A stretch of 64,000 bases of DNA, from contig CAJINV010000018.1 of assembly GCA_905178155.1 (NCBI GenBank), forward strand, positions 910,609 to 974,608, in the 5' to 3' direction. Shown here piece by piece: positions 1 through 64,000 of the stretch. Each line of letters opens with the position of its first letter. The stretch's first letter is position 1. A program made the position numbers and the translations under genes. The notes beneath the pieces were generated by a model, which was not told the DNA's origin, searched no databases, and worked only from the letters and a program-made list of their open reading frames with translations. This stretch comes from Amoebophrya sp. A120. Taxonomy: Eukaryota; Protista; Dinoflagellata.

Positions 1-3000
1 AGGGTGAGAAAGTAGAGCCCAAAGTGCACCAAGACAAGCAGGAACTTCACCTCCTGCAGATCCAGGTAGCCGACCCGGTCCCCAAAAATCGCCGCCACGT
101 AGAGGATATGAACTGAAAAAGTATTGCATCGCATTCGTATAAATGCATTACAAATTTCCTCAGCATGAGAAATACACTTTGTAATGCGAATTTACCTTAA
201 GAAAAAGATTTGTAATGCACGATTGCAATACGAGTACTATACTTTTGCACAGGATAGAGAATCTGGAAGAGGCAGAATCCCCAAAGCAGGAAGGCGATTT
301 TGCACGAAGAATTGCTGGTGATCGAAGTCTATGAACTGCAAAAGGAGTACCTACTATCGTACTAGTTGAAATTGCAATACATCTTGCTCAGCATTACACA
401 TGGAATTTGTCGTGCTGATTCAGCTCACGAGAAAAATTCCTCATGCATAACTGCAATATTAGTACGAATGCGATACTTTTACAGTTGATAGAGTCTTTGC
501 GTACAGCCGGTTCGTGGCCAACAGGCAGAGGTAGTAGTGGAGAACCAGGACAAGCACCAGAAAGACCGACAAAAAACACACGTAATCCACGTCAAGTTGG
601 TATCCTGTGCGAAAGATGCACGGTGATAGTTCTACTGACCTAGCGCTAGCGCATTGCAGCTGCACAAATTTTTTTTATCCTTATGCACAAAAAAATATCT
701 CCGAACAATTTTTGCACAGGATAGACGGAGCCAGATGACGAAGGCAAACACCGTGACCAGGAGCGTGACGTACTTGGACGGGTAGTCGAACCGGGCGGGC
801 ATGATGAGCCTCTCCGCCGACATTTTGCTGAAGCTACGGCTGTATCAAATGTAAAAATGTCTGCATCTGGAAACTTGTGATGCTGGGTGGCGTCTCATGA
901 TGAGGCCACAAATGCTGGCGCAGCATGACAAGTTTCTGAGCTCCCGGATGTTGCCTATTCTGCATGACAAACTGCGTTTCTGCATGACGGAAAAACGGAG
1001 CTCTTGGGTAACGTGCATTACAGACTTAAGAGTCATGCCAGACAAGCATGACAAACATGCATTCTTCTAGACCCAGACACTTTTGCATTTGATAGGCTGC
1101 GGATCACGTGTTTGGCGATGTAGTTGGGTAGGAGAATGTCAAACAGCAGGTCGAAGAGCAGGACGGAAACCGAAATATCCTGTGCAAAAGCATCGCAATC
1201 GTAGCAATTGCAATTCTGCATTTACAAATCTCCATCCCAAGGCAAAACGGCATGACAAAGTCCATTTGTAGTCATGCTGAGGTTCTTTATAAATGCAATT
1301 ACTACTAGTACGATGCTTTTGCAGTTCATACGAGAACGGAAACAGCAGCTCCCACACTTCCATCGCTAGCAGTGCGTCCACCTGCTGACTCTCCGTCCGC
1401 GGGGTGCCGGCGGAGTTGGTGGCGACGACACTGTAGCCATCGTTTTCGTAGGCCGCACTCTGGGTTTCGTAAACCATGTCTTCGATCTTTCCCTGGCTCG
1501 CGATCCACATGCAGAGGAAATCGAACATGAGCATGGCAATCACGGCAAAATAGGTGACGACGAAAAAGACCAGGTTTCGCGTTTCTCCGGACGTGAATCC
1601 GACGGAGTCGATATCCTGAGTAAAAACATCCCCACCCCAGAGTTCTTATCATGCAGATTTGCAATTGCAGGAAGATTTGTAATGCGCACCCCCATGAGAG
1701 GCATTTCCAATCGTGTTTTGGAATTTATGATGCCGTAAACAGAATAGGTAGATGGGTTTGTGATGCGGTTGAACTTGCTAGACTGCACTACAATGCAGAA
1801 AGGAACTTGTCATGCGCGACTCCCAAAGCTTCTGGATTTGTGTCGCGAGATCCCCGTCTTGGCTCTGGTGTGGGGACGTTTTTCCTCTCAATAATCGAAG
1901 ATGTTCCCGCCCACCCGGATCAGCTGCATGGCCCCCACGGCGGGCACGAGCCCGGCGATCCAGTCGGTTAGCATGGGCATCTCGATCCCGGGGGTGCGTG
2001 CGTATTCTGAGTAAAAACGTCCCCACCCAAGAGTTGTTGTTATGCAGATTTGCAGTTACAGGAAGATTTGTAATGCGCATCCCCATGAGAGGCATTTCCC
2101 ATCTTGTTTTGGACTTTGTAATGCTGTAAACAGGATGACTAGATGGATTTGTGTTGCGGCTGTACTTCCTAACCTACACTACACTACAGAGAGGAACTTG
2201 TCATGCTTGAATCCCAAAACTTCTCGATTTGTATTGCGAGATGTCGCCATCTTGACTATGGGGTGGGGACGTTTTTACTCAGGATAGTGCGTATACCAGA
2301 TTCAAGTACAGGTTCGGGAGCGAGATGATCATGTACGTGATGGTCAGCAGCAACAGGGAGATGAAGGCAAACACGAGTCTGGTATAACCTGCTCAGTTGT
2401 CACAAGCTCGATTTCATACAGCGTTAGCACAGAACATGGAACATCTGTGATGCGAGAAGTGCACGATCTAGCCCACTCGCACAACAGGATTGCGCATGAC
2501 AAGCTCCGGAGCAGTCGCAGTCCCAAACCGTGCTAAAATTATCATCATCTGGCGAAATTTGTATTGCAGAAACTGGAACGCTCTGCGAGTCTGTCATGCT
2601 CATCATGCAATACAAAATCCAGACTCATCTATTCGTAACAGTTGAGATTGAAACGCCTGCGCAGGTCATATCTTGTCACCTTGAATTCAATGTCCCAGTT
2701 AATCATTTCCGGGTCCGTCATTGCGGGTTCCTATGACAGTGCACAACTGCTCCCCCTCCCCCTCATTTGTAATGCAAAATCCCAAATCCAGCTGGTGCCT
2801 TGTAGCAGCACTGTTTGCATGATAAATCCTGGAAGGAGCCCAAACAGCACTATACGGCGGTGCAAATTTGTTATGCAAAACCGGCACTCCTGCTGAAGCT
2901 TGCATTGCCGTTCATGCTATACAAATGAGTCAGGAGGAGGAGGGAGGAGGCAGGAGGCAGGAGTAGGAGTTGTGCACCGTCAACATACTTCCAGCGAGAT

Positions 3001-6000
3001 TTCGTATTTGTTCAGGAACTTCGGCGGTTTGGTCTTCTCGTGGTTGTTGTTTGCCAGCACCAGGTCCCGCATGTCCCGAGTGCCGAAGGTAATGTAGCAG
3101 GTGCCGTGCATCCTATGAACTGCAACAGTATCGTACTCGCATAAATGCATGACAAATTCTCTCAGCATGAGAAACAAAATTTGTAATGCTGATTTACGTT
3201 GAGAAAAAAATTTGTAATGCATGATTGCAATACGAGTACGATACTTTTGCACAGGATACATCCGCGCCTTCAGCAACATTTTAAACACGTACTGCTCGTC
3301 GCGAGTGCTCAACTTGTCGAAGATCGGATATCCTGTGTAAAAACGTCCCCACACCATAGTTGTCATGCAAATCAGCACGCCAAAAAAGTTTCTCATGCGA
3401 AGCCCCATGAGAAGCATACTCTACTCGTGTTTTGGAGTTTGTGATGCTAGAATCGACACGATATGCTAGATCTGTGACGCTACTGAACTAGCGAAACAGG
3501 ATCACACTATGAGGGCAAACTTGTCATGCGAATTAGCGAAAGCTGGTCGATTTGTCTAAGTAGCAGATTTCCCATCTTGACTCTGGTGTGGGGATGTTTT
3601 TACTCAGGATATCGGCACCAGCTTGTTCGAGTTCGGACCGTAGCCCAGAAGGCAGTCGATCGGCTTCAGGGGGGGCAGCTTCCGGAGACTCTTGTCGAGA
3701 AAGCTGTCGCGATTGCGGCCCGTCGCGCGACTAGAGAGGCCGGACAACGCGAGGCCGTCGGTGTTCAGATACTGCAGTTTCCGCTTCTCGTCTATGGACT
3801 TTTCAAGCGTTATGTTCTCAACTGTTCCAGCACGAATTTGCGATGCAAGAACAGCAACTCAGTGAAAGGCGCCAGCTTGCGGCAGTCGCATCACAAATTT
3901 GGCCCCGACACTGGTCCTGATGTTTAGCCCTGTTTCGAGAGTTTGTCATGCAAAGTAGCTTGATCGTCTGATACAGGTACTAGTAGCTCAATGGCAATTT
4001 TGCAATGACAAGTCATGCTTGTAACAGTTAAGAATGTAACTTCCGAGAATGCCATATCGTCCAGGTTGTGTGTGTGCTCCTCCAACATTTTCAACACTGC
4101 GCGGTTTTGGTGGTTCTGAAACGACTGTGGCAGGGTGTACCGGAGACTGCACCCGATGATCTGCAGGTTTGGGTTCCACTGCAGCAGCCACTTCTGCACC
4201 GCCAGCGCGTCGGTACCCTGCGGAAAGTTGCTGGCTACCAGGCAGAACTGCCGCGGACTGGGCAGCAGGCTGTCGCAGGCGTGCCCGATCCGGAGGCAGG
4301 ACAGGTAGTACCAGAAGGTGAGGAGCATGGCGCCAAAATACACCCCGAGCAGCCCGCCAGCCATTACCTGTTCGACCTTCGTCTGCTTCCACTGCTTATC
4401 AAGTGCAAAAGTGTCTGGGTCTGGAAGGATGCAACTTGTGATGCTGCATTTGGACTCCAAAAAAATCTGCATTGCATGAGCAGCAAAGGGAGTGCAATTT
4501 TTGCTACGGGAAGAGGGCATTTGTCATGCGGAATAAGCATCCAGAAGATCACAAAAAATCTCTGATGCTTGGGCATGCATCACAGACATCATGGCTCACG
4601 CAAAACTTGCATGACAAGTCTCAGAATCTTCCAGACCCAGACACTTTTGCGCTTGATACTGCTTACTCTGCTCCGCCTCGAACATCCGATCGGCGCTCGC
4701 TTTATCCTGTGCAAAAGCATCGTACTCGTAGTAATTGCAATAATGCATTACAAATCTCTCTCTCTTAAGGCGAATCAGCATTTACAAATTTTCCTTCTCA
4801 TGCTAAGCAAATTTGTCATGCGATTTATACTAGTACGATTATACTTTTGCATTGCATACGCTTCGGCTTCCTCCAAAGTTGTTGCATCTTCGCTTAACAC
4901 GGAGGTGTTCTTCCGTGAGGAAGAAGATCCGGAGCTGCGGTTGCGACGTCCACCACGACGTTCCCGTCGACCCTTCTCCTGCTCGACACTCGACATGCTC
5001 ATCTGGAAGAAAGACGTAAATTGCTGCCTCAAAAAGCCTACCGGATCCGCGGCGGCGGTTCGGAGGAGGTGATCTTGTTGGTCAACTACACGGTCGCGGC
5101 CCCTGCCCGCCTGGTCATCGAAAATCAGTCTTTCTTCTGGCGTAGAAGCAGAGCTCCTACTTGCAGTCGACGTTCTCAAAAGTCTACTCTTTGTTCCACC
5201 GCCTGGTATCGTGCTGTCGTGATCTCTACTCTCTACTTCTGTTGTACCAGAATTTCTTGTTGCCACGCTTTTCTTGTTTATCTCCAGGAAGGAGCTTGAC
5301 GTAGCACTTTTCGACGCCCCCGCGGCGGCGGCCCAGGATGAGAAGTACGCGCTCTGCGTGTTGTGAAACAGCAGCTCGTCGTCTCGAATGCCGTCCTCCT
5401 CGTAAATTTTTCCGCACTTCAGCTCCAGTTGCAGCAAACCCGGTCGTGCGGGCGTCAACACCCCGCCGGTAGCAGCGCCGGACATCGCAGCAGAGGGCAC
5501 TACAGAAGTGCTTCCGGAGGTCGAAGAAGATGTCGTGTTCGCAGAGCTTGTTCCTGTTGTTGTGTTCTTGTCGCTCGTACCAGTACCAGTATCCTTCGTG
5601 ACAAAGTCCCCTTCCGCGTGACTCGACCCCCGGAAGAGGACGAAGCTCTGCATTTGGTCACTGTAGAGGCTCGCCGTGCCGTAGAAATACACGCGGGTGC
5701 CGCAGACCTGCAGGGCCAGGGCGAGCGCTTATCCTGTGCAAAAGTATCGCACTCGTAGTAATTGCAGTCATGCATTACAAATCTCGTTCCCAAGGCAAAT
5801 CAGCATGACAAATTGCATTTGTCATGCTGAGAAAATTTGCAATGCAATTCATGCTAGTACGTCGATGCTTTTGCATTTCATAGCGCCACCACCAGCACCA
5901 TTCGGTGGAACGCGAAAAAGAAGTAGTGCCCCGGCCCCACGTATCAAGTGCAAAAGTGTGTGGGTCTGGAAACTTGTGATGCTGGGTGGCGTATTGTGAG

Positions 6001-9000
6001 GAGGCCACAAGTGCTGGCTCAGCATGACAAGTTTCTGAGCTTCTAGGTGTTGCCTATTCTGCATGACAAACTGCATGTTTGCATGACAGAAAAATGGCGC
6101 TCCTGGGCAACGTGCATGACAGATTTGAGAGTTATGCCAGACAAGCATGACAAACATGCACTCTTCCAGACCCAGACATTTTTGCATTTGATACCACGTC
6201 GGTCGGCGAGGGGAACACGCGCCACAATACCGGGAAAAAAGCGCTGTGTCGCTCTGGAAAGTCGTCCTCATCGTCGTGATCATTTGTTGATGTGCTGGCT
6301 GCGGTTACTGCTTTTATTTTCTTTTCGGCAGGAGAACCAGGAGGGGACGTCGTCGACTTCTCAGTTCCACCGTCTAGTTGTTTGTCATCTTCATGCGTTT
6401 TCTTGGCTTTGTCACTTGATTTCGCAGCTACCAGGGGCGATAGGTTCTTGTTGTTCCTGCTTCCAGAAGGAGGTGATGGACTTCTACCCCCTCGAGCTGG
6501 ACTTCCAGAAGTTCTAGACCCGGCGACAAGAACGTCGGACCGCAGCCGGCCCCAGTTGCCCAGCACCTTCTGTGGCCGGCAGCACTGCTTGTAGACGTAG
6601 GCCGCCCACGTGTTCTCCACGCTGTTCACCGTTTTGCGCAAAAAGAGAAGCAGCAGGTACAGGGCGGAAACGGTCACGATCACGAGGATGAAAACGTACT
6701 CGATCAGCACAATCTTGTGAATCAGATGGGACTCTCAAGCGTTACATTCTCAACTTATATATTACATGAATTTGGCATGCAGAGTCACTATATCACGCTT
6801 CTCACGATGAAGCTTCTTCGCATGACAAGTTCTCGACAAGTCATGTAGCAGCATAATCTGTGCCAAATCTGTAATGCAAGACGCGCATCAAGGTCAACGT
6901 CAACCCTTTCACTTTTCCGATTCTTGCATCACAAATTCATGTAACAGTTTCTTGTTGAGAATGTACCGACTGAGAACGCCATAAATCAGCCGGTTCTCGC
7001 ACACGGACCCGTTCCCCGACAACGCCATGCCCGTGTCGCATATTCTATTTAAAAACGTCCCCACCCCATAGCTGTCATGCTGATTTGCATCTACAGAAAA
7101 ATCTGTAATGCACATCTGCAAGAGAGCAATTTGCAGTCGTGGTGTTCTGGGATTTGTAATGCTCTAAACAGGATGAGCAGACGTCTTTGTGATGTTGCGG
7201 TTGTCCTTGCTAAACAGCACTACACTACAGATGATAACTTGTCATGCATACCTCCCAAAGCTGGGAGATCTGTGTTGCAGATTTACCAATTTGACTATGG
7301 GGTGGGGACATTTTTACTCTGGATATCGCAGCGGTGACACTTGTGCAGGTAAAACGGCTCGTCCTGCGGAGGTGTTTGCCCCGCTACGCTCGTCGCGCCG
7401 GACGTGCTGTTTTCGCCGAGAATCGTCCATTTCCGCGTGCTGGTGACGTCGCATTCCACGCAGCCCTATCAAATGCAAAAATCTCTGGGTCTGGAAAAGT
7501 GGAACTTGTGATGCGTGTCTCGCATTCCTGGAAAATCTGTGTAGTTGCACGAGCACCAGCAAAGGAGAAGCTTTCTTTGTCATGCGAAAACGAAATTTGT
7601 AATGCGTGCTAGGCATCAGCAGGCGTCTCAAAAACTTGTCATGCTTGGCTGCCATTGCAAGCGCTTCAATCATGCTCAATTCAGCATCACAGGTTTCCAG
7701 ACATCCAGGGATATCGATATTTGCAGTGCATAACCCCGGAATCACCGCGCGCCCACACGGCACCTCGCACTTGCGGCTCTGTGGGTTTATGGATTGTAAA
7801 AATGTCTGGGTCTGGAAGGATGCGAACTTGTGATGCGCATTTCACAACGCAGAGAAATCTCTCATGCATAGGCAGCAAAAGGTGCCCACTTCCTGTCACC
7901 TCCAAAGTGGGGGATTTGTCATGCGGATTAAGCAATGCGGAAGCTTCTCGAAATCTCTGATGCTAGGGCTTCCATGACAGACATCTTGTGTCATGCAAAA
8001 ACAGCATAACAAAAATCAGCATTCTTCCAGAGGACCCAGACACTTTTACATTTGATAGGGTTCGCGAAGGAACGAAGCCGGTCGAAGTCCCCGCACTGGT
8101 CCGGGCGCACGCAGATCTTGTAGCACGGGGAGTCGTCACTCGGGATCTCGAACCCGCACTCCTCTGGACAGGGGGTGTTTACGGGCACCAGGGCCGTGTT
8201 GTCCGCCGACATGGGGGCGCAGGAGCACATCGCCTGAATCTTCTGTGCGCGCACGCTGGTTTTGTGCTGCGCCAAAGCGGAAGACGTCGCGCCTGCTCCG
8301 TAGTCCGTTCTCTTCAGCAACGACGTCCACCGCGACAGCTCCGCGTCGCAGAGCAAGGCTCGGGAGGTCGCCGTGTTGGGGCTCAGTTGGTTTTCTCCGG
8401 CGAGAATGCTGGTGGACACGTTCTGTGGCATGCTGTAGAGCAGGGAGGTGTAGGAACCGCTGGCGGAGTTGTCTTCATCTCCGGAAGTCGCTGTGCTGCC
8501 GAAAATGATTTCTTTGACCGCGGTATCCTATGTAAAAACGTACCCACCCCATAGTCAAGATGGGGAATCGGCTAGACAAATCCACAAGCTTTGGCTGTTT
8601 CGCATGACAAATTTGGGCGCGTAGTGTAGTTCTGTTTGAGCTAGTTCAGCAGCATTACAGATCTAGTCTCTCATGCTGATCAGAGCATGACAAATTTCAA
8701 AACACCATTAGAAAATGCTTCTCATGGGGCTCCGCATGAGAAACATTTTTTTTTAAGCATACAGATTTGCATTACAACTCTGGTGTGGGTACGTTTTTAC
8801 GCAGGATACGCGGTGGAAAACGTCGTGGGGCTGAACAAGTCCATCGCGTTTATCAAATGCAAAAGTGTCTAGGTCTGGAAGGATGCGAACTTGTGATGCT
8901 GCATTTGGATTCCAAAAAAAATCTGTATTGCATGAGTACCAAAGGGAATGCAATTTTTGCTACGCTGAGAAGGCATTTGTCATGCGGAATAGGCATCAAG

Positions 9001-11483
9001 AAGCCCTCGAAACATCTGCGAAGCTACGACATGCATCACAGACATCCTGGCTCATGCAAAACGTGCATGACAAGTCTCAGAATCTCCCAGACCCAGACAC
9101 TTTTACACTCGATGGCGTTTACGTCCGTGCCAAACAGGCTGTTCCTTTGCAACCCCGGTGGCACTTTGTTGCCCAAAATATTTTCGATGTCGTTCCGCCG
9201 ATACGGCGAACCCTGCGCGTGAACCGCGCTCAACTGCGAAGTGGATTCATCAGTTCCGTTTGCGTCCCGAGTAGCAGAGCCGCTCGCCGTCAACACGGAG
9301 GCTACCCCGTCGATGCTGACCGTGCTGCCCTGGGCCGTGTCGGAGTTACTCGCGTCGAACGAGTACAGGGGAAAGTGGGCGATTAAATCGCTGTAGGTCG
9401 TCGTGTTTTCGTCGTACACGTGCTCCAAGACTGGCTGTGTACTCACCTGCCAGTTGTACTCGTCGTTCCACAAAATACTCGCCCCTGTAGCTGACTTGAA
9501 GTGGCTGATGTTCGTCAACAGTGCCGCCGCGGTCGTCGGTTCGTTCGTTTTATGCAATGCAAAAGCATCGTACTAGTATGCATGCATGACAAAATTTTTC
9601 AAGAGAAAAAATGCAATTTGTAATCATGCTGGTTTACCTTACTTGCTGGATCTGTCATGCAAGACGGCGATTAGTACGAGAACGAGTACGATACTTTTGC
9701 ACAGGATACGTTTTCAGCTTCAGCAACTCCTGGTTCAACCGGTAGGTGTAGTACCGATTCAAAGTCTATCCAATGCAATAATTTGTCTGGGTCTGAAAAT
9801 TTGTGTTGCTGATACTCCCATTGCAGACTGGCCGCTTGTACGGGATAATAGCATGAGGAGCTTGCCTCTGGTCTGCAGCTTCATGCGAGTTCATGGGTAA
9901 ATAGCATGGCAAACTGCCTTCGAGATTCCAGCACGGCAATAAAACTCGATTATCCACTCCTGCTATTCATGCAAGCATACAGACCTTGCAGCTGCCGTTC
10001 AAATCGCGCATCACAGATCGACCACGACACCCAGACATCATATTTGCAATGGATATATCGGACGCGTGGACCATTATCTCCTCGCCCGCGTGTATCGCAA
10101 GAAAGACTTGCCTCGCTGCAAGCTTGTGATGCAGCGCGTGCGGAACAGAAATGTTTCTCTTGCTACTTACACATGCAAGATAAAAACCGTGGATTTGTAG
10201 TTTCTAGCACGGACGCACGGCAGATTCTTTATTTTCATGTAGAACAAATCTGTGAAGATGCAGAACTTGCAAAATCCTTACAGTGAAACACTTTTCTCGT
10301 ACGATAGTGTGGTTGCCGGTCCCGTTCTTTTTGCCAGCTGCGATGTGGAGCTGTTTTAGTTGCGCCACAATGTCGTCCTCCTTGTCTGCGTAGTCCGGAA
10401 TCTTTATCCCAGAGAAAAAAGCGGGCAGGGCATTTTTGTAATGCAAAAACAAATACACAGAAAAGCTTTGTCATGGGTGGCCCCATAGCATGCTGCTTCG
10501 GATATGCAATGCAGATTTTTTCTTTTTGCCTGTTTATTTTTGCATTACAAATATGCCCTGCCAGCTTTTTTCCGTGTAATAATTTTGCTGCTGTCCCACC
10601 CCACCGTGGTCATCAATTTCAAAAACCGCTGGTACGCCTATAACCCTCTCAGGTGTTACATTCTCAAACGTTACAACAGAGTCTGAGATTAGTCTTGCAT
10701 GATGAGCATGACAGACTCACAGAGCGTTCGACGTTCTGCAATACAAGTAGTTTCGTCAGATTGTAGTGGGGTTTGGGGCTCCGGAACATGTCATGCGCAA
10801 TCCTATGAGAGTTGTCTAGATCATGCACTCTTGCATCACAGATGTCAATATTCTGTTGTAACGTTTGAGATTGTAACACCTGAGCGGGTGATAACGCCTC
10901 CACACTGGCGCCTAGGGCCTTCGCCTTGCTTATCAGCACAGGTTCGTACACAGCGATTTTGGACAAGTTCGGGTGCGACACCAGCGCCGCGATGTAGGTA
11001 TCCAGGGTGGTTTATCAAGCTGGATAAGAAAAAGTGCTCCTACCTTAGACCGTGAACTTGGAAGCATCTGCATCGCACGGTTTACTTCAAAATGGATATG
11101 GAAACAATGATCTCCATTTGGCATATAATGCCAGCAATTGCAATACAAATTCTCGATCCAGTTGCAGAATTATAGCGTAAGTTTTCCCGTTGGTCTGGCA
11201 GCGGGGCACCTTTTCCTTATCATATGGTCGCCTTCAGTGCGAACGCCAGGTCTTGAGCGTCTGAAACCGTAGGCGCGGTGGAGGAAGTCGCTTGTGATTC
11301 GAGTTCGAGTCCGAATACAGGAGACATCATGGAGGTGCAGCCAAGACAGCAGACCACGATTGCCAAGGCGAATAATCTTCCCTTGTTGGGTGCTCCACCA
11401 GCTACTAGGGAGGCGGTAGGTCGTCGTATTGTGCTTCCACTCCTTAGGCGAATACCGCCACGATGATCGGGCACCACCGCCAT
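1..11483 (-). CDS. Large multi-pass membrane protein, OSCA/TMEM63 (CSC1)-like, with long Cys-containing N-terminal region; split by 28 introners; 3' end runs off the window
   Basis: Exons join after removing each element plus one DR. OSCA-like motifs: PSPRQFCLVASNFP, GTCYITFGT...LEPAMTDPEMINWDI, FDYPSKYVTLLV; many hydrophobic helices. Putative start MAVVPDH at 11483. Only some junctions were frame-checked, so single-gene status is inferred. Confidence 0.7.
107..256. mobile_element. Introner, family B
   Basis: tatgaactgaaaaagta...acttttgcacaggata; DR gagga/gagaa; frame restored (FQILYVAA). Confidence 0.85.
330..490. mobile_element. Introner, family B
   Basis: TAT..ATA TIR; DR aagtc/gagtc. 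Confidence 0.85.
601..723. mobile_element. Introner, family B (short)
   Basis: tatcctgtgcgaaa...ttttgcacaggata; DR gttgg/gacgg. Confidence 0.8.
843..1094. mobile_element. Introner, family A
   Basis: tatcaaatgtaaaaatgtctg...cagacacttttgcatttgata; DR ggctg. Confidence 0.92.
1176..1330. mobile_element. Introner, family B
   Basis: TIR; DR cgaaa/cgaga. Confidence 0.88.
1612..1893. mobile_element. Introner, family C
   Basis: tatcctgagtaaaaacatccccac...gtggggacgtttttcctctcaata; DR gtcga/atcga. Confidence 0.88.
2003..2286. mobile_element. Introner, family C
   Basis: TIR; DR gtgcg; close relative of 1612-1893. Confidence 0.92.
2383..2670. mobile_element. Introner, family E2
   Basis: tataacctgctcag...ctgcgcaggtcata; DR tctgg/tcttg; related to 10639-10893 in opposite orientation. 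Confidence 0.8.
2732..2987. mobile_element. Introner, family J
   Basis: tatgacagtgcacaact...agttgtgcaccgtcaacata; DR gttcc/cttcc. Confidence 0.8.
3114..3258. mobile_element. Introner, family B
   Basis: TIR; DR catcc. Confidence 0.92.
3329..3611. mobile_element. Introner, family C
   Basis: TIR; DR tcgga/tcggc. Confidence 0.9.
3793..4056. mobile_element. Introner, family E
   Basis: tatggacttttcaagcgtta...taacttccgagaatgccata; DR tcgtc. Confidence 0.88.
4397..4658. mobile_element. Introner, family A
   Basis: About 32-bp TIR; DR ctgct. Confidence 0.93.
4703..4858. mobile_element. Introner, family B
   Basis: TIR; DR cgctt. Confidence 0.92.
5730..5882. mobile_element. Introner, family B
   Basis: TIR; DR gcgct/gcgcc. 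Confidence 0.9.
5942..6193. mobile_element. Introner, family A
   Basis: TIR; DR ccacg; close relative of 843-1094 and 46298-46556. Confidence 0.93.
6725..6983. mobile_element. Introner, family E (left end GAT variant)
   Basis: gatgggactctcaagcgttac...gagaacgccata; DR aatca. Confidence 0.88.
7041..7325. mobile_element. Introner, family C
   Basis: TIR; DR tcgca. Confidence 0.92.
7467..7732. mobile_element. Introner, family A
   Basis: TIR; DR agccc/acccc. Confidence 0.86.
7788..8057. mobile_element. Introner, family A
   Basis: TIR; DR gggtt. Confidence 0.9.
8524..8808. mobile_element. Introner, family C
   Basis: TIR; DR cgcgg; opposite orientation to 18062-18340. Confidence 0.92.
8851..9114. 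mobile_element. Introner, family A (right end ATG variant)
   Basis: TIR; DR gcgtt. Confidence 0.9.
9551..9708. mobile_element. Introner, family B
   Basis: TIR; DR cgttt. Confidence 0.92.
9767..10055. mobile_element. Introner, family A (degenerate)
   Basis: tatccaatgcaata...tatttgcaatggata; DR eroded, but removing element plus 5 nt keeps frame (HASTLNRYY). Confidence 0.72.
10093..10306. mobile_element. Introner, family H
   Basis: tatcgcaagaaa...ttttctcgtacgata; DR gcgtg/gtgtg. Confidence 0.78.
10405..10581. mobile_element. Introner, singleton with about 55-60-bp TIR
   Basis: tatcccagagaaaaaagcgggcagggcatttttgtaatgc...gcattacaaatatgccctgccagcttttttccgtgtaata; DR atctt/atttt. Confidence 0.85.
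10639..10893. mobile_element. Introner, family E2
   Basis: About 42-bp TIR tataaccctctcaggtgttacattctcaaacgttacaacaga; DR acgcc. Confidence 0.92.
11013..11224. mobile_element. Introner, degenerate singleton
   Basis: gataagaaaaagtgctcc pairs with ggggcaccttttccttatc; DR tggtt/tggtc; frame ALKATTLDTYI. Confidence 0.72.
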
Positions 11484-12442
11484 TTTCGGTCGCGTGCTCG
11501 TCGAAAAACTTCCTGCCTTGCGACCTTGACGAGTGCTGCCTCGGGGTGCTCTCGTCGTTGCTTTCAACACTGGTGCTGCCGCAATCCTTATTTCATTGTG
11601 TTTTGGTTTTGCTTTTTGCCAATTTGGTTGAATTAATTTCCATACCGTCGCCTCTAGCGTGCACGACGACCACGACTCTTGAAGAAAATCAAAAAATCTT
11701 GAGCTAGGTAATATATTGGCACGAGCACCTGTCATTTGTTCATCTCTCGCTCTCCACATTGTTATGCCTTAGTTTGTCCATCATTGAAACTCTAACTCTC
11801 GCGCTCTTCAATCGAAATATTGTTACCTAGTAGAAAAAGACGAAACACGCCGAACGAAATTTGCAGTTCTTTTCTCGGATGCCGCAGCAGATTTTTTAGG
11901 CCAAACAAAGCTTGTCCTACGTATATGTGAAACCACTTGCGTTTCGACGTCGTGACGAATACGCAAGTGACTTCAATCCAGACCTCACATAATTTCCAGG
12001 TAAGGAGGCGTGCGCATGTCAAGGGCTTTCTCAGGATGCTGGTGGCCTCCCTCTTGACAATTTGCGTTTTCGCGCTCCTCTCTCTTCTCTCCGCGTCCGA
12101 CTCTCATGAATCACCAGAAATGACTTAATGAGTCTTGAGAAAGTTGCTCCTCTGAGGCATGAATTCGTGTGTACTTCTATGATTTTTATCATGCTGGCGA
12201 GTACGACAAGGTGGTGGACCTTGTTCCAACGAGAGATGACTGGAATCTGCGAAATGCATATCGATCGAACACTCCGGACCATCATTTGGCGCTCGAGAAA
12301 GCGAGTTTTGTGTTGCTGATCCTGATCCTGGAGCAGGAGCAACGTCCCTCTAGCGGAAAATATATTCAGCGGTGAAGGTGATGGTGCAAGCATGTGCTCA
12401 AATTGATGATCTTGTTGAAATGATTTCGTGGCGAACTTCTAT

Positions 12443-15190
12443 CTACAAAGGGTCAAAATTCAGTTTGTCACCTGCTCGTGGAGGTTGTTCTTGTTGTTGA
12501 TAGCCAACTCCTCGTTCGACAGGAGCATCATTGTCCGGCGTGTACTCGACGTGCTGTTGGGATGGGGATGTTCCGCACTTATTACCGCAGAACAACGAGG
12601 ACAAGGACCATCTTCCAGGTACCAGTGAGGACGAGGACCTTCTTGGTGCCTTTTGCACCACCAGTTCCTCGTAGCCAGTATCTGGGTCTTTTTTTCCTGT
12701 TTCGACCAACACGTCCTCGAAACTATCTTCCGACGTGGTCGACGACTCCCGAGTGGGAGGGGGCTATCCTGTGCAAAAGTATCGTACTCGTATAAATGCA
12801 AGTCTTGCATTACAAATCATTCTCTTAAGGCAAGCCTGCATTACAAATGCTATTTCTCATGCTGAGGAAATTTGTATTGCATTTATACGAGTACGATACT
12901 TTTGCAATTCATAGGGGCTGACTAGTATCAATTTCCAACATGGCTGTTGCTCCAGTTTCGGTTGCGATCACCCCCGGAACCGGCGCTACCGGTGCTGTGG
13001 AGGTCCCAATATCATTGCCGTTCGCCCCTTCCGCACTCGTTGAACAATGCGTATGCGCCTCCACCACGCTCGTTCTCTATGAGAGTGCACGACTCCCAGT
13101 TCATTCCCCTCATTTGGAGGGCCCGAGCAGCAGCAACACAACCGACAAGGACAACGCAACAGAAATGAACCCTTCGCATGACGAATTCGAAAACGGATTC
13201 ATTGTAGTACTGTAAATCCGGATAAACAAACAATCCGAAAGGCAAGCCAGCGCAAGCTGTGGATTTGGTAAATTAATTCCGTAACAAATAAGGGGGAATG
13301 GAAGTTCTGCACTGTCATACTCTCCCGTCCCCGTTTAAATCCGCGTTCGCAGCACAGTCGTCTTCCGTTTGATCCAGAAACCCGTCTCCGTTCCTGTCGC
13401 GCGACTCGAAATTCGCTAGCAAGCCGGATTCGTGCATCTGCTGGAAAGCGGTCCAGTTCCCCGTCTCGGCGTACGACTTCAGGCCCTGATTCACCGCGTA
13501 GGGGGATAGACCGTCGCGCGCAAGCTGATCGTTCAGGACTGCTCCCTGTCGCTGAGAAGTTTGTGATAGATTTAGATTTGCATTGATGCGAAGGCAATTG
13601 AATCTTAATAAATTGTGCTTTCTTCGCTTCAGCATCAGTTGTGTGTGTCTTTATGCATGAGCATGACAAAAGACTCAACATGTAGCATGTCTGTAAAAAG
13701 CTCAAGTAGAACGACAAACAGAAAACAATTTTTACTTGCAAGTGTCTCGCTGCCTCCTGGTTCTGCATCAAAAGCTCCATCTTGCTAGCAACATCGTCCG
13801 CTACCGTTCCTGGTGCGGTTTCGTCATTTGTTCCACTAATCGCGGTGATGGTGTTTATTTCCGTACTAGTTGATGCAGCACTTGTCCTCTCGTCTTCCGT
13901 TGAATTGTTGTAACCACCGTAAATCGCGCCACTGGTTTTCCGCTCGAAGAACGACTGCTGGTCTTCGCCAGTTGCTCTGGGTGAAGAAGACGGGGAGGAC
14001 GACGACGAGGACGATTTTCTGTAAGAACTCCTGCCACCTTGATATCATGTATTGAAGATTTTGTTCTACAGCTACCTTGAATGACGTTCATATTGCAAGT
14101 GCTGCGCGTGCGCTCGAAACAAGTCTACAACTTTGTTCCCCATGATCATGGTCAGAGTCGGGCAGAATCGAACTGAAATGCTAATGCACACCGTAGACAT
14201 CAAAAAAAAACAGTTTTACCGGAATATGTTGAGGAGGAGCTTGCACCACTGCGTGGTGATGTGCGTCTCGGTGTCTGGCTACTTGTACGCCCGAGTGCCG
14301 CGGAGCCTAAGTAGTGAGTGATCAGGGTTTAGGGTAACTACGTTCTTCTTCTTAATCTCATTTTCTTCCGCACTTTGTACTTGCACAACTGCTGGAAACA
14401 CAAACATACATACGGCATCGGTTCGCTGCATCAATCTAGGAATGATGGCTGGTGTAGTTCTTCTGTGTGAGTACTCCTGCTAATGTAGAAAATAGAATCA
14501 TCCATTTTCACTCCCCGTAAGTACCTGACGCCAATGCTTCTTCCTCTACCGTGTCCGTGGTCTCCGCATCCTCATCCAAAATGACGGCTTGCTTCTATGC
14601 AAGAAAAAAACTGTGTAAGTGTAAATCTGTGATGCAGAACATGCAACAGAGTTACACCTGTCATGCAAGACAGCCATGCAGTCCTCTTTTCATGTTTGTT
14701 TTCCCTTACAAACCACGCCTGACAGGTTCTCTCTGTCATGTAGAGAAAATTTGTGATGCTGTCAGCCAAAGAGCGTTACACTAACACAGCTTTTTTCTTG
14801 GATAGCTTCTTCCCACTATTCATTCTCGACCCGCGCGCCTCCAGGTCTGCCTGTTGCACCGCCGCGACTGTGTTCATCGCTGCGTCGAAGACCATGGGAG
14901 AGAACGATATCGTGCGGCCCAGATTGGCGAAATTGTTGCGGCTCTTGGTCCGGTTGGAGCCGCGACGGGAGCCCCGCGACGGGAGCCCCGCGAGGACCGC
15001 GCGGCCTTCTTGTCGTAGGCATGCATTTTTCAATCCTTCTTGATTTTCACGTCGTTCCTGTCCCTCGTCCGCTAAAACTTTTTTCTGTGCCTCGTTGAGT
15101 GATCGGAGGAAAGAAAAAACACCTGAAGGAAAGCACTACTGAAGCAACACGCTCGAAAATCTTCTTCTCCGATGGCTTCTCGTTTTTTGT
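12443..15190 (-). CDS. Hypothetical multi-exon protein with EF-hand-like loops (model uncertain; may be two genes)
   Basis: Frame is restored across introners 12765-12913 (DTSQPPPTRESS) and 14596-14804 (GKKQAVILDED). Likely GT-AG intron at about 13553-13735. DRNGDGFLDQTE and DLNGDGR at about 13320-13400. 5' end not defined. Confidence 0.4.
12765..12913. mobile_element. Introner, family B
   Basis: TIR; DR ggggc. Confidence 0.92.
14596..14804. mobile_element. Introner, family L
   Basis: tatgcaagaaaaaaactgtgtaagtgtaa...ttacactaacacagcttttttcttggata; DR gcttc. Confidence 0.9.
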
Positions 15191-15749
15191 AATGCTAGTG
15201 ATGTTTGACGAGTTTTATTGGCAACAATTGGTCACAAGTAATGCAATACGATTTAGAGCATCAACCACAAAAGACGAACTGCCTCTCAAGTGTTTGGTTT
15301 GATGCACTCTGTGTTAATATTGATGTTTGCTTGCGATACCGACCACGTTTGCAGTGATTTAGAAGTACAATCATGATTGCACCGATTGATCCTTACCGAT
15401 CACAATTGTTCCTACCTTCCCACGACCACGACTCCGACACATAATTCAAATAGGTAGCAGAGACGCTGAGTGTTCTTGATGGCTTTTTTTCGTGAGTACA
15501 CAACTAAACGAATTTCGAGGATTTTCGTGCGTACGACAAGCAGCTGGACCCTGTTCTGCCAGCGAGAGCCTGGAACCCGAGAAATCGGCCGAACACAAGA
15601 CGAGTCTTTTGTCGCTGATCCTGAAGCAGAACTACGTCAATCAAGATCAACTTTGATGAAGCGTCGCAAACGCCACAGCTAATTTTTTCTTTACTTTTCT
15701 TTTGCGTAAATCTTTCATTTTCGTTGAATCATGAGAAAGTGAATCATGG

Positions 15750-18700
15750 CTAGCGGAAAATGAAGCTATATCCGTGAATCAATGTTCTCAAAAGCTCCTG
15801 CAGGTATGCCAAACAGAGGTACTTCTTCAGTACATACTTTTTACACTCAGCATGAAGATGAAGATTTTTTTGATCTTGTGTCCCACAGAGATGTGGCGGA
15901 CGGAACAAGTCACTTTTTTGTTCGCATTGTCATACAAAAACGACGTGTCACAGTGAGTGTAAAAATCGTAATTATAGATACACAATCCTCTGTTTGGCAT
16001 ACATTTTCCAAAAACTGTATGTGCGCGGCGCGCCCGACGAAGGTGTCCAAAGTCCGGTCCGGAAACGCGAAACTCACGTCGGCGCGGTAGAAATTGGGTT
16101 TTTTATTTGCAGAATTTGTATTGCATGGAGCAGTACAACTTATCCTGCCTTTCACAGAAGTCTCCTTCATCTCCGGTACTAGCGTTGTTGTACTCGCCTG
16201 CTGCTCTACTCCGAAAATCCTTCGTGCCATTTCCGCAACAAGCGCCCCATCGGACGACGAAGATCGTCCTCCCGTACTTTTTGTTCCTCCCGTATGAACA
16301 TGATCTTCATCATCTTCGCGCCCGACCTGGACCCGGGCAGATTCGTAGGGCGCGTAGGTGTCTTGAAAACTGGAAACGAACAGCACATGGGTAAACACGT
16401 GGAGGGGGTTGGTAGGTGGAAGTTGGGAATTGTGCTTGGTATCTTTATCGCCGTCGGCGCTTTCCATTCCGCAACGAGGAGGTTCTCCGCAAAGCCGGAA
16501 CAGGTAGCAGTCTTCGTAATTATTGCCACTCGTGCCGTCCTCCATAGAGAGTTTTTGTATGATCTGCAAAACTTTACTACTTACGCAAAAAATGGAACCC
16601 GCAGCCTTGCGAGCACTGTGAATGTCAATGTCCTACTCCTAGTCCTCAAGTCGCTAGCATTAGTTTCAGCATGAGAAAAAGCGTTTTTTTCCTTCAATAG
16701 ACAAGCAAGTTTTCCAGCCAATTCGCCTATATGAAATGAGATAACGGAGCTCCACTTTCGCGCATACAATTTTAGCGACTACGCTCCGTAGCTTGCAAGC
16801 ACTTGCAGTTTCCCCGCATTTGCTGAAGCAGCCAGAGCCCCGTTTTAATCAAATTTGTCGCCTTCACCTGCCGGGAAATGCCGAGATGCGGGGTGGAGAG
16901 CGAAATGTAAGAGTGAAAGGTGTAGAAAGGATGCTGGGGCGTGCCTGCGTACTGTTGCTCTCCTGCTTCCGAGGTCGGGTTTTTCGCTCTTGCCATCAGG
17001 TGGGGCAGGGCCGCGCGGATGATTAGGCCTCCGAGACTGTGACCGATAAATGAAAGGCGGGGTCTGTAGTAGTGGTGACTGTAATCGTTCCTCGTCAACA
17101 TGCCGCGGGTCGTGTTGATTCCGTTGCTCGACGCCACGTCGGCATTGTTCGGTAGAATAAACTCCTCAATGTAGTCTTGCACTTCCTGGGCCAACCTCAC
17201 ACCCATGGTCTCGATTGAGTCCACACAGTCTCCTCTGCAAAAGTACTTATCTTCGCACGCAGTCGTTCAAGTATACGTACCCATCTTGCATGACGGAATC
17301 ACGCTCTTATCTGAAACTGTGTGACGGATTTGGGATTTTCTCCTATACAAAGATTTGTATTTGTCTTGCAACATCGACATACATGGACCAGCAGTACGAA
17401 GATACTACTTCTTTTGCAAGGCATACCAACATGCGGCTCTCGTTGCAGGAGGAGAGAAGAAACACCGCCTCTGGGAAAGAGAGACTAAGCAGGTTTTTGA
17501 TGCACCGCATGTCGTAGTGGTTCCCCTGGAATCCGTGCACGAGCACGAACAGGTGCAGCTGCAGATACCGGCTTTCTACTATCGTTGCATTTTCCTTTAT
17601 TCCGGAATCATTTTTATCATAAGGCAAAGATGATGTCGACTGGATGAAACAGCTTCTCTTTTTCGGCGCACAGGGCAGCAAGTCTTCTCTCTCCAATACC
17701 GAAGCTCGTTTCAGAGACAAGCCCTGCAGCTGCTGGAAGGTCATATGCATTGCAAAAATGTCTGGGTCTGGAAGATGGCAACTTGTGATGCTGCCTATGG
17801 ATTACACGTAAAATCTGTATTGCATGAACCGCAAAAGAGATCCACTATTTCCTACGCGGAGTGGGCATTTCTCATGCAGTATGGGCATCAGAAAGCCGTG
17901 ACAAAATCTGTGATGCTAGGGCATGCACCACAGACATCATGGGTCATGCAAAATGTGCATGACAAACGGCGCACCCTTCCAGACCCAGACATTTTTGCAT
18001 TTGATAGGTCATTTTCTCGTACAAAAAAGTCACCATGGGGGGATAGGACTTGGCGAACGAATATCCTGTGTAAGAACATCCCCACATCATAGTTGTCATG
18101 CAACTCTGCATGCTCAAAATGTTTCTTATGCGGAGCCCCATGAGAAGCATTTTCTAATGCGGTTTGGAAATCTGTAATGCGCCAATCAGAATGAGATACG
18201 AGATCTGTAATGCTGCTTAGCTGCTCAAACAGCACTACACTACGCGTCCAAATTTGTCATGCGAAACAGCCAAAGCTTATGGATTTGTCTAGCGGATTTC
18301 CCATCTTGACTCTGGTGTGGGGACATTTTTACTCAGGATAACGAAGGTGGCCAGTAGTGCTCGTAGTTCTGTCGGCGCATAAGAGCGGCTGCAGGAGCGG
18401 CCCCGTGAAGATTTTCGACGCTCCTCTTGAAACCATGATTTTTGTTCGCAACCACAGTAGGACCACCCTCTCCTGCGAGTAGTAGATCCCGACTCGAATC
18501 TATCGCAAGAAAAAAGTGTTACAGTTACGCATTGTGTTGCAAGAGCGGCAACACAGACAACCTTTCTCATGCAGGAAATGCTTCGGAGCCTCGTTTCCTT
18601 CCTGTTTTCCCTTATGATCTTCGCATTACAAGTTTTCTCTGCCAGGCAGAGAAAATTTGTGATGCGGAAACTCCAACAAGTGTGTAACTGTAACACTTTT

Positions 18701-21700
18701 TTCTCATGATAGAATCCTCCTCTGTGTCCGAAGCGCTCCAGATGGGTGTGGTGTTTGCCGTGCCCGTCGTTTGTTCAACCACGTTCATCAATAAATCGAT
18801 GCTCGCACTGTCCTTGCGACCAAGAAAAGCCTTCCCATCGATCCGATTTTGCATCGTCACGACGTCTGCGGGTGGGGCGAGCTGTCGTGGCTTCGACATC
18901 ATAGTTGCTTCCGTGATGTACAGATCAGCCTCGTCCTCGTCCCCTTGATTATTTGCATTTGGATGCGATGAGATTTTCGCTCCCGCACTGGCGTCGCTGT
19001 TCGATGTCCACATTCCGCCCTTTTCTGCAGCACTCGTAGTAGTTCCTGTAGCAGTAGTCGTGCTCTTTGTCTTTGCGCGTTGGCTGTAAAAACCGTGGTA
19101 AAGCTGGTGCTCATGGCTTGTTGCGTCAAAAATTCCCAGCTCGTCCTCCTCCTGTTCCTCGTCCGAAGACAGCACAGGCTGTGCAGCAAAAATCGCAGAT
19201 GGCGCCGCTCTTTTGTTTTGGAGCTGGTGCTCCTTCGCAGCAGTAGCTGAAGTACATTCTGATTGAGAAACAAGATCGCTCCTCGTCCCTGTACTATTGT
19301 GCTGTTCGTACTGAAATTCCAGCAAATCCTTGACCGTTTTTTCCGACAAAACTTCCTCGAAAAATACCACGGGCTCGTAGTCCGGCGGACTTTTCCTTTT
19401 TTTTCCCGGCGAAAACGCGGTGGTGACGTTATCATCAAGGTACCCTCCGCCGGCATAAGTTGCGGACCCGGACAAAGGACTTGCTGTCGCTGCAGGTGCT
19501 TCATTGACCGCAAGGCCAGAACCTGGTTTAATAGGGCCAAGAACTGCAGTCCGGTGCTCGTCGATGGGAAGAGAAATCGGCTGAAGTATTCTCGAGGAGG
19601 AAGCGCGGGAGTCAACTGTCCTAGCCGATCCCGCTAATGTATTCTTCGCGTTTGTTCCTCCGCTTAGTTCTTCATCTTCATCGGTTTCGTCTATTACACC
19701 ATCTGCTTGCTTCAATGATGTCGTAGCTCCAGTTGCAGCAGCTGTTCCATTTCCCCCTTCAACTGCAGAATTGTCACCCGCATGATTCTGCTCGTAGTTC
19801 CTTTGCATTTCAGCGGAAGAACGAGCCACACCTGGTTCATCTACTGCGTTAACGTTATCTCTTCCATCCAACGCCATTTTTACACCAGCTTTATTCGCAG
19901 CTGCCGCACGTCTTCTCCTCCTGCGCATCATTCTCAGCCTCTCCGCTTTCGCTTCGTGCAAGTTCCCCACGGCAGTGGCGTCGAGAAAAATAGAAGACGT
20001 TGTGAGAATCCGGGACTCGAACAAATTTTGTGCCGCTGTGCCGATGGTGGTAGTCTTATCGCGGCTCTTTGCAAGCGCAGAAGCAAAGAGACTACTTTGC
20101 TGTGGTCCACCTCCTCCTGGCGCGATATTATATGATGACGAACCTTGTACTTGTAGTTTCGTCGTACTTCGTGCACGATCCTGCAAGAAATACACCTCGC
20201 GGCAGCTCTCCTTCCGCGCCCTCCGCCGCATCTTTTCCTCGTACGCAATCCTCGCCCGCATGGAAAGCTTCGCCGCATAAATGTGGTCGGCGGTCAGACC
20301 ATGTTGCAGGAAGTCGTCCTGCCAAGCGGCGGCAAGGTTTTCCGCGTTCGCTTGCAGGTCGAGCAGGAGGCTCAGCTTGGTTCCTGTGAGCAGGGATGAA
20401 TCTTCGCTAGTAGCGGTCGTGGGGGACGAAGATTGGGATAATTGCTGCGCAGCTGTTTCTCTCGAAGTGCAACTGGTTTGTCCACCGTCGGCGGAAGCAC
20501 AAGCTTCTCTTGGTGCAGAGCTGCCAAAAAGCTCACCGACCGGTCGCAGCGACGCTGCATTGTTGAAGCAAGCAAATTCTTGGAGGAACCGTTTGTACGA
20601 CGCCTTCATGCGCTTTTCGAAAATTTCCTCTCGGAATACGGTGCAAAGAACGCGACTCGCGTTTGTGAAATCCAAATCAGGTGTGGAAAAATTCGGTCTT
20701 GTTGCGTTTGCGAATTCTCGGCCTGGATATTCTGCTCCTACTTTATGGCGCAACGCACTTGCCCATTGCTCGAAGACATCCCTTACCGTCAAGGGAAAGT
20801 AGGATGTCGGCGAAGATGCGGATTCTATATGATCGGAGTAGTTGCAGCACCTCTCGTTTTCCAAATCGCCCTCGTCTTCCCGAAACACCACCTCGAGAAC
20901 AGGAGACCAGTACACGCAGACGGCCATAGTGCAACAGTGCGCGTCGTCGAACTGAATCGGTAGGTATTCCGATAGCCTGCTATTTTTACCGTCGACGACG
21001 CGAGAAGATAAAGAGTCGGGCGCCACCAACACCGCCGTCGCGCAACTGACGCAGCGGAAGTGCAGTTTGTTTTTCACAAAATCCCGCGTGGCGGGGAAAT
21101 CGTTGCCCAACATCTGCACAAAGCTCTCCACTCCCCCACAGACGGACAAATCCGCATAATAAAGGGACGCGGTCAGGTGGAAGGAGGGATTTATTTTTGA
21201 TACAGATTGATGTCGAGGGATGATCGTGCTGTCTTTTGTTGTCCCTCCCGAAGCTGCTGCTGCAGGGGCGGGATGAAGCGCATAGTTTCGGTCTCGTTTT
21301 GCAGGTCCTGCCCTGTCGCACGTGCCAGAAGCAGCTTCTGAAGTCGGCTCTGTAAAAATACCTCCACAACTGCCGTCGAACAACAGCTTCTCAAAAAAGC
21401 CGAACACCCCGATTTCGCCGAGGTCGATTTCCTCTTCGCAGTAGCGGAGCAGGAACGTCTGCGTTCTGAACTCGGAGTCTGAGAGAACCTCCGCGGGCAG
21501 GATGATTTCGTCGAAAGCCGGGCGAGAAGTTGTAGAGGAGGACGCCGATGTGGAAGCTGACGAAGGCGGCGCGGACGAGTCCTTGGGAGCAAAAAATCCT
21601 CCGCCAGTACTAGCACCCGCGGCGCAATGCTTTCCAACCAGGTAGGGAGGCGCTCCTGACATGGTGACCTGCGATTTTGAAGATCCACTGCCGGCAGCAC

Positions 21701-22031
21701 TTCTGTAGGTACTAGTACGACCCGCTTGTGCTTGTCCAGGTGCTGATGCGCCGGAGGTGGAATGTGGTCCCGTGTGGTTATTTTGGTCGTCACTTCCAAC
21801 CTCTTCCCGAACAGCATCCTCATCGTCACAAGCGACGACCTTGAACGAGACAAAATACAAACCCTGCTGAAACAAATCGATGTTCCGAAACGCATTCACC
21901 TGCACGGCCACCTCCCGGTACTGTTTCAGCGTTTTCACCTGCTCGCAGAGAAAGGTTTGCGCGCGGCGGTACAGGAGCGCGGGGTCGCTAGTCGTGTGCG
22001 TGTCCTTTATTTTGCCAGAAAAAGTCGCCAT
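15750..22031 (-). CDS. FAM135/DUF676 alpha/beta-hydrolase (lipase-like) protein, paralogue 1
   Basis: N-terminal FRNIDLFQQGLY and FLLRYCEEEIDL; C-terminal LFVLVHGFQGNHYD, LSFIGHSLGGLIIR, SFQDTYAPYESAR, GRAAHIQFLEN; stop at 15750; six introner-type introns. Confidence 0.85.
15805..16001. mobile_element. Old introner with perfect 15-bp TIR, also bounded by GT-AG
   Basis: tatgccaaacagagg / cctctgtttggcata; DR lost. Confidence 0.75.
16558..16790. mobile_element. Degenerate introner-like intron
   Basis: Left end tatgatctgcaaaa; removal joins CKCLQ|KLSMED; right end eroded. Confidence 0.6.
17226..17425. mobile_element. Degenerate introner-like intron (family B-like)
   Basis: tgcaaaagta / cttttgcaaggcata; removal joins SCNESRML|DSIETMG. 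Confidence 0.6.
17744..18006. mobile_element. Introner, family A
   Basis: TIR; DR ggtca. Confidence 0.93.
18062..18340. mobile_element. Introner, family C
   Basis: TIR; DR acgaa. Confidence 0.93.
18501..18711. mobile_element. Introner, family D
   Basis: tatcgcaagaaaaaagtgttacagttac...gtaactgtaacacttttttctcatgata; DR gaatc. Confidence 0.93.
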
Positions 22032-23760
22032 TGTTTGCGGGTAGTCGTGGTGTTGGAAAGCAACTCAATTATCGCTGGGGGAGGCTGCTGTGATATTGTC
22101 GGCCTTGTGCTGTCTACCCCTGCACGTTACATTAAGGAGCTTCTGGCACCGCCACAGCGGGCTGAAGGAGATTTTTTAAATACCAAGTGAAATCTACTAA
22201 ACAACTCTTCGGTGGCAGTGTCTTATGTACATAAGTACGTGAAGGATCATCTTTGTTGTCTGCGTCTGGAGCGAGACACTATGATAAACTGCAGCTTACT
22301 TCCCAAGGCCGACTGGTCTTCAAGACCATCTATCGAGCCTACAGGTGATGCTCGTAATTTTCATAGTACCTGAAGGCCATCGTACTTGACTCATACAACG
22401 AACTTAGTACTCAACATAGTCCGCATCTTGCCTTCACTACCTCCATTACAGTCATGCTCAGGTTCTGCTTCTGCAGCTGTGATCTTCCAGCTAGAGGTTT
22501 CTAAAGCCAAAAGGTAAACTGGCCCACGACAAAGGCCAAGGCGGCGGCTGGATCAGAAATCATGTAAAAGACTTCATGAACAAAACAAGACAGAAACTCA
22601 TCACCGACCGCCGTCGAGACGAAAAAATTGCAAAAGCATCTTCTGGCTTTATTCACACTACACGACCGAATCTGCGCTTGTGATGGAGTTGGAGATGATG
22701 TGTTGAACAGGACACATACGAAACGCAGGAAGAGGGTTCGAAGCCGTATCGGAGATCGAGGAGAACTACAGGGAACACGATTCCTGGTGTCTGTGCGTTT
22801 ACGATTCATATTCATAATACGAACCTATATCTTTCGAAAGGAAATGTTTCTTTAGCCTGATATGAAAAAAAGAACATTTTGCGGAAGCAAGGAATTCATG
22901 TGAATGAGTTTCACGATATAAAAAGGTTGAATGAGAATACTTTATCATCCGATATAAAATGAGGACATCTGATGGGACCACAGTCACTTCTTGCCAGCAT
23001 ATTTGTGGCTGTGGGCTTCTTGAGTCAGACGGAAAAAGATTCTCGCCGATCATGACTTGGACTGCAATTGTAGTTGCTCTCATCGTGTGCTGCCAGCGAA
23101 TGGTCTTGCGACAAACTGCTGCAGTCCGGGAAGCACGACGTAGCGTCGATCGTCACACGCGGGAGAGTTCCAGCCTTACGACCACCTGCGTTTGTTTTTT
23201 TTCAGAAGACGAACTCGGGCAAACCAAAGAGCGAGCACGAAGTACATTAAACAACGCCAGAAGAACGAAGGCCGCGAACAAAGCAGGTGTTGGTATGATA
23301 GTCTACGCACTGTTCATGAATGAAAACGAAACTACTCGAAAGACATTCAGAACGAAACTATCATCGTTTTTTTAATACCCGAAAATCCGAACGAATAATT
23401 TTTTTTATTACCCGAAAATCCGACAGAAATCTTCGTGATAGAAGCGGCTGCGAAGATTGTCATCCCGAGTTGACGAACGCTTCTGATACTTACCTGATTT
23501 TCATTTTTCGAGCGATGTTGTAAAGTGAAGATCGAGCGTGCAACGGCTCCACAATTATACTTAAATGCAGTTATTCGAAGAAACACACCGTTTCTTGGGG
23601 TTCCGCTGGAGGATGAAGATCATATGGATAATGAAAAACATAGAACGAATGAATAAAAAACAATCCAGAACTCGGTAATCCTAATCTATCAATTTCTTAC
23701 AGTGCCATAGCCCCTCGTTGTCATCGATCCAGCAAACGTCCTGAAGATCCTGTTTTCTCT

Positions 23761-26700
23761 TCAGTCACTTCCCCCGCCAGTTCTTCCCCGGCGCATCTTC
23801 TTGCGAGTGAGTTCCATCTCCTTTCCCGGCACCTTGCACATCTCCCGCAGCAGGCTATGCAAACGAACGGTGGAAAGTCGTAAGTTCAGCTTCAGAGTAC
23901 TACTTGGAGGTAATTTCTAATGCATAGAACAAACCTACTACTTGCGCCCTCAGTGACCTTCCAACGCGTTCGGCGAATCAGAAGTTTATTTTACAAAAAA
24001 TTAAAATGCCCGCGCTCGCGCAACAGAAATAATTTTTTCCAAGCTCACGACTTTCCCCCTGTCGCTTTTCACCAGATACGGATGCTCCGCTTCGGTGTCC
24101 TTTGTGGGCCCATCAAACCGCATCTTCAGTTCGTTCACCTCGCTCTGCAACTTGCCCTTCAGCGCGATACTGAAGTGCTTCTGGTAGAGTTCAAAGTTGT
24201 TCTTGATCCGGTGCTCGGATATCCATTCGTCAAAGCTGTAGTACTTGATGGTAGCGGCCTGCTCTTCGGCGGTAGGAACTCGCACTCGGTCCAGATCCGG
24301 CGGCTTTTGCAACATCATTCCCACTTTACCTGATCAAGAATTACGATTGTATCCGAATCATGTGTTTGATTGATATTTCATTTTCAGGCTTCGACAGTTA
24401 CATGTTATTTCCATGTCCATGTAGATACTTAGGTATTTTACATAGTCGCAATGAAAGACAACCTCTTTACTTTTCATTTTCTTGCTCCCCTTCTTGACCT
24501 TTTCCGTGTCAATTCTCCAGACCAAATTTCTGCAGCGCTGTTTCATTGCCTGAGATATCAAATGCAAAAATGTCTGGGTCTGGAAAAGTTCAAACTTGTC
24601 ATGCAGATTTTCCATGACCCGTGAAGTCTGGAATGCGGGACTTAGCATGACAGACATTCTGTGAGATCCCTATCATGCCTATCCTGCATGAGAAACTCCC
24701 TTCCAACTTGGCCAAAAGTGGACAGCTTTTGGCACTCATGCAACACAGATTTTTGCATGCTTCAGATTTACCATGACAAGTTGCCACCTCCCAGACCCAG
24801 ACATTTTTACAGTTGATATGAGACGCCGCGGCGCTTGGCAGTGCCATGTCGCCCCAGATCATGTCGATGGTGCCATCCGCAGTCGGGTACCCACCGTGTT
24901 TGGGTTCCATGTCGTTATCGGGCAGGATAAATTTCACAAAGTCCAGGTTTTTCTTATCGTTCACTTGTATGGGACTCTCAATTGTTACGTTCTCAACTGT
25001 TACATGAATTTGTCATGCAAAAGTACCTTGAGCCGGCAGATTATCGAGCTGCTTCGCATGACAAATTTCGGAAGGGCTAGACAGCATCTAAATCTGCGCC
25101 AATCTTGTAATGCAAAAGGCGCAACCTTCCTCCTTTCACTTTTGCCAGTCTTGCATTACAAATTTATGTAACAGCTGAGAATGTAACATTTGAGAACTCC
25201 ATAACCTCCAGACTGCCCTTGGAGCTTGCGTCCTTCAGCTTTTTCAAAAAGTCGCAGGTGGGCGTTGGGACACTGTTCAGGAGAACGTCTTATGAATTGC
25301 AAAAGTGTCTGGGTCTGGGAGATTGCGAGACTTGTCATGCTAGTCTGGCATAACTCTGAACTCTGTATTGCGTGTCCGCGAAGAGGTCCTCTTGTCTGGC
25401 ATGCAAAGACGCAGTTTCTCATGCGGGACACGCATCTCACTCTGAACCACGGAAAAACTTGTCATGCTGGGGAGCGCATTACAGTGTGCTCACTATTCCC
25501 TTTCTTGCATCACAAGTTTCCAGACCCAGAAATTTTTGCACTTCATACGTCTCCTCTCGCTTTGCCGTCCGCCAGCGCATCCTGCTCCCGCGCGCACTCG
25601 TTGTCGAGGAAATTCACGATGTAGTTGCGCACTTTGAGCGCGTTGGCGTCGTATGCGCACACCACTTCCGGGAAGACAAACCGCAGCCGGAGCGCGCACT
25701 GCATGTCCTGGTAGCGGTCAAACCCCGAGCCGCGCCAGATCAGACACGGATAGGCGCCGCTCGTGGGAAAGACCGCGTGGACGGCGTGCTGCATGGCGAT
25801 TATCAGGGGGCAGTTTGGATCCAAAAACTCCTCCTCCGTGAGAAACAGGCTCGGGTCGCTGTGCTTGTAGTTGATAATGAAATCAAAGTAGAACCGGAAC
25901 GCGCCGTCGGCCCGCATTTTCTCGCGGATTGGCAAACCGATGCGCAACAGGTCATAGGTGCCTTTCATGGTCTCCCACAGAAGGTCCAACTGGCCAAGCG
26001 TATCCCACGAGAAAATTGCTTTTTCACTGTGACGATGTTTTGCAAGATCTTTCTCGCAAATTTACACGAAACTTAACATTTGCCATGCGCGCTTCCCGAG
26101 GGAAAACACGCCTGAAAAACCAATGCCGTGCAGGTGTAGCAAGACCAACCCTTTGGTCGTGTTTCGCTTTTCGCATCACAAGTTCACAGTGAAACAGTTT
26201 TTTCTTGCGATAAACCGGTACGTAGATGTAATCTTCCAACCCGCGGCAGTTGACATTGCTCAACCCAAACAGGTGCGAAAACCAGTCCCACCGCAGCATG
26301 ATTTTGTGTGTGTTTTTGTTGATACCATTCTCGTCGATGTCCTGCCTGTGTTCCCCGAACCGCGTTAACTGGTCGTAGATTCGCGTCAGGGCCGCGCAGT
26401 CGCAGGTTTCGTAGGGCAGGCATTGGTCCTCCTCCTCGGGCTTCGCGAAGTCATTCAGCCGCTTCTCTAAATAGCCGAGATCGAACCCGTGGTAGGCTGA
26501 CAGCGCGAGCAGCAACCGTCGGCCCTGCACCTGCTTCGGCGATAGCGTCACCAGCTTGTAGTCGCTGGTCAGCGCCACCCGGCGGTCTTGGAGCACAATG
26601 TCCTTCGCCGCTTCCGTGTGCCCCCGCCGGTTCTCGGAATAGTAATCGGAGTCCTTCAGTGCCGGCTTGCCGCCGTCGAGCACCACGTACCAAGGGCATT

Positions 26701-29163
26701 CCCGGAAAAAGTCATCCTCGAGCTCCTTCTTCTCCCGCTGTTTCGCCTGCCGTTCGCGCTCGGTCAAAACCGTTGTAGTAGTACCAGCACCACCCGCGCT
26801 TTTACTATTCTTCTCCTGTCGTGCATTGATGTTCAAGGCGTCCACAAGCTGTCTGCGCTTGTCCGTGTGCTCCTGGATCTCCGTCTTGAAGACCAGGTTG
26901 ACTAACTCGTCGTTGCACGTGGTGTGGTCCTTATTCAACACGTTTCCGCGCTCGTCAACGCCGTACACCGTCTTCAAGAAGCTGGACGCCCCCGGCCCGG
27001 TTTTATTACAGTGAAAAATGCCCCCCACCCCTGAAATTGTAGAAATTTGTGATGCGAAGTTTCCAAATGAAAACCTTTTGTCATGCGTGAAAGGAGTATG
27101 AATCTTTCTGATGCAGAGTCTGGGCGTATATCGCATCGCTTGCATGACAAGCGCCGCTCTTGCTGGGGTCTTTTGCAATACAAATTTTTGCTATTCACGA
27201 TGGGAAAACTGCCATGCTGATAGATGCAAGAGGGCGAGTGTTTCATTTGGAAAGGTTTGCAATACAAATGTTCCCAACTTCGGGGGTGGGGGCATTTTTC
27301 ATTGTAATAGGTTTTCTCTTTCCTCCGTTCCTCCGCTAAAAACTGCTCGATCGCGAACTGCTCGTATCAAATGCAAATATGTCTGGGTCTGGAAGGTTGG
27401 AACTTGTAATGCTAGCATTCCATACCTAGGAAATCTGTATTGCATAACCAACAAAAGTCGCAGCCTCTTCTGGACATGCAAGCACACGGATTCTCATGCG
27501 GATTGCCTATGAGAAAGCGTTACGGAAAGTTGTCATGCTAGATGGCATGCGGAATTGTTTCCATCAGCCACATTTTAGCATCACAAGTTTGAGTTTCCAG
27601 ACCCAGACGTATTTGTATTTCATAGCTCGTACTCAAAGGCAAAGTGCGTGCCTCCGCGGTTCCTCAGATTCTCGACGAAAGGCTTCAGCTCCTCAATCCG
27701 GCACGCGGCTGTAATAGTTCTTGCAGTTGTAGGTATAATTTCCGTGCCCGTGGTCCCGCTCCCGGCGGCAGGAGCCTCACGTGATAATAACTCTTCTTGC
27801 AGTGCTTGCAAATGGCTTTCCCAAATTTCCAAATCGGCCGCGGCAGAAGAGTTGTTGGTACTATTGCTAACGAAATTCTCTGGGTAGCCGCGACCAAGAC
27901 CGCATTTGTTCGTTTCATCCACCTCCTCGGCTCGAGGTTTCCACTTTTGCAAATCCGCGAGTTGTATCTTGGAAGCTGCGCTTTTGGCAGTTTTGGCGTC
28001 CGCCCCGTAGGCTTGTGCTCGGCTCCGAGCGTCCTGCGCCTTGTTCCGGCGTTCCATCATGTTCGGGGTAACTAGCGGATCTTTGCCCTTGCTCGGCAGA
28101 GTGGTCGTGGTCTCCTGCTGGTTCGAAGAACAAGAAGAGGAACTAGTACCATGTGTATGTGATTTTTTATCTTCTTGTTCTACTTGTTTCGACGGCGGGG
28201 CGCGCTTTTTTGTAGAAGAGGAGGAGGACGTCGATGATTTATTTTCAGAAGATTCTGCATTTATTTTCAAGCCAAAAAACTCGTTCCACTTTCCCACTTG
28301 CTTCTGGTCTCCCCTACCGCGTCCTTTCCGGCCGTATTTCTCGTCTTCCTGAAAGCCGCCCTTCTTCATGACAGCGCTTTTGTCCTTGTCTAGACACTCC
28401 TTGTGCACAATATTCGATAGGGTCTTCAATTTCGTCTTTGCCCGACCCGTACCCTCAGGATCCAGCGAGTCCTGGATCTCTCTCCGGACGGTCTCCAGCG
28501 TAACACTTCGCTTCACTTCCCTATCGCAGGAAAAAAGTGCATTTGTTGCAATTTCAGCATCACAAAGTTGCTCTGCATGATGGCGAAGAAAACGTGCTAT
28601 GCGCAGACTATAGGGGAAAAGGAAAACGAAAACACGAATGAAATGAGGCTGGCAAGCATTTCCTGCATGACAGAGGTTCTGTCTTAGTCTTGCTTGTCTT
28701 CCATCAGTGGAGTGTGTAACTGTAACACTTTTTTCTCAGGATAGTCCCTCCACAGTTCCATGTTTCTCCTCCTTACCTCAGGGTCCTCCTTACCTCCCGG
28801 TTGCTCCTCCTCTCGGTACTTTTCCTTCTGCCTCTCCCTGACAATAGCGTCCATGATCCACTTGTGCACGGGGAGTGTGTCGTCCAATTCCCCCCAGTCA
28901 AGGTTGTTTTCCTCGGAGGCTAGCCTTTTGCTTTCCTCGCTCCAGGGTGCGGGGTTTTTCAGGATCGTCGGGCTCTTGTTTCTACTTTTGTGCGGCACCT
29001 CGATCTCCTTACGCACCCACAGCTTGTCGTCCTCGCTGTACCAGCGAAGGGTCGTTTCTTTGTTGGAGAGTTTCTCCTCTTTCTCCTCCAAAATCAATTT
29101 GCTGGTCGGGGTCATGTCCCCCTTACCGCTACCCGCGGCGGTGTCGGCGGCGCGAGACGACAT
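23761..29163 (-). CDS. Hypothetical protein: low-complexity N-terminus plus degenerate archaeo-eukaryotic primase (AEP)-like domain
   Basis: Seven introners plus probable GT-AG introns at the 3' end. Spliced region reads THKIM...YIYVPLGQLDLLWETMKGTYDLLRIGLPIREKMRADGAFRFYFDF...LRLRFVFPEVV. Domain call is by pattern recall only. Confidence 0.55.
24556..24818. mobile_element. Introner, family A
   Basis: TIR; DR tgaga. Confidence 0.93.
24968..25203. mobile_element. Introner, family E
   Basis: About 45-bp TIR; DR acttg/acctc. Confidence 0.85.
25291..25547. mobile_element. Introner, family A
   Basis: TIR; DR cgtct. Confidence 0.92.
26001..26212. mobile_element. Introner, family H
   Basis: tatcccacgagaaaa..tttcactgtga / tcacagtgaaacagttttttcttgcgata; DR aagcg/aaccg. 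Confidence 0.86.
27004..27309. mobile_element. Introner, family F
   Basis: tattacagtgaaaaatgccccccacccctgaa TIR; DR ggttt. Confidence 0.93.
27365..27624. mobile_element. Introner, family A
   Basis: TIR; DR gctcg; close relative of 56349-56602. Confidence 0.92.
28522..28743. mobile_element. Introner, family D
   Basis: TIR; DR ttccc/gtccc. Confidence 0.86.
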
Positions 29164-30316
29164 TTCTTTTCAAACAGACGGTCGTGGCAGCGCTTTGTTG
29201 TTCTCCTTTATGTGTAAGTAGTTTCTTTCGTGAGAACAAAGTTACATACTAGGCCGCAGTACCACAAAAATATCTATATCGGCGGAGCGGTTTCTATGAA
29301 AGTCACCGGGTCAGTCCTTTTTTTTTGTCTTGTTCGCAGCAGGAACTCGAACTGCTTGTCGTTGATCTTACTAAGTCATGCTTTATTTTACACTTACTAT
29401 TGCGTCGCTACCTACTTACGTTCTTACTGTTACTTTTGATTCCAAGGTCGAAAGTATGCTGTGCGTGACTGAGGAACATCGATCTGTCGCTTCAAAAACT
29501 GAAAGGAAAAAACCCACATGATTGACGAAAAGAAAGTGACGGTCCAGATTGATCTTCTATCTTGGTTGCTGATGAAGTTGCACAGCGCACCCGCGTGAAA
29601 AAGAATCGTCAAAACAAGGGCGGACTTTGTTGAATTTCTTTCTAACACACGTCAGGAACAGGACAAAGCTTCTACTGTCGCTCCAGAAGCTTACTTTCGA
29701 TAGTACTTCGCACCACGAGCGAATTTTCACGTGCTTGAAATTACCCTCCTGATCATAGTACTGTGAAACTGAAAACAGCAGCAGTGCGGTAAACATTCAT
29801 AGAGACGAGGCAGTGTTTGATATTAACTGTCTGCCTTTCACTGTCTCCTTTTCACTATCTCCATTCGTACGAGGGCAACAACGCACGCGAGGACAAGCAT
29901 TCTCTTATTATTTCATCTCCATTTTCTTCACAACATTCGCTTTTCGCAGACACCAGCATTTCATCATCAAACAGGCCCGCATACAAATGATGCAGTTTAC
30001 AGATAACTAATTAGCACAGCTGATAGGCAGGAGATTTTCAATGCTGCGCGACTACCTAGCACAGTACTTTCATATTTTCCGAAAAACAATAATCGTTTAA
30101 AATAAGGATCTTTTTTCCCTTTTAGCGTTAGGACATGCTGATGCACGTCCATGTGGACGCACGCGCTATTAGATTTAGAAGCAATAGCAAAATCAAACTT
30201 AAACATTAAACAGAAGCAAAATTGAATCTCGGTCCTCGAAGAGTCAACGCCGATGGTGTATTTCCGGAGTTAAGTATCTTCCGGACGCGTTATGCGCTGT
30301 TTCGAAAAGAAATGCG

Positions 30317-33300
30317 TCATGCAAAGAGGTATGGATAGTGCGTCACTATCATTTTCATCAGGGTCTGATTCTCCAAAAACTGTATGTGCGCCGCCCGGCC
30401 TATGATGCTGTCTAGCGACTGCTCCGCGATGAAAAAGTTCACGTTGAGGCGCAGCAGCTTCTCCGGCTTCACTTTCTGCAGCAGATTCCGGGCCATTTCC
30501 TCGGTCAAAAGCTCGATTTCCGTCCGGGGGTCTTCTTCTTCTACAACTCGTGGTTCATCTGGGCCGACAGAAGTCGCAGTAGGTGGCGTTCCAACCGGTA
30601 TGGCCAGGTGCGGCTGGAGATCATCTACTCTGCGGTCGATGTCATTCGAAAGATCTGGATCATTTGTTTGACCATCTTGATGCGCCCGATGATTTGACGT
30701 ACCAGAAGCTTGCTGTTGCTGAGCTCTTGTGCTTGTCCTCGCACTGGTATAATTATCTGTTTGTTCAACCCCGGGCGGAGGCGGCGGCACTTCGCATCTC
30801 GCCGACTCGTACGGACTGTATTGGTCTTGCTTCGAAGACAGAAACACCACGTGCTTGAACAGCTCCAGGCTGCTGTGCAAGGAGAGCTGGTACAAAAAGC
30901 TGTTGCGCAAAATGTTCATGGTGGGAGTACTTCTTCTACTAGAGAACGCGGAAAAACTACCTTGAAGATGTTGTCCTTCCCCTGTTCTTCTTCTTCTACT
31001 TGCGGTTTCTGCTTTAGTATGCTGCTCTTGGAGGTCATCAACATCGTCATCATGATTCATCTGTAAGAGATGACCACGATCAGTAGCTCTACTAGAGTGA
31101 TGATCGACTTTCAGATTGTAATCGTCGGAGAGACTGAGTTGTCTGAGGGCCTCGCTCTGCCGCCACTTCTTGAGCACCCACACGCCGGCTTCCACCAGGC
31201 GGTTCTGGCCCGTGTAGTTTAATCCCAGATGCATCGTCGACAGTGAAATGTAGGAATGGAACGACCTCCCGTACTTGTGGCGCAACAGCGGGATGGCCGA
31301 CCGTATGATCAACCCACCCATGCTGTGCCCGACGAAGGATAGTCGGTCGGTATGACAGTACACAACGCCACCTCCCCTTTATTTGCAGCCATGCAAAACC
31401 CCAAATCCAGTCGCTGCCCTGTGGCGCTGTTTGCATGACAAATTCCGGAAGCCCAAACAGTACTACATCAACATCAGGTACAGAAATGTGTCATGCATAG
31501 GCTCCACACGTGCTGGTGTTTGTATTGCTGTTCATGCCATACAAATGAGGGGGAGGGGGTGGAGTTATGCACTCTCATAGTCGGGGATGCCGCCGCAGTT
31601 GTCGCAGGCGAACGAGTCCACTTCCTCAAACAACCGTTCCCCCATCGCGCTGATGTCTCCCTCGGTTTGGTCCTCGTTCGAGCTCGAACAGAGGAAGAAC
31701 ACCTCCGGAAACTGCACCACGATGGCGTTCTTGATCATCCGCAAATCGTAGGGATTACCGTGGAGTCCGTGCACCAGGACGATCAAGTGCGAACCCGCGG
31801 GCGGGAGGGGGGACGAGTGGTGCAAGTGGAAGTCGGAGAAGCTGTAGTTGGTTGTGTTCTTTTCGGACATCATTTCGGACGTGCTACTAGTGCTCCTCTC
31901 GGGCTGTGCGATATTGTCAGCGGAGACAAATAGCGCATCGCTCACCATGTTTTCGTGGCGTTGCACCCGTGACGAGGAGGCGGTTTCTTGCTTGTCCCCA
32001 TGATGTCTTAATGTCTTTTCGGTATCCAGATTCACCGCTCCCCCGTGAAGATCATAGTCGTCGTCGAGAAGCGCCGCGGCGCGGTGGGAGCCGTCTTGAT
32101 GCAGTAGTTTTGGGTCTTCGTGTGAACGAGGTTGTAACATGTTCATCTCTCGGAGACCAACTTCTCCTTCTCGCTGGTCTGATACTACCCTTTTCGTCGT
32201 CTGACGAGATTGAACCTGCTCTCCTGTAGACGTCGAAATGGCGTCAAGCAATTCCTTCGCAGACGTGCCAAGAAAGCTGTGGTCTGAGGAAGTAGCAGCA
32301 GTTGCTGGCTCCACATTCTTTGACTTTGTGGTCTTCCCGCTTGTACGATCATGATCTACAACTTCCGAGTCATCTGGTACTGCTTGTGTCCCACTCCCAA
32401 CTTCCTCGTCTTTCAAAGTATCACCTGCTTCACTTTGTTTCGTCGCTCCCCGCACTCGACTAGACCCCGCCGCACCGTCGCCGACCAGAACCACGCTGTC
32501 AGGATTGATGTTTTTATCACGCGCCGCAGCGTGGTCTGTAATGCTTCCTGCGTCTTCTTCGTGTCTTCCGTCCACCCGTGCCGTCTCTTCTTCAGCCGCG
32601 TGTCCTGCCCGGTCTACTACTTGATCTTCTCCGCCGTCTCCTCGCGCAACCTTCCTTTTCGGTCTGGCGGACCCAGAGGTCGTGTTCTGGTCAGCGGAAA
32701 TTATCTCCGAAAGAACTTCTGCTGCTGCTGGTGTTGTACTAGAAGTTCTTTCGTCTACTTTTGCTGCACTACTTGTAGCTTCCGGTATTGTCGTGACGGC
32801 AGCTGGATTATGAATGTGGCTGTACGAAGCACCAGCAGCACTCGGCGCCGTGCTGTAGTTTTTAGTACTTCTAGTATTATTCGCCGCGGCCGGAGTCGAG
32901 TTGTTGCTGGAGGTCGTTGTCGTGTTGTGCGTGAAGAGAAAATCCGTCCTCGCGGGGCTGGCCAAACTTGTGAGCGACCGATTCTTTCCATGGTCAAAGG
33001 TGATCGGAGAACTCACGGATTTCACCACTGGCGTTCGCACCACGGACGCAGAGGAGGAGGAGGACGCAGTCATCATGTTGCCCCCGTGCCCGTGCTGGAT
33101 CACTTGAGTCACGCTGTGGTCGTCGATGGTATTATTGCAGTCGCTAGAAGAAATAATTTTATTTCGCATACTAGTTTCGGTTTCGGATTCGTCCGAGTGG
33201 GCGTTTAACATTTTTCTAGACGCAGGATCTTGCAATGCGCGACCACCGTCTTGACCGTTCGCTGCCCGCTGCAAGAGACTGCTGCTTCTCGTTTGCCGGT

Positions 33301-36300
33301 AATACCTGAAGAGGTTATTTGATGCACGTGCCATTTTTCCTTCTTCAACAAACTTCATTGGTTCGCAGTCGCAAACTACGGGCAGCTCGGGTTTAAGTAG
33401 AGCTACTACCTCGGGCAAAAATCGTCATCATGTCTTAGTTCTTAGTGCATCTTGCAGCTATCATGCTCTCCAAGTAGTACCTCTGCTCAAAAATCAGTGG
33501 GTGTCCCAGTGAATTCGAAAACGACAAGTCGTCAATTTGGAACTCCGACGGCACTGCGGGGTCCCTCTGCGCCAACTGTTGCCGCTTTTGCTCCACGAAA
33601 CTTTCCGCCTCGGTCTCGTCATCTAAGGCGCTGGGTCGCACGTGCCACAGCTCCAATTTTGCGGCTCTTCTTGCCGGGCTGCTGCATGTCGAACGAAGAT
33701 TTCTGTCTTGGCGGTCATCCAAGACCAAGTTTTCGCCGTTGTCGTTAATAGAATTCCCCGCCTTCTTCCCGCTTGATGAAGATGTTGATGCCCTATCTAA
33801 ACCACTTTCTCCGAAGATTTCCACGTCCTCCCGAAAGACGCGATTGGCCCAGAATTATCGTAAAGAAAAATCACCCCTCCCCATATCGAAAAGGTACGTC
33901 GCAGAAAATTTGTATTATGCTGATTTGCGACCACAAATCATCTCTGTCTTGCAAGGCAGCAATTCCACAGGCTCCCCCGCATTATGGAGGCGGATTGTGA
34001 TGCGGTTTGGCCTACAGCGCAGACGTTTCTTATGCTAAGCGCCTAGACCAAAACCTCGTTACTCAGGCTTGATGTAGGCCTGCCGTCCCGTTCAGCAAGA
34101 CAAATCTGATTTGTGTACGCAAATCCAGAATCACAGACTTCGTTTCGATATGGGAAGGGGGGATTTTTCCTCTCAATAAGAATTTTCGAATGTTCGCCGC
34201 ATGGATGGTCTGGAGAAAGCTGAAGATCTTGTAATTATAGTGCGGCACTTTGGACAAAAAATGGTCGTATATATGCATTGCAAAAGCAGCGCGCCTAGCA
34301 TGATCTGCAATACAAATTTTGTCAACCAGAAACATGCAGTTTGTCATGCTGGATCAGGTACTAGAGAATGAGACTTGTCATGCAAAACTGCAAGAAGCTG
34401 AAGCACTACAAGCACGCTCACGCTGCTTTTGCATTGGATAGTACCAAAGCGTCGACAGTTTCTGTCGGAGCGCATCCAGCTCGACAAGGTTATCACAGTG
34501 AAAAATGCCCCCCACCCCTGAAATTGCAAGAATCTGTGATGCGAAGTTTCCAAATGAAAGCTTTTTGTCATGCATGAAAGGAGTACGAATCTTTCTGATG
34601 CAGATTCTAGTCGTGTTTCGCATCGCTTGCATGACAAGCGCCGCTCTTGCTGGGATCTTTTGCAATACAAATTTTTGCTATTCACGATCGGAAATCTGTG
34701 ATGCTGATACACGCAAGAGGGCGAATGTTTCATTTGGAAAGATTTGCAATACAAATGCTTTCAAGTTCGGGGGTGGGGGCATTTTTCATTGTAATAAAGG
34801 TCCTCTTTTCTCCTCTTCGCCGCTAATGCTCGCTGCGTTCCTCTCGCATTTCCATCAACATCATGTTCTTCTTGCTGCCTAGAATGAGTACTAGTACCAC
34901 CACCATTGTAAAATTGTCGGTCCTCCTCCTCCTCCTGGCTGGAAAACGTCAAATTGTGCTGTTCGTCCGGAATATGGTGGTCAAAAATCTCGCGATGATT
35001 TTCCACACGAAATAGAGAACTGCTCGTCGTCCCACTGGTCCCCCCCGCAGATGGGGATGAGTTCAGCGTTAAGCTGGCGCCCGACGCGAGGGAGGAGTCC
35101 GCTGCTGTGCTCTTCACCCGCATCAGATTTACCAATTGCTCGCCGCGGTTTTGGGCACTCGCTGTCGACCCGAGGGACAGAGTCCGCTGGTTGTTCACGT
35201 TCAGAAAATTTCGGCCTTTGGAGGAGGAAGAAGATGAACCTCCGTTTCTTGTCGCGGTAGAAGTTGTTCCAAGTAACCGGTGCGACACCTGCTCCAAGTG
35301 CTGCAGCGCGCTCTCCAGGATCAACTTTTCTCTACTGAGCTGCGCAGAGAAGGTTCTTGTTGTGTCGGCGGTAGTTGTACCTGAAGTTGTGGAATGTTCA
35401 GCGCTGCTACTAGCAGTGCCGGCTCTAATTGTTGTATTCTGTCCATTACCACCACTACCACCACCACCCGCTGCAACCGCGACGCTCAGTGCGTCGCAAA
35501 TTTCCCCGTCAGAGAAGAGTTTGTCCTGGCCCGCATTGCCGAGGAAGTTCTTGAAATTGGACGCGTTCTCGGCACTTTCGTCCTCCTCAATGACCAGACC
35601 GAAGCCGTTCCGCAGCCGTTTCCGCACGTCCACGGTGGCGGTGAAGAAATGCAAGCGGAGCAGGGAAAAATGGAACTCGTCAAACAAAACCGGCACAAAT
35701 TCCGGAAAATTGGTCGCGGAGTTCCAGTTCAACTTCAGCTTTCGCCTGGACACCGACTGAAATTCGATCAGGTCAGGGTCGATCCGCATTTCCGCCGCCG
35801 CCTCCGGCCCGCCGAGCGTGGTCAGGTCCGCGAAAAGAAGCTCAATCTCGATCGAAATCGGGTACGTGGCGGTGGATGTAGAAGGTCGTGCAGCTGGGGA
35901 AGATGAAGATGAGGAAGAACGCGGGTGTTCAACATCCTCTGCAGCCCCACGACTGTTGTAGTTCCCTTGCCTGTTCCTCACGTTGTCCTGCTCTCCAGTG
36001 TTGGTCGTGGTTCTTTCCCCAGCACCAGTACCTTTTCCAGCACCACCAGCTGTGGGCGGCTTGCTCCCCCGAGGACTAGTACAATCAGCAGCACGACGAC
36101 CCTGCTCAGGTGGATCAACATTCGCGGGTAGTTCGAGGCGAAACACCGCCCCCTCGTTTAACTCGACTTCTTCTTCGCAGTAGCGAATCAAAAACGCCTT
36201 CGACAAGTACGTCCCATAGTTGTGCTCGGTGTTTTGGAAAACCGTTGACGGGATCAGATTGGAAATTTCCAGCACTTCCTCCTCGTTGGACTGCTCGTCC

Positions 36301-37211
36301 GAGTCGTCGGCAGAGTTGTTTAGATTCTCCAAATATCAAATTCAAAAATGTCTGGGTCTGGAAGAATGCGCGATTTGTGATGCTGCTTTTCCATGACCCA
36401 TAAGGTCTGGAATGCAGGACCTAGCATGACAGACTCTGCGAGACCTTTCTAATGCCTATCCTGCATGAGAAACTACCTCCCGACTTGGTCAAAACTGGAC
36501 GACTTTTGGTAATCACGCAACACAGATTTTTGCATGCTGCAGATTTAGCATGACAAGTTGCAATCTTCCAGACCCAGACACTTTTACATTTGATACCAAA
36601 TTCAGCAACTTCGTCACCGAAGCGTAATTGACCAGTGTCAAAACCTTATCCGCATCCGCGTTCGACTCATCCAGAATATCGTGCGTGATTTCGTTGTAGT
36701 TCTTCGTACTTGATGTTCCTCCAAAGTTGGCATAATTATTACCGGCGTAATTATTACCTCCGCTCGTCCCAGCAGTGGCAGAAAATGCTGTTGATGATGA
36801 GTCAGCGCTATTTAATATTCCACCGCTCCTGCTCCCTGTGCCATAACTGGTGTAGCTGTCACCATGATCACCAAAGTGCTGCCGCAAATACCGTTCGTAG
36901 TAGACTTGGACATGCACACGGTACAGGCCCTGATGAAACAGATCGACGTTACGAAAGTCTTTCAAGTGCACGGCGATCTCACAAACCTCCGTCTCCATGC
37001 CGGCGCTTGGAAGCTCTAAATGGTGAGATGGACGCGAGGACGCTGAAGTCCTTGCGAGGGGTGATCCTGTTGCTCCTGGCCCACGCACTGTTGCTGAGGT
37101 TAGACCATGTTGAAGCTGCTGCCCGGACGAAGAGCTGGCGCTGGTGGGTAGCTGCAGTTTCTGTTGCTGGTCGGCAAAAAGTCCCGGAGGATCTTGGTGC
37201 ACTGCATCCAT
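30317..37211 (-). CDS. FAM135/DUF676 alpha/beta-hydrolase (lipase-like) protein, paralogue 2
   Basis: FRNVDLFHQGLY, FLIRYCEEEVEL, LIVLVHGLHGNPYD, LSFVGHSMGGLIIR, DQYSPYESAR, GRAAHIQFLEN; five introners plus GT-AG intron 33306-33480; start codon tentative. Confidence 0.85.
31351..31579. mobile_element. Introner, family J
   Basis: TIR; DR gtcgg; removal joins GGIPD|RLSFVGHSMGG. Confidence 0.9.
33856..34178. mobile_element. Introner, family G
   Basis: tatcgtaaagaaaaatcacccctccccatatcgaa TIR; DR agaat. Confidence 0.92.
34272..34440. mobile_element. Introner, family B-like
   Basis: tatgcattgcaaaagcagcg / cgctgcttttgcattggata; DR gtata/gtacc. Confidence 0.8.
34491..34796. mobile_element. Introner, family F
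   Basis: TIR; DR aaggt; very similar to 27004-27309. Confidence 0.93.
36334..36595. mobile_element. Introner, family A
   Basis: TIR; DR ccaaa. Confidence 0.93.
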
Positions 37212-38826
37212 TATCTTGGGCGGGGCTGTTGTACTAGGTTGCTTCAAAACATTTCTGTTGTCGTACAACTACTGCTCATGATTACTACTACTCATGTTTG
37301 TAGTAGGTACGAAATGCAGGGAGCCCACGAGGAGCAGATCTCTATTTTATTCCTTACGCCCGAACAAGCAAATGCAAAGAAGCAAAAATAGAACAGAGTG
37401 CAATTGAAGTCAGAGAACCACCTGCAGAACATCATTAGTACATACAGCCAAAGTGGGGACGAATTTGTGTGCCATGACTTAGGAACAAAGAGAAAGATGT
37501 GAAATAGAAATTGCGGCGAGGGACACAAGAAGAAACCAGAGCAAAGAACGAATGAACTTACGCAGTTGTTAGCATTCAGAAGAAAACAAAGCTGGAAATA
37601 TTGTAACACGATGGCAGATGTGCTTGAGGAAGGCACCACTTTTGATGCATTTTCCGGCGGAGAAATAGACTCTCTCTCCCCAACATATTTTTTTCCAACG
37701 AATGCAAACTTGATGTATAGAAACGGCACAGATTCTGCTTGCTTTTCCAAAATATTGTAATATCCTGTTCTATCAAATATTTTTGTTGTGTTGTCCTCAA
37801 TTATAATATGCTCTGTCGCAATCCAGTGGTCATATAGACCCTGCCTCCCAAATCCTCGGCCCAATTTAGCAATTTCGCTTTGGAAATCCAAACTTATTTC
37901 TGTTGTCTCTGTGCACTTGGCCCGATTCAGAGGGATGAACAAGGCTATATTGTCAGGTCTTCGTTGTTTTGACTTTAAGGGTAGTTTGATGCAGCCCGAT
38001 AAAAATATGTGGTTCGAATCAAAATGTAGAAGTTGTTGTGAAAAAACTTCGTGCGCACAAAGAATTATATTACTTCTGTGAGAACTACTCTCGTAGTCGT
38101 AAACCTATTGCCGATCAAACAAGAAACAGTGTTTGTTTTTATCTGTAATGAACGAGATGAAATCTTCTTCTGAGATAAACTTGATAGTTGCATCTTTAAA
38201 GGATTTGCTCGCTCATCGCACGCACACCAGGTTGTCGTACAGGCGCGCGGCGCTGGCTTTTTTAGCATAAGAACAATTTTTGGTTTCTTTAGCAAGTGAA
38301 TTATGCCGCCGAAAACTGCTACTCTCCCTGTCGAGCTGGTGCAACTAATGGTTTCACAACATCAACAATTATATTTTGATTTTAAAAAAGAAAGCTCCCA
38401 AAGTTACAATTTTGTGTACTCGTTGTAAACCCTTTAATATTTTTGTGTACTACCTGCTAGTAGCTTATCGAGCAAAAGACGATTTCTGATTTGACCATCG
38501 GAAACACCAATACAGTGGCTGTATTTCCATTTTATCCTGATTCAATGTTAATATTTTCAAATTGTCACATAAGAAAGTTGTTGAAAGTAAAGTATCCTCA
38601 AAAGTTGTGTTTTTGAATTTTTTACGCAGACCGAAACGTAGAGCCGTGGCATAATTATTTTTAGTAGTGTGGCTTTGAATTTGTCCAGAAGCAGGAGAAC
38701 AAAAGGTGCAGCTTGCATCATTCCCTGCTGGTGATGTTGTTGTGCTTTTCTACCCTTGCTGTTCAGGAGCAGTTTTTTGTTTGCTTGGGTTCGCACTGTT
38801 GTTCAAAAATAAAAGCCCTGCTTCTA

Positions 38827-41146
38827 TTACCGCCCCGCGTTGCGGGCAGTTCCTGGACGGCTCATCGTGCTGGTTCGTTCAAACCCGGCGGTAGCGGGAA
38901 ACTTCTCGGCCCGTTGGCGGATGATAGTCTGTTGCGATTCGAGCTGCGTTTTCACGTTGTGATACCTGAGAAATTTGAGCATTTTTGCAAAGACGTCGCA
39001 TTGGTGGTCATGGTACGCGCATGGTCTGGACCAACTCAAGAATACAAAGTTTTTGTTGAGCTTGAGTGGAAGATATCATAATCATATAGAAAAAAGTATC
39101 GTGTTTCTATTTCTACCTCTGCAACAATCGCTCTAACTCGGTCTTTCGTGCGTGCTTCTGTTCCTCTCGGCCGGATTGGATACCTGTTGTTTCAAAATTA
39201 TTTTCCCTGATTGGAATTTCTACTGTCTTGACCTAGAAACAACAACAATTCGTCCAGGTCAAGTATCTTCATTTGAAAGTACTAGTACAACCTCCAGGAG
39301 TATCTATTGCATGCAAATACAAGAGCAAGACAGAAAAAGAGATTCTGAACAATGGAGTACGTTTCAGTAGCCCGTGCATTTCCAGCGCCTGTTTTCGCAA
39401 AAACTGATCTTCTAACGCCGCAATCTTGGCATCCCTTTTCGCCTTCCACGCCCCGTGCTCCTTGATCTCCAGATTGTCAGCTTGGTGCTTCGTCTTCTGC
39501 GCTTCACTGGTGTAATTAGGTGAAGAAGTCAGGCAGTTTGTATTGCTGTACAACTCGAGTTCCTTGTCCTTGACCACATGTTGATGAACGGCCTTAATTA
39601 CAAAACGAAAACACATCAATGGTATTTCATGCAACACCAGTCCTCGATAATCTCGTCCAAAAATGTAATGACCATGCTGCTGTTATCATGGTATAGTCGG
39701 TACCTGTATTTCTTCTGTTTTGCCAGGGTGTCCTGGATTTTTCGCAGATTCAACAGCTCCCTTGACCATCTGGGCGTTCTGGGTGTCGTCTCTTTCTTGA
39801 TTTTCTCCATGAAACTCATGTGCTCCTGCTTGTGTCTACCGCCCAGCGTGTTTTGGAGGTTCGCTGATTGATGTTTTGCAATCGTTTTTTATTTGTCATG
39901 GTGCGTGATGGTTCGCAACTACTCGTCTTCTCTCTGCGAGGTGGAAGAGGACCCTATTTTTTTCTACCAAGAAAAACAAGGCATCGTAGGCTCATGCGGA
40001 AAAAGGCACAACTGAAATTGTGCCAATATTTTAATTTTTATTCTACCTGCATGTGACTCGAAGTCTGCTACTTTTTTGTCCCAAATTTCGTTGAATTCCT
40101 GAAGCTCCTTCATATGCGCCTCCTCAACACCTGTTTGATTGCGTTAAATTCCTGTTTGTTATGCCGAGCATGCATGAGATGTTGATGTTGTTGAAATGGA
40201 TCCATCGATTGTCATGCATCTCATCTAACCCTTATGTATCTACCTAATCGCTCTGCCAGCTGTTGCGACCGCAACTCCTCTCTTCTTCGGTTCTCTTTAT
40301 GCATTGCAAAACCAAAAGTATCGTACTCGTATAAATGCATTACAAATTCCCTCAGCATGAGAAATGAAATTTGTCATGCGGATCTACCTTGGGAAGAAAA
40401 TTTGTAATGCAAGACTTGCATTTATACGAGTACGATACTCTTGCACAGGATACTCTTCATGTGTTCGCAACTGTTCTAGCCTCGTTTTCGCAAGCTCGGC
40501 CTCTTCATACCTTGGCAGTAAGATTTGATGCGGAATAGTGGTTACTCTGCCATCAACTACATGAAAAGCTCCCTTTCTTCCTCTTCGCAAGGGCGGATAC
40601 AAAAACAATCCTCATGCAACATCAGAACGTCAACGTTCACGTTGTCACGCATCACAGAAGAACTAAAACATAAATGTAAGAACTATACTTTCCCATGCGC
40701 TCACATTCCGATCGGTGCTTCTCCAAGACTTCTGATTATCCTAGCAAACTTGTTACGAAGAACAATTTCTTGTTTCCTCACCATCCCTACGATAAAGTTA
40801 TGCCTTCTTTGATCTCTTTCGGGCCAATGATATATTTATACCGTACAACTTCTTGCATGGTAAAGCCACTGTGATTCTTGATCAGGAAAATCGATTCGTG
40901 TTCTTCGTAACATTAACGCAGCTTTCTCGCATAACAAGAAGTCTTGGATTTGAGCCTCGTCGGCCGGGGCCACGTATGCATTGCAAAACTATCGCACTTG
41001 CATTACACATTTTCGCACGAACAGAACCGGAACTTGTAATGCTTGCTCAGGTTCTTGGCAAAGGGATTCGCCATGCTGCATGACTGCAAATTTTTATACG
41101 AGTGCGATACTTTATTTGCACAGGATACCACGGGCTGGGCAGCCAT
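38827..41146 (-). CDS. Conserved coiled-coil protein (uncharacterised)
   Basis: Spliced MAAQPVAPADEAQIQDFL..VLEKHRSECERMGKYEEAELAKTRLEQLRTHEE..LLNLRKIQDTLAKQKKY..RYHNVKTQLESQQ; several GT-AG introns plus two introners. Confidence 0.65.
40298..40452. mobile_element. Introner, family B
   Basis: TIR; DR ctctt. Confidence 0.92.
40975..41127. mobile_element. Introner, family B
   Basis: TIR; DR ccacg; 19 nt after the start codon. Confidence 0.92.
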
Positions 41147-42476
41147 TTTTTCGGGTGCTACCTCCTAGCAGCTATACCAGAGCGAATGTGTTGTGTTCTG
41201 CACGGTTTTTATGTTAGGTTTTTCTACACCAAATTCATGACAGCGACCTTGCGTCTTCGTGATCACGAATGTTGCTTTTGCTGGTCAGACCATGTGCTAA
41301 GTGAAAGTGCTGGTGCTCCTTAGCCTTATATTAGAACTTACTCTTAAATGTCGGAAACCATTTCTTCTCTCTGGTGCAGGGGGAAAAGTACTGTACTACC
41401 ACTACGTATGTACGATGAGTATTAAATCCAGTTTCACACGAGGGCGGGTCGGTTGCGGGGTATAATACAAGTGGGTGACAATTTTTTTCTATTTGCTTTT
41501 CAAGTTGTCTATACTGAAAAGCAGGAGCAAATTTTCAGTTTGATGAGGAAAAGGAAATATGAAAAAATATGATATTTGATTATGATTTCGGCATCAACAT
41601 TGTCACACACTGCTCTGCAAGAACTAAGGGCCTGGCTTCTTTTCACTCCAGCTCAACACAACTGCATCGTCTGACCCGGTCCCGTCGCGTTTTTCCTGGT
41701 TCTCCAATAAGTTCTTTGTCTCAACTCTACAAAACAGCTTTGAAGGGTCGGTCAGTCAAGACGAAGAAAGAAAAACACACACGTATCAGGGTAAAGAGTA
41801 GTTCTGTCTCCACGTCGCTCTTTTGATAGCTAACACCGGGTGCAGAAAAGAAAATCAAGTAAAGAGAACAAGCAAATGAGAAAAAACAACAGACAAGGCA
41901 GAATGTCGAAAAAAACAGCCGAATTCGCATTTTTTTTGTTGAAAAAGTTTTTACTTCAGCCCGCACCCTCAACCACTCACAATTCTCTACTAGTTTCTTT
42001 TCATTACAGTTTGAATTTTTTGAAAAAGTCGCACCAGGGCGGCGTTTATTTTCCAAAGAAAAGCAAAAACTGAAAACTTCAACTAGCAGTGCTGTCTGAA
42101 AACAAATGACACCCGCAGGAGCAAACACCAGCCAGTAGAGCACTTTGTCCCTATGATGGAGACATTGATGGCGCGGATAGTTATTTTCCATACACTGCCT
42201 GCGGCCTTCATTGTGATGGTTATCTTCCCTCGACTCGATCTCGTGCCTCTAAAAGCTAAAACAAAAACTCGTAAAAGCTAATAACAAACAAAAAATTTTG
42301 GTTTTCGCAGCACGACCAGCAGGTCACACAGAAAAAGTCTAGAAAGAGTAAGTAAGTAGCAGTACTTTTCCTGTGCAACCGCCTCCAGTGCCGGTTTTTA
42401 CAGTGATATCAAACACGCATATTGATATTTTTAAATTGGTTCTCACGACTTCCCCAAAACATCAAGGCTTCCATTT

Positions 42477-45400
42477 TCAGAACCCCGCAAAGGGGTCCAG
42501 CGAGTTGCCGGTGTTTCCTTTACTGAAATTTCCGAACCCGTTTCCCGCGGACGCAGCAGGAGCGCTCATGTTGTTCATATTCATCATAGGGTTTTGAAAA
42601 TTGTTGTTCATCGGGAATCCACCTCCACCGCCGTTCTGCATCTGCATCATCGGGTTCTGTTGCTGCATCATCATTGGGTTGTTGTTCATCATGCCGTGTT
42701 GTACTCCACCACCAGCTTGCATCATCATCGGGTTTTGCTGCTGCATCATGGGATTCATCATTCCCATACCGCCCATCATGTTCATGTTTCCTCCCCCTGC
42801 CATCGGATTCATCATGCTCATTCCTCCGCCCATCATTCCCCCAGCACCACCGCCCATCGGATTGTTCATCATTCCCGGCATGTTGTTGATATTGGGTGCA
42901 GCAGCCGGCGGGCCGCTGAGCGCGCCGAAATTTCCCGGCGTGGGCTTCGAATTTATTGTCCCGACCGGAGGTGCAGCTGCTGCGCCGGTGTAGCTTGCGG
43001 GCTGTTGTACCGCTGCAGCTCCTCCTGCACCCGATATAATTGGTGCAGCAGTTGTTGCGGATGTTGCGGTGCTTGATGTTTTTGGTGAGCCCGAGGTTTT
43101 TGATGCCGACGTGGTAGATGGCATATCGAAATCCACGAGGTCCAGAAGAGGGTTGCTGTTGTTGTTTCTGTTTTGATTCAACTTCAAGCATAATCCCAGA
43201 GTAATAATCGTGATCATTTGATCATAAGTAGTGATATGCCACGAAAAATGAAACGGTAGACGCAATCGCACACGGCGCACCCTATCTAAAAAGTAAAATT
43301 TCTTTTGTATCCACTTGTTTTCGTTTTATTACCATAACCATACTAGAAGGAACCAATAAAACAAGTATACTGTGCCGTCGCTGGGGACGATTTTTTACTT
43401 GACGCTGTCGACATGGTGTTCCCAAAACCGCCGTTCGAAGCCACCGGCCCGCCGACCGGTGACGGGGCCATGAGGTCCAGCAAACCTCCCGCCGACATTA
43501 GCCCATCGCCCGCGGATATCCAAGAAAAAAACTGTGTTAGTGTAAGGTTTTGGGAAAACAGCATCACAAGTTCGTCTGCCATGACAGGACGAACTTGTTA
43601 TATATGCGCAGATAGAAAGGGAAAACACATAGGAAGCGAGCCGATCACGCATGTCGAGCATGACAAGTGTCACTGTTTGGCATTTTCTGCATCACAGATT
43701 TACACTTACACAATTTTTTCTTTGCATAGCGGATGACGGAAAGCTGACGGGCGCGGTGCTGGTCGAGAAGGACCCAAAATCGGAGGAATTTGTGGTCGCA
43801 TTTACAGAAGAACTCGTTGTGAATATGCAAGACAAATTTCCCGTACATGTAGAAGATGCATCACAAATTTCACCACATTGGAGGGTAAAAATGCTTGTCA
43901 TGCCAAACTCGGATCGAAGCCCAGTTTTGTCATGCAGAGACTGCTGCATTTCCATTTGCATCACGTGTACGAAAAATTTCCTGTGGATAGTGAACGCGCC
44001 AAAGCCATTGTCTGCTGTCCCAGCGGGCGTAGAATTGAAATCGCCGAAGCCGTCGTTAGTTGGCGTGAACCCCTTGGATATCCAAAAATAAAAACGACAT
44101 CACAATCACATTTAGGAGGTTTCGCGTTAGCAATTTGTCTCGCATGATAAATTTTTCTTGTATTGCAAAAACATAAAAAAGGGAAGCCGCCTATTCCCTA
44201 TGGCTCTTGACAGTGATGCATTTTTGCGCATGACAAAAATCTTTTTATCGCAAAAATGTGCAAAATTGATTTTTGCGATGTTGTTTTTGTCTCGGATATT
44301 GGAGCCGGTACTTGTAGTTCCGCCGCTGATTGCATTGGTGGTTCCGGTGGATGCAAAAAAGTCGTCCATGTTGTTGGAAGTAGGGGCCTGGTTTCCTGCC
44401 GCCGCGGAAAATCCACCGAAGTCATTGTCGGCAAAACCAGGGTTAGCTCCTGCTGTGAAATTATTTTGATTTTTCATATGTCTGGCATGAAAAATCGTCT
44501 TTGTGTCACGCATGGTGTCGTGCATCAAAAAAGTCCGCACCATCTTAATCGACATCTACTTATACTTGTCTCCTCGTATAATATACCTCCGCCCCCGCCT
44601 AGCAGATCTTCATCTAGCAGACTGCCCGTCGGTTTGTTCTCCTGCTTTTTGCCCGCAATCCTGTTGGTCTTCACCCCAACCTTGCCCGACGTGTCTGTTG
44701 AAACGAAGTCCGTCGAAACTTTGCCGCCCGACGCAATTTTTCGATTCGGATCGAAATCGTCGTCGATGCTGTAGTAGGATGATTTTTCGTCATATAATGG
44801 TAAACTCGCAATCTGAATCTTCATGAGTTGTAGTCGGTTATTTTTTGCCATGCAGGACTAGGACCAAGAATGGACAGGTGCTGTGACGTGTCACTCTTGA
44901 CATTATGACGAAAAATCAACGTTTTGTTGTACATCAGTGGACTAATATCTGTCATTGCCTTACCTTGCCGTCGTTTCGTTCTGTCTTCTTCTGTCCTCCT
45001 TGCTCCCCGACTTGTTGCCCGAATCGAACCCGTTTGTGCCCCTATTCACGCTGTCGCTCCCGAACCCGCCGTAGCGGCCGCTTCCACGGTCACTGCTTAT
45101 CGTGTTGTTCGCAATACCCTGGGTCCGCTGCCGCGACTCCTTTGCCTTTCCTCGCTCCTCTTGGAGCACGGTCTGGTCGTTGACCAGCTGAAGGATAATC
45201 GAGGACAAATCGCGCACACCTTGGCCGCGGTCCTTTCCTTCCTCGATGTGCGAGAAAGAGGACAATTGCTGTAGTTCAGATAATAAGATGAAAAAGTGCG
45301 ATTTAAGTACTTAGATGAAAGACTTGGATTTTGCACCGCTGGAAATGGAAAACAAGGAATGAGGAAATAAATTTCTGTCATGCTCGAGGACCAGCTACTT

Positions 45401-46583
45401 CACCCCTGACTGTGTGTTGAAGTAGTTGCTTGCCCGATGAAATCGAAATTATCATAGAATTTATACCCTGATCTTAAACTGGTTGTCCCGCACGTCATCC
45501 GTACATCTGTCCGCTCCGTTCTTGACCAAGAATTCTAGGAGAGTCAAAGCCTTGAAGACCTGTCGCCATTTCCTCCCCTTCGCAGGATGGATGCACTCCC
45601 AGATATGCTGCATTATTACCTCGTTATTTAGTGAAGATAGTAGTGAGAACCACAACCGCTTCTTGTTAATGTCCTTGCATGGATGAACTAGAACAATGCA
45701 CTTCTAAATATCGGCGTATAATTTTTACAGCACTGCAACATGAGCATGGCACATTCATTATATCCCGATGCATGATTTTTCCATGTCATTTATCATACCC
45801 TAAAATCGTGGCCACTTCTGGTCGCATCGGAAAGCGAGTATTTGAGCGTATTCGAAACATTCCAGTTCTGGTTCGAAGTATGAACTGCAAAAGTATCGCA
45901 CTCGTATAAATGCATTACAAATTTCCTCAGCATGAGAAATAAAATTTGTAATGCTGATTTACCTCAAGGAAAAGATTTGTATTGCTTGACTGCAATGCGA
46001 GTAGGATACTTTTGCACAGGATACGAAGTGGCTTCGTGCAGCTTTTTTTCCAACGGCGTTTTGTCGTAGGCAACCTCCTATACATTGCAAAGGTATCGTG
46101 CTCGTAGTAGAAGTCGCAATCTGGCATTACAAATCTCCATTCCAAGGTAAAACAGCATGAGAAATTCCATTTGTCACGCTGAGCTAATTTGTAATGCAAT
46201 CTATACTAATACGATTTACTTTGTTTTGCAATGCATACCTCCTCCGCGACGTCTTTCACCACATCGACCACATCCTGTATGGACTTGATACCCTTCATAT
46301 CAAATGCAAATATGTCAGGGTCTGGAAACTTGTGATGCTGGGGGGCGTATCATGCGGAGGACACAAGTGCTGGCTCAGCATGACAAGTTTCTGAGCTTCT
46401 AGGTGAAGGTGAAGAAGGCGTTGCCTCTTCTGCATGACAAACTGCATTTCTGCATGACAGAAAAATGGCGCTCTCGTGTAACGTGCATGACAGTCATGCA
46501 AGACAAGCATGACAAATCGCGCACTCTTCCAGACCCAGACATATTTGCACTTGATACTTCAGACCGGCGATCAAGTCCTGCAT
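42477..46583 (-). CDS. ENTH-domain epsin / clathrin-interactor (epsinR-like) protein
   Basis: LEKKLHEATSNQNW, KWRQVFKALTLLEFLVKNG, GKDRGQGVR, LQEERGKAK; DFGGF/DPFAGF motifs, LLDL clathrin-box-like motifs and a Met-rich C-terminal tail. Confidence 0.88.
43517..43728. mobile_element. Introner, family L
   Basis: TIR; DR gcgga; opposite orientation to 14596-14804. Confidence 0.9.
43770..43989. mobile_element. Degenerate introner
   Basis: Right end aaatttcctgtggata; DR gagaa/gtgaa; internal gcatcacaaa motifs. Confidence 0.6.
44079..44298. mobile_element. Introner (family L-related)
   Basis: tatccaaaaataaaaacgacatc / gatgttgtttttgtctcggata; DR ttgga. Confidence 0.88.
45879..46023. mobile_element. 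Introner, family B
   Basis: TIR; DR cgaag. Confidence 0.93.
46079..46237. mobile_element. Introner, family B
   Basis: TIR; DR cctcc. Confidence 0.9.
46298..46556. mobile_element. Introner, family A
   Basis: TIR; DR cttca. Confidence 0.93.
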
Positions 46584-46838
46584 GGTTTCTGGATGTTGGC
46601 AGGACCTCGCTTCGCTCTACGAAGATGAACGTCGCACACGCAGTGCGCGATGGTAACAAGAGCTCAGCACGCGAACAAAAAAAGCTTTATCTTCCTCGCA
46701 ATAAATGCTTGCTGGTGTAGTGTGTGCTTTGATGTAAAAGCGACGAGCGAAAGAACAAACTGCTTTTTATTCATTTCCCCTGCGGCTGTAGATAATGATA
46801 AGTATCTGACGTGAAACGACGCAACCAGGACGCGTAAC

Positions 46839-46841
<3 letters not shown>

Positions 46842-46875
<34 letters not shown>
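46842..46875. repeat. (AG)n microsatellite upstream of the epsin gene
   Basis: About 17 perfect AG units. Confidence 0.95.
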
Positions 46876-46878
<3 letters not shown>

Positions 46879-47728
46879 GAGCCTGTCTGATGCTGATGCT
46901 GATAGCGAAGCGCGGGCGCAACGCGGGCGGAGGGGCACCGACCTGAAGGGTCCGAAGACGTGCCTATTTTCGGGGGGTAGAAGAGGTGGTTTCATAAATC
47001 CAAAGATCACGAAGATGCCAGCCACGGGCAACAAGAAGGCCGAGCCTAGTTCATCTTCTTGAACCGATATTTTATTGTTCACGGAGTTGTAATTGTATGT
47101 TTGGAACCACAACACAAACGGAGGTCGTATCAAGATGGGACCACGAAACAAACTTTAACCAACAGAAGAATTTATGCGGATAAGTACCTCATGAACACGA
47201 ATGGGATGAAAAGGAACTACTACTAGTACTACAAGTTGCAGAGTACAATACATCGCAGCTGTTCCCTGTACAACACAACTACAGGCGCTACGAGGTAAGT
47301 ATGCACCTGTGTTTGTCATTGCTCCGTGTACTTACTTACATGGTCAAGGACACGACGTCGTTCCGCCCTGTTCAAGAAGCGGAAATAACAAACCTGCGTA
47401 TGCAAAACAACAGAGTCGCAGTCAGCAGGCGCCAGCAGTGTAGTAAAAACAGCGAAGAGGACCACTTGTCGCAATGTTGTACCAACCTGATTTATGAAGG
47501 TCGCGCCCGGAGGGCGATATTGGTAACCAAATGCGTGCGCGAAATTCTAACCAGCGCGAAAGCCTAACCAGCCGCGCGGCGAAAGCGCGGCCCTGCGGGC
47601 CGCGCTTTGGCGCTATTTATTTTTGATTACAGTCCCACTCCTTCTTCTTCAAGCCCCCTGCATGAGAAACTGGCCCCCTGGCCAGGAAGGTATCTGGGTC
47701 ATCGGGGGCTTCCGGATTCGCATTCAAA

Positions 47729-47840
47729 GCTTATCGCAGGAGCCTGCGGGCCGCCGCGGGCTCCACCACTTCCCCGCGGCCCTAAAGGGCCGCGGACAAC
47801 TACTGTCGCCCGCGGCGGCCCGCAGGCTCCTGCGATAAGC
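47729..47840. repeat. Perfect 33-bp inverted repeat with nested hairpin (cruciform)
   Basis: gcttatcgcaggagcctgcgggccgccgcgggc (47729) and its reverse complement (47808-47840); inner ccgcggccctaaagggccgcgg. Confidence 0.92.
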
Positions 47841-48130
47841 ATTGAAGGCGAAATCCGGTCTGCTATTTCGCAGCGGGGCATCCTTTCTAGCCCCCTGCAT
47901 GACAAACTGGCCTCCTGGCCAAGAAGGTATGCGGAAAGCCGAATCTCCGCGGACCCTTCCGGGCCACCAAAATCGGGCATTTCAGACGCGGCGGAGGTGC
48001 AGGATTTGTGCCCACAAACCAGGGCAAATAGGGATTTTGTGACATCCCTCCGCCCGCTTCTAATGCGTTTTTTTTTTCACAATCCCGATGGTATGGCGCG
48101 ACCACGCGCCCGCCGGACCGCCCTTGGCGG

Positions 48131-48655
48131 CCAGTTTGTAAGCCTGCCGAGGGTTCTCGGTTTTTTTCAATTTTCGCTCTTTTTTGTGGTTCTTAGGTGG
48201 CCGAAGGGCTCCGGACATTTTCACCGACCGCAGCTGCCTGGCAGTTTCGGAGCCTGCGGAGGGATTGCGCTTTTGCGCATTTTTTTCTCTTTTTCTGTTT
48301 TCCAAGTGGCCCGGGCGACCTGGACATTTTTACCGCCCGCATCTCCCTGGCAGTTTTGAAGCCTGCGGAGGGATTGCGCTTTTGCGCCATTTTTCATCTT
48401 TTTTCATTTTCCAAGTGGCCCCAGCGACCTGCACATTTTTACCGCCCGCATCTGACTGGCAGTTTTGAAGCCTGCGGAAGGATTGCGCTTTTGCGCGATT
48501 TCTCATCTTTTTTCATTTTCCAAGTGGCCCGGGCGACCTGCACATTTTCACCGCCCCCACCTGACTGGCAGTTTTGAAGCCTGCGGAGGGATTGCGCTTT
48601 TGCGCGATTTTTCATCTTTTTTCATTTTCCAAGTGGCCCGGGGGATCTGCACAAA
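48131..48655. repeat. Tandem array, 109-bp unit, about five copies
   Basis: Unit starts gcagtttt at 48241, 48350, 48459 and 48568; diverged copy at 48131. Confidence 0.93.
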
Positions 48656-49221
48656 ATCCGACGATTGCTTCCGCCCACGGTATGAAGCAAATTTTTGCCA
48701 TTTTTTTCCAACTTTTTCCAGTTACGAAGCGGCCCAAGGCTTCCGGACAGGTCGCGGGCCTGCTTCTCCAACGCAGCTGCCCAGCGGGCGGAGCAAAAAA
48801 CAGTCCGTCTATTTTTCAGATATCAAGTGGGCCAAACCGCAAAAATGCTCTTTTTTCACCTTCTCCCGCTTGGTTTCTGCCGTTTTTGCGACATTTTTGC
48901 CCTCCTGGCCATTTTCCCATCTGGTCCGCTTTTTTTCCCTTCTCCCACTTCATTTCTGGCCATTTCCCTGACCTTCACGCCTCCCGGCGGTTGCCCTATA
49001 TGGTAACGGCAACTGCCTTCGCGCTGCGTTTGCTACGCAATATCGCAAGCGCGCAGAGCGCGCGCGCCGGCTTCGTGGGCCGGCGCGCGCTCTGCGCGCG
49101 CGCACGCACGCATTTGGTTACCAGATTATGCTGAGTTCAATGTACCGAGCAGCACAAGGCCTTGGAGGATTCGATTTTTGCGCGTATTCATTTTCCCCTT
49201 GTCCTCCCCCGTTCTTGTTCT

Positions 49222-52200
49222 TCAGTCATCCTCGATAAACCGCATTTGGGAACTGGTACTCGCGGTTTGCTTCCCTTCCTGAGAGTACTTGCTGACTAAC
49301 CTGACGCCGCTGCTATTTCCGGGGTTCGATGACGATGAGGCACCCCCAGGCGAAGAGGCGCCGTTGTTTTCGCGATGCAAGCGTGAGTCGAGTTTGCTTC
49401 TAGGAGGGCAATCTGTTCTCACGACAGGAAGGATAAGCGGTATCGGTAAACAAGAAACATACTCGGAGTATAAACCAGAATCAGACGCACGCTCAATGTC
49501 AATGCGAGCCATAAGTAGCATAATCAAGATTAACGACGTCATGCATGATGAAATTTGACCGTATCCTTACTTCCGCCGGCCTTGCACAGTTCAAAATCTT
49601 CGTTTTCATCATATGTGACGTACTATTCCAAACTCGACTCAGCCTTCTGCCACACGTCCATACCCCGCGGCCCCGCGCGTGAGATTATTTCCACTGTGTG
49701 GTCCGGACGACCCGAGTGGGGAATTGTAGGCGGAGCTACTGTATGCAATGCAAAACAGGCATCGCACTAGTATAAATTGCATTACAAATTAGCCCAGCAT
49801 TACAAATTAATTCAATTTGTGATGCTGATGTACCTTGAAAAAGAAACTTGCAATGCATAAATGCAATCACTACAAGTACGACATTTTTGCGCAGCATATA
49901 CTGGCGGACGACGCAGATCCACCGCCGTGGTAACTCGCCGCAGAGGCGGACCCAGCGGAGAAGGCTGACCCGGCGGATCCGGAGGACAGGTTTCGCCTGT
50001 TTGGCGGCGGCACGCCCTGGCTAGTACTGCTGGCCGCACGGTAGCTGGACATGGATCCGGCCGATATGGATTGCAAAAGTGTCTGGGTCTGGAAGATTGC
50101 AACTTGTCATGCTAAATCCGAATCATGCAAAAATCTGTGTTGCATGATTACCAAAAGAGGTCCACTTTTGAACAAGGCTCGAGGCAGTTTCTCATGCAGA
50201 ATAGGCATGAAAGAGACCTCACAGCCTCTGTCATGCTAGGTCCCGCATTCCAGACCTCGAGGGTCATGGAAAACCTGCATGACAAGTCCACACTCTTCCA
50301 GACCCAGACATTTTTGCATTTGATAGCCGAGGCGCTGTTCCGATTTTGGATCGTGCCGTAGATCTCCTTCTGCCGTCGTTCCTCCTCTTGTTGGGATAAG
50401 CGTAACGCCTCCTCCAGTTCGCGGTCCTGCGGGAAGCTTTCTTTCCGGGACATTTCCAAAACCTTCGCCAAGTCATCGTCTATATCGTCCGCAGTAGAGG
50501 CGCTGGTGGCTGCGCCACTTTGGTGTCCTCCCCGCATGGAAGTTTCTTTTTCGGAGAGCCGGAGAACCCGCGCAAAATCGTCGTCGTCGTCGATCTGCTG
50601 AGAGCGCTTCAAGGCTTCTTGCAGATCGTCCTCCTCTTTCGTGCGGATTCGTGAGCTCTGGGACAGAGCGGCCTCCAGCATCTGCCCCTCGTCGTCTTGC
50701 TGTGAAGATTTACATTTAGTATATTCGGCTTGTAGTTTAGAGATGAAAAACTGATTCATCTCGTCGCGAAGGTCCAGGAATTTATTGTATGGAACGCGAT
50801 CGCGAACCACGCTCCGAGTTAATACAGTTTCAGTAGAAACCAAATGAGTACTAGAGAAGATGAAGAAGAAATTCGACAAACAGATAAGAAAAACAATGTA
50901 GAAGCTACCGGAGCATCCCCCTCGACCTTCAGATTGCTTTTCGCCGCTTTTTCCAGTATCAGTGCCTGCTCCCGCCTGGCCTCCTCCAGCATGGCCTCCT
51001 TCTCCTTCAGTTGCTGAATGGGGTCGTTTATGCATTGCAAACATGTCTGGGTCTGGAAACTTGTGATGCAAGGAAGGGATTACTGAGAAAACTGCAATGC
51101 GCTCCCCAGCATGACAGGCTTTTATTCCGTAGTTCGGACTCGGAGTTGCGTACTCCGCACGAGAAACTGCGTTTTTGCATGGCAGACAAGAGGCGCTCTG
51201 CGCGGGCACGCAATACAGCGCTCAGAGTCATGGCAGACTAGCATGACAAAGCTCGCAATCTCCCAGACCCAGACGTATTTGCAGTTGATATCGTTCCGCT
51301 GCATGGCAACGACAGCCGGATTCGGTGGCGGCGTGAACGCGGCGCTTTGCTTATCAAAAGGAAAAATCCCCCCTCCCCATATCAAAACGAAATTTCTGAT
51401 GCTGGATGTGTGTACACCAATCAGGTTTGTATTGCAGCGAGGCACTGCGGCCAGATCCCCAGGCTAGGTAGGGGCGTATGGGTCTAGTTGTTCAGCACGG
51501 CAAGCGGCTCACTTTTAGGCTAAACAGCATGACAAATTGCTTCCATAATGGGGCGGAAGCTTCTGCCGGGTCTCTTTGCAAGACAAATGTGATTTGTACC
51601 CTCAAATCAGCAACACAAATTTTCGGGAACATACCTTCTCGATATGGGGAGGGGGGATTTTTCCTTTTGATATTGCTTCCTCCGTTCCAGCCTTTCCTTT
51701 TCCCTTTCGTTCATGCTTGCAAGCGAAGATTTGTTGAAAATAGAGGTGTCGGTGAGGACCTCACCACTATTATCGTCATTCACAACTGCGTATCCGGTGC
51801 AAAAGCATCGTACTCGTAGTAATTGCATTTATGCATTACAAATCTCCGTCCCAAGGTAGATCAGCATGACAAATTCCATTTCTCGTGCTAATCTAATTTG
51901 TAATGCATTTTATACTTCTAGTACGATGCTTTTGCATTGCATACTGCAGCTCCCATTACAGTAGAGCCGCCAGTTGTATCACCTCTCGCGACCGTTTCTT
52001 TACTTGGACTCGAACTGAACAGCGGCTTGATTGCCGTTGCGATCTCCTCCTTCCTGGTTATCAGGGACGCTCGTGGTCCTCCTCCCTCTGGGTCGTCTAT
52101 TTGTTCACTTTCTCCTCCCGTGGGTACGATCTTTGACGAGTAAACGTCGGACCCCCGACCTTCCTTCTGCCCGGCGGCTTTTTGCAGCAGCATATGCATT

Positions 52201-54442
52201 GCAAAACTATCGCACTAGTAGAAACCAGCCATGCTCCGGCTGCCGCCGGAGCGCAAGGCTGTTGGGCCGGGGCAAGACTGTTTGCCGATCGGACCACAAC
52301 CCCGCGGGCCTATGCACAACGAAACATATTGCGCCGCGCCAACCCGCAGGACCACTTGCGCGCTTCCCGCGCCTGTGGGCGCTCTGCGCAGGGAGCAGCT
52401 GCAAAGAACACCGGGGGCGAACAGAAGCCGCCCGGCGGGAGAGGGTAGCGCGAGAGGGTGGCGCGAGAGGGTGGCGCGAGAGGGTGCGCGAGAGGGTGGC
52501 GCGAGAGGGTGGCGCGAGAGGGTGCGCGAGAGGGTGGCGCGGAAAGGCGCCGAGCAAAATAAACAGCTCCGCGAATGGCCTGCAATGCCAAATATGGGTA
52601 GTGCCATGCGGATTCGCGCCCGCTTCTTTGTGTTTTACCCTCTCGCAGACCTCTCGCAGACCCTCTTTTTGACCTCTTTTGGGGGTCCCCGCTAATAATC
52701 CGGCTATACTCTCGGGTAGAGGTCGACAGAGGTGGCCGAGAGGTGGCCAAGAGGGTCCGCGAGAGGTCGCCCCTTATATATTCGCGCCACCTCTCGCCAC
52801 CTCTGTCGACCTCTCGCGCCCCCTCTTTTTGACCTCTCTGCACCCTCTGTGCCACTTAGGCGGCGCCTAAGGGTGGGCCCTTACTGCGGGCCTTATTCGC
52901 GCACCCTCTCGCGGACCCTCTCGAACGGGGTCCCGCGCCACCTCTCCCCCTCTGTCGACCTCTTTTCTGCCTCTGTCGACCTCTTTTTTACCTCTCGGCC
53001 ACCTCTCTGGGACCCTCTGTCTACGTCTTTTTTCGCATTAATATAATGTATAAGTAATCGCATTACAAATTTCCTCAAGAACAAAAACGCAACTTGTCAT
53101 GCGCGTTCGGGTAGAAAGTTGGATTTCTCATGCATGGCTGCAATTACTACGAGTACGATACTTTTGCACAGGATACAGCAGATCGGTTGGCGATTCCTCG
53201 TCTAGATCACTTCGGCCTGTATTCAAGCCACCGGGAGGCTGCTGTTGGCGGCCGCCGGGACTGTGTCTCATTTCATCGTCATCATCTGGCGACACTGACG
53301 GCGATGAAACGGAGACCGAGACAGACTGCTCGTTTTGCTCGTCATCGTTGTACCGACCGTCCTGGAGCTGCAATTGGCCGGGGTAAGTGGCCGCCCCACC
53401 GCCACCGCCGCTCCCTCCCGTAGTTCCAACCTGCTCCCCAGCTGCACCCTTGTTTTTCAGCGCAGACTTGGCTCTTGGGAGATGTCGCGGAGAACCCCTT
53501 GCGTTAAGCGGCGAACCGATGCTGTCGTGCTCGCTGTGGAAGTATGCATTGCATAAGAACATGTGGCCTGGGGCTGGAATAAACTTGGGATGCTAGTATG
53601 GGGCGAATCAATCACGCGGACGCCTCCACTGATTAAGAAGCCAAGCATCACAAGAAATTTTAGAGCCGCTATAGTATAGTGTTTGTTGTCTATCTCACAT
53701 GACAAGCTGCGTTTCTGCACGACAGAGAAACGACACCCTGGCAGCTTTTGGGCAATGTGCATGACAGACTTGGGAGTCATGGTGCTACCCCTGCATGACA
53801 AACCTTGCATTTTTCTCCCAGAGGACCCACACATGTTATTGCAGTTGATAGGGAAGGCGAGAAGGTCTCCACCAGCTCGTTTCGGAAGGACACGCGTTTC
53901 TTGTAGTGCTGAAAAATCTGGCTGTCCGATTGCTTCACCAAGGCCGGCTTGGGCGGCGCCGCGGCTCCGGCCTTTGGTTCCTGGTTCTGCAAGTTGGACC
54001 ACTGGATGGGGTTCTGCAGCCGGTTTTTCCGGCGCAAGGCGTCGGCGCGCTTGAGCCCCTCGCGGAGCGACCCGAAAAACACGAACAGCCCGGCGCCGCA
54101 GACAAGCAGCGCACCGAGCACGGCGACGATCCCGATAATGGCGCCATCCGACGAAGCGAGGCGGCGCGAAGGCGCGCCGGGGAGGTCGTGGGCGGGCAGA
54201 GCTGTGGAGGTCGGTTTTATTTCTGCAGCGGTCACAGTTGTAGTGGTAGAAGAAGGTGGTCCAGCACCTCTCAACCCTGTAACCACAATTTCAGGCCCAG
54301 TTACAGAAACAGAAGGTGGCGATGTTGATGTTACCACGCTAGCTGCTGTGCTCATCGTAGGTCGTGTTCCGGTGTTGCCAGAAAGGGATGGGTCGTTCGT
54401 TTGTGGATTGGCCTCGTCCACCTGGAAGGTTGTGTGCAGCAT
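49222..54442 (-). CDS. Single-pass membrane protein with Ser/Thr-rich N-terminus and about five tandem ubiquitin-interacting motifs (UIM)
   Basis: TM segment AIIGIVAVLGALLVCGAGLFVFF; UIM-like MLEAALSQS, DDLQEALKRSQQ, DDFARVLRLSEKE, DDLAKVLEMSRKE, RELEEALRLSQQE (50380-50700); seven introners. Confidence 0.6.
49742..49898. mobile_element. Introner, family B
   Basis: TIR; DR tactg. Confidence 0.9.
50065..50325. mobile_element. Introner, family A
   Basis: TIR; DR gccga; opposite orientation to 24556-24818. Confidence 0.93.
51029..51290. mobile_element. Introner, family A
   Basis: TIR; DR tcgtt; opposite orientation to 25291-25547. Confidence 0.93.
51352..51672. mobile_element. Introner, family G
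   Basis: Near-perfect 32-bp TIR tatcaaaaggaaaaatcccccctccccatatc; DR ttgct. Confidence 0.93.
51791..51943. mobile_element. Introner, family B
   Basis: TIR; DR ctgcg/ctgca. Confidence 0.9.
52193..53175. mobile_element. Introner, family B, enlarged by a nested insertion
   Basis: Family B ends intact; DR cagca; 983 bp versus the usual ~150 bp. Confidence 0.9.
52221..53050. mobile_element. Nested GC-rich non-coding insertion with a 13-14-bp minisatellite
   Basis: gcgcgagagggtg(g) about 7-8 times at 52438-52540; complementary cctctcgc/gacctct motifs 52620-53020; terminal hairpin gctccggc-tgcc-gccggagc. Confidence 0.7.
53543..53850. mobile_element. Introner, family A (diverged)
   Basis: TAT..ATA; DR ggaag/gggaa; frame FSPSHSEH restored. 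Confidence 0.8.
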
Positions 54443-56294
54443 GGACGAAAACGCCTCTTCACTCGCTCGACGGGGACGGAAAGGGCATGGTGGGAAGGAG
54501 TTAGAATTTTAAGTATGTTCGAACCAGCACAATAGGCACTTTGATGATAGTCAACATCTAGTGAGTGTGCAGTAATTAAAGAACGGCGTGGTGGACGCCG
54601 GCATCTCGTCTGCTCTCCTCATCGCAAACGCAAACATTATTTTCACTTAACGTTCTTCAATTGCAGACCGAAACTGGTGGCCGCACACAGAGACAAATAT
54701 CAAACTCAAAGTTCTCGCACTCTAAGGAAACGATGGTTTGTTTTGGCTGTTGGATACGCATAAATGTGCGCTCTTGGAAAAATGAAAAGAAAGAAAACAA
54801 ACAGGCCGTGGGCCATCCTCTCACTCATATTCTTGCAGTCAATCCATCAGAGATGACATGTGGGCGTACTAAAGAGTGCCTCACACACTCGGGGCACGCT
54901 TCAATACGTGAAAATGAAATCGCTCAACCTCAATATTGTTTTGCACTCCCTGTTGCAATCGCGATACGAACCAACCTTGACTAAACTCAGGACCTCGTCA
55001 CTGGAACTCAGATATAATTGGCCTGCTCTACTCTCTCTTTCATCTCTATCACATTCACATCAGGATAATGAAGATCTAGATCATCACACACAGAAACATC
55101 AATATAGGCCCTCCTCCTCGTAAGCCTTGACTGAACTCAAGATGATGATTGCCTACAGCGCAACATGCACAACAAAATTGACGCATCGTTGACTGCTCGC
55201 ACAAAAGTTTGTTCGGAGCTTTTTATTTTTTCCGGAGCGCAGACAGTTTCATCTGTTTTTTCAACTCCATCGATTCTGTTCCCATGTGAAAACAACAACA
55301 AGGGTAAGCGTTTTGCAAATCACATAGAAGCCGAATTCAGGTCGCTACCAGAGAGCGCACAGGCTCGGGTAACTAGAGTAAAATGAAGAACCGCTGCACA
55401 AAATTGTGGTGATCTGTATAATCCTGGGGTTCCAAAGTACAAACGTGTTTCGACTCCTCCCCATGCGCTCGCCATAAAGTGTACAGCGCTGCTTCATCAG
55501 AGGCAAGTAATGTCTCTTTTAGTATCTGTTCTTTCCCAACTACGATAAAAACTGCTTAAGACTTCTTCCCCTTCTATCTACTTTCCCACCCATGTTGAAA
55601 AAGAGATCGCCATTTTTTCCAAGTTTTTCTGATTCATTGAATTTTGCCTTTACACTGGTTCTGACATTCGTCCGTCGTCTTACTGAGCCTTAGAAGCCTT
55701 ATAAAAACAGCACATTTTTTTACATACAATGGTCATAATGCACCACAGCCATACTATCGCTTCCTTGCAACCGCGAGAGTAGAGGAGGTTGTGTGATGCG
55801 TATCTGAATTTGTACTGCAGGAAAATCATGCCAGCGGAGTTATCTATTGTAGGATTCTCGACGACTTGAGGATGCCTTGTTGCTCCGAATGAGCAAAGGC
55901 TCTTTCGTAGTAGAGTTGATGTGAGTGTGACTAACAATGGCAATCGCAGGAGCGTGCTGTCAAAACCTACTAGTCAAGCTTTCCGCATCTTCAAGTCCTC
56001 GCTCTTGTGTAAGAAAAACGCACCAACCACCGGGGTAGCGGTCATCTTCTATCTACTGAGGGTTTTGATGTTCTTTTTGGGTAATATGATGGTGTCCGTT
56101 TGTAAAAGAAGTACAACAACTTTTCAAAACATACAAAACACTTATTTCACTACAGCGGGGTCGATCATTTTTTGGTGCATCTTTTACTACTGGAAAACTT
56201 CGGAAGATGTTGGATCATTTCAACATCTGATGTAGATGTAAGTACTTGTACCGTCATGTGATTTTTACCTCCACATTTTTTGCAACGTCGTCGT

Positions 56295-58067
56295 TCACTT
56301 TCTCTTGACCCGGCAGAAGCAGTTGATGTTTTGGCCGAAGATGAACCCTATCAAATGCAAAAGTGTCTGGGTCTGGAAGTTTGGAACTTGTGATGCTAGC
56401 TCTCCATACCTGGGAAATCTGTATTGCATAGCCAACAAAAGTCGCAGCCGCTTTTGTACATGCAAAGACGCAGTTTCTCATGCGGATTGCCTATGAGAAA
56501 GTGTTCTGAAAATTTGTCATGCTGTGTCGAATTTGGAATTGTTTTCATCATCCACATTTTAGCATCACACATTTCCAGACCCAGACATTTTTGCACTTCA
56601 TAAACCCGATCAAGACCTTGGTCCAGCTGTCGTAGTAGGGGAGGGAGTCGTAGAATTCCGGCGCAATCTCCCGTACCTTGGGCAGCAGCCGGCCCGGCAC
56701 CTTCGGAAAGTCGTGGTGCTCGTTGTGGTACCCCACGTTGTAGGCGAAAAAGTTGAGCCACCCGTAGTAGCTGTAGGTTTCCTGGCCGGAGATGAACTCG
56801 AAGTGTTCCGCGATGAAGTGTCCCGCCATCGGGTGGAGACCCAGGCCGAGGATGCTGCCGAGGAGGAGGTAGGCGAAGGACTTGTGGCCGAAGTAGGGGG
56901 AGGTGGCGATGAAGAAGTCGAAGGACCCGACCACCACCCAGTTCAAAATCTCGTTGCTCGTCACCGGCTTCGGCTTGACCAGCAGGGGTCGCAACCCGTA
57001 GAAAAAAGGTTGCAACGCGACCCACAGCGCTTTGGTGATGGTGTACCGGAACAGCTTGCCCTCGAACTTCGTAGGCAGGTCCGCGTCCATCTTCTCGCTG
57101 CCCTGGTACGTGTGGTGCTCCAAGTGGTACCTGGTTAGCATGATTTTGCCGGTTTTGTCATGTAGTCTCGTGTATCTGGTTCTGGAAACGAAACCGATGA
57201 GCTTAATACGAAAATGCAAAATGTTGACAAAGCATGTTGCGGTGAGACAGGACCAACAACCTACTTCGTTCTTGTTTTCAAAGAGTATAGTACTGCAACA
57301 CAAACATCAAACAACTAATATAAATATTAAGCAATTGCAATACCGTTTAAACGTGCTTGCGCTGGCAACGCAGGTTGGGCAGTTGATAAACCAGGCGAAG
57401 ACCGTGTTGACTTGTTTGTTGGGGAACCAGAGGTCGTGCGAAAGCTCGTGCATGGCCAGCACGAGGGAGTGGTTCATGGTTCCAGAGACCACGTACCCGC
57501 ACAGAAAAATCAGCCACCATGAGGCGTCCCGGAGCAGGTAGGCCATCGTCAGTTGCACAATGCAAGTCCCGATGCAGAAGACCTGGAAGAGGTTTCATGA
57601 ACGATAACCATAACTATAATTACGATGCATCGCAACTCTACAATGTAGATGTACTCATACTCTGTCTGCGTATCCAATGTCTAATTATCATGTAATGTAC
57701 TTATCAAAGTTGTCTCATTGTTCCTTTCAATGTATACCGCGCTCAACGGGTCGGGTTTGTAGAGTTTCAATATTTCCGGGTGCTTTTCCAGTATCGCCTT
57801 TCTTCTTTTCACGTGCGGCTCCAGATCCTCCGACCAGCTAAAATCCACGGCCGGCTTTTCCCGCCACAGACTCCTGTCGTGTCCCAAAGCGTCCTCGTAG
57901 AGCTTGGTGTCAGCACCGGATTTCTGTTGCACCATCTTCAACGTGCTGGCCGCTGCCCGGTTCGTCAGTGCGGATTGCGGCGTGGTCGCTGTGTCTTCCG
58001 CGGTCTGCACTTTTTGCTCGACTGCGGAAGGCGTGTCGTTCACCACGCGCGAATTCAGGAGCGCCAT
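56295..58067 (-). CDS. DEGS1: Sphingolipid delta(4)-desaturase (DES1/DEGS1 family)
   Basis: EPHVKRRKAILEKHPEI; His boxes HELSH, HLEHH and HNEHH; HPMAGHFIAEH; ETYSYYG. Two GT-AG introns plus one introner. Confidence 0.95.
56349..56602. mobile_element. Introner, family A
   Basis: TIR; DR aaccc; removal joins VLIG|FIFGQN. Confidence 0.94.
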
Positions 58068-59682
58068 GGTGATTTTATTTTTTGTTCCAGTATACGATTA
58101 TAATACGACCACGTAGACTGTTTTTACGTTTTTCTTCGAACTAGTGTATTGGTTTTTTTTGTCAAACTTATAGTTAGATATCAGCTCTTCTTCAACATCT
58201 TCGTCGCAGAACTGCAGCCCTTTATTTTCGCTGCAAATCAAGCTCTAAAGAAATGGCCCTTGCCCTTGAAGTTCCGAAAAAAAAACCTGAATGTCGCCGA
58301 AATTGGGTCGCGTAATGTTTTGTAGATGTAAAGGAGAAAACAAAAAGCTGCTTGCTGTACTGTAAGTGCGTTCGTTTTATTTCGCTTGCGTTCTTAGCCT
58401 CTGGTTTAGGATATACAGACTTGTATTGTTCCTGTTTCTAGGTTTTGGTCAGAAGCAGAAGATGCACGAAGGCTGGATAATTTGGAACGGGTTGTTGTTG
58501 ACAAACTTTGTAGCCGGAGGCAAAAATTGCAATTTTCTGCAACAGATATTAATCGAGACACGGTTGGAACGTCGACCCAGGATTTGTTTGAGTAGGAATT
58601 TACTGTACCTACTGTCTTTGTGAGAGATATTTACTCAAATACAGCTGCTGGATCAAATTTTACATTTGAAGCTGCTGCTGCTGCTGCTTTACGAGCTACG
58701 GTTCTCGTCTCGTCTGAGGCCGTGTATAGCTTTTTTCTCACCACAATTCTATACAGATCTGCTACAAGAACTTCTCTAGCTTAAGTAGATGCAGACCTCC
58801 GTGCACAGCGGGGAGGGGAAATTTTTGGGATTTCGGGATCCTGCAGGTGGTCGAGTGATTTATTGGGATTTTCAGTTCAAAAGCCTAAAATTGGTGATGG
58901 TTTTTCACGTACTAGCAAAAGACTGTCCTCCGATGATGCATTGAGCTGTGCAATGTAGACGTTATAGGAAATTTCTTGTCTCTTGTGGGAGGACGGAACG
59001 ACTTATCTGTTGAGCAGTGTACGTAGTTCACGGTCCCTTGAACGTCATGGCTCGGCGCAACATCCTCTCAACGTAGTGCTCCTCTTGTTGCTATGGGACG
59101 AAAATATATCAGTACAACAAATAACGTGAAAGGACGTCGAAATACTTACACCGACAAGAAATCTGGAGACTTTATTCGCTGTCTGCTCTCGTAAAGCTTC
59201 CAACCTTAAGTCCTCTTCTACGGTCTACTTTCACCGAGCTTACTTTGTGGACAAAGCGAACTCAGATGTGATGAACTCGAGCAACAGCACCCCCGCAACT
59301 CGAGGACCGATTTTTTTTGTCAATTGTTTCGTCGATGATCCAATGTCGTCTTGTAAGACCATGAACACGAAAATCAACATGACGGTGTGCTGCTGGTGCA
59401 GGGGGACCACTACAAAGGAGCACCAGAAGTAGTACGTAGTAGTGCTTACCTTTTTTCTTGGAAAAAAATGGTTGTGACACATCTTCAGACGAAAGCAGTC
59501 AAATCTATACATAGGAGAGTTGAGAAAAAACAGGCGAACATGAACAACATCGAGCTGCACGACCTCCGCGGGTTGTTCTTCCAGAACTACTTTTGAGTTT
59601 GTCGGAGGAGCAAGAATGCAAGCTCTTTGTGCAACATGAAGATCATTTCTTCCTCGTCTGCAGCTGCACCCACGACTTTATC

Positions 59683-62600
59683 TTAGCTTCCGGTTTTCGC
59701 CATTTTTCTTGCCTTCCAGGCCTGTGCCGCCTGCAGGATCTTCAAATTCTTCTCGCCTGCGGAGTCCTCTGGGAATATGTAGTCGATAAATTCCTCGTAA
59801 TCGTCCTCGTCGGGCCCCGTGTTTTATTGTGAGGAAACATCCCTCCTCCCCATATCGAAAAGGCGTGCCTTTCAAAATTTGTGACGCTGATTTGTGGCCA
59901 CGGATCGGGTCTGTCTTGCAAGAGAGCAAAGCCAGGGCTTCCGCTGCACTTCGCAGGCGATTTGCAATGCTGCTACGCAACTAGGGCAGACATCTGCCAT
60001 GCTAAGTGCTTACCCCAAGCCACCCCTTTCAGAGCTTCGTATCTGTCTGCAGTCCTCTACCGCAAGACAAATCCGATTTGTGTACACAAATCCTGCATCA
60101 CAGATTTCCATTCCGATATGGGGAGGGGGGATTTTTCGTTTCAATATGTTTTTTCGCACCTTCTTCTTCTTCGGCTGCCGGTCCTGGATCTTTTCGTACC
60201 AGGCTTTTCGGCTGCCGTCCTCTATCGGGAGAAAAAAGTGTTTCACTGTGCAGAGGAGGACTTTATTGCAAGTTTTGCATTACAAGTTCGTTACACATGA
60301 CAAGGAAAACCTGCCATGCGTACTACCTAAGGGAAAACGCATTGAAAAAGACAATGTCTTGCATGTGTAGCAAGACAAATGCGTCTGTGTTGCTGCATTA
60401 CATGCATCACAAGTTTCATACAGTGAAACAGTTTTTTCCTGCGATATCTTCCTCGTTGACGTGAATGAGCAACTCCTGCTCCTCGTCCGCCACGAAAATT
60501 TCGTCCCGCGCGCGTTTCTTATCCAGTGCAAACATGTCTAGGTCTGCAATAAACTTGTGATGCTGAATTGCGTGTGCTTGAAGCGCTTGCCGTTGCAGCC
60601 AAGCATGACAAGTCTACTTTGAGACGCCTTCTAAAGCCCAGTACGCATTACAAATTGCGTTTCTGCATCACAAAGGAGGCTGCTCTTTTGCTGCTCACGC
60701 AACACAGATTTTCCAGGAATGTAAATGTAACACCCGCATTACAAGTTCCACATTTATTCCGAACCCAGACACGATTATATTTGCAGTCCATATTTCTCCA
60801 GCTGGAGCCACTGCTCTAACAGCATCGCGCGCTGCTCGTTCATTTTCTGTTCCTTGTACTCCTTCAGCCCCCGTTCGAACAGCGCCCGCATCTTGGGCAG
60901 GTTCCGGGCGGTCTCCAGCTCAAACTCGGCGTAGGTGCGCCACACGCGTACGTGGTTGGTCTTTTCCAGCAGCCGTTCGAGTAGGTCGCGCGCCTTGTCG
61001 AACTCGTTCAAACTAATCTCCAAATCGATGTACTTGCGCCACATCAGTTCGGGCAAATCCTGCACCACGTCGAGTGCGGTCTCGCACAGAAATCGGCACC
61101 GGTCGTACTCTTCCAGAGACTATCAAATGCAAATATCCCTGGATGCCTGGAAAATGATGCAACTTGTGATGCTGCCATTCGATAACTAAAAAAATCTGTA
61201 TTGCATGGGCAGCAAGAGGAACCTATTAGCTGCTACTTGTAGTGGGTATAATTTCTCATGCGGTATAGGCATCCATTAGGAAGCCGTCACAAAACCTGTC
61301 ATGCTACGGCATGCTTCACAGACTTTATGGGTCATGCAAAATGTGCATGACAAACCTTCCACTCATCCAGACCCAGACATATTTGCAGTGCGTAGAGACT
61401 CTTCGAACTCGACGTACCTGATCCAGGGCTGCGGCATCAGGGGGTGCTTCTCGCACAATTTTTCGTAAATCGTGCGGCACTTGTCGAAATTCCCGAACCG
61501 CAGCTCCACGTCCGCGTACCACTCGAAAATTTTCTGCTTCCCGCACTCCCCGATCCCGCGCCCAAAGATCCGCCGCGCCTGCTCCAGGTTGCCCCGGCGC
61601 AGCTCAAACTCGCTGTACAGCTTGTACAGCTTCGCGAAAGTCAGCTTTTTCGTCGCCGTCAGTTTCATATGGAAGTGTCAGGATCGAAATCGACAAAGTT
61701 GCAATGCATAAAATCTATACCAGTTGGACCTACAGTTTCCATTTGGCGCATCACAAATGCTCACCGCGCCGGAAGCGAATCTGTCAGGCTGTTCAGGGCA
61801 TTAAACGAGCTCCCTTCTGACATGCTAGTTAGCAGCACTATAATCTGCCTTCTTTGCATCCGATGCAACAGAGGCGCCCTCATCTGCGTCGTATTTTATG
61901 CATGACAAATGATTTCAACTGTGTCGATTTCGCTGCTGGCGCTTCCATACTTCATATCAACTGTAAAAATGTCTGGGTCTGGAAAATTTCCAGGTTTGTC
62001 ATGCATATTTCGCATGGGCTATGATGCCTGTAATGTATGACCTAGCATGACAGATTTTTTGCGGGCATCTTGATGCCTATCCCGCATGACAAATGCCCTC
62101 TCCGCGGAGCAAAAACTGGACGCCTCTTGCTGCTCATGCAATACAGATTTTCTTAGATTCCAAAAATAGCATCACAAGTTGCATTCTTCCAGACATCCAG
62201 GGATTTTTGCAATCCATACTTCACCGCGGTGTCGTACACCTTGCGGGTTTTCGGGTATCAAGTGCAAAAATGTCTGGGTCTGGAAGAGTGTAAACTTGTC
62301 ATGCAGATTTTCCATGACCCATGAGGTCTGGAATGCGGCACTTAGCATGACAGACTCTGTGAGGTCTCTGCCATGCCTATCCTGCATGAGAAACTCCCTC
62401 CCAACTTGGTCGAAAGTGGATAGCTTTTGGCACTCATGCAACACAGAGTTTTGTATGCTTCAGATTTACCATGACAAGTTACCACCTTCCAGACCCAGAC
62501 ATATTTGCAATTCATATCGGGTAGTCCTCTGCCACCGTTTCCTCGAAAAGGGCGTAGTTGTACCACAGGTAGATGTACCGCTTCCAGTAGTCCTTCTGCG

Positions 62601-64000
62601 CGACGGGCGGAAACTGGGCGATGGCGCGCTCGTAGAGTTCGCGAATCTGAGTGATGTCACCACCTTGCTCCTCGAGGCGGAGGTAATCAAACCAAGTGTC
62701 GTAATCGCGAGGCTTGTCCTTCAGAGTCTCCTCATAAGCAAACCTGATACATATAAACGAATGTGGTTTATTTCAACAATGGAATTTCCATTTCCTGTCT
62801 GCATGTGCATTATGAGGATATGTTTCATCACGGTAAAAATTCGTACCATGAACATGATGCGTCATTCACTTTAATATTATTCACGTAGCAGCACTGCAGA
62901 TCAGAAGTATCCTGTACTTATTGTAGTTCTTGCTTCGTCAACTAAAAAGCTGAGCGAACGAGAAATCGCATGATGTTGACATTGCATCCTAAAGTCAAAT
63001 TCCGATTTCCTTACCTTCTTTTCTGCATGACCACGTCTTCGATTTGGTCCGGTTTTCCGTAGATTTTTTCGAAATTGACGTATTTTTGGTACAAATCCTC
63101 AGCCCGGTCCTTTGTGATGAGCTCCAGTCCGCCCTTAAAAATGGCCCGCGCCCGGTCGTACTCCTTAGCCCGGATCTATCGAATGCAAAAATGTCTGGGT
63201 CTGGAAGAATGCAAGGTTTGTCATGCATATTTCTCATGACCCATGATGCCTGTAATGCATGACCTAGCATCGCAGACTTTTAGGGGGCTTCATGATGCAC
63301 CTTCCGCATGAGAAACGCCCTGTCCGTGTAGCACAAAGCGCACCCCTCTTGCTGGTCATGCAATACAAACTTTTTTAGAGTCCGAAAACAGCATGACAAG
63401 TTGCATTCTTCCGGACCCAGCCATTTTTACATTTGATAGGATCTCAAAGTGCGCGAACTGGATGTAGAACTGCTCGTCAAGTTCGTTCCCCAAAAGCTCC
63501 AGTGCCTTTTCGTAGCCGGACCGCGTGCGCTTGATCTTCAGTGGGTCGTTGTTCGCGTGTCGCTCCTCGAATTTATCCTGTGCAAAAGTATCGCACTCGT
63601 ATTGCAATCATGCATTACAAATCTTGTACTTGTTCTTAAGCTAAATCCGCATTACAAATTTTTTTTCTCATGCTGAGGAAATTATTTGTGATGCATTTAT
63701 ACGAGTACGATAATTTTGCAGTGCATAGAATTTCACCAGCCGCAAAAACGTATCACGAGAAAAAAGTGTTACAGTTACACATTTGTTGGAGTTTCTGCAT
63801 CACAAATTTTCACTGTCTGGCAGAGAAAACTTGCAATGCGAAGATCATAAGGGAAAACAGGAAGGAAACGAGGCTGCCAAGCATTTCCTGCATGAGAAAA
63901 GTTGTCTGTGTTGCCGGTCGTGCAACACAATGTGTAACTGCAACACTTTTTTCTTGCGATAAAACGCCTGCTGCGTGCAGTGGCAGGAGACGTAGCGCTC
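59683..64000 (-). CDS. CRNKL1: Crooked neck-like pre-mRNA splicing factor (HAT repeats), C-terminal part; 5' end outside the window
   Basis: [77 protein letters not shown]; ten introners plus a GT-AG intron at about 62744-63013. Confidence 0.95.
59825..60146. mobile_element. Introner, family G
   Basis: TIR; DR tgttt. Confidence 0.92.
60223..60446. mobile_element. Introner, family H
   Basis: TIR; DR tcctc/tcttc. Confidence 0.9.
60520..60792. mobile_element. Introner, family A
   Basis: TIR; DR tttct. Confidence 0.88.
61121..61394. mobile_element. Introner, family A (right end GTA variant)
   Basis: TIR; DR gagac. Confidence 0.9.
61668..61949. mobile_element. Introner, singleton family
   Basis: tatggaagtgtcaggatcgaaatcgaca / tgtcgatttcgctgctggcgcttccata; DR tttca/cttca. 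Confidence 0.9.
61955..62218. mobile_element. Introner, family A, abutting the previous element
   Basis: TIR; DR cttca/cttca. Confidence 0.92.
62256..62516. mobile_element. Introner, family A
   Basis: TIR; DR tcggg. Confidence 0.93.
63177..63438. mobile_element. Introner, family A
   Basis: TIR; DR ggatc. Confidence 0.93.
63574..63727. mobile_element. Introner, family B
   Basis: TIR; DR gaatt. Confidence 0.93.
63751..63961. mobile_element. Introner, family D
   Basis: TIR; DR aaacg; reverse complement of 18501-18711. Confidence 0.93.

Follow-up and report, generated by a model that had tools for sequence, protein, structure and literature searches.

The closest described system is that of the introners of Amoebophrya sp. 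A120 (Farhat et al. 2021, PMC7789003), for which the available part of that paper gives the same inverted repeat as found here (TAT, 7 variable nt, AAA), the same direct repeats (DRs) of 3-5 nt, a mean length of ~240 nt, many families and no transposase. Their border is given there as unknown in the Fig. 3 legend and as 1-5 nt in the Fig. S23 legend. Non-autonomous TIR transposons (MITEs), next to which stand the Ginger-like integrase elements reported in A120 (PMC12130899), share with our elements TIRs, a fixed-length duplication, a non-coding nature and a subterminal motif. U2, U4, U5 and U6 and 83/89 spliceosomal proteins were reported for A120, and U1 snRNA was reported as undetected. Nonconventional introns of Euglena (Nomura et al. 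2025, PMC12501133) share with our elements a paired terminal triplet, fixed spacers, the lack of GT-AG, a proposed MITE-like origin and the presence of canonical introns alongside; they yield circles and are thought to be non-spliceosomal. Introns of Fritillaria borealis (PMC13326754; review PMC11282704) share the TIR/TSD transposon origin, but there a retuned U2 spliceosome is at work, AG-AC and AG-AT classes dominate and a duplicated U2AF reads the 3' ends.

The elements in the window, i.e. the whole 64-kb stretch analysed, are the published A120 introners, because a window gene matches the A120-labelled database protein P0002 at 100%; the system is already known for this strain. In accordance with that description they have an inverted repeat and a DR, form repeated families, are non-GT-AG and are missing from contigs of likely RNA runs. 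The first-pass annotation had stated that TIR/DR introners of Amoebophrya were described with the removal mechanism left open, and the available part of PMC7789003 agrees. Compared with that part nothing is different in kind; a fixed 1/4 register, a strand asymmetry and a retention contrast are added here. The curated list holds 74 elements, spanning 107..63961 and making up 28% of the window, of which 73 are 120-325 nt long and one is 983 nt, very much as first estimated (about 74, mostly 120-325 bp). Coordinates are those of the element body (a-b), and in the inferred register the intron runs from a-4 to b+1:

Elements, minus strand: 107-256, 330-490, 601-723, 843-1094, 1176-1330, 1612-1893, 2003-2286, 2383-2670, 2732-2987, 3114-3258
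Elements, minus strand: 3329-3611, 3793-4056, 4397-4658, 4703-4858, 5730-5882, 5942-6193, 6725-6983, 7041-7325, 7467-7732, 7788-8057
Elements, minus strand: 8524-8808, 8851-9114, 9551-9708, 9767-10055, 10093-10306, 10405-10581, 10639-10893, 11013-11224, 12765-12913, 13078-13319
Elements, minus strand: 14596-14804, 15805-16001, 17229-17425, 17744-18006, 18062-18340, 18501-18711, 24556-24818, 24968-25203, 25291-25547, 26001-26212
Elements, minus strand: 27004-27309, 27365-27624, 28522-28743, 31351-31579, 33856-34178, 34272-34440, 34491-34796, 36334-36595, 40298-40452, 40975-41127
Elements, minus strand: 43517-43728, 43824-43989, 44079-44298, 45879-46023, 46079-46237, 46298-46556, 49742-49898, 50065-50325, 51029-51290, 51352-51672
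Elements, minus strand: 51791-51943, 52193-53175, 53543-53850, 56349-56602, 59825-60146, 60223-60446, 60520-60792, 61121-61394, 61668-61949
Elements, minus strand: 61955-62218, 62256-62516, 63177-63438, 63574-63727, 63751-63961

TAT...ATA ends are intact in 70/74 elements, and the DR has no mismatch in 49, one in 18, two in four and three, four and five in one each (at most one in 67/74), so that the near universality of the DR was borne out at this mismatch limit. A scan for TAT...ATA with a perfect 5-bp DR and at least 12/20 end pairing gave 42 window hits, compared with a mean of 0.15 (maximum 2) in 20 Markov simulations; with up to one DR mismatch it gave 60 against 1.0. False or merged candidates of the relaxed scan were dropped or corrected (107-490, 17248-17404, 20981, 22861, 29295, 37802, 40319, 47732). 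The window contains nine clusters with at least two members and 12 singletons, and with extra related loci there are 13 families of at least five copies. The DR is 5 nt long: among 428 well-paired end pairs from related loci a perfect 5-nt repeat was present in 302, a 4-nt one in 1, a 3-nt one in 7 and a 2-nt one in 41. In total 605 full-length copies were found in 621 kb of loci picked by element pattern. A subterminal repeated motif has 174 hits in 17.9 kb of elements versus 8 in 46.1 kb outside, the A-tract/U-tract stem and all six terminal letters are conserved across elements, and folding is much stronger in the elements than in shuffled sequences (median z -7.9, 14 of 73 elements). TIRs, a TSD of constant length, non-coding content and high copy number are shared by the elements with MITEs, or non-autonomous TIR transposons. 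No autonomous partner was found in related loci and window frames: among nine long end-pairs in 557 kb the best ORF, L032 (415 aa), and seven window frames had no Pfam hit. A Rfam search gave no match.

Host genes, all on the minus strand, encode HAT-repeat (CRNKL1-like), Lipid_DES and FA_desaturase (DEGS1), ENTH and UIM domains and two FAM135/DUF676 paralogs, in agreement with the earlier placement of elements within CRNKL1, DEGS1 and epsin genes; for FAM135 paralog 1 no matching database protein was found. The genes needed for the argument are:

3..11483, minus strand: host gene interrupted by 28 elements, without GT-AG introns in the window, matching database protein P0001 (1802 aa, without Pfam family)
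24361..29169, minus strand: host gene with 7 elements, matching P0002 (Amoebophrya sp. A120, 100%)
42480..46600, minus strand: epsin-like (ENTH) gene with six elements and four predicted GT-AG introns (45620-45798, 45269-45466, 44769-44963, 44453-44586)
56298..58097, minus strand: DEGS1-like desaturase gene with one element and predicted GT-AG introns 57131-57343 and 57583-57737
59686..64000, minus strand: gene of a CRNKL1-like HAT-repeat splicing factor, with 10 elements and predicted GT-AG intron 62744-63014

Removal of each element with 5 nt gives a 1742-codon open frame spanning 28 elements, which confirms that taking out an element plus one DR restores the ORF. The same host genes also carry ordinary GT-AG introns, seven in number, predicted by hand placement checked by translation only; their donors start with GTA in 7/7 and with GTAT in 5/7. 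A fixed branch A at -5 in these canonical introns was considered and dropped, being seen in 3/7 only.

To follow removal we compared contigs of X3 and X5, likely RNA runs of one study whose type is guessed, with those of the DNA-like run X1. Raw RNA runs X9 and X10, which cover no exon and contain only element-end look-alikes, were left out, and two of 14 joint rows (7649-10029 and 7818-8888, with sides of 20-21 nt) were excluded, their contigs being attributed to other loci. In X3 and X5 contigs each element is missing together with exactly 5 nt; in the region 6600-11750, with 12 elements, this was the case for 12/12 in X3 and 11/12 in X5, and five gap sums, covering 21 elements in total, agree to the base. 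X1 contigs, in which rare variants are dropped, pass through in-place elements at depth 40-46, the single-copy depth. The intergenic bin 11701-12150 is covered in X1 and has depth 0 in X3. At every related locus the elements are likewise found in place. The data support that these are non-GT-AG, transposon-derived introns of the Amoebophrya type which are removed precisely.

The position of the cut was followed through k, the number of letters of the left DR copy that are kept. Fourteen junctions with imperfect DRs were informative, eight from contigs, five from two database gene models and one from a paralog. Contig joints limit k to ≤3 (1176), ≥1 (1612), ≤4 (5730), ≤2 (10405), ≤4 (11013), ≤1 (7467 and 10093) and 1-2 (9767). 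No contig junction alone fixes k=1, and most junctions, taken singly, are compatible with several registers. The P0001 sequence agrees with the k=1 translation in 1647/1647 residues, while k=0, 2, 3, 4 and 5 give 3, 1, 3, 3 and 3 differences. P0002 junctions permit only k=1-2; the register fits 6/7 junctions of that gene, and at 27004-27309, where the model takes out 12 nt extra, paralog P0003 supports the register length. These gene models and transcripts of this kind do not constitute independent lines of evidence. One register, k=1, fits all informative junctions, decayed repeats included: exon/N-TAT...ATA-NNNN/exon (slashes mark cuts), with cuts that fit a position 1 nt upstream of TAT and one 4 nt downstream of ATA. 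The chance of any common k across 13 such junctions (contigs and gene models) is 0.005. In the available part of PMC7789003, Table S4 has T at +2 in all nine predominant non-canonical classes of A120 and a TT start in all nine of A25, whose repeat begins TTA. A codon-likelihood test on 109 mismatched copies had no power (predicted direction in 55/114 and 10/28; registers 0-5 gave 2, 1, 0, 0, 0 and 1 stops, and classification was biased toward 2-3). The cut position was not found in print, the border being left unknown in the available part of PMC7789003. Elements described individually are:

9767..10055, minus strand: decayed-DR element (4/5 letters differ), removed as element+5 in X3 and X5, joint 9762-10057
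7467..7732, minus strand: imperfect-DR element, joint 7461-7733, hence k 0 or 1 (equal limit at 10093-10306)
8851..9114, minus strand: element with U to C at +2 (5' CAT for TAT), spliced and in place in X3, in place in X5
6725..6983, minus strand: element with A to C at -5 (3' ATC for ATA), removed without break in contigs of both runs, joint 6719-6984
15805..16001, minus strand: old element with fully decayed DR in FAM135 paralog 1, compared with paralog 2
61668..62218, minus strand: twin elements of two families with one 5-nt repeat between, in the CRNKL1-like gene
52193..53175, minus strand: 983-nt element in open frame, a 150-nt-family shell with an 830-nt GC-rich insertion

As the element at 9767-10055 is still cut at element+5 with 4/5 DR letters changed, the cut is not set by the DR, and the evidence supports that it is set by the element ends, not by GT/AG. 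For 15805-16001 the residues of paralog 2 are reproduced only by the inferred register k=1 (a protein comparison). Under this register the exon between the twins would have zero length. The frames of 52193..53175 had no Pfam hit. Copies 8851-9114 and 6725-6983 break the same terminal pair. The joint 8845-9115 of the former has depth 16.4 in X3 and 0 in X5, and its in-place form is seen in an X3 contig (8823-8915, depth 10.5) and an X5 contig (8809-8916). A break at the 5' end is thus accompanied by partial retention and one at the 3' end by none, with one case each, in contigs.

We oriented 397 copies by host gene, with strand calls matching Pfam in 6/6 loci with hits. In the inferred register the letters changed were +2U in 1, +3A in 2, +4U in 14, -7A in 0, -6U in 4 and -5A in 6 copies, compared with 5-10% mismatch per DR letter; U is thus present at +2 in 396/397, A at +3 in 395/397 and A at -7 in 397/397. 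The difference between +4 and -7 (14 vs 0) has p=1e-4 and the 2x2 asymmetry p=3e-5, while +2 vs -5 (1 vs 6) taken by itself does not reach significance (p=0.125). Conservation well above neutral is also seen at -5 and -6, so that pairing matters too. Positions -8 to -12 are variable without strand asymmetry, and therefore there is no U2-pairing consensus. G+1 occurs in 110/397 and AG in 34/397 (34.7 expected), which indicates no selection, and 256 exon-start letters (C74 A68 G64 T50) show no purine preference. Among 879 internal columns orientation made a difference at p<0.01 in 3, which is below chance expectation. The ends of 88 copies classed as non-coding are equally conserved (7/528 letters changed, one at -7) and so provide no neutral control. 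A +1/-1 covariation (p=6e-5) was rejected, neighbouring DR letters being equally dependent. The earlier statement that GT/AG ends are not consistent holds in that GT-AG occurs in register in 1/74 window elements (6/397 oriented copies, not above chance), but the ends are patterned, introns starting N-T-A-T. Likewise, of the proposed end-guided excision the placing of the cut by the ends instead of GT/AG stands, while a purely symmetric end hairpin is not supported as such, given that +4 is changed 14 times and -7 never and that a broken pair led to partial retention only at the 5' end (one case each).

On balance we lean towards removal from RNA with cuts placed by distance from the ends; a spliceosome that reads an N-U-A donor and a predicted branch A at -7 is the likely agent. 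Insertion would occur by a TIR transposase or an integrase cutting with a 5-nt stagger, folding of the element (A-tract/U-tract stem, positions 9-14) may bring the ends together, +2 U and +3 A would replace the GUA donor, the invariant A at -7 is the predicted branch, and the 3' site would be placed by distance, so that neither G+1 nor AG would be needed. The triplet being identical at both ends, splicing of a copy would be possible whichever way round it lies and almost wherever it lands, and this would account for genome-wide invasion. More tentatively, the elements may carry a second splice code, exon/N-UAU...AUA-NNNN/exon, read by a spliceosome without a G+1/AG requirement, recursive twins with a zero-length exon included; similarly tentative is the composition of that code, namely U+2, A+3 and a branch A 6 nt from the 3' cut, which the transposon ends would provide symmetrically, turning every insertion into a clean intron whatever its orientation. 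For the spliceosome speak the strand asymmetry of end changes, the coincidence of +2U/+3A with host GTA donors, the partial retention of the +2 C copy but not of the -5 C copy, and the U2, U4, U5, U6 and spliceosomal proteins reported for A120. Against it counts the branch-to-3' distance of 6 nt, one below the minimum of 7 nt in yeast lacking Prp18 (PMC10711555), and the presence of SLU7 and PRPF18 homologs in A120 also counts against so short a distance. The undetected U1 and the Euglena-like architecture likewise count against a spliceosomal reading. A canonical U2 intron shares U+2 and a purine at +3 with the elements, but not G+1 and AG. Unlike in Fritillaria, the first and last intron letters are arbitrary, being taken from the target site, and one each of U2AF65 and U2AF35 is listed for A120.

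The main rival, a lesser though real possibility, keeps the same RNA-level removal and register but assigns them to a separate non-spliceosomal machinery, an endonuclease with a ligase or a dedicated RNP, which would measure from paired TAT/ATA as proposed for Euglena. The parallel code there (a paired triplet with a fixed spacer on the 5' side and a longer one on the 3' side; PMC12501133), the conserved six terminal letters and stem with strong folding, the lack of selection for G+1 or AG and the undetected U1 are all in accordance with it. The Euglena pattern, N3-CDG...CHG-N5-6/purine, is absent from the N1-TAT/ATA-N4 elements, which have no exon-start purine preference and whose triplet, unlike in Euglena, lies at spliceosomal +2..+4. 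Against the rival, +2U/+3A match host GTA donors across two strains whose element ends differ, and +4 changes are tolerated despite the broken pair with -7, which indicates that letters and not pairing are read there, although an asymmetric protein could give the same letter reading. Cutting of tRNA type was rejected, because direct repeats are unable to form the exon-intron helix of a bulge-helix-bulge.

That RNA is cut at variable repeat positions or at cryptic GT/GC/GA-AG sites, without a common rule, is improbable. The Fig. 3 legend in the available part of PMC7789003, which has sites variable relative to the hairpin, the P0002 junction that is off by 12 nt and the latitude of most single junctions would suit such cutting, but at any equivalent cut GT-AG is possible in only 10/397 copies and GT/GC/GA-AG in 28/397, and 13 informative junctions share a register. 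DNA-level excision in an expressing stage, as for ciliate IESs, was offered as an alternative by the first-pass annotation and is now very improbable. The guessed RNA type of X3 and X5 and the lack of GT-AG introns in the stretches compared leave it some room, but elements are in place in contigs of a single DNA-like run, X1, and in all related loci, X3 has no intergenic cover, end conservation follows the direction of host transcription and published introns are supported by RNA-seq.

From these results splice sites that look random become a definite code with named positions, +2U, +3A and -7A, and the fixed register allows re-annotation of ~30,000 published introner borders and predicts the branch at -7. 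If removal is spliceosomal, exons would be ligated without the G+1/G-1 pair at genome scale; if it is not, it would be a second independent origin of a measuring system similar to that of Euglena. Either way, this explains how transposons could invade coding DNA, even a core splicing gene, at almost no cost.

Removal of the elements is precise and likely takes place at the RNA level. In contigs of X1, a run of unlabelled kind that looks like DNA, the elements are in place and crossed at a depth of 40-46, and the intergenic bin 11701-12150 is covered; in X3, whose RNA nature is a guess, the depth of this bin is 0. Across 6600-11750 the element plus 5 nt is skipped at 12/12 elements in X3 and at 11/12 in X5 (two samples of one study, possibly related to the window's source), which bears out the proposed precise removal of the element with one direct repeat (DR); two further joint rows there were assigned to other loci and set aside. 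Two X3 contigs contain five gaps that span 21 elements, and each gap is shorter than its counterpart in the window by exactly the elements plus 5 nt apiece. Exons of the window are uncovered by the raw RNA runs X9 and X10, whose reads carry look-alikes of element ends in other sequence contexts (at 6162-6193, 8553-8606 and 10468-10509). One X3 contig starts at 11678-11690 with a pyrimidine-rich AG site and one letter that does not align to the genome, a start of the kind expected from a trans-spliced leader.

The position of the cut was expressed as k, which counts how many letters of the left (plus-strand) DR copy are retained. Eight junctions limit it.

Limits on k from contig junctions (elements named by body start; host gene 3-11483, minus strand)
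1176: k<=3
1612: k>=1
5730: k<=4
7467: k<=1
9767: k=1-2
10093: k<=1
10405: k<=2
11013: k<=4

The sole value common to all eight is k=1, with a chance of 0.059 for any common value under random cuts. The database protein of this gene, P0001, is the k=1 translation (1647/1647 residues), differs for every other k and adds junctions 330, 601 and 2732; P0002, that of the gene 24361-29169 (minus strand), permits k=1-2 and adds 26001 and 28522. For the 13 junctions the common-k chance is 0.005. The gene models were built on this same genome, probably with similar transcripts, and so add junctions to the contig evidence without repeating it independently. A test independent of the contigs is a comparison of paralogs at 15805-16001, whose DR is fully decayed: as judged from sequence, only k=1 would give the residues and C-terminal length of the FAM135 paralog, and with the canonical AG 3 nt further the shared Gln would be lost. 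At 27004-27309 P0002 removes 12 nt more than the register; there the length found in its paralog, P0003, agrees with the register. When 109 copies were put to a codon-likelihood test, which was without power, no register was singled out. The data fit an intron that reads N-TAT...ATA-NNNN in transcript direction, a single register that rests on the junctions taken together. Under it, the exon between the twin elements 61668 and 61955 has zero length, and two 7-nt spacers at other loci leave 2-nt exons. At L029 (7482-7805), one of the extra loci, three additional T lie between DR and TAT, which would keep the frame with TAT as the reference point of the cut.

The window census, a full reading with hand curation of a relaxed scan, matched the first-pass annotation in number (74 elements, 73 of 120-325 nt); the elements form nine clusters and 12 singletons. 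Another scan, in which 12 or more of the 20 end letters had to pair, found 42 TAT...ATA pairs with a perfect 5-bp DR, against a mean of 0.15 in 20 order-3 Markov simulations, and 60 against 1.0 when one DR mismatch was allowed. The described ends are intact in 70/74 elements, the described 5-bp DR is perfect in 49/74; 17229-17425, whose 3' triplet is altered, may be an old element. Elements take up 28% of the window, with a median best identity of 82% to another window copy. Their ends pair at positions 1-3 in 72-73, at 4-7 in 27-50 and at 9-14 in 61-72 of the 74, and the median folding z is -7.9 (14 of 73 elements, randomly picked). Within a coding gene, a 150-nt-family element holds an insertion of 830 nt (52221-53049) that is GC-rich and contains short tandem repeats, and the frame is open once the whole 983+5 nt is removed.

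Elements are carried by conserved genes, as had been claimed. All host genes lie on the minus strand, and among their products are HAT-repeat, DEGS1-like, ENTH and UIM proteins and a pair of FAM135 proteins; the names CRNKL1, DEGS1 and epsin are presumptive, based on Pfam families. Seven ordinary GT-AG introns are predicted, by translation only, in three of these genes; their donors start with GTA in 7/7 and GTAT in 5/7. The FAM135 (DUF676) paralogs, 15760-22064 and 30320-37268, lie 8 kb apart and differ in element sites where compared.

A pattern scan brought in 128 loci that share these families; they span 557 kb without overlaps, and their best window matches are 95-97%. Profiles of 13 families, with terminal triplets left out, were run on loci and window and yielded 605 full-length copies: 413 oriented in reading frames, 93 classed non-coding and 99 unoriented, two of the last with a GTA end. 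Strand calls agree with Pfam in all six loci, out of 22, that gave Pfam matches, and families occur about equally in both orientations. Removing 15 copies (>2 DR mismatches or >1 end change) and one with an extra TTT left 397, in which, the loci having been picked by exact end pattern, changed letters number 1 at +2, 2 at +3, 14 at +4 (13 minus one doubtful copy), 0 at -7, 4 at -6 and 6 at -5, as compared with 5-10% mismatch at each DR letter. The mirror pair +4/-7 is asymmetric (p=1e-4) and the other two pairs are opposite in direction (3 vs 10; 2x2 p=3e-5); no strand difference was seen at other end positions among 22 positions. Consistent GT/AG ends are lacking, as first noted: G at +1 (110/397) and terminal AG (34 vs 34.7 expected) are both at chance level. 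In the contig-checked gene with 28 elements, 18/140 DR letters mismatch and 2/168 end letters are changed; of the copy with C at +2 (8851-9114), X3 shows a spliced form at depth 16.4 and an unspliced one at 10.5, X5 an unspliced one, and contigs cross the copy with C at -5 (6725-6983) without a break. Non-coding copies are equally conserved at the ends (7/528 letters changed, one at -7).

Internal GCAT/ATGC cores and terminal A/T tracts diverge by <2% in all families (median column 10-29%), exceeding in conservation what the decay of DRs would give, and are possibly needed after insertion. Spacing of elements in window and loci is peaked and nonrandom (among 483 gaps, three measure 5-7 nt, the range 8-21 nt is empty and the peak is at 50-69 nt), for which minimal exon size, insertion footprint or chromatin periodicity could be the source. 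No transposase was found; the loci contain nine end-pairs that lie far apart, and the longest frame among them (415 aa, in L032) gave no Pfam match. This frame is part of an insertion that has expanded a 260-nt-family element to 2459 nt (476-2934); another long element is L049 9991-11566. An intergenic 1.6-kb element at 47522-49122 has inverted ends of 18 nt that do not resemble those of the TAT elements, an internal near-perfect palindrome (~47700-47870) and 109-nt tandem repeats, with no clear target duplication and no Pfam match.

Because end conservation follows the direction of the host gene, it points to an RNA reader rather than to DNA-level excision of the ciliate IES kind, the alternative raised earlier. 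The spliceosome reads U at +2, A at +3 and a branch A, and the conserved end letters coincide with those it reads at the donor. We lean slightly towards spliceosomal removal, in which the donor would be read as N-U-A, the A at -7 would be the predicted branch adenosine, distance would set the 3' site and a stem of positions 9-14 would bring the ends together. The suggested end-pairing hairpin would have its counterpart in this stem; the asymmetric conservation of +4/-7 speaks against ends that act only as a symmetric hairpin. Precedents, in the accessible text of each source, are C. merolae, which splices its introns with no U1 (PMC10158995), U2AF retuned in Fritillaria (PMC13326754), and yeast without Prp18, whose 3' sites can lack AG and lie close to the branch, at a minimum distance of 7 nt (PMC10711555). 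In A120 itself that text reports U1 snRNA as undetected, with U2, U4, U5, U6 and 83/89 proteins detected (PMC7789003). Against the spliceosomal reading, the predicted branch would lie 6 nt from the 3' site, closer than the yeast minimum, A120 has PRPF18 and SLU7, and no conserved U2-pairing context was found at the element ends. Removal without the spliceosome, measured from the paired triplet as in Euglena, is possible, if on the doubtful side; the Euglena code is likewise built on a paired triplet and spacers of set length, and the Euglena introns are linked to circles and probably other factors, as far as the source's available text goes (PMC12501133).

The observation is real and the system itself already described. 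An exon of gene 24361-29169 is 100% identical to P0002, labelled Amoebophrya sp. A120, and the accessible parts of PMC7789003 put the introner elements of A120 at 29,850, with DRs of 3-5 nt and inverted repeats that begin with TAT, 7 variable letters and an A-run; from these the window system is identified with the published introners, in keeping with the annotation's statement that such introners had been described. TIR introners with integrase-like frames are also reported from A120 (PMC12130899). In the same parts of PMC7789003 the border position 'remains unknown', the legend of Fig. S23 places DRs 1-5 nt from splice sites, and Table S4 gives T at +2 in all 9 predominant non-canonical classes of A120 and a TT start in all 9 of A25, whose repeats begin TTA; these classes fit the register, a fit to which aligner preferences may contribute. 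The splice rule appears to be unreported so far: among papers found for Amoebophrya or introners, with subscription journals mostly outside the coverage, none gives this register in its title or the opening of its abstract, and the figures of PMC7789003 (among them the Fig. 3 logos and S19-S25) may bear on novelty. With this rule the mechanism, left open for the published system, becomes testable.
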